Part shown: piece after piece, positions 1 through 64,000 of the stretch
Position numbering within the stretch: position 1 is the stretch's first letter
Layout: each line of letters opens with the position of its first letter
DNA from: a virus
Lineage: Duplodnaviria; Caudoviricetes
Length of the DNA stretch: 64,000 bases
Strand: one strand, 5' to 3'
Virus record (IMG/VR): IMGVR_UViG_2816332320_000003
Location: 64,001-128,000 of that record
Position numbers and translations under genes: made by a program
The notes under the pieces: generated by a model
Databases searched by the model: none
Seen by the model: only the letters and a program-made list of their open reading frames with translations
What the model was told of the DNA's origin: nothing

Positions 1-44
1 TGTGTGAAAAGTTGTCTACACTCCTAATGAGGGGTGTACGATCT

Positions 45-377
45 ATGGAGCTTGTTTTGCAACACATAGGGAAAATGATTCGTGAAATTCGAAAGGCGCA
101 AGGGTTGAGCCAAGAACAATTAGCCGAAAAGGTTGGAACAAAACATACAGATATAGGAAAGCTAGAGCGCGGAGAGCGGAATGTAACCCTAAAAACACTT
201 GAAAAAGTGGCTTCCTCATTGGAAATTGAAGTGTATAAGCTATTTGAATATGACATTCAGGAAAAATCTACAGAGAAAGAGTATTTAATAAACAGGATAA
301 ACCAAAGTCTAATTGATATGCCTGAGTCAGATTTAAGAAAAGTTTTGTCCATATTGAATATTATTTACAATGAATAA
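45..377 (+). CDS. XRE-family HTH transcriptional regulator
   Basis: IREIRKAQGLSQEQLAEKVG...IGKLERGERNVTLKTLEKVA HTH_3 signature; GGGGTG RBS before ATG 45. Confidence 0.9.
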   Translation: MELVLQHIGKMIREIRKAQGLSQEQLAEKVGTKHTDIGKLERGERNVTLKTLEKVASSLEIEVYKLFEYDIQEKSTEKEYLINRINQSLIDMPESDLRKVLSILNIIYNE

Positions 378-379
378 TA

Positions 380-401
380 GCTCTAGAAATTAATCTAGAG
401 C
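380..401 (+). terminator. intrinsic terminator hairpin
   Basis: GCTCTAGA-AATTAA-TCTAGAGC followed by T-rich tract just after stop. Confidence 0.6.
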
Positions 402-489
402 TTGCTTTGTTTAGCTTTAAAAATTTTCATTTTTAAGTGGTTACACAGTTATAAATCATAGATAATCAAAATTGCTTAAAGTGATGAGC

Positions 490-888
490 TTAGCATAATA
501 CTGGTATGACATCTGTCCAATCAATTGAAAAGTCATTAACTTTCATGTCTCCTACATTGGTTTCAACTTCATTAATTACTATATTCAATTCACTCATTGC
601 ACAATTGGCTGCATAAATTGCATCTTCTTCATTTATCTCAAAAGGGTGTGATACGTATAGAGTTAATGTACCGAACCAATTGTCTCCATATCTATCTTCC
701 CAATCTAATGACCAGTCATGAACTTTTGGAAAAAACACTTCTCCACTTAGGGAGAACAATTGCAGCATCTTAAGATTAAACCATACTTCTTCCACATATA
801 CATTAGACTGCACGTTTAACACAAGCTTACCGAAGACTTGAGATTTTACTTTTACTTTTCTTTTATTTAGAATGAGAATGGGTGTCAT
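490..888 (-). CDS. hypothetical protein, SOS-controlled
   Basis: 132-aa ORF with GGAGG RBS; upstream sigmaA promoter and LexA box. Confidence 0.7.
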   Translation of the reverse strand: MTPILILNKRKVKVKSQVFGKLVLNVQSNVYVEEVWFNLKMLQLFSLSGEVFFPKVHDWSLDWEDRYGDNWFGTLTLYVSHPFEINEEDAIYAANCAMSELNIVINEVETNVGDMKVNDFSIDWTDVIPVLC

Positions 889-975
889 TAAGATGCCTCC
901 TCTAAGCGCTCCTTTCGTCTTGGTCGGATGGTGGGGCGCTTTGATGTTTTTTAAAAGTACAAGATTCTCATATAA

Positions 976-987
976 GAACGTTAGTTC
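976..987. promoter_or_regulatory. LexA/DinR (Cheo) box
   Basis: GAAC-GTTA-GTTC immediately downstream of minus-strand TTGACT-N17-CATAAT. Confidence 0.75.
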
Positions 988-1068
988 CTATTATGGGTTA
1001 TGCAAACCTTATAGTCAATGCCTACCTCCCATTCAATTAACATCTTCTATTAAAATGCAAAAAAGAAC

Positions 1069-1097
1069 TTGAATTTTAATATCTAAAATATTATGAT
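1069..1097 (+). promoter_or_regulatory. sigmaA promoter of tubRZ-like operon with phage operator-like box in spacer
   Basis: TTGAAT-N17-TATGAT; spacer contains TAATATCTAAAATAT. Confidence 0.6.
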
Positions 1098-1147
1098 ACA
1101 TTCATGGATATACCAAAATATTCAAATGCAATATCGGAGGTGTTAAT

Positions 1148-1420
1148 TTGTCATCAGAATATTTTGATCTAATAGTCAAACGTTTGAGTAGAGAAGATTT
1201 GATTTTATTAGAGATATTACGAGAGGAAGAGGCAACAATGGCTAGATCCTCACTGTCAATGCAGAAATTACAGGAAAAGTCAACATTGACTGATGCATTG
1301 TTTCGAAAAACTGTTTATAGACTAAATGCTAACTACTTCGTCGAATCAGAAACAAATAATAAGACTCAATCTTATTACTTAACAGACTTCGGAATACAAG
1401 CAATAACTAAAACTAATTAA
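1148..1420 (+). CDS. winged-helix DNA-binding protein, TubR-like adaptor
   Basis: 90 aa, C-terminal wing YYLTDFG; GGAGG RBS; directly upstream of tubulin-like gene. Confidence 0.65.
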   Translation: MSSEYFDLIVKRLSREDLILLEILREEEATMARSSLSMQKLQEKSTLTDALFRKTVYRLNANYFVESETNNKTQSYYLTDFGIQAITKTN

Positions 1421-1440
1421 TTAGAAGGAGTGGATTTATT

Positions 1441-2562
1441 GTGATAGCTGTTGTGGGTTTGGGTGGTGCAGGTGGAAACTGCGCTGACGAGGCAATAAAA
1501 CGTGGTTTTTATGGGGTTGCAATTAACTACTCTGATCGAGATTTAAGGGCACTGGAACACGTCGAGCATAAGTTGAAGCTACAAGGCTCTGAAGGCGTTG
1601 GAAAGAATCGTGAGGAAGCGACAGCTCTTCTCTCTACTCAATATGATGCTGTGGTTAAATGGATCATTGACCATCTTTCTTCTCCTTCGATCAAAATTAT
1701 AGCATTTTACTACTCCACCTCTGGTGGCTCAGGATCTGGAATCGCTTCTCTGCTTATGGAATTACTTCAAAGTATCATGCCTGATAAGACAATAATTGCA
1801 TTCCCAATTCTTCCTGATCTAAGTGAAGACGAAACTGCACAATTGAATTGTCTTGCTGCATCTGAGGAGTTATCAAAACTTAATGTACTCTCCTTTCCAA
1901 TTGACAATCAACAAGTCAAGAATGGAAATAACAATATACCTAAAAATAAGATATATGAAATCACAAACACAAATGCAGTCTATTTGCTCCATTCGGTTGT
2001 CTCGTACATTGAACTATCTAGTAAAAACGGAAACTTCGATGAGCAGGATCTCCTTACTGTTTTAGGCACCAAAGGCGTTGGTCATATTTGCGAAGTCAAT
2101 ATAAAAACCCCTGTGAACATTGAGCAAACATCTCAAGGGCTTACAGATATTATTCATGAGCAATGGAAAACATCAATATTCGCCCCCATCGATTATCAAC
2201 ATGTCACAAGAGCAGCAGTTATCTTTGATGGTGACGAGAAATACACTGACTTGATCTCACATCAGGATATGTTCTCTGTGTTTGAAAATGGCACACCAAT
2301 AGGATTATATGAAGGATACTACCACAATTCAGCAAACAGGATTATTACGGTCTTAACTGGACTTCCATGGTTTACCTCAAGATTGAAACAGATTGAGCAT
2401 ATCATTGAACAGAACACTAGTAAGATTGAAACTGTTCTCTCTAGCCAAGCTGATACCTCCTATGTTTCATCAGTATCTAGTATTGCAAACAAATTAAAAA
2501 GCCCCATTAAAAGTACTCCTAAATCGTCTACAGCAGATATTGTTGCGAAATATAAGCGCTAA
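1441..2562 (+). CDS. tubulin/FtsZ-family GTPase (TubZ-like)
   Basis: VVGLGGAGGN, EGVGKNRE, SGGSGSG tubulin signature, FDEQD T7-like loop. Confidence 0.88.
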   Translation: MIAVVGLGGAGGNCADEAIKRGFYGVAINYSDRDLRALEHVEHKLKLQGSEGVGKNREEATALLSTQYDAVVKWIIDHLSSPSIKIIAFYYSTSGGSGSGIASLLMELLQSIMPDKTIIAFPILPDLSEDETAQLNCLAASEELSKLNVLSFPIDNQQVKNGNNNIPKNKIYEITNTNAVYLLHSVVSYIELSSKNGNFDEQDLLTVLGTKGVGHICEVNIKTPVNIEQTSQGLTDIIHEQWKTSIFAPIDYQHVTRAAVIFDGDEKYTDLISHQDMFSVFENGTPIGLYEGYYHNSANRIITVLTGLPWFTSRLKQIEHIIEQNTSKIETVLSSQADTSYVSSVSSIANKLKSPIKSTPKSSTADIVAKYKR

Positions 2563-2570
2563 ATTGTTTT

Positions 2571-2593
2571 GGGTGCAGATTACTGCACCCTTT
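2571..2593 (+). terminator. intrinsic terminator
   Basis: GGGTGCAG-ATTA-CTGCACCC-TTT after the tubZ-like stop. Confidence 0.7.
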
Positions 2594-2747
2594 AGAATAC
2601 AGACATTATTGTTCGGCTTTATTAATTCCGCCAAAGTATAGACCCCGTAAATTTTTTCACCTCTTAAGCTTGATTACCTCTAATAACGAACGTTAATTAA
2701 TCTCTCGTTTCAATTGTTCGGTTATACTCCAAAAAAACAACCCGTCA

Positions 2748-3773
2748 TTATGACAGGTTGTTTTCGTTGTATATCTGTTTAATCATATCAATGTTGATAT
2801 ATTCTTTCATAGGGTGCCAATTGTAACCCTCGTAACCGTTATTGTTGATTTTTCCAACTCCAAATTGCTCACAAACCTCTAAGTACTGCTCTTTTTCTAA
2901 TTTACCATCTCGCTCAAGAATTTCTTTTGCATGATAGAGCATACCACTACGCTGTATATTCTTCACAGTAAAATTCTCTAATACAAACATTTCACTGATT
3001 GTAGATAGTCGAGCATAAATAAGATGGGTATTTACTTGCTCTATGTGAACAGTTTTAGTTTTTGCTGGTTTAATAACATAACCTGTTTCAATTAATTGAC
3101 TTACTTCTTTGGTGTTCCTTGAGTTAGGATTTATATGACCGTTTCGCTTGTAATACTCTGTTTGCATATCAGCTTGCTTAATTAATGCAATGCACTCACT
3201 AGGGACTTTAATTATCCTAGTTTGTCCATCCTTATCATCTGTTAGTATCACTTCACTTGTCTCAAGACTGACATCACTTGTGCGTAAGTTTCTTAGTTCT
3301 GAAACTTCTCGTCCATTTGCCCCATAGAATAGCAATGAAATAATTACAGCATCTTGAGCATTCCTACATCTATTTATTATTTCATCAATCTCCATCTTAG
3401 AATAGAATAGTTTTATATTATCATCTAAGAATTTTTCAGCCCAATTATCAAATTGGTATCTCATAGGATTGATGGTGTTTGATCTATACCCTTCTTCAAT
3501 TGCCCAGTCAATATATGAAGATATAATGCTTATATTGGACTTACTTGCAGCAGCAGTCTTTGGTTTTAAATGAAATAGGACGTTCTCAATTTCTTTAATA
3601 TTAAAATCATACATATCTCTATTCAAACTAGCTTCTACAAGACTACTCCTAATAAAAATCCTTTCATAAGGACCTTTACTGTCATCTGAAATCTCTTCCA
3701 TAAACCTGTTTTTCACTTGTTCATTAAAAATATTATCTTGATAAATTTGATTAGGGGCATTTTTGTTAGACAC
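2748..3773 (-). CDS. catalytically degenerate tyrosine-recombinase-fold protein; SPbeta MrpR/YopR/SroF-like master repressor
   Basis: SAM-like N-terminus; LLFYGANGREVSELRNL (interrupted GxRxxE), KNIQRSG in place of HxxR, no recognisable C-terminal H/Y pair; follows DGQHR gene as in SPbeta yopQ-yopR. Confidence 0.75.
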   Translation of the reverse strand: MSNKNAPNQIYQDNIFNEQVKNRFMEEISDDSKGPYERIFIRSSLVEASLNRDMYDFNIKEIENVLFHLKPKTAAASKSNISIISSYIDWAIEEGYRSNTINPMRYQFDNWAEKFLDDNIKLFYSKMEIDEIINRCRNAQDAVIISLLFYGANGREVSELRNLRTSDVSLETSEVILTDDKDGQTRIIKVPSECIALIKQADMQTEYYKRNGHINPNSRNTKEVSQLIETGYVIKPAKTKTVHIEQVNTHLIYARLSTISEMFVLENFTVKNIQRSGMLYHAKEILERDGKLEKEQYLEVCEQFGVGKINNNGYEGYNWHPMKEYINIDMIKQIYNENNLS

Positions 3774-5085
3774 CTTTTAGACTCCCCTCTAGTGGAATTT
3801 GTTTAAAGTAGTCACGCACAAACTTTTTGAGTTTCTTGTTTGATATTGGGACATTCATATTTTTCACTTCTTGAATAAATGTATTATTCTCAGTGAGGTC
3901 TATCTTAGAAATGATATCAGCCACAGATCTAGCTGGTACTTCGTTATCAAACATCTGTTTTGCTAGGGATAGATAACCAATGAACATGAAATGCTTAGAC
4001 ATTAATGTTTCTCCACTCTTCTCCTTTGCAAATTCGTGTGGGAAAGAGCCAATTAAGTAATCAAAAAATACAATGAGGTAGTTGGCTAGATTTAATGCCT
4101 CAATTTTAGAATTTAACTTAAACTGTTCTTCTATTTCTTCAGTTAAAAGTTTGTAACTTAATAAATGACCAACAGCATGATTTAGTAAGTGTGTTGGTGA
4201 AACTCTATTCCTTAATTCTGATTCTTTTTGTAATTCTTTTGCAACAATATCACTATACCTGTCAGCTCTAAGTTTCTGAATGTAAGTATTGGGCATTTTA
4301 TTAACTGTATTGATTTGTGCAACATATGCTTGCGCCTCTTTAGTAGAGAAGTTTTTTATGGCAACTTGTACTTTTAAATCTTCATCAGGGTTCAATTGAT
4401 TAATAACTTGAGAAAAAGCATTTAATCGATGGAAACCATCTAGGATATCTATTTCACCTGATTTGATTGTTAATCTCGCATGTTTCTCATCATAACTTAG
4501 TTCATCTCGTCCATCAGCTAAGAGATTCAAAATAATGGTATCTGCTCGAAATGTTTTATTTAGAATGTGCTCTACAATCTCTTTAACTGATTGTTTGTTT
4601 ACATTTGCTAATGTTACAATCTTCCCTTTTTTTAATCGTTCTTTTGGATTTCTCTGTGTTTCAGGGTTATATTCAATTAATTGCGAGTTGTCCCACTCAA
4701 CTAGTGTTTTAATTGGCAATGCTGTAATAAATTCTTGGTCATTAAGATAAACAACATTTTCAATATTTATAGGGAGTGCAATTCTCTCGTCTAAAAACTC
4801 TTTGTGTCTAGAAGCCACTTGTATTTCACGTTCATTAAAATAGATCTCAGGGTTAAAACGATTCTCGGTAGTCAAGGTATAAATAGAGTTTGTGAGCAGA
4901 AATAAAAGAGTGTCATCTAACTCTCCAATAGGTGTAAATTGATTAATTATCTTCTGCACGTCCCCAGCTAGAATATTATATTTAGCTAGTTCACCCTTAA
5001 GCTCTTCTGTAAATTTCGAATCAGATTTTATATCTTCGAATTTTTGTAATAGAACTTGCTCCAATTCTGATCTATTGACCTTCAT
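3766..5085 (-). CDS. DGQHR/DndB-domain (ParB-like fold) protein, YopQ/SroE-like
   Basis: YNPETQR and IDILDGFHRLNA motifs; GGAAGGTG RBS before ATG 5085; overlaps sroF-like gene. Confidence 0.8.
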   Translation of the reverse strand: MKVNRSELEQVLLQKFEDIKSDSKFTEELKGELAKYNILAGDVQKIINQFTPIGELDDTLLFLLTNSIYTLTTENRFNPEIYFNEREIQVASRHKEFLDERIALPINIENVVYLNDQEFITALPIKTLVEWDNSQLIEYNPETQRNPKERLKKGKIVTLANVNKQSVKEIVEHILNKTFRADTIILNLLADGRDELSYDEKHARLTIKSGEIDILDGFHRLNAFSQVINQLNPDEDLKVQVAIKNFSTKEAQAYVAQINTVNKMPNTYIQKLRADRYSDIVAKELQKESELRNRVSPTHLLNHAVGHLLSYKLLTEEIEEQFKLNSKIEALNLANYLIVFFDYLIGSFPHEFAKEKSGETLMSKHFMFIGYLSLAKQMFDNEVPARSVADIISKIDLTENNTFIQEVKNMNVPISNKKLKKFVRDYFKQIPLEGSLKGV

Positions 5086-5223
5086 GAAATCACCTTCCTC
5101 GATATTCAGTTTATTAAAATTGTAGTCATTTCCAACTTTAATTATACCTAAATCCACTATAAACAACAATGAGTATTTATTTTATTTATATAAGCAAAAT
5201 CCCCTATCGCTAGGGGTTAAATG

Positions 5224-5841
5224 TCACTTCTTGTCCAATCCCATTATAAATGTGATTGTCCTGAATGAATTGTTTGATGTTGCTAATTGTAGGGCAATCT
5301 TTCTTAGTGCGGCTGCATCTTTAGTTCCATTTAATTTCGAAATAAATTTGCCCCTGATATCCTTTTGACATTCATCGCAATACCAATGTTGCTCATACTC
5401 AGGTGTGAATTGAGTATAGCATCCACCATTATAGCAAACGTTATCTTTTAACTTAACAGCCTTACCATACGTTTTGTAGCCCGCCTGTAGCATAGCTTCT
5501 GTCCATGTTAATTCTCTTTTAGAAAGTGCTTCACTATCTGGCTTAAGCTTCAATTTATCGTACTCAGTAGATGTCGGCACGTATCCAAGTTCCTTAATTG
5601 ATTCTTTGAGTTGTTGCACCAATTCTTCAGCAGTTAACATGGAAGGATGGGGCATAATATTGGCTTCACGTAGCATATTAGTCCATCCAAAATGATCTTT
5701 AATGTAAGAATAAGAAGGCTTTAGACCAGATTTCTTGTAAATTTCTGGTGTTACATTACCCTTGTTTTCTGTCGATAATGCGCGCAAATTTCTGAGTACT
5801 AGCTTTTTTGCTTCAGCTTCAGTGTAAACATTTGACACCAC
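5224..5841 (-). CDS. protein with homing-endonuclease-associated repeats and Cys cluster
   Basis: two repeats (VTPEIYKKSGLKPSYSYIKDHFGWTNML / VPTSTEYDKLKLKPDSEAL..LTWTEAM), CYNGGC...YCDEC. Confidence 0.55.
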   Translation of the reverse strand: MVSNVYTEAEAKKLVLRNLRALSTENKGNVTPEIYKKSGLKPSYSYIKDHFGWTNMLREANIMPHPSMLTAEELVQQLKESIKELGYVPTSTEYDKLKLKPDSEALSKRELTWTEAMLQAGYKTYGKAVKLKDNVCYNGGCYTQFTPEYEQHWYCDECQKDIRGKFISKLNGTKDAAALRKIALQLATSNNSFRTITFIMGLDKK

Positions 5842-5894
5842 TTATCACCCCATCACTGATTATAAGGTAGAGTTTTACACAAGACAACAAAGAT

Positions 5895-5920
5895 AAAACC
5901 ATACTTTAAGTATGGTTTTA
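5895..5920. terminator. hairpin, probable terminator
   Basis: AAAACCATACTT-T-AAGTATGGTTTT inverted repeat. Confidence 0.55.
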
Positions 5921-5924
5921 AGAT

Positions 5925-6155
5925 TTAATTTATTATAGGCATATTTGGCATTTTACTGATCATTGGATTGTTCTTGTAGAACTCATTAAGACATCGGATA
6001 TATAGAATTAAGTCGTTCCATTCTTTCGTGGTGACTTTTTCATATTGATTTACTGTCTCATAGAAAATAACTAGGCATTCATTACTTAAAGTAGCAGCAG
6101 GATCAGTCCTACGAATATGAGTACCGTTGCCTCTCTCGCTTTTCACTAAAAACAT
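5925..6155 (-). CDS. hypothetical protein
   Basis: 76-aa ORF with AAGGAGG RBS. Confidence 0.65.
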   Translation of the reverse strand: MFLVKSERGNGTHIRRTDPAATLSNECLVIFYETVNQYEKVTTKEWNDLILYIRCLNEFYKNNPMISKMPNMPIIN

Positions 6156-6291
6156 TGTCTGTAGTACCTCCTTATTATCACGTCCCTACTGCAAGGGCTT
6201 TATTTCTCGATTCTTCCTTTACTATCGTGATACTATATATTAATTTTACTTAAAATGCCTTGTGCTACATCTTTATTTTGATTTATTTTGC

Positions 6292-6789
6292 TTATGCCAC
6301 TCTTGCCTCGTTCCATGAAACTGCACAGCCTAAACAATCTAACGAGATATAGTCACCACTTGTCGTTTGAAACAGAACCTCATCTTTAGATTCTACGTTT
6401 GCCCATGTCCAGCTCTTAATTGACTTAAATAGATTCACTTCGGCGTTTATAACCAACATCCCAATTACTGTATAAGTATCAGATTCTTCATAAGCTTCCA
6501 TCCATTCCAATGTAAAGCTATCCACCCTTATTGCCCTTTCAGGTACGTTGTTTTGCAACAAAACCTTACTGATATACATATCATTAAGCATGTATTGTGC
6601 TGCCATCAGTGCACTCTCTTGATCCTCTGTGTCAATATTATAAGCTGCTACTCTTATCTTAATAACGCCACAAGCTGTAGCTTTAGCGCTAACCTCTGCC
6701 CTCTTACCTGTTTTCTTTTCGTGCATCTTCTTGGTTGCCACTTCAATCATTTCTATTGATCTGGAAAGTTTCTTATTTATACCGTTCAT
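6292..6789 (-). CDS. hypothetical protein in the AimX position (probable AimR target)
   Basis: ORF with GGGGTG RBS directly downstream of aimP-like gene and its terminator. Confidence 0.65.
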   Translation of the reverse strand: MNGINKKLSRSIEMIEVATKKMHEKKTGKRAEVSAKATACGVIKIRVAAYNIDTEDQESALMAAQYMLNDMYISKVLLQNNVPERAIRVDSFTLEWMEAYEESDTYTVIGMLVINAEVNLFKSIKSWTWANVESKDEVLFQTTSGDYISLDCLGCAVSWNEARVA

Positions 6790-6798
6790 AACAAACAC

Positions 6799-6873
6799 CC
6801 CATGACAAATTTATTTTATACTTATACAGTATCATGGGTTGGCAAGAATCATGACTAATATTTTTTTTGCCAA
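6799..6873. promoter_or_regulatory. candidate AimR operator region (widely spaced inverted repeats)
   Basis: CCCATGA-N26-TCATGGG (6799-6838) and TTGGCAA-N21-TTGCCAA (6839-6873). Confidence 0.45.
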
Positions 6874-6903
6874 TTGTTATTTTTTATTGACTAAAAGAAA
6901 AAA

Positions 6904-6917
6904 GTGGCTTTCGCCAC
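6904..6917 (-). terminator. terminator after aimP-like gene
   Basis: GTGGC-TTTC-GCCAC stem followed on the minus strand by a T-run. Confidence 0.6.
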
Positions 6918-6926
6918 CCATTTCTT

Positions 6927-7022
6927 TTACCAGCCACCACCCGGATCTTGTTGAAGGATCACAAGTGCAACTGGTACAATATAAGCCAGAGCCATTAAAA
7001 GTTTTGCTTTCGCTGCTTTCAT
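6927..7022 (-). CDS. aimP: arbitrium-type signalling pro-peptide MKAAKAKLLMALAYIVPVALVILQQDPGGGW (not in ORF track)
   Basis: 31 aa; GGGAGGTG RBS overlapping end of receptor; basic N-terminus, hydrophobic core, C-terminal DPGGGW. Confidence 0.8.
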   Translation of the reverse strand: MKAAKAKLLMALAYIVPVALVILQQDPGGGW

Positions 7023-7028
7023 TAGTAC

Positions 7029-8375
7029 TCACCTCCCTTCAAGCAGCGACTCAAATTTCTGCCTCTGTTCATTATTTAATGAGAAATTATTTTTATATAT
7101 TATTTTGGTTCCTTCTCTAAATCGTTTCATTTGACCCATCTCTACTGCCAGTATCAAGCATTCAATAGCTTGATTAATGGCTTCGTGTGAGTTTTTAAGT
7201 TCAGAATAGTACTTAGCCAAGGCAGATCGAAGTCTTAAGGTTGATTTTTTAATCAACATGTAATCATATTCAGAAAACTGATCAATTATATTTTTGTATT
7301 TATTAATTAAATTACTTGCCTCATTTGGCATACCATGTTTTAAGTAGCACTCAACTGCTAAAGGTAAAACATAATAGAGGTTTTTCGGATCTTGCTCATT
7401 CGCCCAATCAATGTAATCATTGATCGCAGAACAGTCCCCTTTTTCAATTAAGGTATAACTTTTATTGCCAATAGCTATATTCTTAAAATAGTCATTGATC
7501 GCTGCATACCTCTCAATTATCAATAAAGACTCTTCATATTTCTCCATCCCTCTATATGCATAAGCCTGATAAATCAATGACTCTCCAATGTATTTCTGGT
7601 ATGGGGCATGATATTTTTCTTTATTAATTGACAGTGAAATAGATTCAAGCTCAATTGCATAGTCTAATAAATTCTCCCAGTCCTCCATAACATTGAAAAA
7701 TGTTAAGGTTCTATAGTACGCATCAAGTTTTACATTGTACAATTCACCGTCTTTTTCAATGAATTCATCCGGAAGTAAAATGAGATAATCTAACAGTCTA
7801 TGTAGTGCCTCTTTTCCCTTCCCCTGCAAGTCTTGATCTCTAAGTATCATAAATTTTTTAAAATAGCATATAGCTAGTTTTTCACTCTTTTTCTGTTCTT
7901 CTTTGATGATCTCGTTATACAATTCCAATGCAAAATCATATAATTTCATTTCATATAGTTTGTCAGATATTCTTAAAACTAAGTCTTTATTGGATTTAAC
8001 ATCTTGATTAAGAATTTCATAGGTTATTGCCTTTGCTAACAATGGCAAATCAGCTTCATAGCAACACATGATGAATTCTTCACACTTTGCTACTTTGTAT
8101 TTCCCGTTACTATCAATGCACTCACTTACAAAGTCATAATACAACTCCCCTTTTTTAAGACCAAGTGTATCTGAGATTAGATTAAGATGTTCAAGACTCA
8201 TTGGTCGAGGATCATCATTTTTTAGTATTTTATTTAAAGTTGTAGCGTGGATTCCTGTTGCTTCTGCAATGTCTTTTTGCATCATACCTTTTTGATCCAT
8301 GAGAGAGGAAATCTTGCCTCTAAGATTGCAACGTGCAATATCCAATTCAATCTTTTCGTTACTTTGGATAAGCAT
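7029..8375 (-). CDS. aimR: RRNPP-family HTH-TPR peptide receptor (AimR-like)
   Basis: N-terminal XRE HTH (QKDIAEATGIHATTLNKIL), helical TPR-like repeats, adjacent pro-peptide gene, SPbeta-like synteny. Confidence 0.8.
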   Translation of the reverse strand: MLIQSNEKIELDIARCNLRGKISSLMDQKGMMQKDIAEATGIHATTLNKILKNDDPRPMSLEHLNLISDTLGLKKGELYYDFVSECIDSNGKYKVAKCEEFIMCCYEADLPLLAKAITYEILNQDVKSNKDLVLRISDKLYEMKLYDFALELYNEIIKEEQKKSEKLAICYFKKFMILRDQDLQGKGKEALHRLLDYLILLPDEFIEKDGELYNVKLDAYYRTLTFFNVMEDWENLLDYAIELESISLSINKEKYHAPYQKYIGESLIYQAYAYRGMEKYEESLLIIERYAAINDYFKNIAIGNKSYTLIEKGDCSAINDYIDWANEQDPKNLYYVLPLAVECYLKHGMPNEASNLINKYKNIIDQFSEYDYMLIKKSTLRLRSALAKYYSELKNSHEAINQAIECLILAVEMGQMKRFREGTKIIYKNNFSLNNEQRQKFESLLEGR

Positions 8376-8412
8376 GTCTACATCCCCTTTTCGAGTTATT
8401 CCTTACACTCTC

Positions 8413-8458
8413 AATATAACATCGATAGATTTATTTTACAATATATTTTTAGTTATTA
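8413..8458 (-). promoter_or_regulatory. aimR promoter with 17-bp phage box abutting -35
   Basis: minus strand TAATAACTAAAAATATA-TTGTAA-N17-TATATT. Confidence 0.6.
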
Positions 8459-8488
8459 TTCGAATCAAATTTCGATTTTATTTGGAAT

Positions 8489-8638
8489 TCATTCATCGTC
8501 CACACTATCTAGGTTTCGACTCGCACAAGATGGACAAAAATGAATTGAAGTTTCTTCTGGCATTAATACCGCAAACTGAAACTCGCAATCCTTACACTTG
8601 TAGATTGAATCATACATCCATTCTCTTATAATATCCAT
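8489..8638 (-). CDS. 49-aa zinc-ribbon protein (not in ORF track)
   Basis: MDIIREWMYDSIYKCKDCEFQF...FCPSCASRNLDSVDDE; AAGGAG RBS. Confidence 0.65.
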   Translation of the reverse strand: MDIIREWMYDSIYKCKDCEFQFAVLMPEETSIHFCPSCASRNLDSVDDE

Positions 8639-8660
8639 TCACTTCTTCTCCTTCTTATAA

Positions 8661-9110
8661 TCAAATGTTCATTTTATCTTGCCTTAGAACTCTTTCCAAT
8701 TCAAACTCCAAAGCACCAATAGAAATAGCCTCTATTTCATATTTTTTGGTCAACAAATCTCTTGGTGCCCAACTTGAGTATATGTTCCATATATACCCAT
8801 CAACCATATGTAGCATTTTCCACCCATAGCGTTCCATTTTAGGCATAGAACCATAGTAGATTCTAACTATGGCAGGAAATACTTCTATGTCGGTATCTTC
8901 TTTAATCTTTAAAGCCAACTTATAAGAGTCTTTGGTGATAAGTGATTTATTAGAAGTGTTCATATTTTGATCAACGAGAAGCTCCATAATAGCTTTCCAG
9001 TTATCATTATCATATTTAGCTTTTACTTCTCTGTATAGCTCGCTGTCTTTCTCATCAAACCAGCGCCAGCTATCTCCCTTTAGCTTTTTGAACAAGTGAT
9101 AGTGTTCCAT
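8661..9110 (-). CDS. hypothetical protein
   Basis: 149-aa ORF in leftward run with RBS. Confidence 0.7.
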   Translation of the reverse strand: MEHYHLFKKLKGDSWRWFDEKDSELYREVKAKYDNDNWKAIMELLVDQNMNTSNKSLITKDSYKLALKIKEDTDIEVFPAIVRIYYGSMPKMERYGWKMLHMVDGYIWNIYSSWAPRDLLTKKYEIEAISIGALEFELERVLRQDKMNI

Positions 9111-9136
9111 TTGCCATCAACCTTCTTAGTTAATAA

Positions 9137-9502
9137 TCACTTCATGTCCTTTTTGAAACTCTCATCAAAATACCATTCAACGTCCCATGCTGCCATACTT
9201 GTTCTCAATTCTCTGTTGCATGAAATGCAGGGTCTTGTAAATTCATCTCTACTTGGACTGATTCCATTTTTCTCAATTACTTTTCTAAGTTTCTCAGATG
9301 GCTCCTGAGTAACTATCATTTCAAATGAATGAGGGTATGACTCACCCTTAAAATCAGAGCTAATAGTTACTAATGCTTCTTCTATCTCTGATTCGTATAG
9401 TGACTGAAACAGTGATCGTTGTTGCTGTACTATCTCTACAGACTCGCCATCCTGCAACAAATCATTCCAGATAATATGAAGGTACATTAAATCTCTCCTC
9501 AT
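9137..9502 (-). CDS. hypothetical protein
   Basis: 121-aa ORF in leftward run. Confidence 0.65.
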   Translation of the reverse strand: MRRDLMYLHIIWNDLLQDGESVEIVQQQRSLFQSLYESEIEEALVTISSDFKGESYPHSFEMIVTQEPSEKLRKVIEKNGISPSRDEFTRPCISCNRELRTSMAAWDVEWYFDESFKKDMK

Positions 9503-9520
9503 TTTCTTTCAGATACTTGC

Positions 9521-10768
9521 TCATTTATAATGTCCACCGATCTTGGCTGCGCGATCTCTTGTTTGCCCAGCAGACGTAAATGAACTTGCCCTCACAATAG
9601 CTGCTTCTCCAAATCTATCTCTAACTAAGTCCATTACTTGATCAATTTTACGCTTTTTCTCCTGATCTTCAAACAAGGTGAGTTGATACACTTCGTCACT
9701 TTCTAATCCAGCAATTGAAACACCAATTCTTCGGATCGGCAACCCATCCCAGTGCTGATGAAATAGCTTTTTAGAATGAGAATATACATCTTCCGTAATA
9801 TTGGTTGAACTCGACAATTTCATTTGTCGGTTAAAGCCTGTCGGACGATCCCAATCAGCTCCCATGCAACTTACATTGAGGACTGAACCTCTAACCTTTT
9901 TCTGCCTAAGTCGTCTACAAACTTGACTGACCATATCCAATAGCACAACATCAATTTCCCAAGCTGTGCAATAGTCTCTAGGTAAAGTCATCCCATTACC
10001 AATTACTTTCTGATTATCATGGGTACTAATTGTTACTGGAGAGCTATCTATGCCATTTGCACATTGCCATAGGACTTGACCATTGACACCCCATTTTTTG
10101 GTAAGGAGTGTTAAGGGTGTTTTAGCCAATTGTCCAATCGTTAAAATGCCCATAAGATTTAAGTGCCTTCTCATTTTGCTACCTACACCCCATAGGTCTT
10201 CCACTGGCTTGTGCCAAATATGCTTCTCAAGCTCATCTTTGCGCAAAGTAAAAATCCCTGATTTGTTCTTTTTGGCAATTATGTCACAACAGACTTTTGC
10301 AAGGATCTTGTTTTCACCAATACCAGCCCTTGACCAAACGCCTGTTTGTATCAGGATATTCTGTTGTATGGCAAGTGCCAATTCTTCAGGAGTGGTATTA
10401 AAAAGGTGTATAGAGTTAGTCACGTCAATGAACAGTTCATCAATGCTGTACGGCTCGACCAGATCTGTATATGATTCAAGAATCCTCGTAATCTGCATTG
10501 ATACGTCTATATACAATTGCATGCGTGGTTGAACTACAATGATATCGATGCATTTCCTTTGTGCTTCCCCTAGCCTATCCGCAGTTGAGATACCGAATGA
10601 CTTTGCTATTGGACAGGCAGCAAGGACAATGCCTGATCTACGTGCAGGATCTCCTGCTACGACAAGCGGCTTATCTTTGTATTTAGGATTCGTTGCTTTC
10701 TCCACAGAGGCATAGAAGCTCTGCATGTCAAAAAGCATAATGATGCGTTCTTTCTTCTTCACAATCAT
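9521..10768 (-). CDS. polYB: Y-family DNA polymerase (PolY2/YqjW, DinB/UmuC family)
   Basis: DMQSFYASVE, EPYSIDE, C-terminal KIGGHYK typical of Bacillus PolY2; LexA boxes upstream. Confidence 0.92.
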   Translation of the reverse strand: MIVKKKERIIMLFDMQSFYASVEKATNPKYKDKPLVVAGDPARRSGIVLAACPIAKSFGISTADRLGEAQRKCIDIIVVQPRMQLYIDVSMQITRILESYTDLVEPYSIDELFIDVTNSIHLFNTTPEELALAIQQNILIQTGVWSRAGIGENKILAKVCCDIIAKKNKSGIFTLRKDELEKHIWHKPVEDLWGVGSKMRRHLNLMGILTIGQLAKTPLTLLTKKWGVNGQVLWQCANGIDSSPVTISTHDNQKVIGNGMTLPRDYCTAWEIDVVLLDMVSQVCRRLRQKKVRGSVLNVSCMGADWDRPTGFNRQMKLSSSTNITEDVYSHSKKLFHQHWDGLPIRRIGVSIAGLESDEVYQLTLFEDQEKKRKIDQVMDLVRDRFGEAAIVRASSFTSAGQTRDRAAKIGGHYK

Positions 10769-10782
10769 ATCACCCCAAATAA

Positions 10783-10823
10783 GAACATTCGTTTGTGTTT
10801 ATTATACACACAAACATACGTTC
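10783..10823. promoter_or_regulatory. pair of LexA boxes flanking the -10 of the polYB promoter
   Basis: GAAC-ATTC-GTTT (10783) and AAAC-ATAC-GTTC (10812) around minus-strand TATAAT. Confidence 0.75.
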
Positions 10824-10886
10824 TTGATACGGTGATTTCTAGAGTGCTGATACTTATCTTGTCTATATTCTGTTAAAAGCCTTTTC

Positions 10887-11102
10887 TCATTTAGTCACAT
10901 ACTCGATTATTTCACTAGGTTCAATAAATAATTGCTCGTTTTCACATTCCACAACGTATTGAATTCTTTTCAGATGGCGATGAAATTCTGGTTTTAATAT
11001 TCGTATCACTGTTCCTGTTTTGACTTCTACCATACCAGTTTGTCGAAATCTTATTCTTTGCCCTTCTTTTGGTCTAAGTGCCAAAAGAACACCCACTCTC
11101 AA
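10887..11102 (-). CDS. small SH3-like hypothetical protein
   Basis: 71-aa beta-rich ORF; stop codon inside junction palindrome 10873-10890. Confidence 0.5.
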   Translation of the reverse strand: MRVGVLLALRPKEGQRIRFRQTGMVEVKTGTVIRILKPEFHRHLKRIQYVVECENEQLFIEPSEIIEYVTK

Positions 11103-11119
11103 TAAATCTCACATTTTAT

Positions 11120-11563
11120 CTAGATAGCAAATTCGTAACTACTCCCACCAACTTCAATAAAATTATCAACATGAGGATTGAATAAGTCTTCTTCAGGATC
11201 GTAAACGAGAACTTTCCAATGCTCATCGTCAACTTTATGCTTACTAAATAAGAAAAAGTGAGAATGATGTTGGATAGATGAAGCCTCAAGGTTTCGAAAG
11301 GTATCTGAAGGATTTTTTGATAAATTCAAGTTATCATTCATGGCACTACAAAACATATGCGTTGTACTCCAGAATGCCTCTCCAACTGGAAAGCATTGTG
11401 GTAGATTGCTACTAATTACTGTATACTGGACAATTCCACCACGATCAATCTTTAGTAAAATTTCACCCTTTGTTTTAAAAGGGTTCTTGTTCAATTTAAC
11501 TCCACTGACTTTCATCCCTAGCATGTTTGGATCTGGTACTGACAATTTGTACTTTGGCATCAT
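11120..11563 (-). CDS. hypothetical protein
   Basis: 147-aa ORF, AAGGAG RBS. Confidence 0.65.
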   Translation of the reverse strand: MMPKYKLSVPDPNMLGMKVSGVKLNKNPFKTKGEILLKIDRGGIVQYTVISSNLPQCFPVGEAFWSTTHMFCSAMNDNLNLSKNPSDTFRNLEASSIQHHSHFFLFSKHKVDDEHWKVLVYDPEEDLFNPHVDNFIEVGGSSYEFAI

Positions 11564-11571
11564 TATACTCC

Positions 11572-11844
11572 TTAAAATTCCTCATCTTCACCGTATATGC
11601 TTTCATTCCCCTTGCGATAAGAGCCTTGCTCTAAAAATTCAATGAATTCTTCTGGCTGATTCTCCGTATCACAACTGTCTAAATAGAAATCAATAACTGA
11701 ATCATTATTGACTTTGTTCTTGATGAACCATTCTCTAATTAACCGATCTGTTTCATTTGCAATCCGATTCGCTTTTGCATTTCTTACAATAGCATCTTTA
11801 ATGTACTTAGGAACTTTCATTCTTTGCAACTCTCTTTCTACCAA
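11572..11844 (-). CDS. hypothetical protein
   Basis: acidic ORF in leftward run. Confidence 0.6.
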   Translation of the reverse strand: MVERELQRMKVPKYIKDAIVRNAKANRIANETDRLIREWFIKNKVNNDSVIDFYLDSCDTENQPEEFIEFLEQGSYRKGNESIYGEDEEF

Positions 11845-12066
11845 TTAATAAGCTTTTTACATTGGATCAAATTTATTTCTAATATCAAAGCACTTGCATG
11901 ATGCCCCCTTCAAGATACCTCCGTATCTCAAACTGGTCTTTGGTGTCAATCACTGAAATCGCCTTTTGAATTAGCAAATCTATTTCATTTACGCTTAAGA
12001 CGATTTCCTTGGTTTTACCTCTAGCCTTCATACAGATCACCAACTTTCATTAAAACCCTCATTTGA

Positions 12067-12315
12067 TTAGGTTTCTACACTGTATTTCTTTACCCAAGTT
12101 TCGTACAGCAGCTCTCGTTTCTCTGCCTGCTCGAACTTCTTGGATAGTTCATACCAATCTAACTCTCGATGATCTTTTTGTGATGGTATGTTTCTTCTTC
12201 CTAAATCCAATATATCACCAACCATCTTGACATTTCCCTGTTCCATGTAGTTATGCAAAAGATCATTGGTTGGGTATTCATGTTTAACCTCTTGAATAAA
12301 AGCTGCTTCTAGCAT
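12067..12315 (-). CDS. hypothetical protein
   Basis: 82 aa, GGGAGTGG RBS, bounded by junction palindromes. Confidence 0.65.
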   Translation of the reverse strand: MLEAAFIQEVKHEYPTNDLLHNYMEQGNVKMVGDILDLGRRNIPSQKDHRELDWYELSKKFEQAEKRELLYETWVKKYSVET

Positions 12316-12390
12316 AAAACCACTCCCTTTTTCCAGTCAAATTAACATTTCATTCTATATTTATTACACATCCCATTGTTTGCTGAATAG

Positions 12391-12744
12391 TTATTGTGAT
12401 AAGTCAACTTCTTGCCATTTAGCCCAATAATCCCAGTCAAAACCTTCTTCTCTTGGTGTTCTCAATTCTGTTCGGTCAAGATCAATTGCTGCAATAACCT
12501 TTTTAATCACTTCGTAATCCTCGAAGCCATCGCTGCTTTTTGCAATCTCCACATAACTTTTATTAGCAACAACACTATCGGTCATCATGCTATCCTTCCA
12601 ATTTTCATACACTTTTTCAGCCTCTTCTGGTGACTCAAATTCATTTGAGCAATCCATGTTTGTATGAACTCGATAAGTATCCAATTTTTTGCTCCCTTCT
12701 TTCTTTTTTGATAATGAATTAAACATCTTCACGTATGCTCTCAA
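12391..12744 (-). CDS. hypothetical protein
   Basis: acidic ORF; true start probably near 12684. Confidence 0.6.
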   Translation of the reverse strand: MRAYVKMFNSLSKKKEGSKKLDTYRVHTNMDCSNEFESPEEAEKVYENWKDSMMTDSVVANKSYVEIAKSSDGFEDYEVIKKVIAAIDLDRTELRTPREEGFDWDYWAKWQEVDLSQ

Positions 12745-12886
12745 CAGCAGTAATGTTTATTATATTTTCCACATCTCTGTCAGATTCAATAGCTTCCTGA
12801 ATAGCTTCAGCTTTACTTGATTTTCTATAGAAAGCACTTCGCGATAATCCATTTTTGTATACAATAACGATACTATAATTTTTCAT
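12719..12886 (-). CDS. hypothetical protein
   Basis: MKNYSIVIVY start with GGAGTG RBS. Confidence 0.55.
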   Translation of the reverse strand: MKNYSIVIVYKNGLSRSAFYRKSSKAEAIQEAIESDRDVENIINITAVESIREDV

Positions 12887-13212
12887 GGAATCACTCCGTT
12901 TGACCTTAGAATTCATGAACATAGTGATTAGTATTGACATTTTAAGCATCCTTATCAACCTTTTCTAATCAAATCCCCATTTTATTCCTTTTAGTTATAA
13001 CTCTCGCACAACTCATCTTCTTCAACAGCCCTATTATGAATTACACACACCAAAACTTGTTCTCCATGTTTATCGTCACCACTCATAGAATTACTGCATC
13101 CAAAGCAGTCTAAAAATCGATGACTTTGAATTCTTTCTGTAGCTGTTTAACAATTTTATCTTTGCTCAATTTTATCTAACACCTTTGACAGTCCTTTAAA
13201 ATGCCAATTTGA

Positions 13213-13431
13213 TTATGATTTACAGAAACACCATCCACATCTACAGATAAAAGCGCCACAATCTGAGCACATTTTATATTCAGTAACTAAACTTTTTATC
13301 AGTGGCTCTTTACATGATTGGCAGCGTTCTTCATTGCAAATTTTATTCCAAGAGCGAGATATATTATGACACTCAAGACATTCACTTACTCCTTCTCTAT
13401 TAATGGCTTTTCCGCAATGACATCTTCGCAC
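13213..13431 (-). CDS. Cys-rich zinc-binding protein
   Basis: multiple CxxC motifs, AGGAGG RBS. Confidence 0.6.
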   Translation of the reverse strand: MRRCHCGKAINREGVSECLECHNISRSWNKICNEERCQSCKEPLIKSLVTEYKMCSDCGAFICRCGWCFCKS

Positions 13432-13460
13432 AGTCCATGCCTCCTAATGAAAACGATATT

Positions 13461-13886
13461 TTATTCAGGCAAATCTTTTTGATAACTATCCAATATAAGC
13501 TGGTTGAAGATTTTAAACTTATGAGATAAATGCTTTGGGATTATTTGTTCAGCTTTCCTCATTCCTCTTATTTCTAATTGTAAATACTCCTCTTTGCTAC
13601 TACATCTAAATCCTTCAGGGTTCTCTTCATGGTCGTAATAATGACCTATCTCATGAACCAGTCCTAACAGTATAAAGGTCGAAAGATCAAAATCATAGAA
13701 TCCATATTTCTTTCCTTTTTTATACACTTCTTCTATCCTGCTGCAATCATAAACAATACTATTCATATTAGGATCAAACAACATTGAATAATGCTCATCT
13801 AATTCCTCTTCAATCAAGTCGCAGAAAAATTGATGTTTTTCCTTTAGCGTCTCATATTGTTTCATAATCAGTTCTTTAGTATCCAA
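13461..13886 (-). CDS. HExxH zinc-metallopeptidase-like protein (ImmA/IrrE-like motif)
   Basis: LGLVHEIGHYYD...LEIRG. Confidence 0.55.
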   Translation of the reverse strand: MDTKELIMKQYETLKEKHQFFCDLIEEELDEHYSMLFDPNMNSIVYDCSRIEEVYKKGKKYGFYDFDLSTFILLGLVHEIGHYYDHEENPEGFRCSSKEEYLQLEIRGMRKAEQIIPKHLSHKFKIFNQLILDSYQKDLPE

Positions 13887-13954
13887 ATCAACACTTCCTT
13901 CTTTTTTGAAAAAAGGTTATGCTTTCTTTCTTAATCAAATCGCTGTTTTTTCAC

Positions 13955-14167
13955 TTAATCTTCCCAAACACTATCCATCAACTTTTTGATTTCAGCGCTT
14001 CTCGATTCTGTTCCATCTACGTCCTTTGTCCAAGTCCCATCAATTAGTTCAACTGCGTCTCCAGCAATTACACCATCTGCAACTTTGCCTTTCTCCACAT
14101 CTTGTGTTTCTCCATTAATCTCAATTACTACGTAATCACCTTCAAATCGATCAACAATCCCTTTCAT
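13955..14167 (-). CDS. DUF3006 protein
   Basis: MKGIVDRFEGDYVVIE...LMDSVWED; usual partner of ComEC-like MBL lipoproteins. Confidence 0.8.
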   Translation of the reverse strand: MKGIVDRFEGDYVVIEINGETQDVEKGKVADGVIAGDAVELIDGTWTKDVDGTESRSAEIKKLMDSVWED

Positions 14168-14180
14168 GTAAAGCCCTCCT

Positions 14181-15386
14181 TTACTTCTCACATGCCACTC
14201 CATCGTTATCTCTGTCTAAACCGCTACGGTAGCCGGGATCTCCTTTGTGCAACGGTGCAGCTCCTGCTGCCTTAGCTTCCGCACAATTCTTATAGTAAAC
14301 AGAGTCAACTTGTTCAGGACTGACTACACTTGGTGTTGTCTCTGTTAGCTTACTAGTATCACTGCTCTTCTTAGTTTCAACTGGCTTCCAGTCATTAGCC
14401 GAAACACTGATATCAGTTCCATTAGATGTGAAGACAATATTCCCTTGTTCGTCATTTCGATATATCTTAATCCCTTTTTCTGATAGTCGATTTAACACTA
14501 TATCTGTTGGATGACCATACTTGTTCCCTTTTCCACTTTGAATCACAGCATATGATGGAATCACTTTATCTAGGAATTCTTGACTGGTCGATGTCTTAGA
14601 GCCATGGTGACCAACAAGGAGTACATCCGATTTTAAACTTACCTGAGACTTTAATAAATCAGCTTCACTTTCTCCTTCAGCATCACCCATGAACAAAAAT
14701 GAAGTGTTACCGTATGTAAGATGAATGACAGCACTCATTTCATTTGCGTCCTGATATGCACCAATAGGAGCTATCATCTCAACTGATGCATTTGGTTCCC
14801 ATTCTAATTTCAAACCTGCTTTAGCAGTGGATACTTTCAATCCTTTCTTAGCAATCTCAGTCAGCACACTCTCAAATGTCTTTGTATTTGATTGGACTTT
14901 AGGCATATAAATTTTGCCAATATCAAAGTTTCGAATAACTGAATCTAGACCACCAGCATGATCTGCATCAGGGTGTGTTCCAATGAGTATGTCAACCTTT
15001 TTGACGTTTTCTTTCTTAAGATAGTCCGTAACTACTTGTTCTTTGTCATTATTACCTGCATCAATAAGGATTGTTTTACCTGTTGGGCTAATGATTAGCT
15101 GTGAGCCACCTTGACCAACATCAATGTAGTGTACTGTCAGTTTTCCATTTACTGTTGGTACTGTTGTAACTGTTGAATTGTTTGACTGTACTTGGTTGAG
15201 TTTCTGATCAGGTGACCTTGTATTTGTGGGAGTCGAATCTGTGGTGTTTGAGGTAGTAGTTTCTACGTTTGATGTGCTTGCCGCTGGAGCAACTTCATTA
15301 GAAGTATTGCTATTTGCACATCCAGTGATTATGAGCACACATAATAGTACTGGTAAGAATAACCTATTTATTTTAGTGGAAAACAT
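14181..15386 (-). CDS. ComEC/Rec2-like metallo-beta-lactamase-fold lipoprotein with C-terminal Excalibur domain
   Basis: lipobox ITGC; IDVGQG, THPDADHAGG, GHHGS, YGHP; YKNCAEAKAAGAAPLHKGDPGYRSGLDRDNDGVACE. Confidence 0.88.
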   Translation of the reverse strand: MFSTKINRLFLPVLLCVLIITGCANSNTSNEVAPAASTSNVETTTSNTTDSTPTNTRSPDQKLNQVQSNNSTVTTVPTVNGKLTVHYIDVGQGGSQLIISPTGKTILIDAGNNDKEQVVTDYLKKENVKKVDILIGTHPDADHAGGLDSVIRNFDIGKIYMPKVQSNTKTFESVLTEIAKKGLKVSTAKAGLKLEWEPNASVEMIAPIGAYQDANEMSAVIHLTYGNTSFLFMGDAEGESEADLLKSQVSLKSDVLLVGHHGSKTSTSQEFLDKVIPSYAVIQSGKGNKYGHPTDIVLNRLSEKGIKIYRNDEQGNIVFTSNGTDISVSANDWKPVETKKSSDTSKLTETTPSVVSPEQVDSVYYKNCAEAKAAGAAPLHKGDPGYRSGLDRDNDGVACEK

Positions 15387-15460
15387 AAATCCTCCAAGTA
15401 AGAGATTTAGCAACTATGAATTGGAAATGAGATTGTTTGCGTTTTGATTACACGTTAACT

Positions 15461-15919
15461 CTAGAACTCAATACCCTTACTTTTCATTTCGAGCAATACC
15501 CATTCTGTCGTTCGTCTATCGAGACATAAATCAATATTTTCGAACTTCTCGCAAATTATGGCTAATTCATCAGGAGTTTGTGGATTAAAGTTGTCAGTCT
15601 CGTAATCAAAGTTGTTATGATAAACAGTGAATTGATCAAGTCGAACTAAAATACGAAGAGTGTCTCTGACAAATCCCTTAACGAGCGTAACTTTATCTAG
15701 AATTTCAGGAGTATCACGAATAGTTTTTAATAGAGAAGATACAGCAGGATCAACAATTTCTATTCCTACTGGTATTATCTCTTCAAATTGCGGGAAATCT
15801 CTTGCTAGGTCGTCAAACGAATACAAATACTCATTTATACTGTTCGCAATAACACTATTATCATCAGTTATTAACATTGCGTTGTTTGATTCTGAACATT
15901 TTATTGTTTCATTTCTCAT
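15461..15919 (-). CDS. hypothetical protein
   Basis: 152 aa, GGAGAGG RBS. Confidence 0.65.
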   Translation of the reverse strand: MRNETIKCSESNNAMLITDDNSVIANSINEYLYSFDDLARDFPQFEEIIPVGIEIVDPAVSSLLKTIRDTPEILDKVTLVKGFVRDTLRILVRLDQFTVYHNNFDYETDNFNPQTPDELAIICEKFENIDLCLDRRTTEWVLLEMKSKGIEF

Positions 15920-16072
15920 TGTTAATACCTCTCCTTCATTTTCAAATTACCTTCTTATTGCAATAACCATCTCTCAAACCCTTTATTTGTTATCCAACGA
16001 AGCATTGCTCTTCCGTTGAATGACAAATACATTCCTCCATTCATATTCTTATCAAATCTTGTTTTCATTTGA

Positions 16073-16441
16073 TTACATTCCAAACATGTTTTTTATCCCT
16101 TCAACCAACAAATCTTTCGCAACATCAAAAGGTAAGGAAGAAATATCAAACCCTTTGGATTCTATGCTTTCTTTTACATTCTTCACTACTTGTTCATTAC
16201 GAGTAGCATCGAGAAAGTCATGACCTTTCCATGTTAATCGGTCAATATGGTAATACGTTTCATTATCACTCGAAAAGGAACGTCCTTTTAAATAGCCAGC
16301 CTCAACTAGCAACGCAACATGGTATTGAATGGCATCATACATATACTTTGTTGTGCCTACAACAATTTCTTCTTCTAGTGGCTCTTCATTAACTTCAACA
16401 CGTCTTAAAATTTCAACTACCAATTCAAAACTTCTTTTCAT
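16073..16441 (-). CDS. DUF2513-domain protein (copy 1)
   Basis: MKRSFELVVEILRRVE...YHVALLVEAGYL...LTWKGHDFLDATRN. Confidence 0.8.
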   Translation of the reverse strand: MKRSFELVVEILRRVEVNEEPLEEEIVVGTTKYMYDAIQYHVALLVEAGYLKGRSFSSDNETYYHIDRLTWKGHDFLDATRNEQVVKNVKESIESKGFDISSLPFDVAKDLLVEGIKNMFGM

Positions 16442-16665
16442 TACCTCACCTTCCCGTTCAAATCACCTTTTATTTGGTATCGCCAACATTTGTTACGCTC
16501 AACCCTATAACACCTTTGTCATTTAAGTTCTTAAGTACATTCTGAACTACGATTCCCTCCTCTCGTGTATAAGTTTCTACTCTTGCTCCATTTATATACA
16601 GAATGCACTTGTCTTTCTCAATTTTCAGTGAAACCAAAGTATACATCTCCTTTTAGTTACGTTAT

Positions 16666-16965
16666 TTATTGTTCAATAAATACTACTTCTGCCCCAAGCA
16701 AGTCCATATCACTTACAAATTTAGCAACAAACAATGGATTTCTTGATAGTCTAGAATGGTTTAATGTAATAATCTTTTTAAATCCTCCAAGCTTAACTCT
16801 TGAAATTAGTAAATCAAGTTGAGGTTTATTTGGTGACAAGCCCGATACCCCAAAGTCTTGAAAAAGTACTAGACTAGCACTTCCAACCTCTTTCATGCAA
16901 CTCTCAATTTGTTGATGCGCTGCCTCAGTGTCATGTGTTGCAGTTCGTACATAGATTGCTACCAT
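16666..16965 (-). CDS. stand-alone serine-recombinase catalytic-domain fragment lacking the nucleophile Ser
   Basis: AIYVRTAT (cf. YxRVST), D.GVSG, SRLSRN; only 99 aa. Confidence 0.65.
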   Translation of the reverse strand: MVAIYVRTATHDTEAAHQQIESCMKEVGSASLVLFQDFGVSGLSPNKPQLDLLISRVKLGGFKKIITLNHSRLSRNPLFVAKFVSDMDLLGAEVVFIEQ

Positions 16966-16992
16966 TTATCTTCATCCTTTCAAATCTTCATT

Positions 16993-17208
16993 TCATTCAA
17001 AGTTTTCATTGTAAAAACGTATTAACTTCTCCATTCCCTCCTTCGTTAACGTAAACGAATATTGTTGCTCTTGTCCTTTGTTCTGATAGTGAAAGCTTAT
17101 GGTGTTTTGAGCAACTACGGAATCTACATGAATAACAGCGTCAACCGTTGTGTCCGAATCAAATACATCGTGTTCATGATGATTTAACCTTAATATCAAA
17201 TCAGCCAT
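16993..17208 (-). CDS. hypothetical protein
   Basis: bounded by palindromes at 16979 and 17227. Confidence 0.6.
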   Translation of the reverse strand: MADLILRLNHHEHDVFDSDTTVDAVIHVDSVVAQNTISFHYQNKGQEQQYSFTLTKEGMEKLIRFYNENFE

Positions 17209-17248
17209 TTGTCTGTCCCCTTTCAAATGAAAACCATCTTTTATTCCA

Positions 17249-17605
17249 TTATGTAAATAAATTCTTTGCTCCCGTGATTAACAGGTCTTTTATTACGGCA
17301 ATCGGTAGGTTATACAATTCAACACCTTGTTTTTTGGCAATTTCCTTGGCTTTTTCAACCACTGTTTCATTTCTAGCAGCATCTAAGAAATCATACCCTG
17401 CCCAAGACATTTCCGAAATCCAGTATTCCAATGGATTGTAAGTGGCTTTCGCTTTTAAAAAACCAGCATCCTTTAAAAGCCCCACATGATACTGAACAAC
17501 TTCAAAATCGTAACCCTCTAATTCAATAACAATATTGTTTGTAGCTGTTTTTTCTTGCTCTACTCTTTTCAGAATTTCTATGATTAGTTCCATATCTCTT
17601 TTCAT
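17249..17605 (-). CDS. DUF2513-domain protein (copy 2)
   Basis: MKRDMELIIEILKRVE...YHVGLLKDAGFL...MSWAGYDFLDAARN. Confidence 0.8.
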   Translation of the reverse strand: MKRDMELIIEILKRVEQEKTATNNIVIELEGYDFEVVQYHVGLLKDAGFLKAKATYNPLEYWISEMSWAGYDFLDAARNETVVEKAKEIAKKQGVELYNLPIAVIKDLLITGAKNLFT

Positions 17606-17640
17606 AAAAACTGCATCCCTTTCCGAATCAAAATCTTCTT

Positions 17641-18174
17641 TTATCGAACTGTTATTTCATATGTACCTGTCCACTGCCCCTTGGTATAAGTACCATTCAT
17701 AAACAGTGGCATTTTGAATGGTACTTTATCTCCATCATTAGCTCGAACATACTGTGAACCTGTCCCAGCAACTTCTCCATTCGTGTTGTAAAGAACTACA
17801 TCAATGGTAGTTCCCATAATGCCAGCCTTAGTAATTTCTGCTGTGCCTGTTATCTTTGAGCCTATACCATCAATTTGTATATTAACGTTGCTAAAATTCG
17901 CACTAACTGGAGTAGCTGCTACCTGCTGATAATACTGTTGCTGCTGAAGGGTTTGCTGGGCAAGAACCGCCTGAAGTTCAGCATCTTGTTTTTGAGATTG
18001 TTCCATACTGATCCAGCCAAAGTTAGAATCAAATCGCTCTGTTTCATTTGTGAAGAGATTGGTTCTGTATGTGTGGTTCCCAATCTTCTCTTGTTTCCAT
18101 TGATTCATCCAAGCATAAGTGCCAATTCCTAATAATAAGACACTCGAAATCACCACGAGACTAATCTTCTTCAT
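17641..18174 (-). CDS. secreted/membrane-anchored protein
   Basis: N-terminal signal/TM segment, Q-rich linker, beta-sandwich-like C-terminus. Confidence 0.65.
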   Translation of the reverse strand: MKKISLVVISSVLLLGIGTYAWMNQWKQEKIGNHTYRTNLFTNETERFDSNFGWISMEQSQKQDAELQAVLAQQTLQQQQYYQQVAATPVSANFSNVNIQIDGIGSKITGTAEITKAGIMGTTIDVVLYNTNGEVAGTGSQYVRANDGDKVPFKMPLFMNGTYTKGQWTGTYEITVR

Positions 18175-18185
18175 ATAGCCCCCTT

Positions 18186-18806
18186 TTAATCACAAGGTAG
18201 ATTAGGATTAATCCATTTAATCTTGGCATAATGTCCAAACTCTTCAATTTCGAATCCATGCTTCTTATAGAAGTGAACAAGTCTATCTCCGTGATCATTC
18301 AAATCCTCTGGAGTCAAGTCACCTGTAATCTGTTTTTTGTTTTGCTGAATCGCATTAGCCTTCAACTGTTGCACTAAGAGTGAACCATAACCTTTACTTG
18401 CATCCTTATTACGAACTTTGATATCTAGAATGAAAAGTGCCCCGTCTTGACGCTCTAATGCGGCGATACTTACATGATTGTAGGAATTATCTGAGCTGAT
18501 AATTGTCGCCACTATGTAAAATGGGTCATATTCATAACCGTATAAGATAATAAATTCCTTGTCTTTGTTAATAAGTGTATTGTAGATGATTGACTCTTTC
18601 TCAATGACGTGCTTTTCAATCAGATGTGCCTTAAGATCATCGCATGAAAGCTTTTGAACATGACTCCAGTCAACAACTTCACGAACCATAAATGGAGGAA
18701 TAAAGTCATTATTAGTGTCATCATCTACTTCTTCAAATCCAATATCCTTTAACGCCTCAAACAAATCAATCCCTCCAATCATTAACTCTTTAGGCACACT
18801 AGACAC
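18186..18806 (-). CDS. GNAT-family acetyltransferase
   Basis: SKGYGSLLV acetyl-CoA motif A, FYKKHGF motif B. Confidence 0.75.
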   Translation of the reverse strand: MSSVPKELMIGGIDLFEALKDIGFEEVDDDTNNDFIPPFMVREVVDWSHVQKLSCDDLKAHLIEKHVIEKESIIYNTLINKDKEFIILYGYEYDPFYIVATIISSDNSYNHVSIAALERQDGALFILDIKVRNKDASKGYGSLLVQQLKANAIQQNKKQITGDLTPEDLNDHGDRLVHFYKKHGFEIEEFGHYAKIKWINPNLPCD

Positions 18807-18811
18807 TCCTT

Positions 18812-19024
18812 TTATGCAAGTTCAGTTTTCATTTTCTCAATCTTATTTTCTATACTTTGTAGAGCCTGATTGCGCCCTTCGATTACTCCCTGTTCTAATC
18901 CCTCACCATAAGCTCTATGTAGATCCATAAAAATTGAATTACGTAAGCCAACATCTGACATGTCTAAGCCCTTCTCTTCAAGTCTAGCTATTAATGTACG
19001 TGCAATCTCATTTGCTGCATTCAT
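18812..19024 (-). CDS. hypothetical protein
   Basis: 70-aa ORF, AAGGAG RBS inside palindrome 19028. Confidence 0.55.
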   Translation of the reverse strand: MNAANEIARTLIARLEEKGLDMSDVGLRNSIFMDLHRAYGEGLEQGVIEGRNQALQSIENKIEKMKTELA

Positions 19025-19060
19025 TTAATGAAATTCTCCTTTTATTCTTTGTTCTAATAA

Positions 19061-19288
19061 TCAACTGCCGAATTTTAAACTAAATTCCATTGACATCTTT
19101 TTTAAAAACTTCTTCCTATCTTCTGTTTCATCTGCAAATGGAAAAATTAAAATACATTCCTCTTGCTTTGTCTTTATTTCAACTCCATACTCTTGCATGA
19201 AACACGCTTCAAGCTCCACTCTTTTGTGGTGACAAGAGAAGTGAGTTGGCTTATGCTGACAGTTAAAATCTCTACATGAAAAAATCAA
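19061..19288 (-). CDS. hypothetical protein
   Basis: 75-aa ORF in leftward run. Confidence 0.45.
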   Translation of the reverse strand: MIFSCRDFNCQHKPTHFSCHHKRVELEACFMQEYGVEIKTKQEECILIFPFADETEDRKKFLKKMSMEFSLKFGS

Positions 19289-19323
19289 GTTCTTGTCACC
19301 ACATTCCCGATAAAGTATTGATT

Positions 19324-19866
19324 TTAACTAAAATGTCTTCTGAAATTGGGATAAAACGTTTCCCCAAAAGCTATAGCATCTTCTCGGTTTTCACGAGGAT
19401 CATTAAGCCATGGCTTAATCAAATTAAATAATTCATATTCAGTGGGCATCCATTGTGAATACACTATATTTAGTTGACCATTTCTTTTCAGTGAAAGAAG
19501 ATGGCTTTTAACATTTGAAATTTCCCTAACATCAACTATGTCAACTCTACTAACAGCGACTTGTTCTTCCGACCATGATGTACTTTGGGAGAACAGTGCA
19601 TTATCTACTTTATACACATATCCTTCTGACTGACGATATCTCCAATTAAAAGCACCAGTGACCTTTTCTGATATAGTAAATACACCGAATTTATCCCTAC
19701 CCATATCAAAGATATGACCTCTTCCACTACGATGAGCAAAAGTAGCAGCTACTATTGGATCATGAGTTGCGTATACATATTGACTACCAGTTTGAGGTTC
19801 AAGATATGGTAAATTCTTAAAGGGTGATGCGTGATAAAGAAATTGACTCAACCTATTCCTCTCCAT
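19324..19866 (-). CDS. possible ADP-ribosyltransferase-fold protein (Arr-like H-Y clade)
   Basis: LYHAS...LEP...YVYATHDPIVA...GYVYKV...E. Confidence 0.45.
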   Translation of the reverse strand: MERNRLSQFLYHASPFKNLPYLEPQTGSQYVYATHDPIVAATFAHRSGRGHIFDMGRDKFGVFTISEKVTGAFNWRYRQSEGYVYKVDNALFSQSTSWSEEQVAVSRVDIVDVREISNVKSHLLSLKRNGQLNIVYSQWMPTEYELFNLIKPWLNDPRENREDAIAFGETFYPNFRRHFS

Positions 19867-19884
19867 TCCCGATCAAATTAGACT

Positions 19885-20019
19885 TTAATCCAATTCCTCA
19901 ATATCTCCTTCGAGATATTCTTCATTAAAAGCCTCACCACAATTTAAGCATTTCCATTTACTGAGTCCTTCTTCGATCAACGATTCTTTTCCACATGCTG
20001 GGCATTCTCTGTCTCCCAT
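19885..20019 (-). CDS. 44-aa zinc-ribbon protein (not in ORF track)
   Basis: MGDRECPACGKESLIEEGLSKWKCLNCGEAFNEE; AAAGGA RBS; stop inside palindrome 19872. Confidence 0.65.
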   Translation of the reverse strand: MGDRECPACGKESLIEEGLSKWKCLNCGEAFNEEYLEGDIEELD

Positions 20020-20048
20020 ATTTACTATCCTTTCTTATAAGAGCATTT

Positions 20049-20276
20049 CTATTTGCTGTTATGCTGCTCTATCATCTTCTGAATCTCTGCTAATAACTTC
20101 GGATCATCTGGCAGCTCAATCTTGTTTTGCTTCTTGATGACAATTTCCTTGTTCTCAGTTACTTCAACTGATAGCATATCACCATACTCTGCACCAATTA
20201 GTTTCAACTGTTCAGTAATTGAGACTCCCAAGCTAGTTCCAATCTTGATGACTTTTCTCTCCTGCAATTGGTTCAC
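20049..20276 (-). CDS. AbrB/MazE/SpoVT-family DNA-binding protein
   Basis: RKVIKIGTSLGVSI...GDMLSVEV...IVIKK swapped-hairpin signature; own TTGCAC-N17-TATAAT promoter. Confidence 0.75.
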   Translation of the reverse strand: MNQLQERKVIKIGTSLGVSITEQLKLIGAEYGDMLSVEVTENKEIVIKKQNKIELPDDPKLLAEIQKMIEQHNSK

Positions 20277-20426
20277 CTCACCTTACATTTCCTTATATAC
20301 CCATTATAGCGACTATTATATAATAGTGCAAGATGATTTCGGAGAAAACTTTTTCTGTTTATATATTTTTGGTTATTAAAACAATAACCTGTCATATTGA
20401 CAGGTCTATTTGTTTACATGATATTT

Positions 20427-20684
20427 TTATGAATGTTCAGCTCTATAAATAAGATCAGCCAATTCCTCAGAAATTTCAGTTTCCCCAAAAAGCTCAAACC
20501 CAGCATTTATGTAATCTTCAACGTGTTCATCGTTACATACAACAACATCACTTTCACTGGTGAGGACAAAGCATTTTCGTGAAATATCATAGTCAACATA
20601 GTTTGAATAAAGATGAATTGTATTTTTCAATTCATCAGTTTTAACAACATTGTCCAATAGAGCAGCTTCGAGAGTTTTCATCAT
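20427..20684 (-). CDS. hypothetical protein
   Basis: AAGGAGG RBS, own promoter, terminator near 20386-20406. Confidence 0.65.
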   Translation of the reverse strand: MMKTLEAALLDNVVKTDELKNTIHLYSNYVDYDISRKCFVLTSESDVVVCNDEHVEDYINAGFELFGETEISEELADLIYRAEHS

Positions 20685-20795
20685 TTAAGCCTCCTTATGG
20701 TTGTTTACCTGATAATCCCATTATACCACATGTCCACTCGTTAACAAGTACACGTTCTATATTTTTATTTATTAACAATCGTGGGATTTCCCACT

Positions 20796-21425
20796 TTATC
20801 CAAGTATCATATCCATTTCTGATTTGACCTGCCTAAAGAAGTAATACATTCTTTTCATCATTTCAGGTGTAATACCTCTTGCTTCCATCTCTTCAGCAAA
20901 TTTAAACCACTCACCATATTGCTCAATCATTTCTTGTCTTAATTGCTCTCTAAGACTATCAATTTCAAGATTCAACTCATCTTTTCTGTGTTGTAGTGTG
21001 TTGTATACACTAGTGGCTTCTTTAATAACAATTTGGTTTATATCTTCCGATAAATAATCATTATAAAATGACTCTCTAAGCCATGTGCCATCTGGCTTTC
21101 CATTGATTATAGGAATGTCATTTGCTTTACTATAATCTCTAATCAACATCGTGGATAAACTATCCCAAAACTCACTATCATCCTTCGATGTCTTAACTCC
21201 ACCTAATATAAACAACAATTTAAGATCCACTTCGAGTGCTTTCGACAAATTCTCAAAGTTTTCTGGTGTAGGAAGGTGTTCTCCACGCTCAATCTTGCTT
21301 AAATGAGAAAAGCTTATCTTGCTTAATTCCTCAAGTTTACGCAAGGAATAACCTTTCTGCCTTCTAATTTCGCGTATGTACTCTCCAAGTCTTGTATGGG
21401 CTGATTCCATGCTATTCTCTCCCAT
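20796..21425 (-). CDS. XRE-family HTH repressor
   Basis: IREIRRQKGYSLRKLEELSKISFSHLSKIERGEH; divergent from 21596 gene. Confidence 0.85.
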   Translation of the reverse strand: MGENSMESAHTRLGEYIREIRRQKGYSLRKLEELSKISFSHLSKIERGEHLPTPENFENLSKALEVDLKLLFILGGVKTSKDDSEFWDSLSTMLIRDYSKANDIPIINGKPDGTWLRESFYNDYLSEDINQIVIKEATSVYNTLQHRKDELNLEIDSLREQLRQEMIEQYGEWFKFAEEMEARGITPEMMKRMYYFFRQVKSEMDMILG

Positions 21426-21595
21426 TATTACATATTTTCCTTGCTCAAATTATACGTGTTAATGAACTAATAACACAACACAACAATTTTGTAATATGCT
21501 GTCGAATTGTGTTGACTCGTGACACATAGGAAGATTATACTAATATCAACAGCTTGGAGCGACTAGATAAATATACATATTCAGGAGGAGAATGC

Positions 21596-21793
21596 ATGGA
21601 GGTTTTTGGAGAGCTTCGTATTCCTATCTCAATTCAATTATCAAACAACACAACAGAGCCACTTCAACTAGTTCGTACGCTAGTTAACGATTACAATCTT
21701 CATATGACTCAACTTAAATTATCTACTGTTGATGGTCTTTGTGTTACTGTCTCTGTGCATGATCACTCAATTGAATGGATCGAAGTAATATAA
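21596..21793 (+). CDS. hypothetical protein divergent from XRE regulator
   Basis: AGGAGG RBS, sigmaA-like promoter, hairpin AACCTGCC-AATC-GGCAGGTT downstream. Confidence 0.6.
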   Translation: MEVFGELRIPISIQLSNNTTEPLQLVRTLVNDYNLHMTQLKLSTVDGLCVTVSVHDHSIEWIEVI

Positions 21794-21818
21794 AACCTGC
21801 CAATCGGCAGGTTATTTT

Positions 21819-22283
21819 TTATGCTTGAATAAAATTCGCCTCATTATTGAAAAAAGCTTCACATCTCTGTTTAGTCATGCGATGATTTGCGTTGCCAAAT
21901 ACAATAGACTTTAATGAGAGCACAAGCAATTCATTCCCCAGTTTGTCATAAAACTTTGTTTCTCTTACTGCAAACATATCAATTTTCTCTTTTCTGAAAG
22001 TAATGCTGCTGCCAACATGTTTGGGCTGGTCTACATCAACTAGCTTCAAATCAGCAAATTTACCTCTCATTCCATCAAAAACATATTCTGCCATCTTGCC
22101 TTCTGGAATCTTTATATTTCTAGACTTTCGATACGCTTCTTCTGCCTCCAACTTGAGATGTCCTCTAGTGTCGAACAGCTTTTGAGTGACGTGTGCCCAA
22201 TAGAACCAATCAGGGTCTTTAAACAATACTTGGGGTAGTGTAGATCCCTCATGTTTTCCGAAATTTAATTGAGTCCAGTTCAT
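21819..22283 (-). CDS. protein with N-terminal ExoX-C/DUF3820-like motif
   Basis: LNFGKHEG..LPQVLFKDPDWFYW. Confidence 0.55.
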   Translation of the reverse strand: MNWTQLNFGKHEGSTLPQVLFKDPDWFYWAHVTQKLFDTRGHLKLEAEEAYRKSRNIKIPEGKMAEYVFDGMRGKFADLKLVDVDQPKHVGSSITFRKEKIDMFAVRETKFYDKLGNELLVLSLKSIVFGNANHRMTKQRCEAFFNNEANFIQA

Positions 22284-22325
22284 GTGTAATTACCCCTTTT
22301 CATTTAAATCACGTTTCTATTTGAA

Positions 22326-22547
22326 CTAGTGAGCTATGATGAAGTTCGTCTTAGGATACCATCCAATTGAACCATCTTCAAAATCTATGCAATAAGTATC
22401 TACACACTCATCAATAACAGCATAACTTTCACCTAGCTCTACTTTTGATTTCTTGAAATTACTATGTGGTTGCTCAACACATTTTACCCGCATTGCACGA
22501 TCACCTGTCCCATGAGAAAGTCTCTTATAATTGCTTAAATAGATCAT
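22326..22547 (-). CDS. small SH3-like protein
   Basis: MRVKCVE...GESYAVI...DGSIGWYPKTNF. Confidence 0.55.
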   Translation of the reverse strand: MIYLSNYKRLSHGTGDRAMRVKCVEQPHSNFKKSKVELGESYAVIDECVDTYCIDFEDGSIGWYPKTNFIIAH

Positions 22548-22731
22548 TCATCTCTAATTTAAATGTCCCCAATAACTTTTGGTACTCTGGAGATTCTCTT
22601 TCAAGTTCTGTTAATTGAAAGTCAGGCTTATCAGACCCTGCCCACATACTTTGAAATACATTCTTATGATACCATTGACCCTTGTCATCCTCTAAATAGT
22701 GTCCATTAGATGCTCTATAGATATTAATCAT
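22525..22731 (-). CDS. hypothetical protein
   Basis: 68 aa, GAGGA RBS. Confidence 0.55.
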   Translation of the reverse strand: MINIYRASNGHYLEDDKGQWYHKNVFQSMWAGSDKPDFQLTELERESPEYQKLLGTFKLEMNDLFKQL

Positions 22732-22763
22732 TGATATCCTCTTTCCTATATAAAATCACATTT

Positions 22764-23186
22764 TTATTCAAAAGTTATTTCTTCAAAATCCAAGTTATTA
22801 TCTTTCAACTTAGCCCACACTACTTTCAATTCCTCGTCAGTGATAAACCCCCTGTCTGCGTTATTAATTATCACATTAAACAATAAAGCTTCGTCCAAGT
22901 TGTAATCCTCATCATAGATTGAGTCAATGTCGGTCTCATTTGAACCAAAATGATATGTTCCTGCACCATAAATAATCATTCTACCAGTGTCTTCTATTCC
23001 CCAATCTTTCGCCCCATAATCCGAAAAACACATTGCTTGTGGGTCTGTTTTTGACAACCAAAGAGCCTTTATTTCTTGTCCGTTTGCTTTCATTTTGACA
23101 GTGTACAGTGAACCATACTTACCATTGACTTTGAACCATTTGCCATCAGCAATCGTATCTAAAAATTCTTGTTTGGTCATATCCAT
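22764..23186 (-). CDS. hypothetical protein
   Basis: bounded by palindromes 22750 and 23194. Confidence 0.65.
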   Translation of the reverse strand: MDMTKQEFLDTIADGKWFKVNGKYGSLYTVKMKANGQEIKALWLSKTDPQAMCFSDYGAKDWGIEDTGRMIIYGAGTYHFGSNETDIDSIYDEDYNLDEALLFNVIINNADRGFITDEELKVVWAKLKDNNLDFEEITFE

Positions 23187-23210
23187 TCTCCTTATAAAAT
23201 AAGTCTTTTA

Positions 23211-23618
23211 TTATCTTGTGCAGCACGTTAATGCAAGTAATTTGCTTCTTGGTGTTTTAGGGTTATTAATTTTACTAAAAATCTGTTCTAATCTGTCGAT
23301 TTGCCTAGTAATTAATGCATTAACAATTCCTCTTGGAATGTAAACTTTCTCAATTTCAACCCAGAAAGTATTGTCCTCCAAGCTGTCTAACGACTTCCAT
23401 TCTTTAAAGTGTCCTCTTGAATTGTCTTTGTAGATAACAACCACTGGGAAGCTTGAACCTAGAGCCTCAATATAAAAATCTAAGAATTCCTTTTTTAGGC
23501 TTCCTTTGAATGAATAAAGAAATCCCTCAAATTCAGATGATTCAAATTTTATTTCTTTCATGATTTCACTAACCATCTTTATCACCCCTGCCCGATACAA
23601 TATGTTCTTTATATCCAT
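23211..23618 (-). CDS. hypothetical protein
   Basis: ORF overlapping HNH gene end; start probably 23576. Confidence 0.55.
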   Translation of the reverse strand: MDIKNILYRAGVIKMVSEIMKEIKFESSEFEGFLYSFKGSLKKEFLDFYIEALGSSFPVVVIYKDNSRGHFKEWKSLDSLEDNTFWVEIEKVYIPRGIVNALITRQIDRLEQIFSKINNPKTPRSKLLALTCCTR

Positions 23619-24231
23619 TACTCAGCCATACATAAATTTTAAAGTATCGATCTCTGTTATAAATGTCGTTTTTCTTATTATACCAGTTATTTAAGCTTTC
23701 TGTACGTTTACTCGAATTACAACCATGACAACTGGGAATGCAATTCTTCAAGTCGTTACGACCATTGAAAATAACATGTTCTTTATGTAGACCTTGATTC
23801 CTATACTTATTCTTGTGGTCATCCTCTGAAAGACCACAGTATGCACACTCAAATTGAAAAAATGTTTTACACGCAATCCATTCTTTTTGTGTTATGTTAT
23901 GTTTTCGTTGGCTTCGCCTCTTTTCATTGTACGTTTTTATTTTATTCTTGTTATTTTTTCGCCACTTCGAAGCATACTGCCTTTTGAAGTCTCCCAAATT
24001 TCTATCAATTATTTTTTGTTTTTCTTTCAGCCTTTCCTTGTTCTTTTTATACCATTGCTTTTTGTATGCCATATATTCTTCTTTATTGTCTACTGCATAT
24101 TTCCTACTATTTTCTTTGAAACAATCCCTGCACCATGAATTAAGTCCATCTTTTCTGTTTTTATCTTTGTAAAAATATTCTTCAGTAGCAGGATAGGCTG
24201 CCTTACATTTTGTACACGCTTTATTCAACAT
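23569..24231 (-). CDS. HNH endonuclease with N-terminal zinc finger
   Basis: CTKC..CRDC; CAYCG...HKEHVI...NCIPSCHGCNSSK. Confidence 0.85.
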   Translation of the reverse strand: MLNKACTKCKAAYPATEEYFYKDKNRKDGLNSWCRDCFKENSRKYAVDNKEEYMAYKKQWYKKNKERLKEKQKIIDRNLGDFKRQYASKWRKNNKNKIKTYNEKRRSQRKHNITQKEWIACKTFFQFECAYCGLSEDDHKNKYRNQGLHKEHVIFNGRNDLKNCIPSCHGCNSSKRTESLNNWYNKKNDIYNRDRYFKIYVWLSNGYKEHIVSGRGDKDG

Positions 24232-24337
24232 TATATCCCTTTCTATTCAACTCTTGGTACTGTTTAATGAGTATGTCTTTTGCTACTCCAGTTATACCTT
24301 CTCGCTCCAACTTCTTAGCGAATTCATTAATTTTCAT
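24221..24337 (-). CDS. 38-aa peptide immediately downstream of mazF (not in ORF track)
   Basis: MKINEFAKKLEREGITGVAKDILIKQYQELNRKGYNVE; GAGGTG RBS; overlaps HNH start. Confidence 0.55.
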   Translation of the reverse strand: MKINEFAKKLEREGITGVAKDILIKQYQELNRKGYNVE

Positions 24338-24351
24338 TAATATCACCTCTA

Positions 24352-24768
24352 TTAGATTGCCAAACATCCAACCTTATTTGTTTTCATTTTCTTATTTTTA
24401 ATTGCTAAAAAATCTTGAGGTGTAATTAAGCTCAAACTTACCTCTAAAGCTTCATTTACGTCTTCCATGGTTTTAAAATTCAAAGTTGCCACTTTACGAG
24501 ACAATCGTTGTTTATCAATTGTTCTAATCTGCTCTAGTAGAATAACACTATCTTTTTCGATGTCATAATCTTTCGCGCTAATTTCAACATGAGTTGGCTG
24601 TCTTCCCTTCGAAATTTGAGAAGTAATTGCCGCAACAATCACCGTTGGGCCAAATTTGTTTCCAATGTCATTTTGGATGATAAGGACTGGTCTGTTACCA
24701 CCTTGCTCACTTCCTACAACTGGAGAAAGGTCAGCTAAGTAGATCTCCCCTCGATATACTGGCTTCAA
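24352..24768 (-). CDS. mazF: MazF/PemK-family endoribonuclease, close to Bacillus NdoA (EndoA)
   Basis: [32 protein letters not shown]...VAAITS...[17 protein letters not shown]; catalytic Arg and Thr retained; own promoter, no upstream antitoxin ORF. Confidence 0.93.
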
Positions 24769-24918
24769 GTTTTCTCCTCCCTTTTCTTCATTTTTGATTT
24801 ATAATATCTATTATTTTTATGTCTATAATATACCACGACAAATTACCCATTGCAAGTAAAATTATACAATACAACGATAAAAAGACCTTAATTGGTAAGG
24901 TCTTTTTAAGCGAAGGAT

Positions 24919-25260
24919 TCACTTTGTTACACTAATAAGATTTTCTATCTTGATCCATTCAGAACTCCAGTCACTGATAAGCTTAAACCGTCTTTTATTA
25001 GCGTCTATCTCCTTTACAACACCCCATGAAGACTCCAATGTCCCCAGATTACCTTTCGCTGGCTGAAACCATTTAACATCGATTGCATAGTCATACTGTG
25101 TACTGTCATAGATACGAAAGCACATCTCACCAAAATCATCATCATCGACATAAGGCTTCTCCTGCAATCCACGTTTACTTTCATGATCAAGGATAGCAGC
25201 TCTTTGTTCAGGTAAAACCATTCGCATACTTCCAAACAGGTCATTAATCTTTTTGGACAC
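24919..25260 (-). CDS. YolD-like protein (UmuD functional analogue, YqjX family)
   Basis: SMRMVLPEQRAAI motif; LexA box upstream; terminator 24880-24906. Confidence 0.8.
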   Translation of the reverse strand: MSKKINDLFGSMRMVLPEQRAAILDHESKRGLQEKPYVDDDDFGEMCFRIYDSTQYDYAIDVKWFQPAKGNLGTLESSWGVVKEIDANKRRFKLISDWSSEWIKIENLISVTK

Positions 25261-25280
25261 TGTAACACACCTCTTAATAA

Positions 25281-25292
25281 GAACGTTTGTTC
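25281..25292. promoter_or_regulatory. LexA box of yolD-like gene
   Basis: GAAC-GTTT-GTTC between promoter and RBS. Confidence 0.8.
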
Positions 25293-25384
25293 GTTTGTTC
25301 TTATATTATGCTACCAGTTAAGGAAAGATGCAAGCAAAAAAGACTTCGCTCTTTTTGGCAAAGTCTTCTAATGAAATGCGTATT

Positions 25385-26335
25385 TTATTTAGTCATGATC
25401 TGACCAAGAAGAGATGCAACTTGTTCTTGAATGTTTGAGGCTACAAGGCTGCCTGTAATCCCTTCTGAAATATTTCTTACAGATTTTAAGGTCTCTGCAA
25501 TTACATTTAACTTTGGCTTTGGTGATTTAACTTGCAATTCTAATACACCAATGTCTGATTCTAGAATTTCTTTCTGTTCCGTGTCATGTACTTCTTTAGA
25601 CATTTTTTTAAGACTTTCAATTAAATGATTTAAGTCGCTCATTTTAATTGAAGAAGTCATTGTGTTAGTTTGGGTTGAATTTTCTGTATGTTGTTGTAAC
25701 TGAATGTTGCCCCCAGATGAGTTAAAGATATTGTTGTTTGTGATAATTTGAGCTGTACTCTTTGCCGCAGTTTCTTCATCTCTCTTTGAAAAGGACATTC
25801 CTTCGCCCAAAACTCCATCCTCCTCTAGTTTTAAACTCCAATTTAGTACAATGGCTCTTACTGCTTCAATAATTTTTTGAAATTGAGATGCAGTAATGTC
25901 TAATTTGCATACCATTGGAAACTCCATATACTTCATAAGATACTCTTGTGTCTTATCTGGGAAGTTCATTTGCAAATAACCTGTTTTAGTTTGTCCTAAC
26001 AAATGCTCGATTTCGCCAACTGAAATATTTATCTTTCGAACAGTTAGTGATTGAGACAATTTTTCGTCTGAAAAAATTGCAGGTATATTTAACCCATTAT
26101 ACGGATTTTTAGCTGTCACTACCCCTCTAATTTCCCGATAGTCAGGTAAACTGTCCAAGGAACCCTTATACCCATTTAGTTCATTGTTAATCCATGCTTC
26201 AAAATCACGAACTTTCAATTTTTTCGCGACCATTAAAGCCTTTCTCAAAAGATCGTTAATCTTACATTTTCCGTCTACTGCTTCTCTTTGAAGTTCTAAA
26301 ACTAGTGAAATGCTGATCCCCCCTTTTTGTCCCAT
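25385..26335 (-). CDS. AbiTii-domain protein (putative anti-phage)
   Basis: SLVLELQREAVD..INDLLRKALMVAKKL...WINNELNGY...PDYR N-terminal AbiTii signature. Confidence 0.75.
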   Translation of the reverse strand: MGQKGGISISLVLELQREAVDGKCKINDLLRKALMVAKKLKVRDFEAWINNELNGYKGSLDSLPDYREIRGVVTAKNPYNGLNIPAIFSDEKLSQSLTVRKINISVGEIEHLLGQTKTGYLQMNFPDKTQEYLMKYMEFPMVCKLDITASQFQKIIEAVRAIVLNWSLKLEEDGVLGEGMSFSKRDEETAAKSTAQIITNNNIFNSSGGNIQLQQHTENSTQTNTMTSSIKMSDLNHLIESLKKMSKEVHDTEQKEILESDIGVLELQVKSPKPKLNVIAETLKSVRNISEGITGSLVASNIQEQVASLLGQIMTK

Positions 26336-26393
26336 TTCATTCTACGGTATAAATACCATATCAAAATTTGACTATTTAAATCAATTGTCTCTT

Positions 26394-26777
26394 TTATTGA
26401 AAACACTCAGTGTAAAAGTACTCCTCACCCGTTAACGGATCAATGAAAGATTCTTTCTCATAATACGGTCTATAATCATAATCATTTGTTGAGCCTTCAT
26501 GCTTGCAAAATGCATCGATGCACCACAATGGAAACCCAGACATTGCATGTGTAAACCTAATGACCCTAACGCCAGTGATTTTTCGCTTGAATAGAGCCGA
26601 TGCAAATCGAATCATTTCTTCATCTTGAACCCTATGCCATTCATCACAATTCATATTGATACTAATATGCTTCACTGCTGCTGACCATTGTTCACTGTTA
26701 ATTCTGTCAGTATAAACACTAGTTATGTAGTCGCCTTTATAGTAATTTCGCGGGAAATTCACTTGGGCAATTAACAT
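26394..26777 (-). CDS. hypothetical protein
   Basis: 127-aa ORF; stop inside palindrome 26380. Confidence 0.6.
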   Translation of the reverse strand: MLIAQVNFPRNYYKGDYITSVYTDRINSEQWSAAVKHISINMNCDEWHRVQDEEMIRFASALFKRKITGVRVIRFTHAMSGFPLWCIDAFCKHEGSTNDYDYRPYYEKESFIDPLTGEEYFYTECFQ

Positions 26778-26883
26778 GTTTTGAATGCCATATGGATTCG
26801 TCCAAAATTGATTGATATCATAAGCCTTTACCTTTGTAGTGTCATATCAAATCATTTTCTCACTCCCTATAAAAATAACGAAT

Positions 26884-27078
26884 TTATTGAAACTGGTACA
26901 GTTTTATTTCCTTTGGTGCAATTACCGTTCCATCTTTAGTGAGCAACTTTATTGTCAATTTATCATCCAACACATTTTCGATGATACCTAAATCTCCCAT
27001 AGCTACAGGGAAATAACCTTTATCACCAACTGGGATTCGTATATCTTCAAGAAACATCACTTTATCGCCTGTATTCAA
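26884..27078 (-). CDS. small SH3-like protein
   Basis: AGGAGG RBS, bounded by palindromes. Confidence 0.55.
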   Translation of the reverse strand: MNTGDKVMFLEDIRIPVGDKGYFPVAMGDLGIIENVLDDKLTIKLLTKDGTVIAPKEIKLYQFQ

Positions 27079-27115
27079 TTTGATACCCTCCTTATCGTTA
27101 AAATCAGACTTGTAT

Positions 27116-27319
27116 TCAGTTTTGATCAGCTAGACGCTGCCATGAAATAATCTGGGTCTTTACCTCAATTACTCCTCTACTTTTGTCTGCGTAATGTTCA
27201 TCTATCTTCATTAGATCTCTTTCAGTAAGAATTTCATTATCTGTTCTATAATAAATATTAGAAAAGATTCCTGTGTCGTTATGTCTAAGAACAACATAAA
27301 AGGTATACATCGCTATCAT
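27116..27319 (-). CDS. hypothetical protein
   Basis: bounded by palindromes 27098 and 27329. Confidence 0.55.
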   Translation of the reverse strand: MIAMYTFYVVLRHNDTGIFSNIYYRTDNEILTERDLMKIDEHYADKSRGVIEVKTQIISWQRLADQN

Positions 27320-27342
27320 CCTTTTCCAATAAATCTATGCTT

Positions 27343-27825
27343 TCATTGTGATAAGAGTTTATTTCGCACATTCACAATTCTTCTTTCAATAATTTCTATA
27401 TGCTCATCCAATGACTTCCCAGATTCAATTACATCGATAAGTCCCCAGTAAATCTCTTCTGATAAACTTGTGAGTTCATATTCAATTTGTCCAACCTGTT
27501 GGCGTATTTGTGAGTAAGAAATGTCCTCTTTATTGAGTCTCTCTGTTAAATGCTGTACTCTTTGCCTGACATTCACTAATAACACTTCCTTTTTAATCAA
27601 ATTTTTACAATCACTTATTTTTACATGTTTGTATTTGCTATTGCCCAACCTCACTACCTCAAACATCATGTCGCCAATGTTATACCTATATCTCCCTTTT
27701 CCGTCCACTCTGGTTATGCCTTCAGCCAATTGAGAGATGTAGTTGATATTATTGGATATGCATACCTCTTCCCAAATAAACGCCGTATCGTTTATTAACT
27801 GTACGTACTTGAATAGTTTGTACAT
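27343..27825 (-). CDS. hypothetical protein
   Basis: 160 aa, AAGGTG RBS. Confidence 0.6.
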   Translation of the reverse strand: MYKLFKYVQLINDTAFIWEEVCISNNINYISQLAEGITRVDGKGRYRYNIGDMMFEVVRLGNSKYKHVKISDCKNLIKKEVLLVNVRQRVQHLTERLNKEDISYSQIRQQVGQIEYELTSLSEEIYWGLIDVIESGKSLDEHIEIIERRIVNVRNKLLSQ

Positions 27826-27842
27826 CTATCTCACCTTAAACT

Positions 27843-28115
27843 CTAAATGTCTATCGGGAAATGCTTCGCTTTGAATTCTTGATACTCTTGTTTGACTGGT
27901 TCAAACCTTTGAGAGAGGAATGAATATGACGAAATACAATGTTTCCCGTAGAAATCCATTGCCTCAACAATTGTCTGATATTCATGCTTTAACATGTTTT
28001 GTGTAGTTTTCACAGTCTCTTTTTCATGTAAATCCATAGTTCTTCTAATACCTTCAATGTGTAATGTGATACCTGTGTATAAACATGAGCTAACTCCAGC
28101 AGGAACAATCAACAT
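27843..28115 (-). CDS. hypothetical protein
   Basis: 90-aa ORF in leftward run. Confidence 0.5.
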   Translation of the reverse strand: MLIVPAGVSSCLYTGITLHIEGIRRTMDLHEKETVKTTQNMLKHEYQTIVEAMDFYGKHCISSYSFLSQRFEPVKQEYQEFKAKHFPIDI

Positions 28116-28148
28116 CTATTAAACACCCTTTCCAAATAATTATTTTAT

Positions 28149-28343
28149 TCATTCTTTCAGTATGTAATCCTCATGATTGTCACTATAGATGAACTGTCCT
28201 TCACAAACGTTAATAACTCCATGCCATGTTTCTGTATGTTTGCGAATATCCTCAATGCTTGCTAGCTTCAATCCTAGATTGTTAAACGTTCCGTAGATCT
28301 GACCAATTTGATTCCTGTAAACATAGACATCTCTCGAATCCAT
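28149..28343 (-). CDS. hypothetical protein
   Basis: GAGGTG RBS, bounded by palindromes. Confidence 0.55.
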   Translation of the reverse strand: MDSRDVYVYRNQIGQIYGTFNNLGLKLASIEDIRKHTETWHGVINVCEGQFIYSDNHEDYILKE

Positions 28344-28372
28344 TTGATCACCTCATTCCATGAAATTTTACT

Positions 28373-28543
28373 TTATTTGGTTTCTGTGTATAACTTGCAG
28401 CATTCAACGCGAATTCCTTTATAGCCTGTTTCTGTCTTCACAAAATACATATCCCAAGTTTTTGCATGTACATCGAACATTTGACCGATACGATTTTTGT
28501 ACCAACTTTCATCATTCAAACAGGCTGTTACTTGTACCCGCAT
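28373..28543 (-). CDS. small SH3-like protein
   Basis: MRVQVTAC...WYKNRIGQMFDV; GAGG RBS. Confidence 0.55.
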   Translation of the reverse strand: MRVQVTACLNDESWYKNRIGQMFDVHAKTWDMYFVKTETGYKGIRVECCKLYTETK

Positions 28544-28623
28544 TTTTCCTCTTCCTTTCTTAATCAAATTCCACTTTTATTGAGTTATACCAATCAAGTT
28601 TTATTTAATATATTTATTCAAGC

Positions 28624-28878
28624 CTATTTCATTTCTCTCCCCTTACTATCAATCTTAGCTCCAAGTTTTCTATAAAGCTCTAAATTTGTTGGTATCTTAA
28701 ATTGATCTCTTGAGAAGATCGGTGTAACTTCTCCAAAGCTGGATGAAATTGAACCACCAGAAATGTGGTATACATCTCCATCCCATAGCTGTATGTATCC
28801 CCAATGACCATGGTAATGTGATTCCTTGTCTTTGATAACGATTAGCTTCCCGATCATCTTCTCTGGGTTCATTTTCAA
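28624..28878 (-). CDS. KOW/SH3-like hypothetical protein
   Basis: AGGAGG RBS; IGKLIVIKDKESHYHGHWGYI. Confidence 0.55.
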   Translation of the reverse strand: MKMNPEKMIGKLIVIKDKESHYHGHWGYIQLWDGDVYHISGGSISSSFGEVTPIFSRDQFKIPTNLELYRKLGAKIDSKGREMK

Positions 28879-28957
28879 ATCCTCCTTTCAACATCCAATT
28901 TGCCCTACACTGGAAGCATTCCTTCTTTGTTTGTTGAGATCCACTTTGATACAACTT

Positions 28958-29185
28958 TTACTGTTCCTCTTCTTCAAGTTCCTGAAGTAACTTCAAATAA
29001 ATCTCTTTAGCTTTCTTTGGTTTAGTGGCAAGTACTACAATCATTTCACTTTCTCCATCGATATCATCAGGTTCAGTTGTAGTCATGGCAGCTATACCTT
29101 CTTCTGTAAACCGTTTGAGTAATTCGTCTACTGTTTCACTGTGATAAAATGAACCAATTCGATGATACAAGTTCATCAACTCCAT
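28958..29185 (-). CDS. hypothetical protein
   Basis: acidic ORF starting after palindrome 29192. Confidence 0.55.
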   Translation of the reverse strand: MELMNLYHRIGSFYHSETVDELLKRFTEEGIAAMTTTEPDDIDGESEMIVVLATKPKKAKEIYLKLLQELEEEEQ

Positions 29186-29273
29186 TTCCCAATCAAATCT
29201 CAATTTTATATAGAGTATTATTTTAATTATTATGTAATCCACATATGTATAATTTGCATATGTGGATTACAAA

Positions 29274-29540
29274 TCAGGAAGTGTGCAAACAGCCTGTTTC
29301 TTTGTCAAAAATCCAACTATAACCATACTCTCGACTATCAATTAGTTGAATATCACCCTCGTAATATCCACTGTTAATTTTAATGGTAATTACGTCTTCC
29401 AGCAAAACGTGTGGATCTTCTTTAAGAAGGTTTTGCAGTCTATCGATACATTCATCAACAACTTTATTTACAGCTTTATCACCTATAGTATCTGGTAACA
29501 TTGCTCGAAATTTATTAAAAACAGCATTCTTTAAATTCAA
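29274..29540 (-). CDS. hypothetical protein
   Basis: GAGGAGG RBS. Confidence 0.6.
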   Translation of the reverse strand: MNLKNAVFNKFRAMLPDTIGDKAVNKVVDECIDRLQNLLKEDPHVLLEDVITIKINSGYYEGDIQLIDSREYGYSWIFDKETGCLHTS

Positions 29541-29702
29541 ATTTGCTCCTCCTCAAATATCGCATATGTGTATCTGCATGTTCATATTAGCAAGATAAAC
29601 TCTATTTTGTCACCTGTTTTCTCTTCCCTCATTCTACTGAAACATCCCTATAAGTCTACTTATTCAAAGGTTCATGTATGTCACAATAAAGTCAGTAACA
29701 TT

Positions 29703-29894
29703 CTATTTCGCTCTCTTTGCAAATTCACTTGTCCATACAAACTTATCAGTATGATTTGAAGTTCTTATAAACCCCTGACCACTGCATTCCCAGCCTTCTG
29801 ATTCCATACTTTTCACATGCTCATTTCTTTCCTCTTCAGATTCATAATGAAATCCTATCTTTGTGTACTCAAGTACTTTCTTCATTTTCATCAT
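29703..29894 (-). CDS. hypothetical protein
   Basis: GGGGAG RBS right after palindrome 29901. Confidence 0.55.
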   Translation of the reverse strand: MMKMKKVLEYTKIGFHYESEEERNEHVKSMESEGWECSGQGFIRTSNHTDKFVWTSEFAKRAK

Positions 29895-29925
29895 CTCCCC
29901 ATCAAAGGATCATTTTATGGGGATA

Positions 29926-30219
29926 TTAATCCCCATCTATTCCAAAATCTATTCTAAAATGCCTAATCATTTTCTCTATTGCTTCTTCAATATCCGAACC
30001 TTTCAATACCTCAAAAATACATCGATTTGCCTTTTGTGTTTGACTTCGCTGCTGTAGGACACCATAGGTTACATCATTCAGACCTATGCTTTTTATTTCT
30101 TCCTCATTCCAATCGATTGCACCATGGCTATTGTATGCTTTTAACTCCAATGCTTTTCTTACTGTTCTCTCTGCTTGATCAACAATTAGCATTTTATTTT
30201 TCAAACTAATTCGAGCCAT
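29926..30219 (-). CDS. hypothetical protein with own operator-bearing promoter
   Basis: GAGGG RBS before MARISL; TTGTAA-N17-TATGAT upstream. Confidence 0.6.
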   Translation of the reverse strand: MARISLKNKMLIVDQAERTVRKALELKAYNSHGAIDWNEEEIKSIGLNDVTYGVLQQRSQTQKANRCIFEVLKGSDIEEAIEKMIRHFRIDFGIDGD

Positions 30220-30448
30220 GCGCAATCCCTCATTTTCAATCAAAATATAGTTTGATTCAGTTTTAAGCTTATGTATTAGTCGCTTTGTTATAAATATCAT
30301 ATCAAATATCTGTATATTTTACAATATATTTTTATATGTTATTCCAACGTAATTCCAAACGAATTAGCAGTTGCAACGATAAGAACTATCAGGATTGTAC
30401 CTATAGCTGCTGTTATACCTCCCATTAATTCATCGAATTGTTGATCAC

Positions 30449-30760
30449 TCATCGTAGCCCCTCCTCTCCTACCAGAAAGCTTCTCTCGACTCCCACAAGC
30501 CCGTCCTCAACGTTCTCTGGATCAAAGTAAGCAATCACTACATCGCCAACTTGAAAACGCTCTGTGGTTACTACATTGTCTTGAGTAAAATAAACATTAC
30601 TATCATCATACACGCCAGATCCCCAATATTGACCGTTTTCAACCTTTGTAACTTTATAAATGAACACTGCGTACTCTCCACATGCTTGAGCATTTGAAGA
30701 AGCAAACAAGATGGAAAGGAACAAAGTAATTGCTATAGCAAGATTTTTCATCACATTCAT
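30449..30760 (-). CDS. exported OB-fold-like protein
   Basis: signal peptide ending AQA; FQVGDVVIAYFDP. Confidence 0.6.
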   Translation of the reverse strand: MNVMKNLAIAITLFLSILFASSNAQACGEYAVFIYKVTKVENGQYWGSGVYDDSNVYFTQDNVVTTERFQVGDVVIAYFDPENVEDGLVGVERSFLVGEEGLR

Positions 30761-30942
30761 ACACTCCTTAATTTTAGTTGTTAATCTTGTACAATATCTC
30801 CTGTTACTGGATCATAGATGCTTATCTCTCCATTTTCTTTATGTTCATAAATATCTAGTCCGTTGCCTGTTTGACCTCTGTAGCTCCAATTGCATGGATT
30901 AAAGAATGTGTAGTCTGTCTCCATCTTGAATGCCCCCTTGAT

Positions 30943-32544
30943 TTAAGAAGTCAGCTTTAATAATTCGTTCGTACTCATGATGTAATATGACGTATTATTC
31001 ATTACTTTGTTATATGATTGCTCTCCTTCAAATTGATTAATAATTTCCCTATCATCTATTGTCAAATCTTTGTACTTAACCTTTCCATATGAAGGAGGTA
31101 GCCAGTTTCTTTTTTGTGATCCAAATAAATTAAATTTGTGTAACAAATCTATATTTTTGAATTCAATATGACATGTACCTTTTTTATAAAAAGAGACATG
31201 AAAGTATTTTAACTCAATTTTTTTGTTTTCTTGATAATGCTCTGCCATTTTTAAAGCCTGTGTAATGTCTATTTCTTCAGTTTCTCCACTGTCCAAATAA
31301 TTGAATACTTTTTCAATGTCTTTTAATTTATCCACTACCTTGTAATTAGTTGGCTCATATTTTCCCCACGAGTAATTCATATCTCTGAAGCCATTTAAAG
31401 GGATGATTACTTTTTTGTTGATTTTATAAGCTTTATTTGTTTTCCAGCCATTATAGTAATGAATGTTGTTTGATGATTCATCAAAATAGTGTTTATGACT
31501 GAATTCTTCAAAGAGATTTAAAATCGTATCCTCTACACCTTTAATCATTTCTTTATTTAGTTGGATTCTTAACGAATAAATATTAAATAGGGAAAAGTCA
31601 TAATCCTTTAATTCATCTACAGACTGTAAGTATTTCTGCTTTAAATTGCTTGTAAATAACCCCATAAACTGTTCATTGCTAAATAGTGCACTCCAATATT
31701 TTGACCGAATTTGTTTTATATAAGCATTCTCTAGACAGCCTTCCTCTTTGTCGTCATACTCCAATTCTAATTTTAATACTGGTCTGCTATCATCTTTAAA
31801 AGCTCGAAGCATGAAAGGTTTTAAACTGTTGTATTCATCTATGAGTTTTAATCCTGCCTTCACTTCGTAGTTGTACTGCTCAACTATTCCCTCAATGAAA
31901 TCAGAATGAATCAAATTATTAATAGAATTTGTGTTCGTGCTATATTTTTGTTCTTGCTTTAGTTCGTTTAAAATGATGCTGTCGTACTCAATTTTAGGAA
32001 TGTCCAAGTAAATCAAAGCTATTTCTACATTCGTCTTTCTTTCTGCATCTGTAAAAGCATCTTCTATAAGATCTATATGTGCGTTGTACTGTTCTAATTG
32101 TCGTACTAGATCCTTCCTATTGTTGTTATATGGATTCCTTAGAGTTTCAGCATTTAGTAAGCAGACGATTTTTCCTCCGAATTGCTGCATTTCAATTGCT
32201 TTAAGCAAATGCTTCTCTCCTTGAGAGAATGGAGGGTTCAAAATAATAGCATCATATTTTTTATATGTGTTATAGGTTAGAAAATCATCATGGACGAGCC
32301 TAAGCCCCTTGCCCTTTAATATGTATTGTAAATTGTTATCAATTTCTATTGTGTCAATATCATATTTATCTTTTCGTTGGTATGACCTGCTATATTTAAA
32401 TCTTTCTGTTATTGCTTCAGCAAGGTTTCCTTTTCCTGCACTTGGTTCTAGTACTGTTTTAATTGATCTAAATTCGATATGTGACAGCATCTTTTGAATT
32501 AGTTTGTGTGGAGTTGGGTAAAAATCTGGGTTATCGGTGAACAT
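30943..32544 (-). CDS. N6-adenine DNA methyltransferase with DUF4942
   Basis: DFYPTP, VLEPSAGKG, ILNPPF; C-terminal YFHVSFYKKGTCHIEFKN. Confidence 0.88.
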   Translation of the reverse strand: MFTDNPDFYPTPHKLIQKMLSHIEFRSIKTVLEPSAGKGNLAEAITERFKYSRSYQRKDKYDIDTIEIDNNLQYILKGKGLRLVHDDFLTYNTYKKYDAIILNPPFSQGEKHLLKAIEMQQFGGKIVCLLNAETLRNPYNNNRKDLVRQLEQYNAHIDLIEDAFTDAERKTNVEIALIYLDIPKIEYDSIILNELKQEQKYSTNTNSINNLIHSDFIEGIVEQYNYEVKAGLKLIDEYNSLKPFMLRAFKDDSRPVLKLELEYDDKEEGCLENAYIKQIRSKYWSALFSNEQFMGLFTSNLKQKYLQSVDELKDYDFSLFNIYSLRIQLNKEMIKGVEDTILNLFEEFSHKHYFDESSNNIHYYNGWKTNKAYKINKKVIIPLNGFRDMNYSWGKYEPTNYKVVDKLKDIEKVFNYLDSGETEEIDITQALKMAEHYQENKKIELKYFHVSFYKKGTCHIEFKNIDLLHKFNLFGSQKRNWLPPSYGKVKYKDLTIDDREIINQFEGEQSYNKVMNNTSYYIMSTNELLKLTS

Positions 32545-32612
32545 AGTTAAAGCCTCCTTACTGGCTTAAGGTTTTTGTTATTGTAGAAACCTTGTAAAAC
32601 TGCTTGGCTATT

Positions 32613-34469
32613 TTAGAAAGTGGGTTTATAGGTGTTTACAATTGGCTTTATTCCTTGCTGCTCAAAGTATTTTAAAATCTCGTCATATTGCTGGTCGTCA
32701 CATGAGAGGAATTTGCTTGTAGTCATTCTATACCCGTTATTTTCTTCCACTTGGTTTAATACTGTATCAGGTAAACTATGCCAACCTTTGTAAACTAACA
32801 AGGTAGAATAGAAGAAACTATAATGTAGGTTTCTTTTGTTTTCAGGTTTGAATGTCAATTTAACAGCATTGTTATATTGGGCATAAGCTGTAGGTGTTAC
32901 GCTGTCAAAAGTCATTCTGTTCGTGACAATTGATCCAAAGTCAGATATATAAAACAGGGTGAGTTTTTCGCCTTGTCGTATGTCTGCATCATTGAATTGC
33001 TCTTGTATTCCGTCCACCTCTTGTAGTAATTTATACATGCTTCCTTTTAGAGGTTCTAAGTGTAATTGCTGAATAATTCTCTTTGTTAATTTCATATTGC
33101 ATTGTTTTAGTCTCTCTTTGATCGCTTCTTTGTACTTTTTCCAACTTTCATTTTCCCATATCTCTTTGATGTCTAAATCAGAAATAATACTTGTTGACAT
33201 GTCCTCTAATTGGTCAGCCTTTTCTTTTAACTCTGTGATTTCTTCATCGTTTAAAGCCTGCTCATATGTGCATGTTTTTTCTATTGTTGCATTATCTGTT
33301 AGTCCTACATATCTAGCATAACTATGTCCTTGTGCATCAATTATGAATTGCAATTTATTATCTAGATATACTGCAACTCCAAACAAATTCCATTTTACAG
33401 TCTGCTTTTCTTCTTTATCCATGTTGTAGAAATCCGTCATAGAATTGATTCTGTTATCATCTGTATAACTTCCACCAGTTTCACTTAGAAAATCAAAATC
33501 ATGTAAAAGCATGTTAGAAAAGTATTTTAATGCTTCTTCATTATTAAAGTGAACTTCCTTTGTAATCTTCACGTTTTCAAGTGAATAATTACCCTGCTTA
33601 ACTTCTTCTTTGTATTCATCAATTGTATTATTTTTATTTAAATAAGCAAATTCTGAGCCAATAACAAAGTACTGTTCATTTTCTTCAAGCGTCTTTATCT
33701 CTAAGCTATTGTAAATGAAATCTGTTTGTTTTTGCTCCTCTTGTTGACGTTTCTCTAATTCAATTTTTTCTAATTCTCTTTGGTGTTGATATTCTTTCCA
33801 CTCTTGCTCTTTTCTTTCCTCTTCTGCTCTTTCAAAGTCAGCAAGATTGTTATCGAATTCGCCCATTTCTTTTTTATGTGCTTCTGTTACATCTGTTTGA
33901 GTGTACTCCCAATGAATTGAAACAGAGCCATAAAAGTTGTAGCTGCTTCCATAGTCTCCATATGGATCATAATTCTTGCAATACTTATAAGCGTTTAGAA
34001 TCTTGGTGCAATATTCTCTGATTGCTGCTATGTATTTGCTCTCTTTCTCGTATGGAGAAGATACAATATAAAAACGAATGCTGTTATAGTCGCTTGTAAT
34101 TGAGAACTTACATTGCGGGAATCGTCTTCTGACATGTGTCCGAATTTCTTTTGCCATTTCTTTTGTGGACTGTTCTTTATTTACTTCAATTTCTATCCAC
34201 TGTGCTGATTCCCACAAATTATATTGGTTATTTTTATTTTCATTAACTACTTTTTCTGTTTTTGTGCTCAATTGCTCGCTGTTATTTGTAAGTGTGTTAG
34301 CGATTTGAAAAGCCCTTTCTGATTGCTTTGTGTACCAGCACTTTTTAAATCCCGACCATCTAAAACCATTTTGTTTCAAACTCTCAATCACATCTTGTAT
34401 AGGCTTAGTATTAAAGTACAATTCAATTCCGTTCAATTCCTCATTGATCTTCAATACTGCTGCTGTCAT
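32613..34469 (-). CDS. polyvalent-type early protein with LPD29-like domain
   Basis: GIELYF..KP...NGFRW...KCWY N-domain; AKEIRTHVRRRFPQCKFSITSDYNSI (LPD29-like). Confidence 0.65.
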   Translation of the reverse strand: MTAAVLKINEELNGIELYFNTKPIQDVIESLKQNGFRWSGFKKCWYTKQSERAFQIANTLTNNSEQLSTKTEKVVNENKNNQYNLWESAQWIEIEVNKEQSTKEMAKEIRTHVRRRFPQCKFSITSDYNSIRFYIVSSPYEKESKYIAAIREYCTKILNAYKYCKNYDPYGDYGSSYNFYGSVSIHWEYTQTDVTEAHKKEMGEFDNNLADFERAEEERKEQEWKEYQHQRELEKIELEKRQQEEQKQTDFIYNSLEIKTLEENEQYFVIGSEFAYLNKNNTIDEYKEEVKQGNYSLENVKITKEVHFNNEEALKYFSNMLLHDFDFLSETGGSYTDDNRINSMTDFYNMDKEEKQTVKWNLFGVAVYLDNKLQFIIDAQGHSYARYVGLTDNATIEKTCTYEQALNDEEITELKEKADQLEDMSTSIISDLDIKEIWENESWKKYKEAIKERLKQCNMKLTKRIIQQLHLEPLKGSMYKLLQEVDGIQEQFNDADIRQGEKLTLFYISDFGSIVTNRMTFDSVTPTAYAQYNNAVKLTFKPENKRNLHYSFFYSTLLVYKGWHSLPDTVLNQVEENNGYRMTTSKFLSCDDQQYDEILKYFEQQGIKPIVNTYKPTF

Positions 34470-34609
34470 TTCGATCCGCTCCCCAATATGTATTAGGCAT
34501 TTCTTAACTGTCTTTATTTTATCATTTATTTTAAGTTAATACAATGCTTTTATCATATTTTTTTGTACGTTATTTTCTCATAATCCGATAAAAGGTAGAT
34601 TTTATAGAA

Positions 34610-35428
34610 ATGCATGCTATCTCCACTCATGTTCGCTGTTATATAATTCCTTTAATAGTGATTAAATTAGAAAGGTTGATTGATTTGGATTTCAATTTTG
34701 ATCTATTACTAAAAGTTCTCCCTGCATTAATTACAGGCTTATTGATTCCTTTGATAAGCAAATTCTCAACATTACTTAAATCGAGAACCGTAATTGAATC
34801 TATCGAATCAGGTACTTATCTTTCTAAAAAAGCCCTTGCTACACTGATTATTGTTGTTCTTGTAGGAATAGGAAGTCTTGTATCCATTTACTTTGGGACT
34901 TATCATGAGAATAGTTATAGATTATTTCTATTTTTTACTTTCACAATTTGCACTACACTGTTTATTTTTATCAAGAAGACCAAATGGAATACTATTCTCG
35001 GTCTTATTGCTAAATTTAATATGCTTATGTTTATAGCTTCGCAATGTAAAATCAAGTTTACTATTGACTTTCCATTTTATTTTAACGAGCAAGTCTTAAT
35101 ATTCATCATAATTTTTTCTGTCTACTTGTTCGCTGCCTTTATTGGTGGTGGACTTATGATTGAGGAACTACGATCCTTATTAAAATTCAAAAAGGAAACA
35201 GTATATATAGTATACGAGTCAGGCGAAATACTACATGTAGAGATTCAGTCAGTAACACAAAAGGGTGACTATATAGTTAAAATCTTTTCTAGTCAAGCAG
35301 ACAAGGAAACAGCAAAAGATGTCCACTTGCCAAGCATAGTCTGGGATGGCGTAGATTATGAAGTATTAATCAATAGATCGTTAATTCAAAAAATAGTATA
35401 TGTAAACGATAAGAAAAGGATAGAGTAA
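34610..35428 (+). CDS. multi-pass membrane protein, inverted relative to neighbours
   Basis: about 5 hydrophobic segments; own terminator; flanked by palindromes 34588 and 35463. Confidence 0.7.
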   Translation: MHAISTHVRCYIIPLIVIKLERLIDLDFNFDLLLKVLPALITGLLIPLISKFSTLLKSRTVIESIESGTYLSKKALATLIIVVLVGIGSLVSIYFGTYHENSYRLFLFFTFTICTTLFIFIKKTKWNTILGLIAKFNMLMFIASQCKIKFTIDFPFYFNEQVLIFIIIFSVYLFAAFIGGGLMIEELRSLLKFKKETVYIVYESGEILHVEIQSVTQKGDYIVKIFSSQADKETAKDVHLPSIVWDGVDYEVLINRSLIQKIVYVNDKKRIE

Positions 35429-35511
35429 AATATCTATCCTTTTCCTGTTTTTGAGAGTTCAAATTAATACATTCTTTTATTAGGAATAAGAAAAACCGCT
35501 TTTATGGCGGT

Positions 35512-35817
35512 TTATAATTCGACTCTTTCTACTTGTATGCTCTCCAGATCATAACCGAATTTCGGATCTGGTGAAAGTGATTTTCTAGCTTTTGTTGTTG
35601 CCGTTTTTTCTGATGTCGCTTCAACTCGTATTGCATTTACTCTTTGCATAGTTTCTTGTTCTATTGCGGTTACTTGGAACCAGTATTTTTCAGTTGGCTT
35701 CGTTTTTCTCATCTCAAAACCTTTACCCATGCAATCATAGCAAACGCCGTTGTCTTGATGTCTGTAACAATTGATAACTCCTGTGCCGCTGCACTTTTTA
35801 CACGTTACTTTGAACAT
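35512..35817 (-). CDS. DnaJ-type zinc-finger (CxxCxGxG) protein
   Basis: CKKCSGTG...CYDCMGKG; sigmaA promoter TTGATT-N17-TATAAT. Confidence 0.65.
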   Translation of the reverse strand: MFKVTCKKCSGTGVINCYRHQDNGVCYDCMGKGFEMRKTKPTEKYWFQVTAIEQETMQRVNAIRVEATSEKTATTKARKSLSPDPKFGYDLESIQVERVEL

Positions 35818-35951
35818 CTCAGACCGCCTCCTATGTATTTGCTTCTTGATTACATTATACGATAGTCACTTTGCTAAATCAAGTATTTGTATATTTTTAT
35901 ATATTATATCCAAATAAAAAACCGATTAGATTAGGAAAAGAAATAACCAGA

Positions 35952-36218
35952 TTACTCTGGTCTTCTAAGTGCAATTATTAATTTGTTAATCTTTAATATG
36001 TCATTATCACTTAAAATCTCATCCATATAGAAATCGTTGGCTGATGTAAGTGTGTCAATCATAATCTCGCTTAGTGATTTATCTTGCCACTTTTTAACCA
36101 TCCAACCCTCTTCTTCATGTCCATTTTCTACGGGAACGTCTTGCCCTAATAGATCAGCAATTTCAGAAAGGATGAGTTGATCCAAATCTTTTCCCAATGC
36201 CTGCATGGTGTTCCACAT
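35952..36218 (-). CDS. hypothetical early protein
   Basis: GAGGAG RBS; TTGACA-N16-TAAAAT promoter. Confidence 0.6.
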   Translation of the reverse strand: MWNTMQALGKDLDQLILSEIADLLGQDVPVENGHEEEGWMVKKWQDKSLSEIMIDTLTSANDFYMDEILSDNDILKINKLIIALRRPE

Positions 36219-36385
36219 ATTAATCCGCTCCTCGATATGTATTTCTTACTTATCTATATTTTACCACAACAGAACTAGTTGTCAATGTATTATTTTTATA
36301 ATTTTATATTTAATAAAACTGCAATTTGATTGAAAACCAAAGAATCCATTTACACGGCTTCTGCTTGTTAATTCCATATTGCTAC

Positions 36386-36796
36386 TTAATTACTTTTTAG
36401 ATTGACACACTTTAATCCTTTTTCGTCCGTAATTCCATGTTTAGTTAAATAATTTGATATTTCTATATCAGTTGGATTCTCAATACGTTCTTCAGCGTTC
36501 CATCTTGACGAGCCATCAGCACAAAAATAAGCCATATCAACAATTCCACTTGGTTCTTCCTTATAACATCTAGCATATTCATCCTTTAATTCTTCAATTT
36601 CTTCATCGTTAGTACCACTACCAAAATGTTCTTTAAATTTGATAGTAGATTTAGTTAATAATACCTTTAGATCATTATTCTGTGGAAAATGATCAACTAG
36701 AATTACCTCCGCATTGTCGTGTAATAGAGAATAATCTTCAGAAATAACTCTAACAAAACCATAGTCCCCATTGGGTTTAATCCGCTTTTCCCACAT
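36386..36796 (-). CDS. hypothetical protein
   Basis: 136 aa, GAGGGTG RBS. Confidence 0.6.
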   Translation of the reverse strand: MWEKRIKPNGDYGFVRVISEDYSLLHDNAEVILVDHFPQNNDLKVLLTKSTIKFKEHFGSGTNDEEIEELKDEYARCYKEEPSGIVDMAYFCADGSSRWNAEERIENPTDIEISNYLTKHGITDEKGLKCVNLKSN

Positions 36797-36845
36797 AGGA
36801 AAACCACCCTCTCCTTATGCATCTAATTTAAGTATAGCAAATCAA

Positions 36846-37046
36846 TTACAATACAACCAGATTGGTATCATTACTTGGAGATAAGACAAAGCCTTTCCCC
36901 TCGTCATCCTCTTTGGCAGTCTCACAGTATGCAACGTTACCCCAATAGCGATTAGGGTATGTGTGATCAGGTTTAGAGTGAATTGAGTAGATATTGATTT
37001 CACCTTTGCAATGATTGTCCATTTTACATATTCCCATGCAACGCAT
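36846..37046 (-). CDS. hypothetical protein
   Basis: AGGAGG RBS. Confidence 0.55.
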   Translation of the reverse strand: MRCMGICKMDNHCKGEINIYSIHSKPDHTYPNRYWGNVAYCETAKEDDEGKGFVLSPSNDTNLVVL

Positions 37047-37093
37047 ATGTATGACCTCCTTTTTAAATTTTATATTATAAATCTAGTTTGATA

Positions 37094-37351
37094 TCAAACA
37101 ACTTCCACAGAAAGAACTTCTTCAATCATTTCATTGATATCATTAACATGTATTTCGTTTACTGTAACCTCATCATTACATATCTCAATAGTGCAATTAT
37201 TGGTTAGAATTGTGTAACTGATTGCATTGAGCAGGAACACATCATAATCAATTGGTTCATGCTTTACGTTATGTGATTTAAGAGCTTTTTCAGCTTCCTT
37301 GACCGTTCTTTTTGTTAATTGCACACCAGCGTATCTTTTATTACTTAACAT
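37094..37351 (-). CDS. hypothetical protein
   Basis: AAGGAG RBS, bounded by palindrome-like sites. Confidence 0.55.
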   Translation of the reverse strand: MLSNKRYAGVQLTKRTVKEAEKALKSHNVKHEPIDYDVFLLNAISYTILTNNCTIEICNDEVTVNEIHVNDINEMIEEVLSVEVV

Positions 37352-37414
37352 TGTTGGTCACTCCTTATAATCATTCTAAATAACCTTTCATTGTGACACT
37401 ACACTACTACCAAT

Positions 37415-37978
37415 TCATTGCGCCCACTGTTCTAGAGCCTCCAGAACACCTTTCTTTGTCTTTGGAAGTTTAACACCTGTCATTTTAGTAAAGAACTCTT
37501 TAGAAGCATCGTTCCAGCCTTTTGGATGTCCTAGACATGATACAAGGTGTGGCATGTACTTATTGCGGATTGAGTAGATAAAAACCTTGTGGTCATCTCT
37601 TGGTTGAATGTTGTAGCCATATGATTTATTGAGATATTCTGATCCTATACAATCCTTATCATCGTCTGAAATTTGGCTCCTTGCCATTTGTATTAATTCT
37701 CTTCCCTTTTCTATCTTCTTTTCCTTCTCTGCTGCTTTGCGCTCTCTTTCTATTCGTTGATCACGTAAAGACCAATCGATATAGAACGTTCCAGTAATGC
37801 CCTTCATTTTGACTTTAAAAGACTTACCTTTTATGTACTCTTGTAAGATATTATCAGGCACGTAAAACCCTTTTTTATTGTCGGATCTATAGAATAGATG
37901 ACCTTTCTCATCGGTCTTTTGGTAATACCATTTTGTTGTTTTCGTTCGCAGGATAATTTCATTAAATTTGTATTCCAT
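37415..37978 (-). CDS. hypothetical protein
   Basis: 187 aa, GGAGG RBS. Confidence 0.65.
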   Translation of the reverse strand: MEYKFNEIILRTKTTKWYYQKTDEKGHLFYRSDNKKGFYVPDNILQEYIKGKSFKVKMKGITGTFYIDWSLRDQRIERERKAAEKEKKIEKGRELIQMARSQISDDDKDCIGSEYLNKSYGYNIQPRDDHKVFIYSIRNKYMPHLVSCLGHPKGWNDASKEFFTKMTGVKLPKTKKGVLEALEQWAQ

Positions 37979-38017
37979 TATGTATCATCCTCCATTATTT
38001 TGTTTGAAAGACCGCTT

Positions 38018-38239
38018 TTATGAGATTCTTTGAATAAAGGGATAGTGTTTTGCAACTGGATCATTTTCTACATCTTCCCCTGTATCAGCCCATACAACTT
38101 GCATAAATCCAGTTTCATTGACTCTAGCCATACGTCCAAACAAATCTCCACCACCAATACATACAAACTCAGTTCCCCTTGCCTTATTAATCATCTCATT
38201 GATATAAGTAACATTTGCACGTTTTTTCATTATATACAC
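38018..38239 (-). CDS. hypothetical protein
   Basis: stop inside palindrome 38004. Confidence 0.55.
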   Translation of the reverse strand: MYIMKKRANVTYINEMINKARGTEFVCIGGGDLFGRMARVNETGFMQVVWADTGEDVENDPVAKHYPFIQRIS

Positions 38240-38281
38240 CTTCTTTGTTTTTATTTATATAAAATAACCATTTGCTTACAT

Positions 38282-38488
38282 TTACTCTTTGATTGTTTTT
38301 AGCCTCTTATTGATCAATTTTAGTTCCTCTTCGAAGAACTTAACTTGTCCCTCATTATTCTGTTCCTTGTGGTATTTAATTGCTCCTTCTGTGTAGCCTT
38401 TTCTATAAAGTAAACTTTCTTTTTTTGCAATAGACATTACAGAATGACAAGCAGTTGAACCCTTGTATTCAAAGTCAATATAAGTCAT
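38282..38488 (-). CDS. hypothetical protein
   Basis: GGAGG RBS before MTYIDF. Confidence 0.55.
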   Translation of the reverse strand: MTYIDFEYKGSTACHSVMSIAKKESLLYRKGYTEGAIKYHKEQNNEGQVKFFEEELKLINKRLKTIKE

Positions 38489-38548
38489 TATGGAGACCTC
38501 CATTTATGTATTTTTAACTTACAATAAAATAGTCATTTCATAAGAATA

Positions 38549-38743
38549 TTATCTGTACACCTGTAATTCCTCAATAAGAGAAAAACAATTAGTTTTATTT
38601 AATTTCTCTACACAGGATGGGTGAAGCTTCGGAAAATGCTTCTTAAATATAGTCTTTGCTTCTTCTCTTGTTTCTGCTTCAATTACTTCTGAATCCATTT
38701 GCATGCGATGAATGAAGTACTCAACAATATACAATTTTTTCAC
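38549..38743 (-). CDS. hypothetical protein
   Basis: 64-aa ORF in leftward run. Confidence 0.55.
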   Translation of the reverse strand: MKKLYIVEYFIHRMQMDSEVIEAETREEAKTIFKKHFPKLHPSCVEKLNKTNCFSLIEELQVYR

Positions 38744-38749
38744 TTTCCA

Positions 38750-38980
38750 TCACTCCACTATAAATTGATTTTTAACTAATAAAGTGTACTGTTCTTCTGT
38801 AAGCTGCGTATGTCTTGAAAAGCCTAGCCTGTCACTTATATAGTTGTAGATTGCTTCTCTTTCTTGATTTGTTGCATTTTCAAATGTTTTATAAGAATCA
38901 ATAACTTCGTAGATATTCACGCTATAACCTATCAGATTAGCTTTCCTGAATGCCTTTTCAAGTGCTTTATGCTTTTTCAC
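38750..38980 (-). CDS. hypothetical protein
   Basis: AGGTG RBS. Confidence 0.55.
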   Translation of the reverse strand: MKKHKALEKAFRKANLIGYSVNIYEVIDSYKTFENATNQEREAIYNYISDRLGFSRHTQLTEEQYTLLVKNQFIVE

Positions 38981-38988
38981 ATTATCAC

Positions 38989-39648
38989 CTACACATTAAT
39001 CTTCACTATTAATTTGCCCTTGATATTACTGATAGCATCCTGCATGAACTGTTTATCAAAAGACAGATATTTAGACTGTTTTACTGTCATATGTTGATCC
39101 TGCTTAACTACTCTCTTTGTGAGACTATCGACATCAATATCTAACCATCCATCATAGACAAGTAATGTATTTTTAGGAAGGATTCTATTACTGTACAAAG
39201 AGCGTTTACGTTTTGGCTTATGTATGATGTTCAATGACTCTCTATATTGTGCATATGGCTCAACTAGAACCCTTTCTACAACTGTATTGATTACAACTGG
39301 AAAACCAAAGTCAGAGAACTTGATGATGGTTACTTTTCTGCCGTGTGTAAGCTGCTCTGTAGCTTGTTGGAAATCGCTTTGTACATAGTGCATGTACTGT
39401 CGTAGCAAGGAAGCCATAGTTGCAAACAATTCTTTTTCTGCCTCTGTTATAATTTCATTGGTAATTTTGATATTTTTAACTTTCAATTCACCAAAGAACA
39501 AATCTTTAACTTGTACTTTTTGCTCATCGGTCATATTTTGATAAGCAACGCAATCTACTACTTTAAAGAATACTTCCCCTAGCATATCTGCCAGTTGATC
39601 AACTTTCTGGATGAGATTCATTTCTTCAAAAGTGATTGTGATAAGCAT
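38989..39648 (-). CDS. hypothetical protein, paralogous to C-terminus of the 32613-34469 protein
   Basis: SDFG...YAQY...KPKRKRSLY...LLVYDGW...SKYLSFD shared with the 618-aa protein. Confidence 0.7.
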   Translation of the reverse strand: MLITITFEEMNLIQKVDQLADMLGEVFFKVVDCVAYQNMTDEQKVQVKDLFFGELKVKNIKITNEIITEAEKELFATMASLLRQYMHYVQSDFQQATEQLTHGRKVTIIKFSDFGFPVVINTVVERVLVEPYAQYRESLNIIHKPKRKRSLYSNRILPKNTLLVYDGWLDIDVDSLTKRVVKQDQHMTVKQSKYLSFDKQFMQDAISNIKGKLIVKINV

Positions 39649-39923
39649 ATGTATACACTCCTTAGTATAGTATATTTTTAATTACTTAATGATCAATGTC
39701 CCAGTAACAACTAGACTCTTCAGAGCCAACAACCGTTGAATTTTTGACTTTGCTACAGCTAATTGTGTTTGAGACATTTTTCATTACCCCGCTTCGTTTG
39801 TTTTGTTACTCTTATTATAATTGAATATAAGTAAGTTATCAACCATTTTATCATATATTTTTATATTTATTTTTGAAATAAAAATAGACCTGATTTAATC
39901 AGATCATAGAGAAAATACATTTT

Positions 39924-40240
39924 CGTCCGAATAACGCAAGGCGTTATTCGGACGGTCGAGGAATACCGCGCTCTTTGCGGTATGGGCTGACAAGCCTTGT
40001 TTTAGGTTGGATGATTACTGAAGCTGCTTGCATGGAAAAAGTTGAACATATAGTTCCCTATAGCAAGGTAAGAAAAGTTGTCCGTTTTGATATGGTGTAT
40101 TAGTATATAGTATGTATAATAATATCCTATTCAAAATGGACAACTTTTAAATTTTAGTTATAAACCAATTTGATTTAGAAATTTGTCACCTTGGAGCCGT
40201 ATATAGTATTTATGTATTACAGCTTGAAGGTGACAAATTT
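39924..40240. repeat. cluster of inverted repeats (candidate origin or structured RNA)
   Basis: perfect 14-bp stem 39924-39954; 18-bp IR 40073/40131; 14-bp IR 40179/40227 with related AT-rich spacers. Confidence 0.7.
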
Positions 40241-40247
40241 TATATTT

Positions 40248-41390
40248 TTATATGTTAAACACTTTTGTTTTGATTCTTCGTACATTTTTTCTAAAGGAAC
40301 TTGGTGATTCCTTTGGTTCATCGTCTATTAGGTTGTCAATTAGCTCTTTATTGTCCTCAAGATATGTATCATCAACTCTTCTTAGATACCTATCTCTATT
40401 TTTTAGAGTTTCATCAGCTAACTTTTCTTTTGCTTTTTCAATACGAACTATATCATTTTGTCCCAATGTGCAAATAACTTTGTCGTTTAACGTTCTTTCT
40501 GTAGCTAGCCTAGTATCATCATTCAATGTTAATTTGGATAGTTCTAACTTTACCTCATTAATATGTTCTTCATTGAAAATAATTTTATATGAATCATAAT
40601 AGTAAACAATGTTGTATTGATCAAATAGAATCTGATCAACCCTTTCCCTAAACACTTCCCATTTACCTTTTCGAATAGCTACTGATTTATCTTCACAGTT
40701 TAGTTCCATAAGAATAAGACGTTCAGTATGTAAAATTGCTTTTACTTCTTTGTCAGTGGCTTCCCTATGTTCTTCGTAAGTTCTCATGATTGGGTTGTAT
40801 ACATTCGTCTTCTCTTCATAATGATTGTAAGTTGTTTCTTTGTGGAGCTTAACCTGTAGATTCTTATTAAACCGAGTTTCAACATTAGCAACACATACAG
40901 TTTTTGAAGGTGACCAAAAGACCAACGATTTATTACTTAGTCTATTTAAACCTCCTTCAATTGCCCGTTGTAATGTATTACTGGTCAACTCATAAAATTC
41001 ATAGATATTATCTTCTGGAATCTGTAGGTATTTTGATAACTTGCCTATGTTGTATCTACCAAAGTTGTAATTGTCATTAACCATATTTAACACTTTAAAT
41101 AGTTGACTCTTAGGAAGAAACACTCTCCCCTTTTTACTTACCAGTAGATTAAGAATAAGTTCTTCAATATAGTTTACCATTCCAAACCGTTTTGTTTCTT
41201 TTTCCTGAGGTACATTGTAGATATCCTCAATGATGAAACAATGACCAGCTTTGCTGTATTTAAAATGTAATTCAAATTCCGCTAACTGGATTTGTTTTGA
41301 CTTCCCTGTCTTAGTGCTGACTCCTAATAGCAAACACAACTCCTTATAATTCTTGACTGTTTCGCCAACTTTTAGCTTAGTTAAATCCAT
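40248..41390 (-). CDS. hypothetical DNA-binding protein (possible replication initiator)
   Basis: 380 aa; KNYKELCLLLG...GKSKQIQL N-terminus; ends at the inverted-repeat cluster. Confidence 0.5.
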   Translation of the reverse strand: MDLTKLKVGETVKNYKELCLLLGVSTKTGKSKQIQLAEFELHFKYSKAGHCFIIEDIYNVPQEKETKRFGMVNYIEELILNLLVSKKGRVFLPKSQLFKVLNMVNDNYNFGRYNIGKLSKYLQIPEDNIYEFYELTSNTLQRAIEGGLNRLSNKSLVFWSPSKTVCVANVETRFNKNLQVKLHKETTYNHYEEKTNVYNPIMRTYEEHREATDKEVKAILHTERLILMELNCEDKSVAIRKGKWEVFRERVDQILFDQYNIVYYYDSYKIIFNEEHINEVKLELSKLTLNDDTRLATERTLNDKVICTLGQNDIVRIEKAKEKLADETLKNRDRYLRRVDDTYLEDNKELIDNLIDDEPKESPSSFRKNVRRIKTKVFNI

Positions 41391-41391
41391 T

Positions 41392-42240
41392 CTATTCCGC
41401 CTCTAACCAGTTACTGAGTAAAGTTTCCATTCGTTTAGAAGGTATGTATATCTGTATTGTTTTTTCTATATCTGATACATCAACTATCCACTTTAGTAAA
41501 ATTGATAATGCATACTTGTCATCATCTATAATCGTCGTACCCTTGTATTGACTTTTTAAAAATCCATTAGGGAAACAATTTGCTGCAAAACATAAATAGT
41601 TTCGCTTATCTTCTTTGTATGTTTCACCATTCATTGGAACAAATGCTTTTGTGTTTCCTTTATAACATAGTTGCCTGTGATGCTGCATAAATGTCGTCCA
41701 TGCTCTCTCATTAGCTATTGAATCGGTTTTGTTTGTATAGTAGTTTCCTATGTTTAATTTTAATTGTATTACTTCATTTGGATTTTTAATAAACCAAGTT
41801 TTTGATAAGTCATATTTATTGCTCCCAAAGTTATACAGCTTTCCAGTTTTTTCTTGGATTACAATGTTCTTGACTAGTTTTGATTTTACATCATCATTTA
41901 TATTCTCACAGTATCTAATGTTCTCTTCAAATTCTTTAGGTACAGAAATAGACTTGTAACTAGTTGAACTTACAACATTATAAAGATTATCAAATAGTTC
42001 ACCATCTATATACTCCTGTTCTCTGTGCAATAAATTGTTTTTATTCTGGACAATTTCTAATAATGAAAATGAGAAATCAGAAATTCCATATTGGTTCCAA
42101 TCATTTTGTAGCTTATATGAATGATGAGTTTTATATCTTAGATTAGACAGATGTTGACCCCATCTCTTCATTACATCTTGAGCACTTCCTATATATTTTC
42201 TCCCATTTATATTATTTGTTATCTGGTAAATTCCCATCAT
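41392..42240 (-). CDS. GIY-YIG endonuclease-domain protein
   Basis: GIYQITN..NGRKYIGSA..V..RW..H...LQNDWN...REQEYID. Confidence 0.85.
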   Translation of the reverse strand: MMGIYQITNNINGRKYIGSAQDVMKRWGQHLSNLRYKTHHSYKLQNDWNQYGISDFSFSLLEIVQNKNNLLHREQEYIDGELFDNLYNVVSSTSYKSISVPKEFEENIRYCENINDDVKSKLVKNIVIQEKTGKLYNFGSNKYDLSKTWFIKNPNEVIQLKLNIGNYYTNKTDSIANERAWTTFMQHHRQLCYKGNTKAFVPMNGETYKEDKRNYLCFAANCFPNGFLKSQYKGTTIIDDDKYALSILLKWIVDVSDIEKTIQIYIPSKRMETLLSNWLEAE

Positions 42241-42366
42241 ACTCTGATAATTTTCCCCCTTCTGTGTTCATTAGTTCTATGGCTGCTGAACTCTTTCCTG
42301 ACCCTGTGATACTGTCAACAACTCGAATGATTGGTGATTGCATGTAGCTCCTCCTCTATTTGCAAT

Positions 42367-42531
42367 CTATTTTCTCTTTCGATGCCTAAAGAATCCAATA
42401 ACAGATATGATGATAGTTAGAATGCTTAATGTCACTAATGCTTTGATGAATAATCCAGTTAAAGTGATTAGATTCATTAGAACTAAAGAAGCTGTAATGA
42501 TAAGGAATACATATACTAGCTTTGTTCTCAT
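42367..42531 (-). CDS. small membrane protein, YoyJ-like position in type I TA locus
   Basis: 54 aa, two TM segments and basic tail; AAAGGAG RBS. Confidence 0.6.
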   Translation of the reverse strand: MRTKLVYVFLIITASLVLMNLITLTGLFIKALVTLSILTIIISVIGFFRHRKRK

Positions 42532-42605
42532 GTGGAATTCTCCTTTCTTGAGTATGTTTATGTGAATCAGTTGTAAAAGACTATGCGATTGCATATAATA
42601 AAATG

Positions 42606-42705
42606 TAAGGGAATAAGAGAGCCTATACCAGCACTCTCTTATTGTGAGAAGTTTTAGCGTTTGCGGTGTGTTTCCTTTCGTGGAGGAAATGCACCGTTTG
42701 TCGTT
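42606..42705 (+). ncRNA. candidate cis-antisense antitoxin RNA (SR6-like)
   Basis: plus-strand TTGTAA-N17-TATAAT at 42571-42599; 5' hairpin AATAAGAGAG/CTCTCTTATT; terminator stem 42663-42697 overlapping the toxin 3' end. Confidence 0.6.
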
Positions 42706-42836
42706 TCTGGGTGTGTACGCTTCTTCTCACGCTCCAATCTTCTAGCTCGTTTCTCGTTGTGTATGTATGTGGTTGTCGCTAGGAGAAAGGATGCAATGGG
42801 TAGAATGTAAGTAACAATGAAGTGTAAGATGTTCAA
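42654..42836 (-). CDS. type I toxin-like peptide (YonT-like: TM helix plus basic tail)
   Basis: LNILHFIVTYILPIASFLLATTTY followed by KRARRLEREKKR...RKR; GAGGTG RBS before TTG. Confidence 0.6.
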   Translation of the reverse strand: MNILHFIVTYILPIASFLLATTTYIHNEKRARRLEREKKRTHPETTNGAFPPRKETHRKR

Positions 42837-42970
42837 GTGTCTCACCTCGTTTCCCATCTCCCTTACAAGATTAATTATATCATATATTGAGTTTGTTTTT
42901 ATAGTATATTTTTAGATATTAAAACAAAAAAGCCCGTTATATTGGGCTTCGTACTACTATTATATGAATG

Positions 42971-43192
42971 CTATCCCACGTTCTCATTCTGGTCTTGAGT
43001 AGATTCAGGTTCATTTGCTACATATTGATCAATTACCTTCGATCCTTCCTCATCTACAAAATCCTGTTCGCAATGATTACAAACTAAATGCCTAACATTT
43101 GGGATAATATGAGTGGTTGATCCACGTTGATATGAAAAGGATTTATATATTGGCTCCAGTGTTCCAGTATTACAAATTGGGCATGTGCTCAT
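42971..43192 (-). CDS. YgiT/MqsA-type zinc-finger protein
   Basis: CPIC..G...IIPNVRHLVCNHCEQ. Confidence 0.75.
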   Translation of the reverse strand: MSTCPICNTGTLEPIYKSFSYQRGSTTHIIPNVRHLVCNHCEQDFVDEEGSKVIDQYVANEPESTQDQNENVG

Positions 43193-43331
43193 AGTATGCC
43201 TCCTTGAATATTGATTATAGACTGTATGACTTCTCTATATGATATGCCTATTCGTTGGTAATCATTATACGCTTATTATAATAGTGTGTAAAACGGGACT
43301 ACTGTTTATGCAATCCCGTTTATAGTTGATA

Positions 43332-43637
43332 TCAAGGTGGTGTTTCTTCGTCTTGCTTTCTTAATATTTTGTATGCTTCTGTAGTTGTTATTTTTAGTTT
43401 CATAGCCAGTGTTTCAGCTTTACGGTTGTAAGATGAAACGTATGTGACTGTGAATACTACAATCATTTCATTGTTATGTACTGTTGCTACCACTCGGATG
43501 ATACCATGAGTGTATACGCTACGTCCCTCTTTTGCTTCGACTACATGACCATTCTGAATAGTTGAAACTACATCATCATGTGTGATACAACGTTCAGCCA
43601 TTCGTTCGCGTACATGTTTCATGATTAACAATTGCAT
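43332..43637 (-). CDS. DUF4258-domain protein (RelE-like fold)
   Basis: KHVRERMAERCITHDDVVSTI..G...VFTVTY. Confidence 0.65.
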   Translation of the reverse strand: MQLLIMKHVRERMAERCITHDDVVSTIQNGHVVEAKEGRSVYTHGIIRVVATVHNNEMIVVFTVTYVSSYNRKAETLAMKLKITTTEAYKILRKQDEETPP

Positions 43638-43725
43638 AGGATCACCTCTTTAGTGAAACGGTTTATTTTAGGTTATGATTTATTATAGCATGAATATAGT
43701 ATGTTGTCTAATTTATTTTTAGATA

Positions 43726-44250
43726 TTATAATCTGATTAATGCTCTACACATTTGATTTATAGTTAGCTCTCCATTTGCAATCATACAATCAATATCGTC
43801 TAATTCTAGATCGCTCCATATACCTGCATCTACATAGTCTTTAAAGCAATCAATGAGATTAGATGTAGTAGGTTCACAGGTATATCCTGCTTTGTTTAAT
43901 GCTTTGGTGATAAGTCTTTGATTAGTGGTGTCTGTGTTAGTTGCAATAGCATCATCTGTAACAGATTCAATAGTATCAACTACCTCTTGAACATCTTCAA
44001 CCACTACAGATGTATCAGATACAAGCCCTATTGCCACTGCATTACCTTCTGATTGATGTTGATTAATTGACTTATACATTTGTTTAAGGAACATGGATAC
44101 TGTTTGATCACCATTGAGTTCAGGATACCAGCGTTCACCATTAGCAACAGTAATGCATCCAAAACGATCATTGTATTGCATAGATTTAAGGAATTCAGTC
44201 ATAGTCGATGCCTTAGTTACTTTCTTAGTGATGTACTCAATTGTTGTCAT
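43726..44250 (-). CDS. hypothetical early protein
   Basis: 174 aa, AAGGGAG RBS, operator-bearing promoter. Confidence 0.65.
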   Translation of the reverse strand: MTTIEYITKKVTKASTMTEFLKSMQYNDRFGCITVANGERWYPELNGDQTVSMFLKQMYKSINQHQSEGNAVAIGLVSDTSVVVEDVQEVVDTIESVTDDAIATNTDTTNQRLITKALNKAGYTCEPTTSNLIDCFKDYVDAGIWSDLELDDIDCMIANGELTINQMCRALIRL

Positions 44251-45003
44251 ATGTATCCGCTCCCTTAGTTATCTTATTGATTATATTATAACATACTTTT
44301 ATTTATTATTGTAGTTTATTTTTAGTTATTATGTGATTGTTGTTATACGTGCAATGGAGTGGTGACAATAGAGAGAAAGATAATAAGTGATGAGTAGTAT
44401 GCTGTACACATGTGTGCAATGTAATGATGTACTGTAGTGATTGAACATAAGTGTTCAATTGTCTGACAAATGTTACCCTAACGATATGCAACCATTTGGT
44501 GTCATGTTTAATTGCTCATGGATGTTGTTTTAAAAAAAGATAATAGATAGTTATGGTCGTCATATGTGATAGTTATCATCTTAGTATGTGTAAGCAGCAT
44601 AGATATATGAATAGATTAATGAAATTGCTTATAACCTATCTTATACGCAAGTAAATTGAGTGTCGTATCAGTGGGTAGGGGGGCAATTTACATTATGGAA
44701 CCCCTTTTACTTACCAAAAGTTAGTAAAGCACATCTAGGCACGGGCGTTGCTTATAAAACTTTACTACGATTATTTTGATGTAAAATTTACCCCAGAACC
44801 AATCGTGTGGCGTATCGTGTAAATGCACTTATACCAACAAAAAATTCACTGTCTCCCATCTGCTAAATTTGAATATTAATGATATTGTTTCAGCTACTTT
44901 ATCTCCTTTTGCTTGATATGTCTGCATTTTCACGATACACATGCTACATCGTAGACATTAAACTTTACGATGCACAAAAAAGAGACGGTATTATCCATCC
45001 CTT

Positions 45004-46719
45004 TTACATGATGCTATTTAGTTTTCTTTTCAATCCCTCGTAGTTTTCTTTGATATCTTCAGGAAAGATGAATAAGGTGAAAAAGTTCTCTAGATGATTG
45101 TATTTCTTGATCTTATCGTCCGTCTTTTCGATGTATGCAGCTACTCTACTGTTATAAACTTGTCTTGGGGTATACATTCCAAAATACTCCACTATCCAAC
45201 AACCGTTATCAGTAATAATGATCCAATCTGGGATCATTCCATTGATTTTTATAGTTTGCTTATTATTTCTAGAATTGTATATAACATTTGAAAAATGAAG
45301 ACATAAGAAGCTATGTATCTGCGATTCTTCTATCGAGTCGAAATTGTCTCTGTATTTATTGATGTTAAAGTCTGCCTCAATAAATTTATTTGGGTAACAT
45401 TCATTTACCCATTTGAATAAATTTCCATCATATGTATTCCTCAATATCTGATACATAACTTTCCTATCTCTACTCAAGTACCCTTTTGTTACGTATAGTG
45501 GTATTTTTTCAATCGGAATTCTCATGTCATTTTCAATTAGATGTTTGAAATCAAATGTTCTATTTTTTAATTTTTTATAATAATTTACCCCTCTCGTTTT
45601 GAACTGGTATCCAGCGAACTTAAAGTCATTGTACTGAACTGCAAAGTATAGCGTATCATTTTCTAAATTCTTTAACCTACTTTTTTTAAGTAGAGTTTCA
45701 TAATCTAAAGTTAGAGGGTTAGAAACATCTATTGAATTTTCATTAATATAGTTAGAAAACACCTTGTTAGCAATTTTATAAGTTAGTCTAATCTCTTTAA
45801 AACTAAAACTCTTATACTCCCAAGGATACAGATGATAGTCTTCTCCAAACAAATGCACATAAACTTCATGCAATGTAAGGATCTTTTTGATATCTAGATG
45901 TAATTCTTTAAATTTATTAAACGTTATATTATCTTTATTTATTATGCCTTTCTTGTATAAATGTTCAATAATGATCAACATATTATCTTTTGTTCTGATT
46001 TTTACTGGTAACTCCTTAATCCCCTTGTTTACATAGTTCTCATAGATTTTAGTTGGGTCTCCTAATAAGTAGGCGTCAACCAGTTCCACCTTTGACCCAC
46101 AATCATCATTGATTGACTTTTTAATTTTATTTAATTCTTTGTTTGTATGAGTAAATGAATATGATCTTCCTGAGCATATATGACATATATAGGCATAATT
46201 AGTGATCAACCTATGGTCTGGATTGAAAAAATCAGAAGTTAAAGGATAATATTTTGTACATTTACTACACATTTGAAACTGCACAGATTCCTTTTCTTTC
46301 ATAATTGTTTCAATTAGACTTATTGTATAGTTGTCATGCTTATGTAATTCATTTGCATTAATTGACTCTGTTATGAATTCATTGATTGGAAGCAGAGCTA
46401 ATCCCAAGTGTTTCATTAGCCTATTCTGCGATTTCCTTTGTTTTACACTCAATCTACGTAATTCCACATTCTCAAGGATCTTTTTTAGCCCTTCTGTGGA
46501 TATACAGTTTGTCTTATGGATTCCATGAACTCCAAAATTTACTTCAAACATTCTAATGTATAGATTGTACTTGTCTTTATTGTTTTTATTGACTATATTG
46601 CCCGTTCTCAATAAGATTTTTTCAGAAACAAAGCTGATAGGATAGTATGTTTCATTATTATAAACAATAACAGGCATCTCTATCTTGCCAATTTTTAAAT
46701 ACTGCTGTTGAATAATCAA
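45004..46719 (-). CDS. large protein with C-terminal PD-(D/E)xK nuclease domain (homing-endonuclease-like)
   Basis: CSKC..CHIC; YPWEY / YPNKF repeats; FDSIEE...IPDWII...IVEYFG. Confidence 0.6.
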   Translation of the reverse strand: MIIQQQYLKIGKIEMPVIVYNNETYYPISFVSEKILLRTGNIVNKNNKDKYNLYIRMFEVNFGVHGIHKTNCISTEGLKKILENVELRRLSVKQRKSQNRLMKHLGLALLPINEFITESINANELHKHDNYTISLIETIMKEKESVQFQMCSKCTKYYPLTSDFFNPDHRLITNYAYICHICSGRSYSFTHTNKELNKIKKSINDDCGSKVELVDAYLLGDPTKIYENYVNKGIKELPVKIRTKDNMLIIIEHLYKKGIINKDNITFNKFKELHLDIKKILTLHEVYVHLFGEDYHLYPWEYKSFSFKEIRLTYKIANKVFSNYINENSIDVSNPLTLDYETLLKKSRLKNLENDTLYFAVQYNDFKFAGYQFKTRGVNYYKKLKNRTFDFKHLIENDMRIPIEKIPLYVTKGYLSRDRKVMYQILRNTYDGNLFKWVNECYPNKFIEADFNINKYRDNFDSIEESQIHSFLCLHFSNVIYNSRNNKQTIKINGMIPDWIIITDNGCWIVEYFGMYTPRQVYNSRVAAYIEKTDDKIKKYNHLENFFTLFIFPEDIKENYEGLKRKLNSIM

Positions 46720-46865
46720 CCTCTCCTTTTATATTTGGAAAACACAAGAAGCTACACCTTAGTTATCGTGTAGAGAAATGCAGTCCTCACCTCCTGAATC
46801 AACAATATCATCAATAAGTTTTAATTACAATATTTTTATATATTAAAAAAAGATAACCAACAGCA

Positions 46866-47903
46866 CTACTTCAATTTGTTGGTTATCTCCATTTTTACAC
46901 TCGTACTACAAGACATTATCAAATCTATAATTTCTTCTTTAGATATTTCTTCAAGTACCGACAGATCAATCCCTCTTCCCATTGTATACGAAGCCATCTC
47001 TCTATAGTTCTTTGTCATTGGTAAATATGTTTTTAAAGTAACACTGGGATCTGCATGATGCGCTTGCTGCTGCGCTACTTTAATATCGTTATTACTTTCA
47101 ATGTATGCCTGATTAACTCCAGCTTTTTTTAATGAGTGGAATGAGATGTTACGTTCTTCAGATATGTCCATCTCTTTACATAGTGCATCCATCATATTAT
47201 CCAGTGTTCTGAGTGACTTAATCGTAAAAACTCGATCACTACTTTTTGCTTCTTCTTTTTTAAGTCCCAATATATCTTCGAATAACTCTTCAGGGATTGA
47301 TGTGTCAATTAGTACATTCCCTTTGTCATATACAGTTATTACTGGAACTCCATCTACCACTTTAAAATTTTCCCAAACAACATGAAGAATGGCATCCTTT
47401 CGGATAGATGTTTGCGCTGCTAAAAGGATGATTACTGACTTCTCTTCCCCGTCCCTGTGTTTTTTGACTCGTGCAGCCATTTCATTGACTTCTTCCCAAG
47501 CTAGAAAGCCAATTGGATTAACTCTCACTGGCAATGCACGAAGCTCAAAAGGAATTTTATCAACTTGATATCCATATGTGGGTAGCTCATTATATAGTGA
47601 TCTCATTACATCAATTTTATGGTTGATTGTGTTATTTGTGTATTTAGGAGAACCATCTTCCTTTACCAGTCGCTGTAGATGGTTTCTGTAATCATTTACC
47701 TGAAGTCGAGTGACATAAATATCTTCTTCAGTTAACTCGTTAATTTTCTTTCCTTTAATATAAGAAAAGAATTGTTTAATATCATACTCATAACTCGCTT
47801 TAGTTTTATCACTGGCACTGCCTACATCATCCAGATACGCTAGAATTGCGTTATATACATTACTTACATTGATACTGGTTACGTTGCTTATTGCACTCTT
47901 CAT
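46866..47903 (-). CDS. tyrosine recombinase (YopP/SroD-like; HxxK variant)
   Basis: TSIRKDAI (R), DKG (K), SFHSLKK, AHHADPSVTLKTY (H and Y nucleophile); own TTGACA-N18-TATAAT promoter. Confidence 0.82.
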   Translation of the reverse strand: MKSAISNVTSINVSNVYNAILAYLDDVGSASDKTKASYEYDIKQFFSYIKGKKINELTEEDIYVTRLQVNDYRNHLQRLVKEDGSPKYTNNTINHKIDVMRSLYNELPTYGYQVDKIPFELRALPVRVNPIGFLAWEEVNEMAARVKKHRDGEEKSVIILLAAQTSIRKDAILHVVWENFKVVDGVPVITVYDKGNVLIDTSIPEELFEDILGLKKEEAKSSDRVFTIKSLRTLDNMMDALCKEMDISEERNISFHSLKKAGVNQAYIESNNDIKVAQQQAHHADPSVTLKTYLPMTKNYREMASYTMGRGIDLSVLEEISKEEIIDLIMSCSTSVKMEITNKLK

Positions 47904-47993
47904 CTAATTCCCTCCTCTTTCCAATTGCTTATAACTTATTATAGGCAATCAATTAATTTAATGTCAACAATTAAATCCAAAAATAAAAGATAG

Positions 47994-48022
47994 TTGACTT
48001 TTAATAACTTAAAATATATGAT
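47994..48022 (+). promoter_or_regulatory. sigmaA promoter of the yonO operon with the phage box filling the spacer
   Basis: TTGACT-N17-TATGAT; spacer region TAATAACTTAAAATATA. Confidence 0.65.
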
Positions 48023-48047
48023 AAAAACAAGCCAAGGAGGTGAATGA

Positions 48048-48197
48048 ATGATTGAAGTAAAGCAGAACAACATTGACAGAATCTTATCAAGATTCTATGG
48101 CAGAACTCAGATTGATACAAGTTCTGAACATAGTATTGATAGCAGTATTGAAGACTATATGGATTATGCTGAATACATATCTGATAAACGAAATTAA
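48048..48197 (+). CDS. 49-aa hypothetical protein (not in ORF track)
   Basis: AAGGAGGTGA RBS; MIEVKQNNIDRILSRFYG... Confidence 0.6.
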   Translation: MIEVKQNNIDRILSRFYGRTQIDTSSEHSIDSSIEDYMDYAEYISDKRN

Positions 48198-48259
48198 AAA
48201 GTAAAATTAGAAAACTACATAAACTTAAAACTAAGGGGGTGTAACTGCTATGTTTTGTT

Positions 48260-48538
48260 GTGGTTTTAATAGCAGTAAGGAAAATGACCAAGAAAGTAAA
48301 TATTGTACAGGGTAAACAACTGTCTGATTTTAAAAATATTGATGAATATCTTCTTCATACATACGGTGAAAAGAAGTTAGAGCAATCAATGGTGAATAGC
48401 AATCCTACATTCCTAGATGCTGTGGGCTATACATTAAATCATGGTGATCTTGAAACTATTGAAGGTGCCTACTATGAATTAGAAGAGATTGAAGATTTGA
48501 GGAATGGAACTTTAAGCGCAGATGAACAGGAGGGATAA
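48260..48538 (+). CDS. hypothetical protein upstream of yonO
   Basis: acidic C-terminus; supplies the GGAGG RBS of the next gene. Confidence 0.55.
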   Translation: MVLIAVRKMTKKVNIVQGKQLSDFKNIDEYLLHTYGEKKLEQSMVNSNPTFLDAVGYTLNHGDLETIEGAYYELEEIEDLRNGTLSADEQEG

Positions 48539-48546
48539 AAATTAGT

Positions 48547-51135
48547 TTGGATAAACAGGTCTTGATTCATAGTGTTGATACAAGCTTCTTTTATGATGAA
48601 AAAGAATTAAAATTACATAATAAACTAAAAAGACCATTCATTATTAAATCTCAAATTAAAAAGCGTATACTTAAAGCTAAAAACGAGGAAGAAAAACTTA
48701 AGTTGCAACGGCATTATACTTACTGCAATAAACGAATTAAAAAGCTAAAAGAATTATTGAAACATCAACTTACTTTACATAAAGGGATTCGGACTTTAAA
48801 TGATAAACTTCTAAGTAAAAAGACTTATATATCTGTGTTTGATTCAGTCTTAACACGAACACTTGGACTCACACCTGATAAACTTTCTGAAGACTTAATG
48901 GTTGTACAAACCTACTATTTTAAAGTACTTGAAGACATTATTCTATATGGCTACATGTACAAAAACGAGAAATATGTATGCTTTACTGCTAGTGCTGGTC
49001 AAATTAGAACCAAAAAGACTGTATTTATCAAAGAAGCTGTCTTTAAAAGGCATCTCAACTCCCTTACTTGCGGATTATCTATTGATCAGATTAATGAGCA
49101 AGGTGGCGTGAATATCAATAAATATCTCGCCTACCTTGCACTTTGTAACTCTGCTACAGATGAGTGGACTGATTTTGACATAAGCAAAGCAATTGTAGTT
49201 GATGATATGGAAACTACTGTGCGTAGCGTTGTTGATTATATTGATGATAGTACCTATGAAATCACAAGAAAAGAAATGGATATTTTGATTAGTCATACAG
49301 ATGGCTGTGGAATGATACTTCCCCGTAAGAATAAACGAAGTATGATGGTTCGATTGCCTTGGATCAAGGGGCTGCTTGTCTCCTTCCCCTTTGATAAGTT
49401 TGTGCGTGAAGCAAACCGCAAGGGAGATGGTAAAAAGTATGGTGTTGTGACTGACATTTATGGAAAACAACATGATCTTATTAAAGACGGAATTGAAGTG
49501 ATATTCACTAAAAGTCAATTCAAAATGTACAAGTACTATCGTGATTGGCATTCATATAAAGATAATTTTGTAAAGTACAACTGTCAGGCTGGGAAATGTA
49601 ATGAGGAAGAGTCCCTACTCACCAATGCAAAGATCAACTATCAGATGCTTCAAACCCTTACCGACATGACGAATGATGAGCTTGAGGCTCTAAGCAAAAA
49701 GACTAAAGATAGCATTATTAATATTGGCAGAGATAAAGAAACAATGCTCAAAGTTCTTGGTGTTGTAAAGGCAAATATCAATAAAAACTATCTACAACAA
49801 GCGCTTGAGATCTACCCTGAATTATTAAGTGATACATATAGCAAGGAAATACTCAAGAATGTTAAGAAAAGCATGGTTAGAGACGCTAGGGCTGCAAAAA
49901 TTGATATCGAAGGAAAGTATACGTTCATTTGTCCAGACTTATATGCTTTTTGTCAGTGGTTGATTCTTGGAGAGAAGCATCCAAGTGGTTTACTAGAGAA
50001 TGGGCAAGTGTCATGTAGATTGTACAAAGACGCACCCAAGTTAGATTGTCTCCGCAGCCCACACTTGTATTTAGAGCACGCAGTTCGAAACAATATAATC
50101 ACAAAGGAAATGACTCGCTGGTTTGTGACTGATGGTGTATACACTAGCATACATGATCCTATCAGCAAGATATTGATGTTTGATGTTGATGGGGATAAAG
50201 GTTTGGTTTGTGCAGACCCACTACTGATTGAAATTGCAGAGCGCAATATGCAAGATATAGTACCACTCTACTACGACATGAAAGTCGCTGGTAAGAGCAC
50301 TATTACTAACAGAGATATTTATAATGGACTTAAAGCAGCATATACAGGGGGAAATATTGGTGTAATTTCGAATAACATTACGAAGATCTGGAATAGTGAC
50401 GACCTCAAACTTGACGTGATTAAATGGTTGTGCATGGAGAATAACTTCACTATCGACTATGCTAAGACATTATACAAATTAAAAAGACCTAAAGATATTG
50501 GCAAGCAGATTACTCAGTATACAAAAAAGAAAGTCCCCCATTTTTTTATGTATGCAAAAGATAAGCAAAGCAATGAGGTAGAAAAGGCAAATAACAGCGT
50601 GGTAAATAGACTAAGTAAGATCATTCCAAACACCAGAATCAATTTTGAAGCAGCTAATTTAGGTAAATTCAACTATAAGATGTTAATGAGTTGCAATGAT
50701 ATAACAATAGATAATAACATTATCGCTTTATACACTGAATTGGATCTTAATAAGCATTTTATTGAGATTGAAGCCAATGATCGGGACTTCACTGGCGACA
50801 ACCAATTTGTTTACAGAGACATTCGTAATCAAATTCTTGAAATGAACAATGATGTTCATTACGTTGTAAATGTTCTTGTAAAGTATCTATACGAGAATAA
50901 AAAAAGTAATCATAAGACGACCTTGTGGTCGAGTTTTGGTGATATCATTGTTTCAAATCTAAGGAAAAATATCGAAGAACGGTATGGTGAAAACAATACC
51001 CAGTGCGATTCTTGCTTCAAGAGAATTGAGGTTAAAGGGAAGAATCATAAGATGTGTAATGAGTGCTGGAAGCAACATCGTAGAGAATACCAAAGGCTAC
51101 TAATGCAAGAAAGGCGCAAGAATAAAATTTGTTAG
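48547..51135 (+). CDS. yonO: YonO-type single-subunit (two-barrel) DNA-dependent RNA polymerase
   Basis: SAGQIRTKK, HTDGCGM, RLPWIKG, LRSPHL and catalytic MFDVDGD (DxDGD); SPbeta synteny. Confidence 0.92.
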   Translation: MDKQVLIHSVDTSFFYDEKELKLHNKLKRPFIIKSQIKKRILKAKNEEEKLKLQRHYTYCNKRIKKLKELLKHQLTLHKGIRTLNDKLLSKKTYISVFDSVLTRTLGLTPDKLSEDLMVVQTYYFKVLEDIILYGYMYKNEKYVCFTASAGQIRTKKTVFIKEAVFKRHLNSLTCGLSIDQINEQGGVNINKYLAYLALCNSATDEWTDFDISKAIVVDDMETTVRSVVDYIDDSTYEITRKEMDILISHTDGCGMILPRKNKRSMMVRLPWIKGLLVSFPFDKFVREANRKGDGKKYGVVTDIYGKQHDLIKDGIEVIFTKSQFKMYKYYRDWHSYKDNFVKYNCQAGKCNEEESLLTNAKINYQMLQTLTDMTNDELEALSKKTKDSIINIGRDKETMLKVLGVVKANINKNYLQQALEIYPELLSDTYSKEILKNVKKSMVRDARAAKIDIEGKYTFICPDLYAFCQWLILGEKHPSGLLENGQVSCRLYKDAPKLDCLRSPHLYLEHAVRNNIITKEMTRWFVTDGVYTSIHDPISKILMFDVDGDKGLVCADPLLIEIAERNMQDIVPLYYDMKVAGKSTITNRDIYNGLKAAYTGGNIGVISNNITKIWNSDDLKLDVIKWLCMENNFTIDYAKTLYKLKRPKDIGKQITQYTKKKVPHFFMYAKDKQSNEVEKANNSVVNRLSKIIPNTRINFEAANLGKFNYKMLMSCNDITIDNNIIALYTELDLNKHFIEIEANDRDFTGDNQFVYRDIRNQILEMNNDVHYVVNVLVKYLYENKKSNHKTTLWSSFGDIIVSNLRKNIEERYGENNTQCDSCFKRIEVKGKNHKMCNECWKQHRREYQRLLMQERRKNKIC

Positions 51136-51355
51136 CATTTTTATAACGGCTGTAAAACTTGATACATAAGGATTGAAGCACTTTTCATGCAATATCTTGA
51201 GTTGTTTAAAACCCATTTTATCCTTTTATACCAAGGCTTTCATCAATTTTATGATAATGGTCTTTTAAGGGACAACATATCCTGATATACAAAGTGAAGA
51301 GGCAAATGTTCCCCTAACAATAATAAATAAAATTAAATCTGGGAGGATTATAGAT

Positions 51356-51676
51356 ATGAACAAAACAGAACTGATTGCAAAAGTGGCTGAAACCACAGAA
51401 CTCACCAAGAAAGATGCAACAAAAGCAGTTGATGCAGTTCTTGACGCAATTGCAGATGCATTGAAAACTGGTGATAAAGTCCAACTGATCGGCTTTGGTA
51501 ACTTCGAAGTTCGTGAACGTGCGGCTCGTAAAGGCGTAAATCCTAAATTGCTGAAAGAATTGAAAGAGCAAGGTGTGGATGATGCCTCTGCAAAAGAACA
51601 AGCGAAGGTTGATATCGCTGCTACTAAGGTTCCAGCTTTCAAGCCAGCCAAGGCACTCAAAGAATCAGTTAAGTAG
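51356..51676 (+). CDS. hup: HU-family DNA-binding protein with extended arm
   Basis: [12 protein letters not shown]...[22 protein letters not shown]...[16 protein letters not shown]. Confidence 0.95.
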
Positions 51677-51803
51677 CTTACAATGCTGATATAGGCTTTT
51701 ACAATAATGCTGTCAATATGACTATACGGGGATTGGTGATTACACCTCTCCCCTATTTAAATATCATAATAAAAAGAGGATTTCATTCAATTATGGGAGG
51801 TAA

Positions 51804-52055
51804 TTGATTATGGCAAAGCGGACAAATGCAATTGGATATAATGGTGCAGTTTACATCAATCCAGACAATAACCATATTATTGTGGCTGAGTATGATAAGA
51901 AGACTGAGGAAACATCTTACTTTGATTTAACAGAAGAAATTAAACAGTTCTTCGTTGGTGTTAGCGGAGATGTGGCTATTTCTATTTCAGAAAAAGCTAC
52001 AGTACAAAGTCAGTTAGAAGATCCATTTTCTAGCCAAGACGAAGATCAAGAGTAA
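51804..52055 (+). CDS. YonK-like protein
   Basis: acidic 83 aa between HU and phosphoesterase, as in SPbeta. Confidence 0.5.
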   Translation: MIMAKRTNAIGYNGAVYINPDNNHIIVAEYDKKTEETSYFDLTEEIKQFFVGVSGDVAISISEKATVQSQLEDPFSSQDEDQE

Positions 52056-52066
52056 GGAGTGACTTA

Positions 52067-53296
52067 ATGACTACACTCTCCCCTACTTTTCTTCTTGATC
52101 TCGGAATCAAGAAAAAGAACAAAGAAATTAACTATAGTTGGCAGGAACTCGCTGATAAATACAGCAATGGACTATTTCATACAGGTGAAGCATATAGGTG
52201 TTGGGTTAAAAATCGTTTAAGAAATAACAACTCTAATGCCGCTAATATTAATAAAAACACTCAGCCTATCAATGAGCCTAAATTCAAAGACACAGTTGAA
52301 ATAAATAAAGATGGCTCTCAAAATAGTAACAAGTTAGTTCGTATGTCTATTGAAGAATCTAAAGACCCTGTTTATCTGCTTAAGGCGCACGGCTATGATT
52401 CCGAATCATGGGAACTTGTTTCAGCAAAATCAAAAGTATGGAATTCATATTCCAAATTAGATGGAATAGTTCAATTGTATGCAAGCAGCATCACAGTTAA
52501 ACCGTTAGTTAATGGTTTCTCTATGAATAAGTTGCTTGATGAAATTAAGAAAGTACCTCCTGTTTACGTTAAAAGTTCATATAGAGATCTATCAGATAAA
52601 CGATTGCTAGAGATCCCCTTATTTGATTCCCACTTTGGTATTTCAGACTTAGACTACTATAAACCAACTCAAGATGAGACAATGGATAAAATTCAAAGTA
52701 GGACATGGGAAGAAATCGTATTTGTTATAGGACAAGACATGCTCCATAACGACAATTTCAAAGGACAGACAGCCAACGGAACACCTATTGAAACTGTCAA
52801 TATGCCTACTGCTTGGCGAGATGCAATGAACTTTTATTATCCATTAATTGAAAAAGCACTTACTTCTTCCAATAAAGTTAAAATTATTTATTCTAAGGGA
52901 AATCATGATGAATCTATGTCATGGGCTTTTGTCCAGTTGATTAAACAGCGCTTTCCTGAAGCAGAAATTGATGATGATTTTATTGAACGTAAATCACACA
53001 CATTTGGAAAAGTGTTTATTGGTATCACACATGGCGACAAGGCAAGGAAAAACATACATAACCTGTTCCAAGTTGACTTCCCATTACAATGGGCGCATGC
53101 AACTACAAGAGAAGTTCATACTGGTCACTTGCATACCGAAGATTGTAAAGATTGGTATGGAACAATGGTGAGAACATTGGCGACTCGAAACAAAACGGAT
53201 AAATGGCATGCAGACAATGGTTTCGTAGGCAATCATAAGAGATTTATGTTATTTGAATACGATGAGACTGAACTTAAGAGTATTCATTATGTGTAA
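52067..53296 (+). CDS. calcineurin-like metallophosphoesterase (YonJ-like)
   Basis: DSHFG, GQD, GNHD, HGD, GHLH motifs. Confidence 0.85.
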   Translation: MTTLSPTFLLDLGIKKKNKEINYSWQELADKYSNGLFHTGEAYRCWVKNRLRNNNSNAANINKNTQPINEPKFKDTVEINKDGSQNSNKLVRMSIEESKDPVYLLKAHGYDSESWELVSAKSKVWNSYSKLDGIVQLYASSITVKPLVNGFSMNKLLDEIKKVPPVYVKSSYRDLSDKRLLEIPLFDSHFGISDLDYYKPTQDETMDKIQSRTWEEIVFVIGQDMLHNDNFKGQTANGTPIETVNMPTAWRDAMNFYYPLIEKALTSSNKVKIIYSKGNHDESMSWAFVQLIKQRFPEAEIDDDFIERKSHTFGKVFIGITHGDKARKNIHNLFQVDFPLQWAHATTREVHTGHLHTEDCKDWYGTMVRTLATRNKTDKWHADNGFVGNHKRFMLFEYDETELKSIHYV

Positions 53297-53603
53297 AAAT
53301 AGTGAATCCGTTAGAGTGCAAGGAGTTTATTTCATTCGGAATAACAAAAACGGTTCAATTAAAATAGGCAGCTCTAAAGATATATTTAAGAGATTCAGCC
53401 AATTAGTTAGCAAGGCTAAATCAACAGGCGAAAAGTTCCCTGATTTAGAACTTGTATATTACTTTCCTTGTTCTCAATATAAAGAACTAGAGAAAAAACT
53501 GCACCATGTCTTCTCAACAAGGAGAATCACTAATGAATGGTTTTTAACCAGTATTGAAGAGATTATTCACATTGTAGATCGCTTAAAAAATAGATACTCA
53601 TAA
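53289..53603 (+). CDS. GIY-YIG (T5orf172/MUG113-like) nuclease
   Basis: GVYFI...IKIGSS...KRF...LEKKLH..F...NEWF. Confidence 0.8.
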   Translation: MCKNSESVRVQGVYFIRNNKNGSIKIGSSKDIFKRFSQLVSKAKSTGEKFPDLELVYYFPCSQYKELEKKLHHVFSTRRITNEWFLTSIEEIIHIVDRLKNRYS

Positions 53604-53684
53604 GTTCGAGATACAATCCCATCAAATATTAATTTTATTCAGTCCCATTTGGGCATATCCATAAAGGGACTCCCCCTCTTAAGA

Positions 53685-53741
53685 ACTGTCTTAGGTCATT
53701 CAAGCAATCCTCTGCTTGAGTGACTCAAAGGCAGCTTTTTT
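53685..53741 (+). terminator. long hairpin with U-tract
   Basis: CTGTCTT..GTCATTCAAGCA/TGCTTGAGTGAC..AAGGCAG-CTTTTTT. Confidence 0.55.
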
Positions 53742-53827
53742 GTGTTGCCTAATAGGGATAGGAGTGATCTGACAAGAGGTAGCCCTCCCCTCCCTCTTCC
53801 CTATTCTCTTTTTATGGAGGTGTATTT

Positions 53828-54901
53828 ATGACTATAACTAAAAACACTAAACTGGAAGTTTCAAAGAAAACGTGTCTTTCCTGTGGAAAAAATAAAAAAT
53901 ACGAGCAATTTTACTTATCTAACAGTGATTACCATAAAGTTGATGGAAAACATCCGGTCTGTAAAGACTGCCTTAAGAAAAATTTAGATATAGACGATAT
54001 TGAAACAGTCAAGCACGTTCTTATTGAGTTAAACCGACCTTTTCTCGCTGATATATGGGAGAGCACTCTTGCCGAGTCAAGCGCAAGAAAAAAGGAAGCT
54101 TTTGGGATGTACATAAAGAATGTACAACTAAATTTTAAGGATTTGACTTGGAAGGATAGCATGTTCGATTCAACCAAAAATGAAGTTCTGACTGAGAATC
54201 CAGTTTTGGAACAGCCCCTTCAATCTGAAGATAGTTTAAATGACCAAAAAAATAAAGAAGATGTCATGAGGATGCTGGGTTATGACCCTTTTGAGACTGA
54301 GAATCCATTAGATAAACGACATTTATACAATAAACTTGTAGATTTCCTTGATGAATCAACACTTGAAGACTCATTCAAACTTCCAGCAGTCATCGAAATT
54401 GTTAAGACATTTAATCAGCTTGATAAGATTAATGCCGCCCTATCTACAATAACTTCAAATGCCAAGGAATTGGCAAGTAATGTTGGTGCTGTAAACTCCC
54501 TCATCAACGCGAAAGAAAAAATGCTTAAAACAGCATTAGCACTAGCAAAAGACAATGGGATATCTGTTAACCATAACAATAATAAGTCAAAAGGTGCTGG
54601 AACCCTCTCAGGAATCATTAAGCAGCTACAAGAAAAAGGTATTCATTCAGCAGAAATTAATATTTACGACATCGAAACTGGTCTAGGCATGAAACAGGTA
54701 GCTGATATCAGCAATAGGAGTATATTTGAGCAGTTAATGCTGAATGAAAACGACTATACAGAGATGATTAAAGAACAACGAGATATGATCATTAAATATG
54801 AACAACAGCTTTCTCACCTAGAAGAAGAGAATCGGAAAATAAAAATTCAACTAAAAAATCTTGAGGAGTTGATGGCGGAAAGAAGTGGCTCTCAAGTATG
54901 A
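53828..54901 (+). CDS. zinc-finger protein preceding terminase (probable small terminase subunit)
   Basis: CLSC..CKDC, coiled-coil C-terminus, overlaps terL start. Confidence 0.55.
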   Translation: MTITKNTKLEVSKKTCLSCGKNKKYEQFYLSNSDYHKVDGKHPVCKDCLKKNLDIDDIETVKHVLIELNRPFLADIWESTLAESSARKKEAFGMYIKNVQLNFKDLTWKDSMFDSTKNEVLTENPVLEQPLQSEDSLNDQKNKEDVMRMLGYDPFETENPLDKRHLYNKLVDFLDESTLEDSFKLPAVIEIVKTFNQLDKINAALSTITSNAKELASNVGAVNSLINAKEKMLKTALALAKDNGISVNHNNNKSKGAGTLSGIIKQLQEKGIHSAEINIYDIETGLGMKQVADISNRSIFEQLMLNENDYTEMIKEQRDMIIKYEQQLSHLEEENRKIKIQLKNLEELMAERSGSQV

Positions 54902-56769
54902 ATATAATAGTAAAAGAATCAAAACAAGAAATTTCACAGCGAAAATTAGAAGGCTATCTTAAGTTAGCAACGATAATCCAATGGGGAAGAAAATCTCCAG
55001 TTAAGTTTTGTGAGCGATTTTATGGGATTGAATTCTTAGATAACCAAAAATATGTATTTATGATGAGTTGGGTCACTCCATTTAATGTGTGGTGCCAATC
55101 CCGAAACAGTGGTAAAACAACTCTTGCTGCACCTTTTATGATGGCGAAATCGAATTTAATTCCTAACTTTCAAACCTATATCATGTCTGGTGTTGGCTCT
55201 CAAGCTCAAGAAGCTTTTTTAAAGATTGAGAAAATCGCTAAACGCGAAATTGCTTCTTTTACCGGATTAACTGATGTTTTCTACAATGAAACTGTTAAAA
55301 GTGCAGCAAATACTGATGGCTTCACCCATAACCCCGCCTCTTTTCAATATAAGCTATACAATGGTTCCTCTGTTAACTCACTGAATGGTGCTTTTGACAA
55401 CAATCGAAGTAAACGCTCAAATTTAAACTTCTATGACGAAGCAGGATTTGCTCCTGAAGAAATGTTTGAAACTTCTATGCCATTCCTTGCTCAAGATAGC
55501 AATTTCAAATTAGGCGGAGACGTTGACATATCATTGCTCCCCAAAGAATTTCCGAATCAAGTCGTAGCCGCTTCATCTGCTTCAAGCACAGACACGTATT
55601 TCTATAAGCTGTATAAAGATTATGCAAAAAAAATGATACTCGGAGACAAAAGATACTTTGTCGCTGATATCAATGCTGAAATTGTTATCAATGCCACTTT
55701 CAATGGTAAGAAATATCCGGGTTTGTTAAGACAAGAAGTTATTGATGACGCAATGAAAAAGAACAAAGAAAAGGCATTGCGTGAATACTATAACAAGTTC
55801 TCTACTGAGGGTGGAGAAAATCAAGCAATTAAACGGGCAACTATCATTCGAAATAGTGAAGTTCGGATTCCCCTACTTCATCAAGATAGCGATAAAAAGT
55901 TCGTCTTAGCATACGACCCTGCACGTTCTTATGATAATGCTGTATGTATGGTTGGAGAACTTTACTATGACGAGATTGTCGGTTATAAGATGCGTATTTG
56001 CAATGGTGTAAGTTTTGTGGATGTATCAAAGAAGAAAAAAACCCCTATGCGAACTCCAGAACAAATAAGTCATATTAAGCAAATGCTTCTTAATTATAAC
56101 GGTAATGGCTTTGCAGATTATGAAAACATTGAAGCACTGATGATTGACTCTGGGGCTGGTGGTGGTGGTCATATCATTGCAGATGACTTTATGGAAGATT
56201 GGGTTGACAATAAAGGTATTAAGCATAAGGGATTAATTGATGCTATCGAACTATCTGACTATGTAAATAACTTTCCAAATGCGGCAGATAAACTCAAGCT
56301 AATGAATCCCAAAAAATACAAAAACGAAATGTTTGATGCTTTGGTTGAAATGCTGGGGTTGGATCTAATTTCTTTCACTGAAGAATATGACATGAAGGGT
56401 CATTTATCTATTTTCGTGAACTCTGAATTTGAGTATGAAGATGAAACCAAAAATAAAAAGAAGCAGATTCAATCAAACCAAAAAATAAACAAACTATCTT
56501 CTGATGAAGAGCTGGCATTGAAAAACATCGATTTAGCAAAAGAAGAAATCGTTAATATCTTTCGATATGACAATCCTAGTGGTGGTTATAGATATGCCCT
56601 ATCCCCTGATAAAGAATCAAAAATGCATGATGATAGAGCATATTGTATTGCTATGTTGGCATGGTTCCTTCAACAAAAACGGAGATCGCAGATTTTGAAT
56701 AAACAACAAGAGGAAATTGATCTTTCGCTTGTCCCCACGCAAGTCTCGACTCTTAATATTACCCTGTAA
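54898..56769 (+). CDS. terL: terminase large subunit (YonF-like)
   Basis: Walker A SRNSGKTT, Walker B FYDEAG, RNase H-like YDPARSYD and HDDRAY. Confidence 0.9.
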   Translation: MNIIVKESKQEISQRKLEGYLKLATIIQWGRKSPVKFCERFYGIEFLDNQKYVFMMSWVTPFNVWCQSRNSGKTTLAAPFMMAKSNLIPNFQTYIMSGVGSQAQEAFLKIEKIAKREIASFTGLTDVFYNETVKSAANTDGFTHNPASFQYKLYNGSSVNSLNGAFDNNRSKRSNLNFYDEAGFAPEEMFETSMPFLAQDSNFKLGGDVDISLLPKEFPNQVVAASSASSTDTYFYKLYKDYAKKMILGDKRYFVADINAEIVINATFNGKKYPGLLRQEVIDDAMKKNKEKALREYYNKFSTEGGENQAIKRATIIRNSEVRIPLLHQDSDKKFVLAYDPARSYDNAVCMVGELYYDEIVGYKMRICNGVSFVDVSKKKKTPMRTPEQISHIKQMLLNYNGNGFADYENIEALMIDSGAGGGGHIIADDFMEDWVDNKGIKHKGLIDAIELSDYVNNFPNAADKLKLMNPKKYKNEMFDALVEMLGLDLISFTEEYDMKGHLSIFVNSEFEYEDETKNKKKQIQSNQKINKLSSDEELALKNIDLAKEEIVNIFRYDNPSGGYRYALSPDKESKMHDDRAYCIAMLAWFLQQKRRSQILNKQQEEIDLSLVPTQVSTLNITL

Positions 56770-56787
56770 CACCTTTAAAAAAGTGAG

Positions 56788-58386
56788 GTGAAAAACTTTG
56801 TGTCTTCAACAGAACTTGTATCTCAATTAGACCAGAACACGTTTGTAATCACAGCTCAAGAGAACGAAAAACAAATTCTTGAAAAAGCCATTTATGATTA
56901 CAATAACAACTCAAATTTCCGTTCCACCTACTTTAACGAAAGCTCTACTCTAATCAATTTTAAAATTGAAGATATTGACCGCCTCGCTCTTAATGCACAG
57001 TCAAACCTTAACAATATTATTCAAATCAATAACATCGTTAGATATTATGTAAATAAGAATGATATTCTAGGTAAAGTTTACGAAGCAATCGAAACAAACG
57101 TTAACTCAGATTGGACTTTAAGTTATCCAAATTATTCGGAAGATAAAAAAGATATCTATGAAGAAGTAGACAATCTAATTAAGGATTTCAATGAGAAAAT
57201 TGGTTTGAGTAAATTGATTACTGAATCCATACCAATGACATATCTAGAAGGTAACTATGCAATTTATCTACGGAAAGATGCTGATAATCAACGTTATCAA
57301 GTTGACTACTACCCTCTTGGTATATGTGAAGTTGCAGATTATGAGGTTGCAAGCGAACCTTATGTTCTGATCAATATTAAAGAATTGGAATCAAGGCTAA
57401 GGAAGATATATAAAAAAAACAAAAGCAATAAACCATTGTTCTACAAGGACATGGACGAAGAAATCAAAGACACATATCCGAACGAGGTTTATGAGGCTTA
57501 TTCAAATAAAGAAACATTTGCAAAGCTGGACATTGAAAAATCAGGTCTGATTCGAATCAATAATCTAAAACGAAAATATGGTCTTTCCCCTATTTTTAGA
57601 GCTTTAAAGTCTTCTATCCGCTTGGAGAATATCGAGTTGTCTGATGATAAGAATACTCTTGTACGTGGTAAAAAGATCATTTTTCAAAAGCTGATTAAAG
57701 AGTTGGTTACACAAGGTAATTTGCCTAATATTACTTGGAGTTCAGCACAAGCTAAGGCTCATGTTGATCTAATGGCAGCGTTAAACAGCAAAGGTACTAG
57801 TGTCTTTACAGGAACTCCTTGGACAGAAAAGATTGAGTACATTGAGCCAAAACTGGAGCAAACCAATGTTCAAATCAAGAACCAATACAGGCAAGAAATA
57901 ATGACAAGTGTTGGTATTGCCTATCTGAATTCTGCTGACAAAGGCTATGGTAGCTCAAAGATTAGCATTGAAGAATTAATGAAGATGATTAACAAGATCG
58001 GTGAACAGTTAGAATCGATTTTAGTTAAGTGGTATAAAGGCATCCTTATTGATAATGGCATTGATCCCAAATACTGCCCCAAAATTAAGGTAATTGACTC
58101 TGAAAAGCTGAGTGTGGAATTGTCTATGAATTTGGCTCGCATGCTTAACACAGAGATGAATGCCTCATTAACAACCACTTATAAAGTTATTGGACTAGAT
58201 GTTAAAACCGAAGCCAAACTGAGACAGCAAGAGAAAGAAATGGGATACGAAGCTATATTTGCCCCACGGCAAACAGCTTATACCAATAACGGTAATAGTG
58301 AAAATGATGTTGGACGCCCTTCGGATTCTGATGATGTTGATAAACAAGATTATGACACTGATTATAATAAAAATGTAGGTAGGTAA
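56788..58386 (+). CDS. portal protein (YonE-like)
   Basis: position after terL, YGLSPIFRAL motif, 532 aa. Confidence 0.75.
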   Translation: MKNFVSSTELVSQLDQNTFVITAQENEKQILEKAIYDYNNNSNFRSTYFNESSTLINFKIEDIDRLALNAQSNLNNIIQINNIVRYYVNKNDILGKVYEAIETNVNSDWTLSYPNYSEDKKDIYEEVDNLIKDFNEKIGLSKLITESIPMTYLEGNYAIYLRKDADNQRYQVDYYPLGICEVADYEVASEPYVLINIKELESRLRKIYKKNKSNKPLFYKDMDEEIKDTYPNEVYEAYSNKETFAKLDIEKSGLIRINNLKRKYGLSPIFRALKSSIRLENIELSDDKNTLVRGKKIIFQKLIKELVTQGNLPNITWSSAQAKAHVDLMAALNSKGTSVFTGTPWTEKIEYIEPKLEQTNVQIKNQYRQEIMTSVGIAYLNSADKGYGSSKISIEELMKMINKIGEQLESILVKWYKGILIDNGIDPKYCPKIKVIDSEKLSVELSMNLARMLNTEMNASLTTTYKVIGLDVKTEAKLRQQEKEMGYEAIFAPRQTAYTNNGNSENDVGRPSDSDDVDKQDYDTDYNKNVGR

Positions 58387-58394
58387 TGTAAGCC

Positions 58395-58550
58395 ATGCAT
58401 CAAATCAAAAAGACAGTATGTCCGTGTTGTAATGAGTCTTTGCAGATCCTAGTTAATGAAGACGATTGCATAGAATTGACTTTAGTTACAGATTCATTGG
58501 CTGAACCATCGAAAGAAACTCTTGAGTCTCTTCGTATTGAATTTGGATAA
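58395..58550 (+). CDS. 51-aa CPCC-containing protein (not in ORF track)
   Basis: MHQIKKTVCPCCNESLQILV... Confidence 0.5.
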   Translation: MHQIKKTVCPCCNESLQILVNEDDCIELTLVTDSLAEPSKETLESLRIEFG

Positions 58551-58587
58551 TTTATTCTCTTTAGAAAGGTGGTGAATAAACAACGTA

Positions 58588-60087
58588 ATGGATCGAATTA
58601 AATTAGATAGTTATTTTCCTGTTTTTTTAAGTGAAGATAGTTCAAGTGATTGCGCTGACGCAAAATTTATCATCTGTGACTTCTCCCCTAACGCTAATGA
58701 TGTTTCGTTAAATCGGGACACAATCGAAGATTGGTTAGACACGCTAGTTAACAAGCCAGTGGTTGGTAAAGTAATCAAAAAAATCGGTGGAAAAGACGAT
58801 TTCTCTGGTCATAATGCTCGAATCATTGAAGAAACAGATGAAGATGGTAATATCATCAAATCTGTTGAATTTGACACCGATGCATTTGGTACATTCTATA
58901 GCGTTGGGATAGAAACAATTGATGACATTGAGTATATTGTAGCACAGGCAAAAATTTGGAAGAGATTTAAAAGAGCATACAAAGTCTTCGAACAACGAGC
59001 TAAAAGTAAAAAAGGAATTAAAACGTCTTGGGAAATTAACGTAAATGAATCTCATTCTGAAAAAATAAAAAATAAGAATATCAAGGTTATTGATTCAGGG
59101 TTTTTTATTGGACATGCGGTTCTTGGTGCAGATGTGCAACCTGCCTACAAAAGTAGTGGACTGATTAATGTCGCAAGCGAACTAGAAGATACTGAATTGG
59201 CTGAGGCTCTCTCGCAGGATATTCTGGCTTTAACCGAAAAGAATGAAACAAATAGTACATCATCCAAAGACAATGAATCATTATACAGTGAAGGAGGAAA
59301 TGAACAAGTGGATAAAGGTAAAAATCTTAACACCTCTGCTCTCACAGAGAATGATGTTTATCGAAAAGTAAGAAAAGCAATTAACAGCACCACTCAAGAA
59401 AAATACTACTATATGTCAATGATCTACCCTTACGAATATAGAGCTATTGCATATGACTGGAATAGAGATAAAGACTCTGACTTTATTGAGTTTACTTACA
59501 GCGTTAATTCTGATGATACTATAAGTATTACTAGCCAGAAACAAGTTGAGATGGTATTTGTACCAAAAGCCGCTGTAGACACTCAAGTGTCAGAGCTTCA
59601 AGAAAAGCTGGCAGAAGCAGAAAGTCAAATAGCCGAGGCTGGAAAATCATTGACAGAGATTTCCAAGCAAAAAGAACAATTAGAAACCACCATTTCTGAA
59701 CTAGCTCCTTATAAGGTAAAAGTAGAGGAAATGGAACAAGCGGAACAGCAACGAGTATTAGCTGAGAAGAAGGATGAACTAAAAACTTTTGCTCTTGATG
59801 CTGATCTGATCACTTCCGAAGAATTGGAACAAGATGAAGAATTGTCTACTATCTTTTCAGAGCTAACCCTTGAGAACCTTGAGTCAAGTCAGAGTAAAAT
59901 TGAAGTTATTAAGGGTCGTCGTGCAATTGAAAAATTCAAGCATAACAAGAATGACACAACTAATACCCAAGACTTTGAGACTAGTAGCAAAAATGACTTT
60001 AAAGCTGTCAAATCAACACTTAACAACGGTGATGGAGATGGCGTTCTAACAGCGTCCCAAATTGTTAAAGGGTTCTTGGGTAAATAA
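58588..60087 (+). CDS. prohead protease/scaffold fusion (YonD-like)
   Basis: N-terminal protease-like domain (FSGH, TSWEI, QPAY) and C-terminal coiled coil; precedes capsid genes. Confidence 0.75.
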   Translation: MDRIKLDSYFPVFLSEDSSSDCADAKFIICDFSPNANDVSLNRDTIEDWLDTLVNKPVVGKVIKKIGGKDDFSGHNARIIEETDEDGNIIKSVEFDTDAFGTFYSVGIETIDDIEYIVAQAKIWKRFKRAYKVFEQRAKSKKGIKTSWEINVNESHSEKIKNKNIKVIDSGFFIGHAVLGADVQPAYKSSGLINVASELEDTELAEALSQDILALTEKNETNSTSSKDNESLYSEGGNEQVDKGKNLNTSALTENDVYRKVRKAINSTTQEKYYYMSMIYPYEYRAIAYDWNRDKDSDFIEFTYSVNSDDTISITSQKQVEMVFVPKAAVDTQVSELQEKLAEAESQIAEAGKSLTEISKQKEQLETTISELAPYKVKVEEMEQAEQQRVLAEKKDELKTFALDADLITSEELEQDEELSTIFSELTLENLESSQSKIEVIKGRRAIEKFKHNKNDTTNTQDFETSSKNDFKAVKSTLNNGDGDGVLTASQIVKGFLGK

Positions 60088-60116
60088 TATTTAATATTCA
60101 TTTAGGAGGAACAATT

Positions 60117-60581
60117 ATGCTACGTAATGTAATTACTGGTTCTAAAACAACAGAAATCTATAAAGTCGGTTCAGACGTAAAACGTGGTACTGTAGTAACT
60201 AAAAATATTGGAACAAAAGTTGCAGATAAGGCATCTGATGTTGCAGTTGATACCTATTTGGTTGATTTTGACTCCCAGCCTATGGGTCACTTGAGTGATG
60301 TTGAAATCTCTGCCTATGAAGATGCTATGGATACTGTAAAAGCTAATACATATGCTGTCCTCGTAAAGCCAGCGGTAGGCACACAATGGGCAATTGATCA
60401 AATCGTAGCCACTGGTCTTAATGCAGGTGACTATCTAGTCGCTGGTACAGCAGGAAATGCAGGCAAACTTGTTAAAGCTACAGCAGGTAAAATTTCGATC
60501 TACAAATATGTCGGTCAATACATTGATGGAACTAAAACACTTCATCAATTTGAAGTTGTATATCCAGTTACAGTTGCCTAA
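60117..60581 (+). CDS. head decoration/cement protein (YonC-like)
   Basis: 154 aa beta-rich, between scaffold and capsid. Confidence 0.55.
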   Translation: MLRNVITGSKTTEIYKVGSDVKRGTVVTKNIGTKVADKASDVAVDTYLVDFDSQPMGHLSDVEISAYEDAMDTVKANTYAVLVKPAVGTQWAIDQIVATGLNAGDYLVAGTAGNAGKLVKATAGKISIYKYVGQYIDGTKTLHQFEVVYPVTVA

Positions 60582-60607
60582 CTATATCATTAAGGAGGAT
60601 TTAGAAC

Positions 60608-61612
60608 ATGTCTAAACTATTTAACACTGAAATTTCTTCAGCTATGCAAGAAAAAAATATCATTGAGCTTTCTCAAAGACATAAAAATAATCAACTCGAT
60701 GCAAGTGATAAAGAAATGATTGAAGTACTGGATGTATTCGCTAAGGAAATTGGTACATCTGGCAAAACATCTGAAAACACTACCTTGATTTCTGAGTTAA
60801 TTAAGCGAACTGTAGAACCCCTAGTATTCCAACCTGATACAAGCATTTTGTCAAATATCTTTAATATGGGTTCCATCGGTGAATTTGATGAAACTGTGTA
60901 CACAGGACTACCCAAGAACACCATTAAGGCATATGATGCAGTTCGAGGTGGCAACGTACCTAAAAGCTATGTTGATCCAAGTATTTTCCAACCAATTAAA
61001 CATAAACTTCAAGTTGAAACTGAGTTGAATTATTCCGATCTGCGTAGAAATGGCTGGAAATCTATCGCTAAGATGACTGAATTCACTCGTGAAGCATTTG
61101 AGCAAGAGATGTTTAATCGTCTATTTGCTGGTGTTGATGCTGCGCTCGACTCACTTACGGGTGAACAGAATATCGACACAGGTTCCGCTCTTACTCAAAC
61201 TAATGCTGAGACTCTTGCTCGTTATCTCCGTGATATGTCTGAAGGTAATCCATTTATGATTGGACTGTCCAAGTACATCGATGGTATGGCTCGTATGAGT
61301 GGTTATGAAACTTATCTAAGTAACGATCTTAAAGATGAGTTGAATCGCGTGGGTCGCCTTGCAATGTTTGACGGTGTGCGCCTCTCCTCTGTCCCAACCG
61401 CTAAAAAGACTACAAAAGGAAACACACTTATTCCAGACAAGCGTATCTTCGGTATTGCTGGTATCATTGGCGATGCACAAATGCGTGGTGAAATGCGTCT
61501 TTATGAGACTTATGACAACAATGCTGAAAAGGTTGATTTGAAATTTACAGGGTATGATTTCGAATACACTATCTACTACCTTGATAAACTTTCTCGTATT
61601 GCCTTTTCTTAA
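60608..61612 (+). CDS. major capsid protein (YonB-like)
   Basis: 334 aa, strong RBS, position, downstream terminator near 61632-61670. Confidence 0.8.
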   Translation: MSKLFNTEISSAMQEKNIIELSQRHKNNQLDASDKEMIEVLDVFAKEIGTSGKTSENTTLISELIKRTVEPLVFQPDTSILSNIFNMGSIGEFDETVYTGLPKNTIKAYDAVRGGNVPKSYVDPSIFQPIKHKLQVETELNYSDLRRNGWKSIAKMTEFTREAFEQEMFNRLFAGVDAALDSLTGEQNIDTGSALTQTNAETLARYLRDMSEGNPFMIGLSKYIDGMARMSGYETYLSNDLKDELNRVGRLAMFDGVRLSSVPTAKKTTKGNTLIPDKRIFGIAGIIGDAQMRGEMRLYETYDNNAEKVDLKFTGYDFEYTIYYLDKLSRIAFS

Positions 61613-61686
61613 TTATATTGACTAAATTATTGGGGGCAATCTTTTAATTAAGTTTCGCCCTTTTTCTTTTTTGGGAGGATAACCAA

Positions 61687-62424
61687 ATGTCGTTAGATAT
61701 TTTAAATGGAAAGATCAGAGTGCTGAATTATGAACAATCCCCTGTTGGATTCCCTAGTCAGCACAACCAGCAAGGTGCTTTCATTCGAGGTCGAGACGAA
61801 CATGAAGACTTTGTTATTGAACGAGTTGCATTTGATGATATCGAAATTGAGAATAGCAAATCAGACCTTTTCAAAGTGGGACGCCTCCGGTTTCATCCTG
61901 ATGAGGAAGATGAGATTTATCTCAAACTAGGCATTGAGGACAAAGAAAACATCCTAAGTGATAAGCAATTATTTGATTTGCTAATGAATGATTCCATTGA
62001 TGTTATTAAGCGAATTAGCTCCTTGAAGTCATTAAGTCTTTTGACGCGAATGAAATCTAAGTTGTTTACTATGGAGCGAACTGGGAAAATGCCTCCGCAT
62101 ACAATTACTGCCGTGGTAAGTGAGCGGTTAAGTGAATTAAAAAATGGTGGCAAGCGAAATCTAGACAGTGAAATTAATCGAATTATGGAATTGGATAAAA
62201 AAGCACAACAAGAAGGTAAGCTTCAAGAAACGTTAGATCAGCTAATGAAAAAGGTCGAAACTCTTGAACAAGAAACAAAACAAAAAGATGTTCTCCTTTC
62301 AAAATCACAAGCTGCTATAGAAGATCTATTGGCTAAAGTGGATAGTTTGTCAGAGGTTAAACAGGCTGCCAATGCTACGGATGATAATAAAAAGCAAGTT
62401 GGACGACCACCTAAAGACAAGTAG
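61687..62424 (+). CDS. YonA-like protein
   Basis: coiled coil and GRPPK C-terminus after capsid gene. Confidence 0.55.
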   Translation: MSLDILNGKIRVLNYEQSPVGFPSQHNQQGAFIRGRDEHEDFVIERVAFDDIEIENSKSDLFKVGRLRFHPDEEDEIYLKLGIEDKENILSDKQLFDLLMNDSIDVIKRISSLKSLSLLTRMKSKLFTMERTGKMPPHTITAVVSERLSELKNGGKRNLDSEINRIMELDKKAQQEGKLQETLDQLMKKVETLEQETKQKDVLLSKSQAAIEDLLAKVDSLSEVKQAANATDDNKKQVGRPPKDK

Positions 62425-62434
62425 GTGATTTTTA

Positions 62435-62917
62435 GTGTCAACCTCTTATGAACTGTTAACTAAAAAATTCATCGGCAAAATCAAAAATGATGATGACTTC
62501 TTTAATTACGGTAATTTACCTGAATCGGAAATTGAAGAAATGGTTAACTATCATCTTCATTCACTAATTGATCGAGCTGTAGGTTTCATTTACAAATATG
62601 GTGATCCTGATGTCAATTTGTACGACAAAGATGACTCTATGCAACAATTCAACATTGACCTTGTAGTACAGGAAATTGATTTACTATCTGATATCATGTA
62701 TTTTTCTTACATTGAGGAACAACGGAATAAAATCAAGACCTTGAGTTTGACATTTAAAAGCAATGAATTGAATGTCTTCTCCCCTGCCAATGAACGGCGT
62801 ACTACTTTGGATATGATTGAAAAGGTTGAGACATTGACAATAAATGCGGTACAAAATTACTTCGCAAGGGACAGATTAACGTGGAAGTATAAAAGTATCT
62901 ATTTAGGTGACATCTAA
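62435..62917 (+). CDS. putative head-tail adaptor
   Basis: position; FSPAN motif. Confidence 0.55.
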   Translation: MSTSYELLTKKFIGKIKNDDDFFNYGNLPESEIEEMVNYHLHSLIDRAVGFIYKYGDPDVNLYDKDDSMQQFNIDLVVQEIDLLSDIMYFSYIEEQRNKIKTLSLTFKSNELNVFSPANERRTTLDMIEKVETLTINAVQNYFARDRLTWKYKSIYLGDI

Positions 62918-64000
62918 ATGAAGATTGATGAAATCCGCAATTTCAAAAAGTATGTTGAGGGTGGGTCTTTCAATAATGGCTTTCTAGATAAACTTGCAGA
63001 TAGATACTCTCAGCAAAACAGCAGCTCTATCTCCACTTTCGATATCATTTTTAGTTCTAATCGAGTCAATGAGCTAATCAAGGATGGAATTTCTTATAAA
63101 TGTGTTGTTGATTACGGTAACCTTCCATCTAAAGCAAATGTCAAAAGTGCCCAAAGAAGTTTTCATCATGAGGTATGGACAAAGCGTAATGACAACATTA
63201 GGACTGGGGATATTGTTGAGTTCTCTCACGATCCCCTCATAGATAAGAAAACTTTCATTATTATGAACACCTTGAAAACAAGAGATCAATATGATTTAAA
63301 TGTTATGCAAATTACTCAAGGAACCTTGAAATGGTTAAACTCGTCAGGTGTCATTAAGGAAACTCCATTTACTCAAAAATCAACCTCTTCAGCCTATCCT
63401 CTCGAAGAAGATAAAATTATGATTTTATCGAAAGAAAGACGTAACATTCTTGTTCAAGCGAATGAAGATACGCTAGGAATTGACAAAGGTCAACGATTCA
63501 TCTTTGATAGACGCTGCTGGAAGGTTGTTGGGTTTGATGGTTTGACGACTGGACTCCTTGAGTTAACTGTTGAAGAAGACCAAATACATAGTTCTATTGA
63601 CAACCTTGCACTTAGAATTGCTGATTATAATGGTAAGGTAACCGACTACAAGGTTTTAGTGTTGAATGGCTCTACAAACAGTTTAGCTTTAGATGATACA
63701 TTGCAGCTAAATATTCGAGTCACTAACAGAGGATTTGATATCCCCTCCCCACTACTCCACTTCTCTTCATCAGACGATAGTATTGCAACTGTGTCTGAGA
63801 CTGGATTGATTCAAGCGGTTGGTAAGGGAGAAGTAATTGTTCATATCACCTACAAGGACGTATCATCTTCTATTAATATAAATGTAACTGACCGAAGAAC
63901 TTACAATTACACCCTTGATATCATTGGTAGTGATGAGGTTAAAATTAGTAAATCTCAAAAATATCAAGTATCTTTCTTTAATAATGGAGAACCAATTAGT
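62918..64000 (+). CDS. virion head-closure-like protein with Ig-like (Big_2) domain, truncated by window end
   Basis: open frame from ATG 62918; FSSSDDSIATVSETGLIQAVGKGEVIVHITY. Confidence 0.7.
   Translation, partial: MKIDEIRNFKKYVEGGSFNNGFLDKLADRYSQQNSSSISTFDIIFSSNRVNELIKDGISYKCVVDYGNLPSKANVKSAQRSFHHEVWTKRNDNIRTGDIVEFSHDPLIDKKTFIIMNTLKTRDQYDLNVMQITQGTLKWLNSSGVIKETPFTQKSTSSAYPLEEDKIMILSKERRNILVQANEDTLGIDKGQRFIFDRRCWKVVGFDGLTTGLLELTVEEDQIHSSIDNLALRIADYNGKVTDYKVLVLNGSTNSLALDDTLQLNIRVTNRGFDIPSPLLHFSSSDDSIATVSETGLIQAVGKGEVIVHITYKDVSSSININVTDRRTYNYTLDIIGSDEVKISKSQKYQVSFFNNGEPIS

Follow-up and report, generated by a model that had tools for sequence, protein, structure and literature searches.

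In phage T4, the elements called PeSLs are regulatory motifs through which modular shuffling takes place via homologous recombination (PMC2839356, PMC4122927). For the repressor MrpR, ChAP-seq revealed only ten peaks, all of which are located at SPBRE promoters (PMC10516654). Here we examine an SPbeta-like prophage in which an 18-base palindrome lies between many of the early genes. The analysis centers on a 64,000-nucleotide window (positions 64,001 to 128,000 of IMG/VR record IMGVR_UViG_2816332320_000003), and all coordinates below refer to this window unless genome positions are specified.

The exact pattern WTVAAA-N6-TTTBAT yields 50 strand matches in the window, compared to a mean of 2.38 and a maximum of 10 in dinucleotide shuffles. 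When a weight matrix of 21 columns was applied to the whole 163,172-bp phage with a cut-off of at least 11 bits, 93 sites were recovered versus 6.7 ± 2.2 in 60-bp local shuffles, which establishes that the palindrome reported in the initial annotation is real and enriched. The early arm (genome 1-112 kb), which carries minus-strand early and accessory genes, holds 84 of the 93 sites, and the remaining 9 are in the late arm (112-163 kb) among plus-strand late genes. Placement at gene junctions is likewise borne out, in that crude gene calls put only 9 of the 84 early-arm sites within a gene, although coding cover is ~85%. On the gene strand, the upstream stop codon TAA coincides with core positions 2-4 in 24 sites, as had been proposed, and a stop codon abuts the core in 12 others. 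The next start codon most often follows the core by 17-21 nt. The site is a duplex-type 18-bp palindrome with arms aATVAAA and TTTBATt, and is listed without a strand ('.'). The family of phages with this motif is marked by a YonO-type single-chain RNA polymerase (48547-51135, plus strand), which matches SPbeta YonO at 51% identity across 842 aa. The possibility that the motif serves as a YonO promoter was considered and rejected.

Of the 38 palindrome starts listed initially, 28 score at least 11 bits and 30 at least 9 bits, whereas four (10873, 11866, 22303, and 28131) are doubtful. Four other weak starts are decayed real sites, because their centers (N6, gene strand) recur among the related Brevibacillus prophages used for comparison (L071, L072, L090, and L091). 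These are 15941-15958 (AGGTAA, 8.3 bits; center in an intact L072 site and in L091), 27098-27115 (GTCTGA, 7.9 bits; center in intact L071 and L072 sites), 35463-35480 (GAATGT, 8.2 bits; center in L072 and L091), and, on weak evidence, 28360-28377 (GTAAAA, 5.8 bits; center in L090 and L091). Three sites were absent from that list: 30239-30256 (CTATAT, 18.1 bits; L072 counterpart ATGAAACTATAG), plus 10980 and 16424, which are probably coding-sequence coincidences. The description of the units as mostly promoterless is only partly right, given that sigmaA-like promoters occur after sites 36313-36330 (TTGCAG, 20.4 bits; center in L091; TTGACA-17-TAAAAT), 35914-35931 (TCGGTT, 14.3 bits; center in L072 and L091), 8464-8481 (TCGAAA, 19.9 bits), and 25371-25388 (TACGCA, 20.1 bits; center in all four relatives). 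At 25371, a terminator precedes the promoter, both after the site, and the upstream genes differ: AbiTii in this phage and L071, P22_AR_N in L072. Other junction palindromes are present at 8660-8677 (TGAACA, 19.3 bits), 11102-11119 (TGTGAG, 15.3 bits), 38004-38021 (GCGGTC, 10.1 bits; fits the exact pattern), 38259-38276 (TGGTTA, 11.6 bits; one mismatch), and 38524-38541 (TGACTA, 18.8 bits).

The N6 centers are position-specific: each junction within one genome has a different center, and relatives keep that center at the corresponding junction. Among the five Brevibacillus prophages (this phage and the four relatives; 10 pairs), each pair has 10-18 centers in common versus 0.27-0.81 expected, and these are collinear in all 10 pairs. 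Within the genome, near-identical center pairs number 23 compared to 34.4 ± 5.5 expected, so that over-dispersion is only mild. Examples of common centers include those at 13196-13213 (TTGGCA, 15.1 bits; L071, L090, and L091), 13447-13464 (TATCGT, 17.6 bits; L090 and L091), 19028-19045 (GGAGAA, 19.2 bits; L071 and L091), 26380-26397 (GAGACA, 16.9 bits; L072 and L090, with GAGACG in the L071 counterpart), 27329-27346 (GCATAG, 15.5 bits; L071, L090, and L091), and 28563-28580 (GTGGAA, 21.1 bits; L090).

Most of the sites shared between these prophages are 18-bp islands, meaning a shared 18-mer with unrelated sequence on both sides, and at 7-14 shared sites per pair identity is under 50% in both flanks. 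Islands relative to L071 are found at 12336-12353 (TGTTAA, 14.4 bits) and 12968-12985 (TGGGGA, 21.5 bits), at 13934-13951 (CAGCGA, 13.4 bits; one arm mismatch), the centers of these three also being present in L091, and at 22750-22767 (ATGTGA, 16.0 bits), where a protein search with the upstream gene (22764-23186) gave no relative. The sites at 19872-19889 (GTCTAA, 13.1 bits) and 29192-29209 (TTGAGA, 19.1 bits) are islands relative to L071, L072, and L091 and to L071, L072, and L090, respectively. At 29901-29918 (TGATCC, 16.2 bits), 100% identity to L071 across the 18-mer gives way to 25-28% in the flanks. Two adjacent sites, 17627-17644 (GAAGAT, 18.1 bits) and 17227-17244 (GATGGT, 17.6 bits; island relative to L072), have centers present in all four relatives, and the interval between them holds unrelated DNA in L072 (382 versus 274 bp). 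Other same-centered intervals contain DNA that is unrelated, with no match by blastn or blastp, and unequal in length (for example 691 versus 1013, 426 versus 290, 2099 versus 614, and 614 versus 1477 bp). With the same centers in the same order and unrelated genes between them, the palindromes have the appearance of fixed points of crossover at which genes are swapped.

Homology breakpoints relative to the related prophages occur in or at the 18-mer, in agreement with the earlier proposal that the palindromes bound exchangeable gene units. One case is a 2,348-bp block with 99.96% identity to L071, which extends exactly from core position 2 of its upstream site (19310-19327; TCAATA, 10.8 bits, one mismatch; center in L072, L090, and L091) to position 18 of its downstream site (16979-16996; TGAAGA, 14.7 bits). 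Identity drops to background at positions 0 and 19, directly outside the 18-mer. Homology to L071 begins at core position 7 of site 12050-12067 (TGAGGG, 18.2 bits), such that the center and right arm are common and the left arm is different. It stops 5 nt past the core at 16051-16068 (ACAAGA, 15.5 bits; center in L071, L072, and L091) and 6 nt past the core at 23194-23211 (GACTTA, 16.9 bits; center in L071, L072, and L090), and homology to L072 begins at core position 4 of 34588-34605 (TCTACC, 17.9 bits). Six of nine boundaries of blocks with at least 90% identity to L071 are at sites, whose cores account for 1.8% of the sequence. Of 74 isolated exact matches (at least 15 nt) that an unbiased scan found outside homology blocks, 49 fall on sites. 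Some boundaries are elsewhere, such as at a promoter near 20331.

Arm variants segregate with the adjoining cassette. At 16 sites with homology on one flank, mismatches average 0.44 in the adjoining arm and 1.12 in the far arm (7 versus 18), which places crossovers between the arms, in the center. Where both flanks are homologous, N6 divergence is 3.0% versus 4.2-4.8% in the flanks. Because the centers diverge about as fast as their surroundings, they give no separate indication of being under selection.

The motif is also carried by SPbeta (about 40 palindromes), FADO, Geobacillus E3, Kirov, and prophages of Paenibacillus and Lachnospiraceae, whereas no enrichment was detected in SPO1 or Lactococcus phage 949. 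In these large Firmicutes siphoviruses the arms are kept across genera, from Bacilli to Lachnospiraceae, and centers are in common across genera only at chance level. Among SPbeta, phi3Ts, SPR, Goe13, and Goe11, centers are again collinear in 10 of 10 pairs, and blocks end at core positions 1-2 or 17-18, never 3-16.

We consider it about an even chance, judging from comparative sequence evidence, that the palindromes serve as fixed joints at which crossovers exchange gene cassettes between related phages. The common arms would be recognized by a conserved protein, and recombination would take place only between joints with the same center, with the crossover within that center. If so, an unrelated allele would take over the position of a cassette and gene order would be kept. 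A dedicated site-specific enzyme, most plausibly a tyrosine-type recombinase, might carry out this reaction, and part of the sharpness of the boundary pattern may come from selection for intact genes.

Two candidate enzymes are encoded by the phage. The first is a YopP/SroD-like protein of 345 aa with a tyrosine-recombinase fold (46866-47903, minus strand; Pfam Phage_integrase, 2.4e-9), which is 30% identical to SPbeta YopP (E 3e-36) and gave no match when compared with YopR. Four distant homologues all retain its residues R168, K194, H256, K259, H283, and Y293, with K259 at the usual place of the second catalytic Arg. The second, a YomM-like ORF (genome 132152-133156), is a family-conserved paralogue with the same R-K-H-K-H-Y active-site pattern, including the Lys. 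Lactococcus phage 949, which lacks motif enrichment, has both paralogues. SPbeta YopP/SroD was reportedly described as an auxiliary repressor by Brady et al. in 2023. The Lys in both candidates, the case of phage 949, and the repressor description weigh against the joint reading, as do the short arms, the block boundaries away from sites, the mild over-dispersion, and the flank-like divergence of the centers.

A less probable but still credible alternative is that the palindrome is a binding site for a conserved dimeric DNA-binding protein, such as an early-gene silencing or timing factor or a nucleoid-type protein, and that exchange is secondary. The palindrome would be the sole short identity between unrelated cassettes, and RecA or a phage Sak4-like annealing protein, coupled with selection for intact genes, would generate the mosaic. 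The T4 PeSLs offer a precedent for a regulatory motif as a recombination point (PMC2839356, PMC4122927), and a mosaic origin of this kind has been proposed both for them and for Botstein's 'linker' sequences. The consistent location of sites between stop codon and RBS fits this explanation, as does the conserved promoter near 20331, likewise a block boundary. In addition, centers that vary between genera and evolve like homologous flanks need have no function beyond identity by descent. However, continuous identity at differing arms is only ~12 bp (AAA-N6-TTT), very short for homologous recombination, and yet both sides of 7-14 island sites per pair have seen a crossover. The motif also has no known regulator, with MrpR ChAP-seq peaks confined to SPBRE. 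Sites decay or vanish (15941, 27098, and a 40-nt indel near 23597) without loss of adjoining genes, and the palindromic arms, conserved as widely as they are, would be unaccounted for unless a second function is added.

It is improbable that the sites are instead operators of an SroD/E/F repression module that silences the prophage, similar to the stoperators of mycobacteriophages, which Brown et al. reportedly found in 1997 to sit in short intergenic gaps as these sites do. The phage does encode a MrpR/SroF-like master repressor (2748-3773, minus strand; Pfam MrpR_N_CB 4.8e-27, MrpR_C_cat 1.8e-19) and an SroE (DndB-like) protein in addition to the YopP/SroD-like protein, and a role for SroE at the sites is conceivable. 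But the SPBRE of SPbeta (ACAAATACAAAWAATATGTATA) and the 26-bp SroF box of phi3T are long, asymmetric, and unlike the palindrome, and SroF binds as a monomer. We therefore reject the motif as an SroF/MrpR operator, and the SroF/DGQHR repressor sites offered as an alternative in the initial annotation do not fit. Furthermore, ten MrpR peaks do not match about 40 SPbeta palindromes, even SPbeta and phi3T have different repressor operators although the arms are the same across genera, and neither position-specific centers nor crossovers within them would be accounted for.

We give very little weight to an RNA-level signal in polycistronic early mRNA, such as a small AU hairpin or a protein-bound element immediately 5′ of each ribosome-binding site that affects processing, stability, or translation, because despite the location of the site in the transcribed spacer, a selected hairpin is rejected by the lack of covariation at positions 3/16 (11 Watson-Crick pairs versus 15.1 expected), the commonest form (ATAAAA..TTTGAT) mispairs, the site adjoins the upstream stop even when a terminator and promoter precede the next gene, and position-specific centers beside unrelated downstream genes have no rationale in RNA.

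Integron-type capture and shuffling, as first suggested, is not supported, since the Brevibacillus centers are collinear and none of 54 homologous blocks is at a changed address. Integrons also differ in that the site here is a duplex-type palindrome without hairpin covariation, no attI or common cassette promoter was identified in the phage, and the only integrase-fold ORF put forward as the driver is most similar to SPbeta YopP. The best reading of these comparisons is that the palindromes would act as exchange joints requiring matching centers. Cassette exchange with heterospecific lox or FRT sites would then have a natural equivalent in such joints. The arms and 6-bp central region share the geometry of tyrosine-recombinase core sites, although lox, FRT, and dif arms are longer than the 6-8 bp conserved here, and the inner arm is similar to difH (AGTTATGAAAA; PMC5357621).

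The phage record is a single contig of 163,172 bp with 35% G+C, of which the window covers bases 64001–128000, and the chromosome GCA_000296715.2 CP023474.1 (6.64 Mb) carries the same DNA as a prophage. Related contigs with near-identical proteins are labelled Brevibacillus brevis or Brevibacillus sp. Genome positions 1–112 kb (the early arm; genome positions are those of the whole record, all others those of the window) hold more than 200 ORFs, mostly small and on the minus strand, and the late genes occupy 112–163 kb on the plus strand (the late arm). The phage belongs to the SPbeta kind. It encodes a YonO-type RNA polymerase (48547–51135; 51% identity to SPbeta YonO), an HU-like ORF (51356–51676), a 341-aa MrpR (SroF)-like protein that matches the MrpR (SroF) domains (2748–3773, minus strand), and a 467-aa DndB-like homologue of YopQ/SroE (3766–5169, minus strand). 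A 205-aa protein with an HNH-associated repeat adjoins the SroF- and SroE-like genes (2748–5841, minus strand), and a YopP/SroD homologue (46866–47903) sits 41 kb from them. The interval that separates the accessory array from the YopP-like gene contains a gene for a 282-aa GIY-YIG endonuclease (41392–42240, minus strand).

The initial annotation had described an 18-bp palindrome, WTVAAA-N6-TTTBAT, that recurs at the junctions of accessory genes, and both its abundance and its placement were borne out. There are 50 strand matches in the window versus 2.38 in shuffles. An iterated weight matrix (consensus aATVAAAw-N4-wTTTBATt), judged against 60-bp local shuffles that preserve local composition, finds 93 sites in the whole phage versus 6.7 (84 early-arm and 9 late-arm sites), and de novo palindrome scans returned ATAAA-N8 and TAAAA-N6 as top matches. 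Among the 38 coordinates originally proposed, 30 reach at least 9 bits and 4 weaker ones are backed by relatives; 4 are doubtful, and 3 sites had been missed. On the gene strand, the sites read a-ATAAAA-t-N4-a-TTTKAT-t, followed by a ribosome-binding site. When the 18-bp core is numbered 1–18, information content is limited to positions 0–6 and 13–19, flanking the six middle bases that we call the centre.

Within the early arm, 9 of 84 sites fall inside called genes. At 24 sites, the TAA stop of the upstream gene coincides with core positions 2–4, and at another 12 the stop directly adjoins the core; the start codon of the next gene lies most commonly 17–21 nt 3′ of the site. Where a spacer contains a terminator or promoter, the site remains beside the upstream stop codon; promoters and terminators, where found, adjoin the palindrome and never lie within it. 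The units have the proposed form (site, ribosome-binding site, ORF, and a stop that meets or enters the next site), and, as described below, they are exchangeable. The sites span more than 100 kb, and the nearest integrase-fold gene lies 8 kb past the last of them.

Close relatives were reached via 90%-identity protein clusters because a protein search with the gene at 22764–23186, which lies between two perfect sites, found no relative. The window and segments of four Brevibacillus prophages (L071, L072, L090, and L091) were then compared in all ten pairings. Each pair has 10–18 centres in common versus 0.27–0.81 predicted by column shuffles, and every pair keeps its shared centres in an identical order. 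The majority of these sites are islands, in which the 18-mer is 78–100% identical and the 40 nt on either side match at the random level; per-position identity drops from near 1 within the 18-mer to about 0.3–0.5 at positions 0 and 19. In many cases, the segments that a given pair of centres encloses in two phages are unrelated and differ in length, with no blastn or blastp match. For example, unrelated segments occupy the intervals from TGATCC to TTGAGA (691 versus 1013 bp), GACTTA to ATGTGA (426 versus 290 bp), ACAAGA to CAGCGA (2099 versus 614 bp), and TGGGGA to TGTTAA (614 versus 1477 bp). Between GAAGAT and GATGGT, L071 is identical to the window and L072 is unrelated.

Ends of homologous segments often coincide with the palindromes. 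A 2,348-bp block with 99.96% identity between the window and L071 runs from core position 2 of site 19310 (sites are named by their start in the window) to position 18 of site 16979, and outside this block the sequence is diverged or unrelated. Boundaries of blocks with at least 90% identity fall at sites in six of nine cases, although sites make up 1.8% of the sequence. A scan that makes no use of the motif places 49 of 74 isolated exact matches (at least 15 nt, outside homology blocks) on sites, and several of the others correspond to promoters or to sites that have decayed; the scan used k = 14–16, since chance matches dominated at k = 12. At the 16 sites with homology on one flank, mismatches total 7 in the near arm and 18 in the far arm; per arm, they average 0.2 where both flanks are homologous and 0.98 in islands. 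These counts indicate that arm variants move with the adjacent cassette, which would put the crossover between the arms, in the centre. The suggestion that breakpoints in relatives coincide with the motif is thus upheld. None of 54 homologous blocks of at least 120 bp lies between different centres in two phages. As far as these alignments indicate, cassettes are exchanged in place, with no shuffling. The exchangeable slots hold defence-type cargo.

Individual loci add some detail. An AbiTii-domain gene occupies 25385–26335 (minus strand), and a relative has a P22 antirepressor-domain gene at the same address. The gene calls show no antitoxin gene alongside a PemK/MazF-type toxin gene at 24352–24768 (minus strand). 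The 99-aa product of 16666–16965 (minus strand) consists of a serine-recombinase (Resolvase) N-terminal domain alone; each of the five Brevibacillus prophages has a called resolvase-domain gene (99–111 aa) at the equivalent position, and the best protein match between the window and L071 in this interval is merely 37% identical. Near 23597, the genes at 23569–24231 and 23211–23576 overlap with no spacer, and L071 has 40 additional bases there that contain a stop codon and the palindrome ATCCAATATAACTTTGAT, indicating that small indels can add or remove sites. A cassette at 20057–20331, also found in L071 and L072, pairs a 75-aa gene with a conserved sigmaA-like promoter (ttgcac-17-tataat); its boundaries lie away from any palindrome, the left one being the -35 box.

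Similar behavior is evident in the SPbeta group (SPbeta, phi3Ts, SPR, Goe13, and Goe11), where blocks end at core positions 1–2 or 17–18 and never at 3–16, and where all ten pairs show collinear centres. The Goe13 site ATAAAATATTCCTTTTAT has a SPbeta-like block on its left and a phi3T-like block on its right. Across genera, shared centres are at chance level (8 versus 7.65 for a Paenibacillus prophage and 7 versus 4.7 for SPbeta), and thus the addresses are not deeply conserved. Where homology extends over both flanks, divergence is 3.0% in the centre and 4.2–4.8% in the flanks, a comparison with too little power to decide. Within the genome of this phage, centres are only mildly over-dispersed (identical pairs, 1 versus 3.4; near-identical pairs, 23 versus 34.4 ± 5.5). 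Given these three sets of data, the centre is a label common to one gene pool rather than a deeply conserved code.

The palindrome is widespread among related phages. SPbeta has 40 sites versus 6.3, likewise arranged in stop-site-RBS units, and FADO has 22 versus 3.2 in 50 kb. In a Paenibacillus vulneris prophage, there are 81 genome matches versus 7 for a control pattern, most of them grouped within about 110 kb next to yonO. Enrichment is also seen in a Bacillus rugosus prophage, Geobacillus virus E3 (25 versus 0), Staphylococcus phage SPbeta-like (10 versus 0), Bacillus phage Kirov (23 versus 0), and vB_BcoS-136 (15 versus 1), and more weakly in a Mediterraneibacter (Lachnospiraceae) prophage. 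The arms are identical among phages of Bacillus, Geobacillus, Staphylococcus, Paenibacillus, and Brevibacillus and the Lachnospiraceae prophage. The palindrome is absent from SPO1 and is not enriched in Lactococcus phage 949. A YonO-based scan of genome contigs yielded 56 loci, but their 10-kb flanks are uninformative because they hold few sites, as do those of yonO in the window phage. Megablast of window positions 8–30 kb against a phage collection gave no matches, and two viral-contig scans returned distant relatives or none. The junction palindrome is not described in the SPbeta papers that we searched. The SPbeta record NC_001884 contains about 40 copies, for example before yorT/mtbP, after yorZ, and between yosR and yosS; the two features annotated there as "palindrome" are other sequences.

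Comparison establishes these sites as boundaries of exchange at which the partners carry the same centre, and it indicates that the crossover falls within that centre. We infer that exchange probably depends on the identity of the centre, and site-specific recombination of the tyrosine-recombinase type is the best single account. In such a reaction, strands would be exchanged across an overlap of 6–8 bp that must match between partners, and this account would explain why palindromic arms are kept across the phage family. More tentatively, we propose that a dedicated recombinase encoded by SPbeta-type phages carries out natural cassette exchange at about 40–100 heterospecific sites per genome. 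The common arms would recruit this enzyme, and the 6-bp centre would be the positional address of each joint. Co-infecting or resident relatives could then replace any one accessory gene by an unrelated allele, leaving gene order intact. We regard this full proposal as a serious possibility that falls somewhat short of probable.

Two genes are candidates for the recombinase. The first, which the initial annotation had named as the possible driver, is the ORF at 46866–47903, which encodes a homologue of YopP/SroD (30% identity, E 3e-36) but of neither YopR nor YomM. Its domain match is to the general Phage_integrase model only, its closest protein is SPbeta YopP, and a search of solved structures found no sequence relative; R, K, H, K, H, and Y are invariant among YopP-like proteins. 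The second, a YomM-like protein with a tyrosine-recombinase fold, is encoded within the late operon at genome 132152–133156 (positions 4152–5156 of L089, the stretch beyond the window), 4 kb past the window end. This gene is unusually highly conserved: identities are 65% to SPbeta YomM, 70% to the Geobacillus virus E3 protein, and 60% to that of the Paenibacillus prophage, versus 51% for YonO. Its PHLFKAS segment aligns to PHVLRHA of XerD. Both candidates retain Arg-I, the His residues, and the Tyr where the alignment reaches, with Lys replacing the second Arg. The motif occurs in every YonO phage sampled, although less strongly in the Lachnospiraceae prophage, and Lactococcus phage 949 has both recombinase paralogues but no enrichment of the motif; no clean presence/absence contrast between enzyme and motif results.

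Phage genomes are mosaics, and how their breakpoints come to lie at gene boundaries has been disputed ever since the modular theory appeared in 1980. One view invokes random illegitimate recombination followed by selection, and the other special linker sequences. In this phage and its relatives, mosaic boundaries are marked by a defined 18-bp element with a position-specific centre, and because SPbeta, a model phage open to manipulation in B. subtilis, carries the element too, the breakpoint question becomes directly testable. If a dedicated recombinase is indeed involved, the sites would be a physical form of Botstein's hypothetical "linker" sequences. If an enzyme reads them, they would also offer dozens of naturally orthogonal recombination sites, a ready-made multi-site toolkit, and would explain the rapid turnover of defence, counter-defence, and toxin cassettes in these large phages. 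Even under general recombination, the element shows a phage gene pool that keeps gene order while swapping unrelated genes.

The main rival to a site-specific enzyme is that the palindrome has some other role and is the sole homology available, such that short-homology recombination together with selection for intact genes produces the pattern. A similar case has been argued for the promoter-early stem-loops (PeSLs) of T4, which are short conserved intergenic motifs amid small non-essential genes and are composite cassettes of a strong sigma70-type promoter and a stem-loop terminator (PMC2839356, PMC4122927). Like PeSLs, the junction sites mark where the indels and replacements that distinguish related phages begin and end. 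Because PeSL copies resemble one another, different copies recombine, giving deletions and mini-circles. In contrast, each junction copy has its own centre, and none of the 54 blocks reveals exchange between different positions. Moreover, the junction site is an 18-bp palindrome with AT-only arms that is neither promoter nor terminator. Continuous identity at the sites is often just about 12 bp, even though many have been crossed on both sides, which weighs against the short-homology reading.

The integron model put forward in the initial annotation fares less well. As in integrons, small accessory genes are arrayed as units, each ending in a recombination site that may include the stop codon. 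However, attC, an imperfect inverted repeat, has several times the length of the 18-bp junction site, and its paired positions must stay complementary because it recombines as a folded single strand. In the junction sites, the variable arm positions 3 and 16 form 11 Watson–Crick pairs versus 15.1 expected under independence, and the commonest form, ATAAAA..TTTGAT, mispairs. Because these positions do not covary, a hairpin, whether of RNA or of an attC-like single strand, is not under selection, and we rule this reading out. Integron cassette order varies between arrays since capture occurs at attI, beside intI and the common promoter, whereas the phage order is fixed, with position-specific centres collinear in 10 of 10 pairs. 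Neither capture at one end nor a change of order is seen, and no attI or common cassette promoter was identified in the phage.

The SroF (MrpR) operator, part of the alternative raised alongside the integron model, can be set aside. SPBRE, the operator of MrpR/SroF in SPbeta, lies in promoter regions (PMC10516654); derived from ChAP-seq target genes, it is the asymmetric sequence ACAAATACAAAWAATATGTATA, with about 10–12 copies in SPbeta. The phi3T SroF protein binds a 26-bp asymmetric box as a monomer. Like the junction sites, SPBRE is a repeated element of SPbeta-type phages, and it is tied to a protein with a tyrosine-recombinase fold. However, both boxes are unlike the palindrome, which is a separate element also present in SPbeta and which occurs 93 times in this phage, at stop codons. 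Mycobacteriophage stoperators are asymmetric, orientation-dependent, and immunity-group-specific repressor sites, whereas the junction site is palindromic and its arms are identical across phages of several genera. A YonO promoter is ruled out, given that YonO has a single promoter, upstream of yonK (PMC5467207).

The preferred reading, site-specific recombination, finds its nearest parallels among tyrosine-recombinase sites. In dif, two half-sites accompany a 6-bp central region in which cleavage and exchange take place (PMC5357621). Like dif, difH, lox, and FRT, the junction sites combine inverted arms with a 6-bp central region to which crossovers appear to map, and the difH arm AGTTATGAAAA resembles their inner arm, ATGAAA(A). 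The junction arms do not appear to resemble the B. subtilis dif site. They are also shorter than those of dif, lox, and FRT (6–8 bp versus about 9–13 bp), and both candidate enzymes have Lys for the second Arg of the R-K-H-R-H/W-Y active site of tyrosine recombinases. The pdif (XerC/XerD) sites of Acinetobacter plasmids, 28-bp dif-like sequences with a 6-bp central region that are used by host XerCD, likewise bound accessory units. However, pdif modules move between plasmids, whereas the phage units keep one address. With heterospecific lox or FRT sites, exchange occurs between same-centre sites only, and a segment between two different centres is swapped in place. The junction sites seem to follow the same logic, with same-centre partners and replacement in place of the segment between two centres, but they occur naturally, with about 90 of them arrayed along a single phage genome.

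Follow-up and report, generated by a model that had tools for sequence, protein, structure and literature searches.

The window analysed here is a stretch of 64,000 nucleotides from an IMG/VR provirus record of 163,172 bp, which originates from a 6.64-Mb genome. Its minus strand carries mazF, a gene for an endoribonuclease of the PemK/MazF family, within a block that is bounded by two copies of an 18-bp palindrome. The features in and around this block are listed below, with positions counted from the first letter of the window.

24352-24768, minus strand: mazF, encoding a 138-aa PemK/MazF (EndoA-type) endoribonuclease (Pfam, PHROG, EndoA structures, AF2 fold)
24355-24420, minus strand: C-terminal extension of MazF (codons 117-138), absent from chromosomal MazFs, with a helix predicted for residues 117-132
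24221-24337, minus strand: pep38, a 38-aa ORF with a predicted two-helix hairpin, starting 14 nt past the mazF stop behind the ribosome-binding site GAGGTGAT
23569-24231, minus strand: free-standing HNH/endonuclease VII-like gene, overlapping the end of pep38
24827-24855, minus strand: sigmaA-type promoter TTGCAA-17-TATATT with an extended -10 TG, kept in the phage of Brevibacillus gelatini
24878-24908, minus strand: intrinsic terminator of 13 pairs that ends the upstream yolD-like unit, with an equivalent in the B. gelatini phage
24919-25260, minus strand: YolD-like gene (PF08863, 1.6e-10), the upstream neighbour of mazF and not an antitoxin
25385-26335, minus strand: AbiT-like abortive-infection gene (AbiTii N-terminal and AbiTi C-terminal parts), two genes upstream of mazF
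23194-23211, no strand: 18-bp junction palindrome at the downstream edge of the mazF block
25371-25388, no strand: 18-bp junction palindrome at the upstream edge of the mazF block

The mazF gene, its product and its surroundings

The mazF reading frame is intact, with 138 uninterrupted codons and a TTG start 7-8 nt downstream of GGGAGGAG. Its product was matched by the Pfam family PemK_toxin (PF02452) with an E-value of 1.5e-36 (a score of 125.3 bits, where the cut-off is 23.1), the alignment spanning profile positions 2-108 of 109, and by PHROG 1936 ('MazF-like growth inhibitor') with 1.1e-29. The closest solved structures were those of B. subtilis EndoA (4MDX and 4ME7), with an E-value of 1e-45 and an identity of approximately 72%. 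The AF2 model (pLDDT 83) has the SH3-like barrel of MazF, and the top Foldseek matches to it were 4HKE, 4MDX and 1NE8 (MoxT, EndoA and S. aureus MazF), with target-normalised TM-scores of 0.83-0.85 across 112-114 columns. Residues R26 (in GGNRP) and T49 (in AAITS) align with the catalytic Arg25 and Thr48 of the B. subtilis protein, the mutation of which kills the activity of the B. subtilis and B. cereus MazFs (PMC7354611). Pfam, the EndoA structures and the fold are all in line with the preliminary description, in which the protein had been called a near-canonical Bacillus-type MazF with the catalytic Arg and Thr in these two motifs.

Regarding the core of the protein, only seven positions differed consistently from those of 94 chromosomal MazFs (K5Y, D8E, F11L, S40G, L57Q, I93V and T94A). 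The beta1-beta2 loop is identical to that of the chromosomal copies, and the L57Q substitution sits in the beta3-beta4 loop; in MazF, the beta1-beta2 loop is a MazE-binding site and the beta3-beta4 loop touches Tyr61 of MazE (PMC7354611). No member of a six-member phage clade departs from R26, T49 or any residue of the beta1-beta2 loop, and the two catalytic residues together with the RNA-binding core are also invariant in the other phage copies compared. The cut site of B. subtilis MazF is U^ACAUA, as it is for the MazFs of L. monocytogenes and S. aureus, and UACAUA specificity is retained by MazFs down to approximately 60% identity (10.64898/2026.08.06.743204). Because the phage protein is 72% identical to its B. 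subtilis counterpart, the same specificity is expected for it, and judged from its sequence the phage MazF is most likely an active endoribonuclease that cuts at U^ACAUA. The mazF gene itself (417 nt) holds no copy of TACAT in either strand. This absence, noted previously for the coding strand, is real but carries no information, as about half of the sequence shuffles of the mazF composition also have none (P(0 TACAT) = 0.52); self-protection of the gene from its own product was thereby ruled out as an explanation, in favour of chance.

The phage clade consists of five protein clusters and the B. gelatini protein, which are 65-88% identical to the window MazF. All of its members carry a C-terminal extension of 20-22 aa with the pattern ITPxDF..K...C[LV]AI, whereas chromosomal MazFs end at about 116-117 aa. 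The clade was monophyletic in the tree (support 0.88), and its branch distance to the chromosomal MazF of the Brevibacillaceae was 0.90 substitutions/site, compared with 0.23 between the chromosomal copies of Bacillus and Brevibacillaceae. A chromosomal mazF was found in 60 of 61 Brevibacillaceae species genomes, the phage type only in B. gelatini. A fresh capture from the host chromosome was rejected on the tree, the branch lengths and the presence of the phage type in just one of 61 genomes of the family; the window MazF belongs to a long-resident phage lineage and is not a recent host copy. The B. gelatini phage has the gene in a collinear position. A near-identity DNA search of the GenBank phages gave no match. 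The C-terminal tail is basic and MazE is acidic. A substitution of the tail for the absent MazE was also considered and was rejected, as tail and missing upstream ORF were uncorrelated across 63 viral loci.

Upstream of mazF the order is YolD-like gene, terminator, promoter and mazF, in agreement with the earlier statements that mazF has a sigmaA-like promoter of its own and that no mazE precedes it. The number of promoter-like matches around mazF was not above that in shuffled sequence; the mazF promoter recurs at the equivalent place and with a conserved sequence, once more preceded by a terminator, in the closest relative, the phage of Brevibacillus gelatini DSM 100115 (136-kb contig). No recognisable repressor site was seen in the mazF promoter, and since no copy of the palindrome occurs between 23194..23211 and 25371..25388, none overlaps this promoter. 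A profile built from 78 MazEs detected no RHH MazE next to mazF in the 163-kb record, its sole match there being the C-terminus of a YosL orthologue. In the chromosomal comparison, an RHH MazE of 90-100 aa was located directly upstream in 78 of approximately 95 mazF loci sampled, with the MazE ORF ending at the mazF start; the adjacent, co-transcribed upstream antitoxin of a canonical type II mazEF operon is absent from the phage locus. An Rfam search of window positions 20-28 kb returned no match, and the AbiT-like neighbour was the only PADLOC match, with no matching system for mazF and pep38.

Phage context and candidate neutralisers of MazF

The following features were used to place the phage and to look for proteins that might neutralise its MazF.

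2748-3773, minus strand: MrpR (YopR/SroF)-type master repressor, an SPbeta-like marker (PF22822, 4.8e-27; PF22823, 1.8e-19)
6292-6798, minus strand: 168-aa ORF at the aimX position, conserved in relatives, not MazE-like
6927-7022, minus strand: propeptide ORF of 31 aa with a signal-peptide-like start, ending in DPGGGW
7029-8375, minus strand: HTH+TPR receptor-like gene of 448 aa at the aimR position (matched by HTH and TPR models only)
20049-20276, minus strand: AbrB75, a 75-aa AbrB/MazE-fold-like protein and weak antitoxin candidate (TIGR02609, 1e-5; PF04014, 0.009; both below the cut-off)
G000:C1:18452-18790 (= L181:4452-4790), minus strand, outside the window: YosL orthologue of 112 aa (MazE C-terminal profile, E = 8e-13)

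The gene for the MrpR-type repressor shares the strand of mazF and lies 20.6 kb further downstream. Because of this repressor and of the YosL orthologue in the nrd operon, the phage is classified by its gene content as SPbeta-like; further features of this kind are a YopQ-like neighbour of the repressor and UvrX-like and YolD-like genes. The receptor-propeptide pair is located upstream of the repressor operon. Regarding its relatives, the propeptide ends in DPGDGW in provirus G062, where the receptor is 54% identical, and in DDGERG in G063 (30%), and the N-termini of all three propeptides are signal-peptide-like. The pair accordingly presents what is characteristic of arbitrium, namely a small secreted-type propeptide downstream of the receptor with a C-terminus that varies with the receptor. 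The 448-aa receptor gave no AimR match in Pfam (PF22871), in NCBIfam or in tblastn against the AimR of phi3T and SPbeta; the receptor of G066, which served as positive control for the search, scored 1e-41 with PF22871. The preliminary description had spoken of an arbitrium phage, which is borne out by the gene layout but not by a match to the AimR family, and the pair is better described as arbitrium-like in layout than as a demonstrated arbitrium member.

The YosL orthologue is encoded in the same phage, approximately 70 kb from mazF and directly upstream of nrdI-nrdE, the same position as that of yosL in SPbeta. Its C-terminus carries the motif GY.EMA.INL...E.EA including the key Tyr, and both the B. 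gelatini phage and G062 have orthologues. This tyrosine is essential in MazE, AimX and YosL, and AimX is a small MazF-binding antitoxin of 51 aa (10.1101/2023.04.27.537455). AimX and YosL are partners of MazF, and phi3T_93 (SroB), which sequesters MazE in phi3T, is the partner of MazE (PMC10769878). The YosL of phi3T and SPbeta binds MazF more tightly than MazE does, is made in the lytic cycle and shields the phage from MazF (PMC10769878; 10.1101/2023.04.27.537455). Lysogenisation by phi3T requires MazF activity, and MazEF acts as a defence against SPbeta-like phages without antitoxins (10.1101/2023.04.27.537455). The host MazF biology that had been cited at the outset (AimX, YosL, SroB and MazF-dependent lysogeny) is as published (PMC10769878; 10.1101/2023.04.27.537455). 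YosL has been reported in all SPbeta-like phages and is required against host MazF (10.1101/2023.04.27.537455), so that the co-presence of YosL and mazF proves no pairing of the two.

Judged by homology, the phage thus carries both the toxin gene and, in a separate operon, the gene for an inhibitor of a type with proven action on MazF. The candidates for a neutraliser of the phage MazF are YosL (by homology), pep38 (by linkage), AbrB75 (weak) and the MazE of the host. In the phage of B. gelatini, the AbrB75 gene has stayed collinear with mazF; a search of the G062 record, which is half-complete, did not find it. The three ORFs named earlier (the 38-aa ORF downstream of mazF, the AbrB-type ORF at 20049 and the ORF at 6292) are all present as described; the last of these, at the aimX position, had been put forward as a possible neutraliser and is not MazE-like by MazE profile search. 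The designation of mazF as an 'orphan' is correct in that no MazE is adjacent, but the gene is not a bare orphan in view of the YosL orthologue, the conserved C-terminal helix and the conservation of the downstream ORF, all of which had been missed.

UACAUA sites and MazF genes in related phages

On the sense strand of the early region (112 kb), 119 TACATA sites were observed, whereas 46 ± 8 were expected from a first-order Markov model (2.6-fold) and 89 by the maximal-order Markov estimate. For the reverse complement TATGTA in the early region, the count was 54 versus 44 expected (first-order Markov), and the sense strand of the late region (49 kb) contained 15 TACATA sites versus 17 expected (first-order Markov). 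The enrichment in UACAUA is confined to the sense strand of early genes. No TACATA sites were found in the sro-like operon (window 1-7000), mazF, pep38, yolD or abiT. The same UACAUA bias was described for phi3T and SPbeta by Guler et al.; as these phages show it without a mazF of their own, it is not specific to mazF carriers, and it supports a regulation of this phage group by MazF in general and not, by itself, a role of the phage copy.

A profile-seeded MazF scan yielded 80 loci, and 22 records of 75-245 kb were screened. PemK was present in all 22 and an RHH MazE beside mazF in none of the 22. An MrpR-type repressor scored above the Pfam cut-off in nine of them (eight distinct), and in these nine records, as in the window, mazF is located 7-28 kb upstream of the repressor on the same strand. 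Unrelated C-terminal tails of 17-23 aa occur in six of ten MrpR-type MazFs (window included). A YosL- or AimX-like protein was not found by the MazE-type profile in five of the nine MrpR-type records. (Note that a single-protein MrpR scan of IMG/VR gave no match, owing to a limitation of the pattern-based search.) Among IMG/VR contigs, the majority of MazF genes are likewise without an upstream RHH MazE, and ORF37 of Psychrobacillus phage Perkons encodes a MazF without upstream MazE in a phage without a YosL-like gene. No Bacillus phages were among the best 40 MazF matches listed from the GenBank phages (INPHARED), and no paper discussing phage-encoded MazF in the context of SPbeta or arbitrium was found.

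Co-occurrence of mazF with aimR in related prophages, for which a survey had been proposed, was found in one of the MrpR-type records. G066 (137 kb, complete by CheckV) encodes an AimR (PF22871, 1e-41) that is 25% identical to the AimR of phi3T and SPbeta, a 38-aa AimP-like ORF, a 64-aa AimX-like ORF with the MazE C-terminal motif, and a YosL-like gene, in addition to a MazE-less MazF of 119 aa with 67% identity to the window MazF. By gene content, G066 is a true arbitrium phage among the MrpR-type carriers of mazF.

Interpretation and comparison with known systems

The reading preferred here, which is held tentatively and at slightly less than an even chance, is that an active, phage-owned MazF cuts phage early mRNAs, is neutralised in trans by YosL and biases the phage towards lysogeny or holds it there. 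mazF would be transcribed from its own sigmaA-type promoter along with the 38-aa two-helix protein, and its product would act beside the MazF of the host, or in its place, in a control that depends on MazF as described for phi3T and SPbeta. The nuclease would cut the UACAUA-rich early and non-structural mRNAs of the phage; no excess of sites is seen in the late genes, in the lysogeny operon or in the unit that holds mazF. Cleavage would damp lytic early expression, whereby lysogeny would be favoured or stabilised, and superinfecting relatives would probably be hit as well. In committed lytic growth, YosL, as a mimic of the MazE C-terminus encoded in the nrd operon, would neutralise MazF in trans, and mazF and yosL would constitute a split toxin-antitoxin pair with separate promoters. 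The preliminary suggestion that the phage has internalised the nuclease arm of the lysis-lysogeny switch may claim indirect support from the enrichment of UACAUA on early sense strands and from the recurrence of MazE-less MazF in MrpR-type phages. The model leaves the roles of the C-terminal tail and of pep38 unexplained, and the AbiT-like neighbour is just as compatible with a defence or moron function.

The main rival, which is unlikely but not mutually exclusive with the phage-owned MazF model, is a type II toxin-antitoxin or defence module of reversed order, in which pep38, co-transcribed with mazF, would act as the small labile antitoxin of MazF and the module, expressed from the prophage in lysogens, would serve addiction or the abortion or exclusion of other phages. 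pep38 qualifies as a genuine gene, with a linkage to MazFs of this type: it follows the mazF stop after 14 nt with a strong RBS, and both the B. gelatini phage and provirus G062 have a homologue of 32-33 aa after their MazF. Such an ORF was thus seen behind MazF in each of the three phages whose context could be read, even though the G062 MazF is only about 50% identical to that of the window and has a different tail. In an alignment of the first four members, 16 of the first 27 residues are invariant, and over 28 codons the synonymous differences (9-14) equal or exceed the non-synonymous ones (7-10). The family is extremely narrow, with two representatives in 1.84 billion proteins; besides those of the three phages, two members occur in Logan assemblies. 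The helical hairpin of pep38 is predicted with confidence (pLDDT 88). The module reading is also favoured by the promoter and terminator of the unit, with the AbiT-like gene two genes off, by the action of MazEF against SPbeta-like phages without antitoxins (10.1101/2023.04.27.537455) and by the precedent that AimX provides for a small MazF-binding antitoxin. It is weakened by the lack of detectable similarity of pep38 to MazE, AimX or YosL (hmmsearch E = 49; hhalign probability 0.6%), by a 59-aa relative of pep38 behind an integrase where there is no MazF, by the lack of pep38 beside the majority of the other phage MazFs (those of G064, G066 and G075 among them), by the missing DNA-binding domain for autoregulation and by the lack of any PADLOC system match. 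The resemblance by eye of KDILIKQY to RDLMRRGY of MazE had suggested a mini-antitoxin of the MazE/AimX/YosL type, which was rejected on the same two scores. A tblastn search for pep38 in phages gave noise only, and the ESM Atlas gave no usable match. On linkage, pep38 is retained as a candidate partner or antitoxin of MazF.

A temporal switch resembling that of T4 RegB, in which early MazF would inactivate early mRNAs near their ribosome-binding regions in favour of site-poor late genes and lysogeny would not be the primary concern, is distinctly unlikely. With the RegB precedent, the position of mazF within the early region and the enrichment of sites on early, not late, sense strands, such a switch would agree well with the 16 TACATA sites that lie no more than 30 nt from RBS-supported starts, which is the top share among 60 hexamer permutations, with a preferred TACAT-ATG overlap. 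These start-proximal sites, however, concern only 16 of approximately 250 genes, the site bias is shared by phi3T and SPbeta, which rely on host MazF, and YosL, as an inhibitor encoded in the replication operon, would oppose the shut-off when it is needed.

It is improbable that mazF is a neutral or selfish passenger (moron) without a role in the phage life cycle that is kept harmless by host MazE. The region is indeed a mosaic of small accessory genes between junction palindromes, and the HNH homing-type gene beside mazF is probably an insertion, because it is missing from the B. gelatini locus; on the other hand, MazF, its tail and pep38 are under strong purifying selection across phages that are 65-88% identical, the position of mazF relative to the repressor is kept in ten records, and the mazF promoter is conserved. 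A decoy that titrates host MazE had been suggested in the preliminary description. Such a sponge, which would mainly bind host MazE (and thereby free host MazF) or else soak up antitoxins made by rival phages, and for which catalysis would be irrelevant, is highly improbable, for although the MazE-binding beta1-beta2 loop is identical to that of the chromosomal copies and phi3T sequesters MazE via another protein, SroB, both catalytic residues and the RNA-binding core, which a decoy does not need, are invariant and the beta3-beta4 loop that contacts Tyr61 of MazE is altered (L57Q).

The way in which phi3T and SPbeta are currently understood is that a defence nuclease of the host has been domesticated by the phage. 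The phage-owned MazF reading would mean that SPbeta-like phages may own, and not merely borrow, the RNase that steers the choice between lysis and lysogeny. It is conceivable, though on balance doubtful, that a branch of the SPbeta-like phages has a MazF circuit entirely of its own, composed of the RNase, trans-acting antitoxins that mimic MazE (YosL, and in G066 also AimX) and site-loaded early mRNAs. In such a circuit, a viral toxin and its antitoxin, encoded in different operons, would take the place of a host defence as the target of peptide signalling and lytic commitment, and variable tails and the 38-aa partner would insulate it from host MazE and rival antitoxins. If some relatives of phi3T and SPbeta carry the nuclease themselves, MazF cleavage would be part of the core regulatory logic of the phage group rather than a chance feature of B. 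subtilis as host, and the MazF-dependent system would be portable and testable outside B. subtilis. It would also offer natural MazF variants (tails, the MazE-contact loop and a micro-protein partner) for the study of how toxin-antitoxin specificity is rewired in conflicts among phages and between phage and host. For the many unstudied phage genes annotated as 'MazF-like growth inhibitor', a concrete hypothesis is provided. The YosL orthologue, the conserved tail with the micro-gene, and the recurrence across SPbeta-like proviruses are additions to the first reading of the locus.

Among phage-encoded nucleases, T4 RegB is a sequence-specific RNase of a toxin fold that cuts the early mRNAs of its own phage at Shine-Dalgarno/translation-initiation sites. 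It differs from the phage MazF in belonging to an unrelated, RelE/YoeB-like fold family, in its GGAG site, in being encoded by a lytic phage and in having no antitoxin. MazF-mx of Myxococcus xanthus is a solitary, chromosomal MazF with a developmental role that is neutralised by the unlinked regulator MrpC. The phage MazF resembles it in having no adjacent antitoxin gene and, putatively, in being controlled in trans by the product of a distant gene; the antitoxin of MazF-mx is unrelated, whereas the trans candidate of the window phage is a mimic of the MazE C-terminus.

The phage genes of PHROG 1936, such as ORF37 of Perkons, share with the window gene the PemK/MazF product, the lack of an upstream MazE and often a small ORF thereafter. 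They are annotated, and no functional study of them was found, nor any prior link to SPbeta-type lysogeny control, YosL or site enrichment. The chromosomal MazEF (EndoAI/EndoA, encoded by ydcDE/ndoAI-ndoA) is similar to the phage protein in identity (72%), catalytic Arg and Thr, fold and beta1-beta2 loop, and presumably in the expected cut site U^ACAUA. In contrast to the phage mazF, the chromosomal system has an upstream RHH MazE and an alr/rsb neighbourhood; the phage MazF in turn has an additional 22-aa C-terminal helix, an altered beta3-beta4 loop and the 38-aa ORF behind it, and its branch is four times longer than those of the chromosomal copies.

With the circuit of phi3T and SPbeta, finally, the window phage has in common the MrpR-type repressor, YosL before nrdI-nrdE, a receptor-propeptide pair upstream of the repressor operon, and early transcripts that are rich in MazF sites. 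It differs in having neither a MazE-like AimX nor a recognisable AimR, and in the origin of the nuclease, which in phi3T and SPbeta is that of the host, whereas the window phage encodes its own.

The palindrome-bounded mazF block

The 18-bp palindrome WTVAAA-N6-TTTBAT yielded 50 matches (counting both strands), whereas 2.4 were expected, and copies are found on either side of the mazF block:

Window 23194-23211 and 25371-25388, palindrome copies bordering the block

The interval comprises five genes (yolD-like, mazF, the 38-aa micro-ORF pep38, HNH and a 135-aa ORF); neither the mazF promoter nor the internal junctions of these five genes carry the palindrome. Features at and near the block, together with a relative of pep38 from a 2.8-kb metagenome contig (L180), were as follows:

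Window 23569-24231, (-), HNH/endonuclease VII-like gene, overlapping the last 11 nt of pep38
Window 25385-26335, (-), AbiT-like gene, encoding one 316-aa protein
L180:1177-1356, (+), 59-aa relative of pep38 with a KLEREGITG core

The HNH/endonuclease VII-like gene looks like a homing-endonuclease insertion at the end of pep38. This gene is lacking from the equivalent locus of the closest relative, a Brevibacillus gelatini phage contig; the C-terminus of the micro-protein is divergent from residue 28 onwards. The 59-aa relative is directly preceded by a tyrosine recombinase gene, with no MazF nearby on that contig. The AbiT-like protein, which resembles AbiTii in its N-terminal portion (3e-45) and AbiTi in its C-terminal portion (3e-10), represents the lactococcal AbiT abortive-infection pair in fused form within this prophage.

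UACAUA sites at yosL-nrdI

Outside the window, two sites flank the yosL end and the nrdI ribosome-binding region, which makes the antitoxin-nrd transcript itself a potential MazF target:

L181:4439-4464 (G000:C1:18438-18463), sense strand, two UACAUA sites

MazF and arbitrium-type genes

The 137-kb IMG/VR provirus 2901201504_000001 (G066; stretches L195, G066:C1:73729-76911, and L191, G066:C1:66622-69942) encodes AimR (PF22871), a 38-aa AimP-like ORF ending in RPPMGG, a 64-aa AimX-like ORF that shares the C-terminal motif of MazE, as well as a YosL-like protein; its own MazF, without MazE, is located 5.4 kb upstream of aimR. Two PemK/MazF genes each were present in several large viral records (G065, G064, G076, G077 and G080), and two Brevibacillaceae genomes (G042 and G023) carry a second, longer copy (140-154-aa frames) besides the chromosomal MazF.

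Three propeptide ORFs were located downstream of HTH-TPR receptors (450 aa):

Window 6927-7022, (-), propeptide ending in DPGGGW
L186:2820-2942, (+), propeptide ending in DPGDGW
L187:1295-1408, (-), propeptide ending in DDGERG

Not recognized by Pfam AimR, these receptors and their propeptides are one receptor-peptide family with the layout of arbitrium.

What the first reader, a model, noticed from the sequence alone, without database searches (positions are those of the whole stretch)
34469..44255. MazF target UACAU planted in translation-initiation regions of early genes
Seen: minus-strand TACAT (plus-strand ATGTA) at 34488, 35833, 36237, 37047, 37980, 38506, 39649 and 44251, each within ~25 nt upstream of a start codon. 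It lies between SD and ATG in four cases (GGAGGTCATACATATG, GGAGGATGATACATAATG, GGAGTGTATACATATG, GGGAGCGGATACATATG) and just 5' of the SD in the other four. It also overlaps the DUF3006 start (14166). At ~33% GC the 5-mer is expected in about 5% of 25-nt windows, versus 8 of roughly 19 leftward genes here. Inference: cleavage would cut the SD from the ORF or destabilise the leader, a post-transcriptional off switch for early lytic/anti-defence genes operated by phage or host MazF.
Basis: partly seen in the sequence, partly recalled or inferred. Interest (0 to 1): 0.8.

Follow-up and report, generated by a model that had tools for sequence, protein, structure and literature searches.

The report
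MazF cut sites at phage start codons
A large SPbeta-like prophage places the exact six-letter cutting site of the bacterial RNA-cutting toxin MazF (UACAUA) right at the ribosome-binding regions of many of its non-structural genes. Related temperate phages do the same, but lytic phages and a host genome do not, which fits a MazF-operated switch that silences these genes.

Summary
All eight sites exist as described, and all eight are the full hexamer TACATA. UACAUA is the strict in-vivo motif of Bacillus MazF/EndoA.

- **Enrichment here.** 8 of 20 leftward genes in 34469-44255 carry it within 30 nt of the start (P about 1e-9). Genome-wide the figure is 18 of 272 genes against 3.9 expected.
- **Enrichment elsewhere.** The same holds in phi3T, SPbeta and Geobacillus virus E3, and in 80 viral contigs that encode an EndoA-like MazF.
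- **Controls.** It is absent in T4, SPO1, Listeria A511, Staphylococcus K and a Bacillaceae chromosome sample.
- **Character of the signal.** It is strand-specific and hexamer-specific (TACAT followed by C, G or T is never enriched). It peaks sharply where the hexamer abuts the ATG, and it is rarer in late genes.
- **Context.** The repressor module and the provirus's own orphan mazF carry no site.

I read these as MazF cleavage sites selected in translation-initiation regions. This extends published work on MazF-driven lysogeny in arbitrium phages. Cleavage itself is untested, and 'early/anti-defence' is inferred from position only. The DUF3006 site is TACATG, so it is not a target. Four of the leaders are paralogous cassettes, so the eight sites are not independent events.

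Earlier notes of this scan report the same pattern on other DNA.

The parts
34487..34492 (-). UACAUA hexamer in the leader, 23 nt before the ATG (34469) of the 618-aa LPD29-domain gene, just 5' of the SD GGGGAGCGG
   Evidence: Pfam LPD29
35832..35837 (-). UACAUA hexamer directly 5' of the SD GGAGGCGG of the 101-aa gene 35512-35817; 16 nt after a TATAAT -10 box
36236..36241 (-). UACAUA hexamer in the leader of the 88-aa gene 35952-36218; 16 nt after the -10 box of a TTGACA-16-TAAAAT promoter-like site
37046..37051 (-). UACAUA between the SD (GGAGG) and the start; its last A is the A of the ATG of the 66-aa gene 36846-37046
37979..37984 (-). UACAUA immediately before the ATG of the 187-aa gene 37415-37978 (GGAGGATGATACATAATG)
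38505..38510 (-). UACAUA 5' of the SD GGAGG of the 68-aa gene 38282-38488
39648..39653 (-). UACAUA sharing its last A with the ATG of the 219-aa gene 38989-39648; the same arrangement is kept in the 45%-identical Geobacillus virus E3 gp196
44250..44255 (-). UACAUA sharing its last A with the ATG of the 174-aa gene 43726-44250 (GGGAGCGGATACATATG)
21574..21579 (+). A further leader UACAUA in the window, 22 nt before the ATG of the 65-aa gene 21596-21793
24352..24768 (-). Phage-borne orphan mazF, about 70% identical to B. subtilis EndoA. It has its own sigma-A-like promoter, no mazE upstream, and no TACAT in its mRNA
2748..5085 (-). MrpR/YopR-type master repressor gene (2748-3773) and the yopQ-like gene (3766-5085). 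They lie within a 7.9-kb run of 13 genes with no UACAUA (6.3 expected)
35854..35882 (-). Promoter-like site TTGATT-17-TATAAT, which puts the 35832-35837 hexamer about 10 nt into the transcript
   Evidence: consensus match only
36258..36285 (-). Promoter-like site TTGACA-16-TAAAAT (with TG), which puts the 36236-36241 hexamer about 10 nt into the transcript
   Evidence: consensus match only

Best explanation
The TACATA words are cleavage sites (U^ACAUA) for an EndoA-type MazF endoribonuclease. They have been selected into the translation-initiation regions of the non-late genes of this SPbeta-like temperate phage.

**How it would work when MazF is active.** The MazF could be the host's, the provirus's own orphan MazF, or both.
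- At the sites squeezed between the SD and the AUG, the cut severs the ribosome-binding site from the ORF.
- At the sites about 10 nt into a leader, the cut removes the triphosphate 5' end. That leaves a 5'-OH RNA open to 5'-3' decay.
- Either way these genes are shut off after transcription. The repressor module and mazF itself carry no site and are spared, which pushes the infection towards lysogeny or keeps it silent.

**Shown here:** the presence, placement, strand and hexamer specificity of the motif; its distribution across phages; and the MazF gene with conserved key residues.

**Inferred:** that cleavage occurs at these sites, its effect on translation and decay, which MazF acts, and when.
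For: **Motif identity**
- All 8 sites are TACATA. The strict in-vivo EndoA motif is U/ACAUA, and TACAT followed by C, G or T is not cut (PMC11780869; bioRxiv 10.64898/2026.08.06.743204).
- Where the sixth base is not fixed by the ATG, it is A in 31 of 37 TACAT sites in the temperate phages (background 0.40, P = 5e-8). In controls it is A in 10 of 33.

**Enrichment within -30..+3 of starts** (60 composition-matched hexamers used as calibration)

| Genome | Observed | Expected | Rank |
|---|---|---|---|
| This provirus | 18 | 3.85 | 1 of 60 |
| phi3T | 11 | 2.6 | 1 of 60 |
| Geobacillus virus E3 | 14 | 3.2 | 1 of 60 |
| SPbeta | 8 | 2.8 | 4 of 60 |

- Pooled over these four: 51 against 12.5. TACATA is the top non-SD hexamer of all 4096.

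**Controls are flat or depleted**

| Genome | Observed | Expected |
|---|---|---|
| T4 | 1 | 4.6 |
| SPO1 | 1 | 2.4 |
| Listeria A511 | 0 | 2.7 |
| Staphylococcus K | 4 | 3.2 |
| Nanhaiella chromosome sample | 5 | 5.4 |

**Character of the signal**
- Sense strand only: the reverse complement TATGTA gives 7 against 11.9.
- Sharp peak at T = -5 or -6: 20 of 685 genes against 1 of 1261 in controls.
- Density in initiation regions is 2.3 times the already raised ORF density.
- Late genes 3 of 141 against other genes 40 of 544, p = 0.019.

**Viral contigs with an EndoA-like MazF**
- In 80 IMG/VR loci, de-duplicated: 53 against 20.1, P = 8e-10.

**The enzyme**
- The provirus MazF aligns to EndoA at E = 1e-43 and keeps G18, E20, R25, P26, N36 and T48.

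**Spared genes and literature**
- The repressor module and mazF are site-free.
- MazF promotes lysogeny in phi3T and SPbeta. ORFs of these phages are rich in UACAU. [quoted passage not shown]
Against:
- The host is unknown, so its MazF specificity is assumed from family conservation.
- phi3T and SPbeta share most of their sites, and four leaders in this region are paralogous cassettes. The number of independent events is therefore smaller than the raw counts.
- An A before the hexamer is favoured here (15 of 18), which MazF is not known to need.
- The upstream class is only about 2-fold over baseline when pooled.
- Predicted accessibility of the hexamers is only modestly above average (0.58 against 0.49).
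- No MazE, AimX or YosL-like inhibitor was found in the provirus, so how the orphan MazF is controlled is open.
- There was no matched control set of viral contigs without MazF.
Confidence: 0.65

Rival explanations
1. The sites are MazF sites, but the outcome is a change of translation mode rather than silencing. After the cut at U^ACAUAUG, the known 2- and 4-nt 5' trimming would leave an mRNA that starts exactly at AUG, that is, a leaderless message. Under MazF activity these genes would then be translated SD-independently.
For: - The hexamer register is strikingly exact: T at -5 (12 genes) or -6 (8 genes), never at -7.
- PMC11780869 reports 5'-monophosphate ends 2 and 4 nt downstream of the EndoA cut when the motif is followed by U, and 5 nt or more downstream when it is followed by A.
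- Applied to UACAUAUG and UACAUAAUG, both rules land on the AUG. This is my arithmetic, not a measurement.
Against: - The register is also explained by lack of room between the SD and the AUG, and by the free A of the ATG.
- The four upstream-of-SD sites in this region cannot give leaderless RNAs.
- The published phenotype is loss of phage mRNAs and lysogeny, not continued expression.
- The analogous E. coli model is contested (text).
Confidence: 0.1
2. The motif is read by some other factor specific to this phage family, for example a RegA-like translational repressor, another RNase or a small RNA. Its identity with the MazF hexamer would then be coincidence.
For: - An A is preferred before the hexamer in this provirus and in GVE3.
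- AATACATA is the only invariant block of the paralogous leaders. This is a slightly longer word than MazF needs.
Against: - Across three lineages the only shared core is exactly TACATA. phi3T prefers T, not A, before it.
- The top non-SD hexamer of 4096 coinciding with the MazF site by chance is unlikely.
- The enrichment recurs around phage-borne MazF genes in unrelated contigs over a wide GC range.
- No Rfam family matches in the region.
Confidence: 0.1
3. The sites have no function. They would be a by-product of a genome-wide sense-strand excess of TACATA in these phages, plus copying of promoter-leader cassettes by duplication or recombination.
For: - ORFs of these phages are already rich in sense TACATA: rank 1 of 60 in non-late ORFs of phi3T, SPbeta and GVE3.
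- Four leaders in the region are clearly related, and GGAGCGGAT recurs three times.
- phi3T and SPbeta sites are mostly shared by descent.
Against: - Density in initiation regions exceeds ORF density 2.3-fold, P = 6e-7.
- The peak is two nucleotides wide.
- The hexamer is the conserved block inside otherwise diverged cassettes.
- The site is kept in an ortholog pair that is only 45% identical in protein.
- The ORF excess itself needs an explanation and points the same way.
Confidence: 0.1
4. ATACAT(A)ATG is simply a very good SD-to-start spacer for translation. From memory, the T7 gene 10 leader used in pET vectors reads GGAGATATACATATG.
For: The resemblance to the T7 gene 10 initiation region is recalled, not tested here. 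The spacer is A/U-rich and predicted to be fairly open.
Against: If this were a general translation optimum, it should appear in highly expressed genes of lytic Bacillus phage SPO1, in a Bacillaceae chromosome and in T4. The class abutting the ATG is found in 0 of 199, 1 of 374 and 0 of 260 genes there, against 10 of 272 here. It also does not explain the upstream-of-SD sites or the ORF excess.
Confidence: 0.05

Closest known systems
MazF-dependent lysis-lysogeny control in the arbitrium phages phi3T and SPbeta (Guler et al. 2023/2024; Zamora-Caballero et al. 2024; Cui et al. 2022)
   Same: - An SPbeta-like temperate phage with an MrpR/YopR-type repressor.
- Transcripts rich in the EndoA motif, with the repressor operon spared.
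- In those phages MazF activity favours lysogeny, and MazF is reported to degrade most phage mRNAs except the sro operon.
- I find the same start-proximal excess in phi3T and SPbeta themselves.
   Different: - The published analysis counted UACAU inside ORFs. Placement at the SD/AUG was not described in the papers I could read.
- This provirus is only distantly related: 25-55% protein identity over about 30 shared genes.
- It carries its own orphan MazF.
- It shows no AimX or YosL homolog by BLAST.
T4 RegB endoribonuclease and its GGAG sites in early mRNAs (own knowledge)
   Same: A phage-encoded, sequence-specific, toxin-like endoribonuclease whose targets sit in the translation-initiation regions of early phage messages, inactivating them functionally.
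   Different: - RegB cuts inside the SD (GGAG) and depends on ribosomal protein S1. Here the site lies beside the SD.
- The enzyme here is a MazF/PemK-fold toxin, and the host enzyme can do the same job.
- T4 shows no TACATA signal.
E. coli MazF 'leaderless mRNA' regulon (Vesper et al. 2011; Sauert et al. 2016, PMC5001579)
   Same: MazF sites at or just upstream of the AUG, so that the cut removes the SD-bearing leader.
   Different: - The E. coli site is the 3-nt ACA, and the model also needs 16S rRNA trimming and is contested.
- Bacillota 16S genes are reported to avoid UACAUA.
- Here the likeliest outcome is silencing, not selective translation.
Endogenous EndoA/MazF regulon of B. subtilis (bioRxiv 10.64898/2026.08.06.743204; PMC11780869)
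   Same: The same strict hexamer U^ACAUA. A single site placed in a 5' UTR is enough to lower reporter output.
   Different: That work concerns host genes in stationary phase and reports no start-codon-proximal placement. A Bacillaceae chromosome sample shows no such excess.

Membership tests
EndoA/MazF-Bs cleavage site (U^ACAUA) | Exact hexamer UACAUA; a sixth base other than A is not cut | tested here: met
   8 of 8 sites in the region and 18 of 21 TACAT-bearing leaders genome-wide are TACATA. The sixth base is A in 31 of 37 free cases. The rule comes from PMC11780869 and the 2026 preprint.
EndoA/MazF-Bs cleavage site (U^ACAUA) | Site lies on the transcribed (sense) strand | tested here: met
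   All sites are in the sense orientation of the downstream gene. The reverse complement is not enriched (7 against 11.9).
EndoA/MazF-Bs cleavage site (U^ACAUA) | Site is single-stranded in the RNA | tested here: inconclusive
   Predicted unpaired probability of the hexamers is 0.58, against 0.49 for all initiation-region positions. This is a prediction only.
EndoA/MazF-Bs cleavage site (U^ACAUA) | A MazF with EndoA-type specificity is present | tested here: met
   Provirus gene 24352-24768(-): Pfam PemK_toxin 125 bits, E = 1.4e-43 to EndoA structures 4ME7, 1NE8 and 4MDX. G18, E20, R25, P26, N36 and T48 are conserved. Specificity is inferred, not measured, and the host MazF is unknown.
EndoA/MazF-Bs cleavage site (U^ACAUA) | MazF-dependent 5'-OH / 2',3'-cyclic phosphate ends at the site | not testable with these tools
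MazF-controlled arbitrium/SPbeta-like phage | SPbeta-type backbone with an MrpR/YopR (SroF) repressor operon and a YonO polymerase | tested here: met
   Pfam MrpR_N_CB and MrpR_C_cat above cut-off for 2748-3773(-). BLAST hits to yopQ, yopP, yonO (55% identity), tail and nrd genes.
MazF-controlled arbitrium/SPbeta-like phage | AimR-AimP signalling pair | tested here: inconclusive
   An HTH + TPR protein of 448 aa (7029-8375) is followed by an overlapping 51-aa ORF upstream of the repressor module. There is no direct match to AimR, and NCBIfam and PDB gave nothing for the other candidate, 40248-41390.
MazF-controlled arbitrium/SPbeta-like phage | Phage-encoded MazF inhibitors (AimX, YosL) or MazE binders (YopM/SroA) | tested here: not met
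   No BLAST hit at 1e-5 to phi3T or SPbeta AimX, YosL or YopM. No RHH_1 match, and only a sub-threshold MazE_antitoxin match at 20118-20189. Small, fast-evolving proteins could be missed.
MazF-controlled arbitrium/SPbeta-like phage | Lytic transcripts rich in MazF sites, repressor operon spared | tested here: met
   Non-late ORFs have 0.87 sites/kb against 0.38 in late ORFs. There are zero sites in the 13-gene run at -1494..7032 that holds the repressor (6.3 expected), and zero in the yopP-like gene.
T4 RegB-type early-mRNA inactivation | Cut inside the SD tetranucleotide GGAG by a RegB-family enzyme | tested here: not met
   The motif lies beside the SD, not in it. The enzyme is of the PemK/MazF fold. 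This is a functional analogy only.

The most novel reading that the evidence does not exclude
The exact register of the start-proximal sites (UACAU|AUG and UACAUA|AUG) may exist so that two steps convert SD-led messages into true leaderless mRNAs beginning at 5'-P-AUG. The steps are MazF cleavage and then the recently described 2/4/5-nt 5' trimming of EndoA products. Under MazF activity the phage would then switch a chosen gene set to SD-independent translation instead of silencing it. It could do this with a MazF it carries itself.
Probability: 0.1. Interest if true: 0.85.

Novelty: new variant of a known kind. Interest (0 to 1): 0.62.

Why it matters
MazF is known to tip phi3T and SPbeta towards lysogeny, and to destroy most phage messages while sparing the repressor operon. 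How selectivity and speed are achieved has been left open.

A cut site placed exactly between the ribosome-binding site and the start codon makes a single cleavage enough to kill a gene's output. This gives a concrete, mutable target list for testing that model.

The pattern holds in three distant phage lineages and around many phage-borne MazF genes. This suggests that a host toxin's specificity has been written into phage regulatory regions as a general strategy. It also suggests that some phages have taken the enzyme on board.

Tried and rejected
- **PDB sequence searches:** nothing for the 380-aa and 345-aa proteins.
- **Rfam:** no family in 30000-48500.
- **DNA operator reading:** rejected because the signal is strand-specific and sits between the SD and the ATG inside operons. 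The text of the MrpR paper did not give the SPBRE sequence for comparison.
- **Sigma-E/K -10-like reading (CATACA-T, from memory):** rejected, because a site at the start codon cannot be a promoter for that gene.
- **General translation-optimum reading:** rejected on the controls.
- **Guler et al. 2024 and Simanshu et al. 2013:** neither is held in the library. I used the preprint and secondary citations instead.

Full report
**What the window is**

The window is bases 64001-128000 of a 163,172-bp IMG/VR provirus. BLAST of my own gene calls against phi3T, SPbeta and Geobacillus virus E3 (GVE3) shows a distant SPbeta-like phage.
- A YonO-type polymerase gene lies at 48547-51135(+), 55% identical to its phi3T counterpart, followed rightwards by tail and lysis genes.
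- yopP-, yopQ- and yopR-like genes lie on the minus strand.
- The yopR-like gene (2748-3773) matches both Pfam MrpR domains above cut-off.
- An HTH + TPR receptor-like gene with an overlapping 51-aa ORF lies just upstream of the repressor module.

The region of the finding, 34.4-44.3 kb, is the first leftward block diverging from yonO. Most of its genes have no known family. 'Early' is therefore an inference from position.

**The observation**

Four lie between the SD and the ATG, and four lie just 5' of the SD. Every one is followed by A.

The DUF3006 site at 14166 is real, and the gene is DUF3006. It reads TACATG.

With my gene calls, 8 of 20 leftward genes in the region carry the hexamer within 30 nt of the start.
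- P = 8e-10 against a position-specific composition null.
- P = 2e-6 against the rest of the genome.

Genome-wide, TACAT occurs upstream of 21 of 272 genes against 5.9 +/- 2.4 expected. ATACAT and ATACATA are the strongest non-SD words upstream of starts.

**Why the hexamer matters**

Two independent studies show that B. subtilis EndoA/MazF cuts only U/ACAUA in vivo. UACAU followed by C, G or U is not cut (PMC11780869; bioRxiv 10.64898/2026.08.06.743204).

- In the window -30..+3, TACATA is found at 18 genes against 3.85 expected. TACATC, TACATG and TACATT give 0, 4 and 1 against 0.9, 5.2 and 3.1.
- Among TACAT sites whose sixth base is not dictated by the start codon, 31 of 37 in three temperate phages have A (background 0.40, P = 5e-8). 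In controls the figure is 10 of 33.

**Comparison across genomes**

I used one gene caller and one null for all genomes. The 60 hexamers of identical composition served as calibration, and their pooled observed/expected ratio is about 1.

| Genome | TACATA observed | Expected | Rank among 60 |
|---|---|---|---|
| This provirus | 18 | 3.85 | 1 |
| phi3T | 11 | 2.6 | 1 |
| GVE3 | 14 | 3.2 | 1 |
| SPbeta | 8 | 2.8 | 4 |
| T4 (same GC) | 1 | 4.6 | 58 |
| SPO1 | 1 | 2.4 | 49 |
| Listeria A511 | 0 | 2.7 | 60 |
| Staphylococcus K | 4 | 3.2 | 26 |
| 400 kb of a Bacillaceae chromosome | 5 | 5.4 | 34 |

- Pooled over the four temperate phages, TACATA scores 51 against 12.5 (P = 3e-16). It is the top non-SD hexamer of all 4096.
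- In the five controls it scores 11 against 18.3.
- The reverse complement is not enriched (7 against 11.9), so the signal is at the RNA level or at least strand-bound.
- phi3T and SPbeta share most of their sites by descent. The independent lineages are therefore three, not four.

**Position**

The pooled profile has a peak two nucleotides wide.
- The T of the hexamer is at -5 in 12 genes (last A = A of the ATG) and at -6 in 8 genes.
- The baseline is about 0.8 per position.
- Bin -30..-21 holds 16 sites against a baseline of about 8.
- This start-abutting class occurs in 20 of 685 genes in the temperate phages and in 1 of 1261 in controls.

So the start-abutting class is the striking part.

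In this region, however, the four upstream-type leaders are paralogous promoter-leader cassettes in which AATACATA is the only invariant block besides the SD and ATG. Consensus promoter matches put two of these hexamers about 10 nt into the transcript.

Density in initiation regions exceeds the already high ORF density 2.3-fold (43 against 18.3, P = 6e-7). The orthologous pair of this provirus's 219-aa gene and GVE3 gp196 keeps GGAGTGTAT(T)ACATATG at 45% protein identity.

**Which genes carry sites**

- Late, structural-side genes carry the site in 3 of 141 cases; other genes in 40 of 544 (p = 0.019).
- In this provirus, non-late ORFs have 0.87 sense sites per kb and late ORFs 0.38.
- The longest site-free run (13 genes, 7.9 kb, 6.3 expected) is the block that holds the MrpR-type repressor and the yopQ-like gene. 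The yopP-like gene has none either.
- The yopQ and yopR homologs of phi3T and SPbeta are also site-free.
- This matches the statement that MazF degrades most phi3T mRNAs except the six-gene operon with sroF (bioRxiv 10.1101/2025.11.27.690993, citing Guler et al. 2024). This test was post hoc.

**The enzyme**

The provirus carries a PemK/MazF gene at 24352-24768(-).
- It aligns over 106 residues to B. subtilis EndoA structures at E = 1e-43, roughly 70% identity.
- It retains G18, E20, R25, P26, N36 and T48, the residues reported as RNA-binding or catalytic.
- It has its own sigma-A-like promoter after a terminator, and no mazE upstream.
- It has no TACAT in its own message.
- No RHH match was found anywhere in the provirus, and only a sub-threshold MazE-type match.

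GVE3 has two distant PemK genes; phi3T and SPbeta have none.

In 80 IMG/VR loci found through this MazF, start-proximal TACATA is again in excess.
- After removing duplicate leaders: 53 against 20.1 (P = 8e-10).
- TACAT[CGT]: 33 against 45.6.
- The other 59 calibration hexamers: 1157 against 1185.
- There was no matched MazF-less contig set.

**Mechanism**

I read the sites as selected MazF targets. A cut between the SD and the AUG separates the ORF from its ribosome-binding site. A cut about 10 nt into a leader removes the triphosphate end and leaves a 5'-OH RNA. In B. subtilis such an RNA is a substrate for 5'-3' decay (established for the glmS ribozyme product, as cited).

Predicted accessibility is compatible but not decisive. 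Which MazF acts (host, phage or both) and when are unknown.

A less likely reading follows from the trimming rules in PMC11780869. Applied to UACAUAUG and UACAUAAUG, they would leave an RNA starting at AUG, that is, a leaderless message.

**What is new**

MazF-driven lysogeny and ORF-level UACAU richness in phi3T and SPbeta are published. I found no paper in the held library that describes placement at the SD/AUG. The final Guler et al. paper was not available.

Earlier notes of this scan report the same pattern in two other genomes. They are AI notes, and my controls were run independently of them.

I class the finding as a new variant of a known kind.

Noticed in passing
window 24221-24768 (-): The orphan EndoA-like mazF has a 22-residue C-terminal extension. 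It is followed, after a strong SD (AGAGGTGAT), by a 38-aa helical-looking ORF (24224-24337) with no family. This ORF is a candidate reverse-order inhibitor. No mazE is present upstream.
   Followed up: partly
window 42971-43637 (-): A DUF4258 protein (43332-43637) is followed by a 73-aa zinc-ribbon protein with a weak MqsA-antitoxin match (42971-43192). This may be a toxin-antitoxin pair inside the site-rich cluster.
   Followed up: no
window 1441-2562 (+): A tubulin/FtsZ-family GTPase gene sits next to the repressor module. It may be a TubZ/PhuZ-like phage cytoskeletal or partition protein.
   Followed up: no
window 5224-8375 (-): An HTH + TPR receptor-like protein of 448 aa has a 51-aa ORF overlapping its end. 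Both lie upstream of the yopQ/MrpR-like genes, in an arbitrium-like layout, but without a direct AimR match.
   Followed up: partly
window 24919-26335 (-): A YolD-like gene and an AbiTii-domain gene lie just upstream of mazF, and an HNH endonuclease lies just downstream. This looks like an accessory or defence islet.
   Followed up: no
window 34443-34470, 36192-36220, 44206-44252 (-): The unusual SD-plus-spacer GGAGCGGAT recurs at three genes of the cluster (and GGAGGCGGT at a fourth). This points to copying of initiation regions between genes.
   Followed up: partly
NC_029073 (GVE3) 29723-31113 (+), loci L073 and L074: Geobacillus virus E3 encodes two distant PemK/MazF-family proteins. One of them lies in a 225-aa open frame.
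   Followed up: no
pooled profile, -60..-51 before start codons: A bump of sense TACATA occurs 51-60 nt upstream of starts, in both the temperate phages (17) and the controls (14). I have no explanation. It may be a promoter-related word.
   Followed up: no
window 20049-20267 (-): A 72-aa ORF gives a sub-threshold match to the MazE_antitoxin (AbrB-type) family (E = 0.005, 14.8 bits). This is the only MazE-like signal in the provirus.
   Followed up: no
window 8464-38541 (earlier notes): Other first-stage notes report many copies of an 18-bp ATNAAA-N6-TTTNAT palindrome at gene junctions in this genome. I did not examine it. It does not overlap the hexamers.
   Followed up: no
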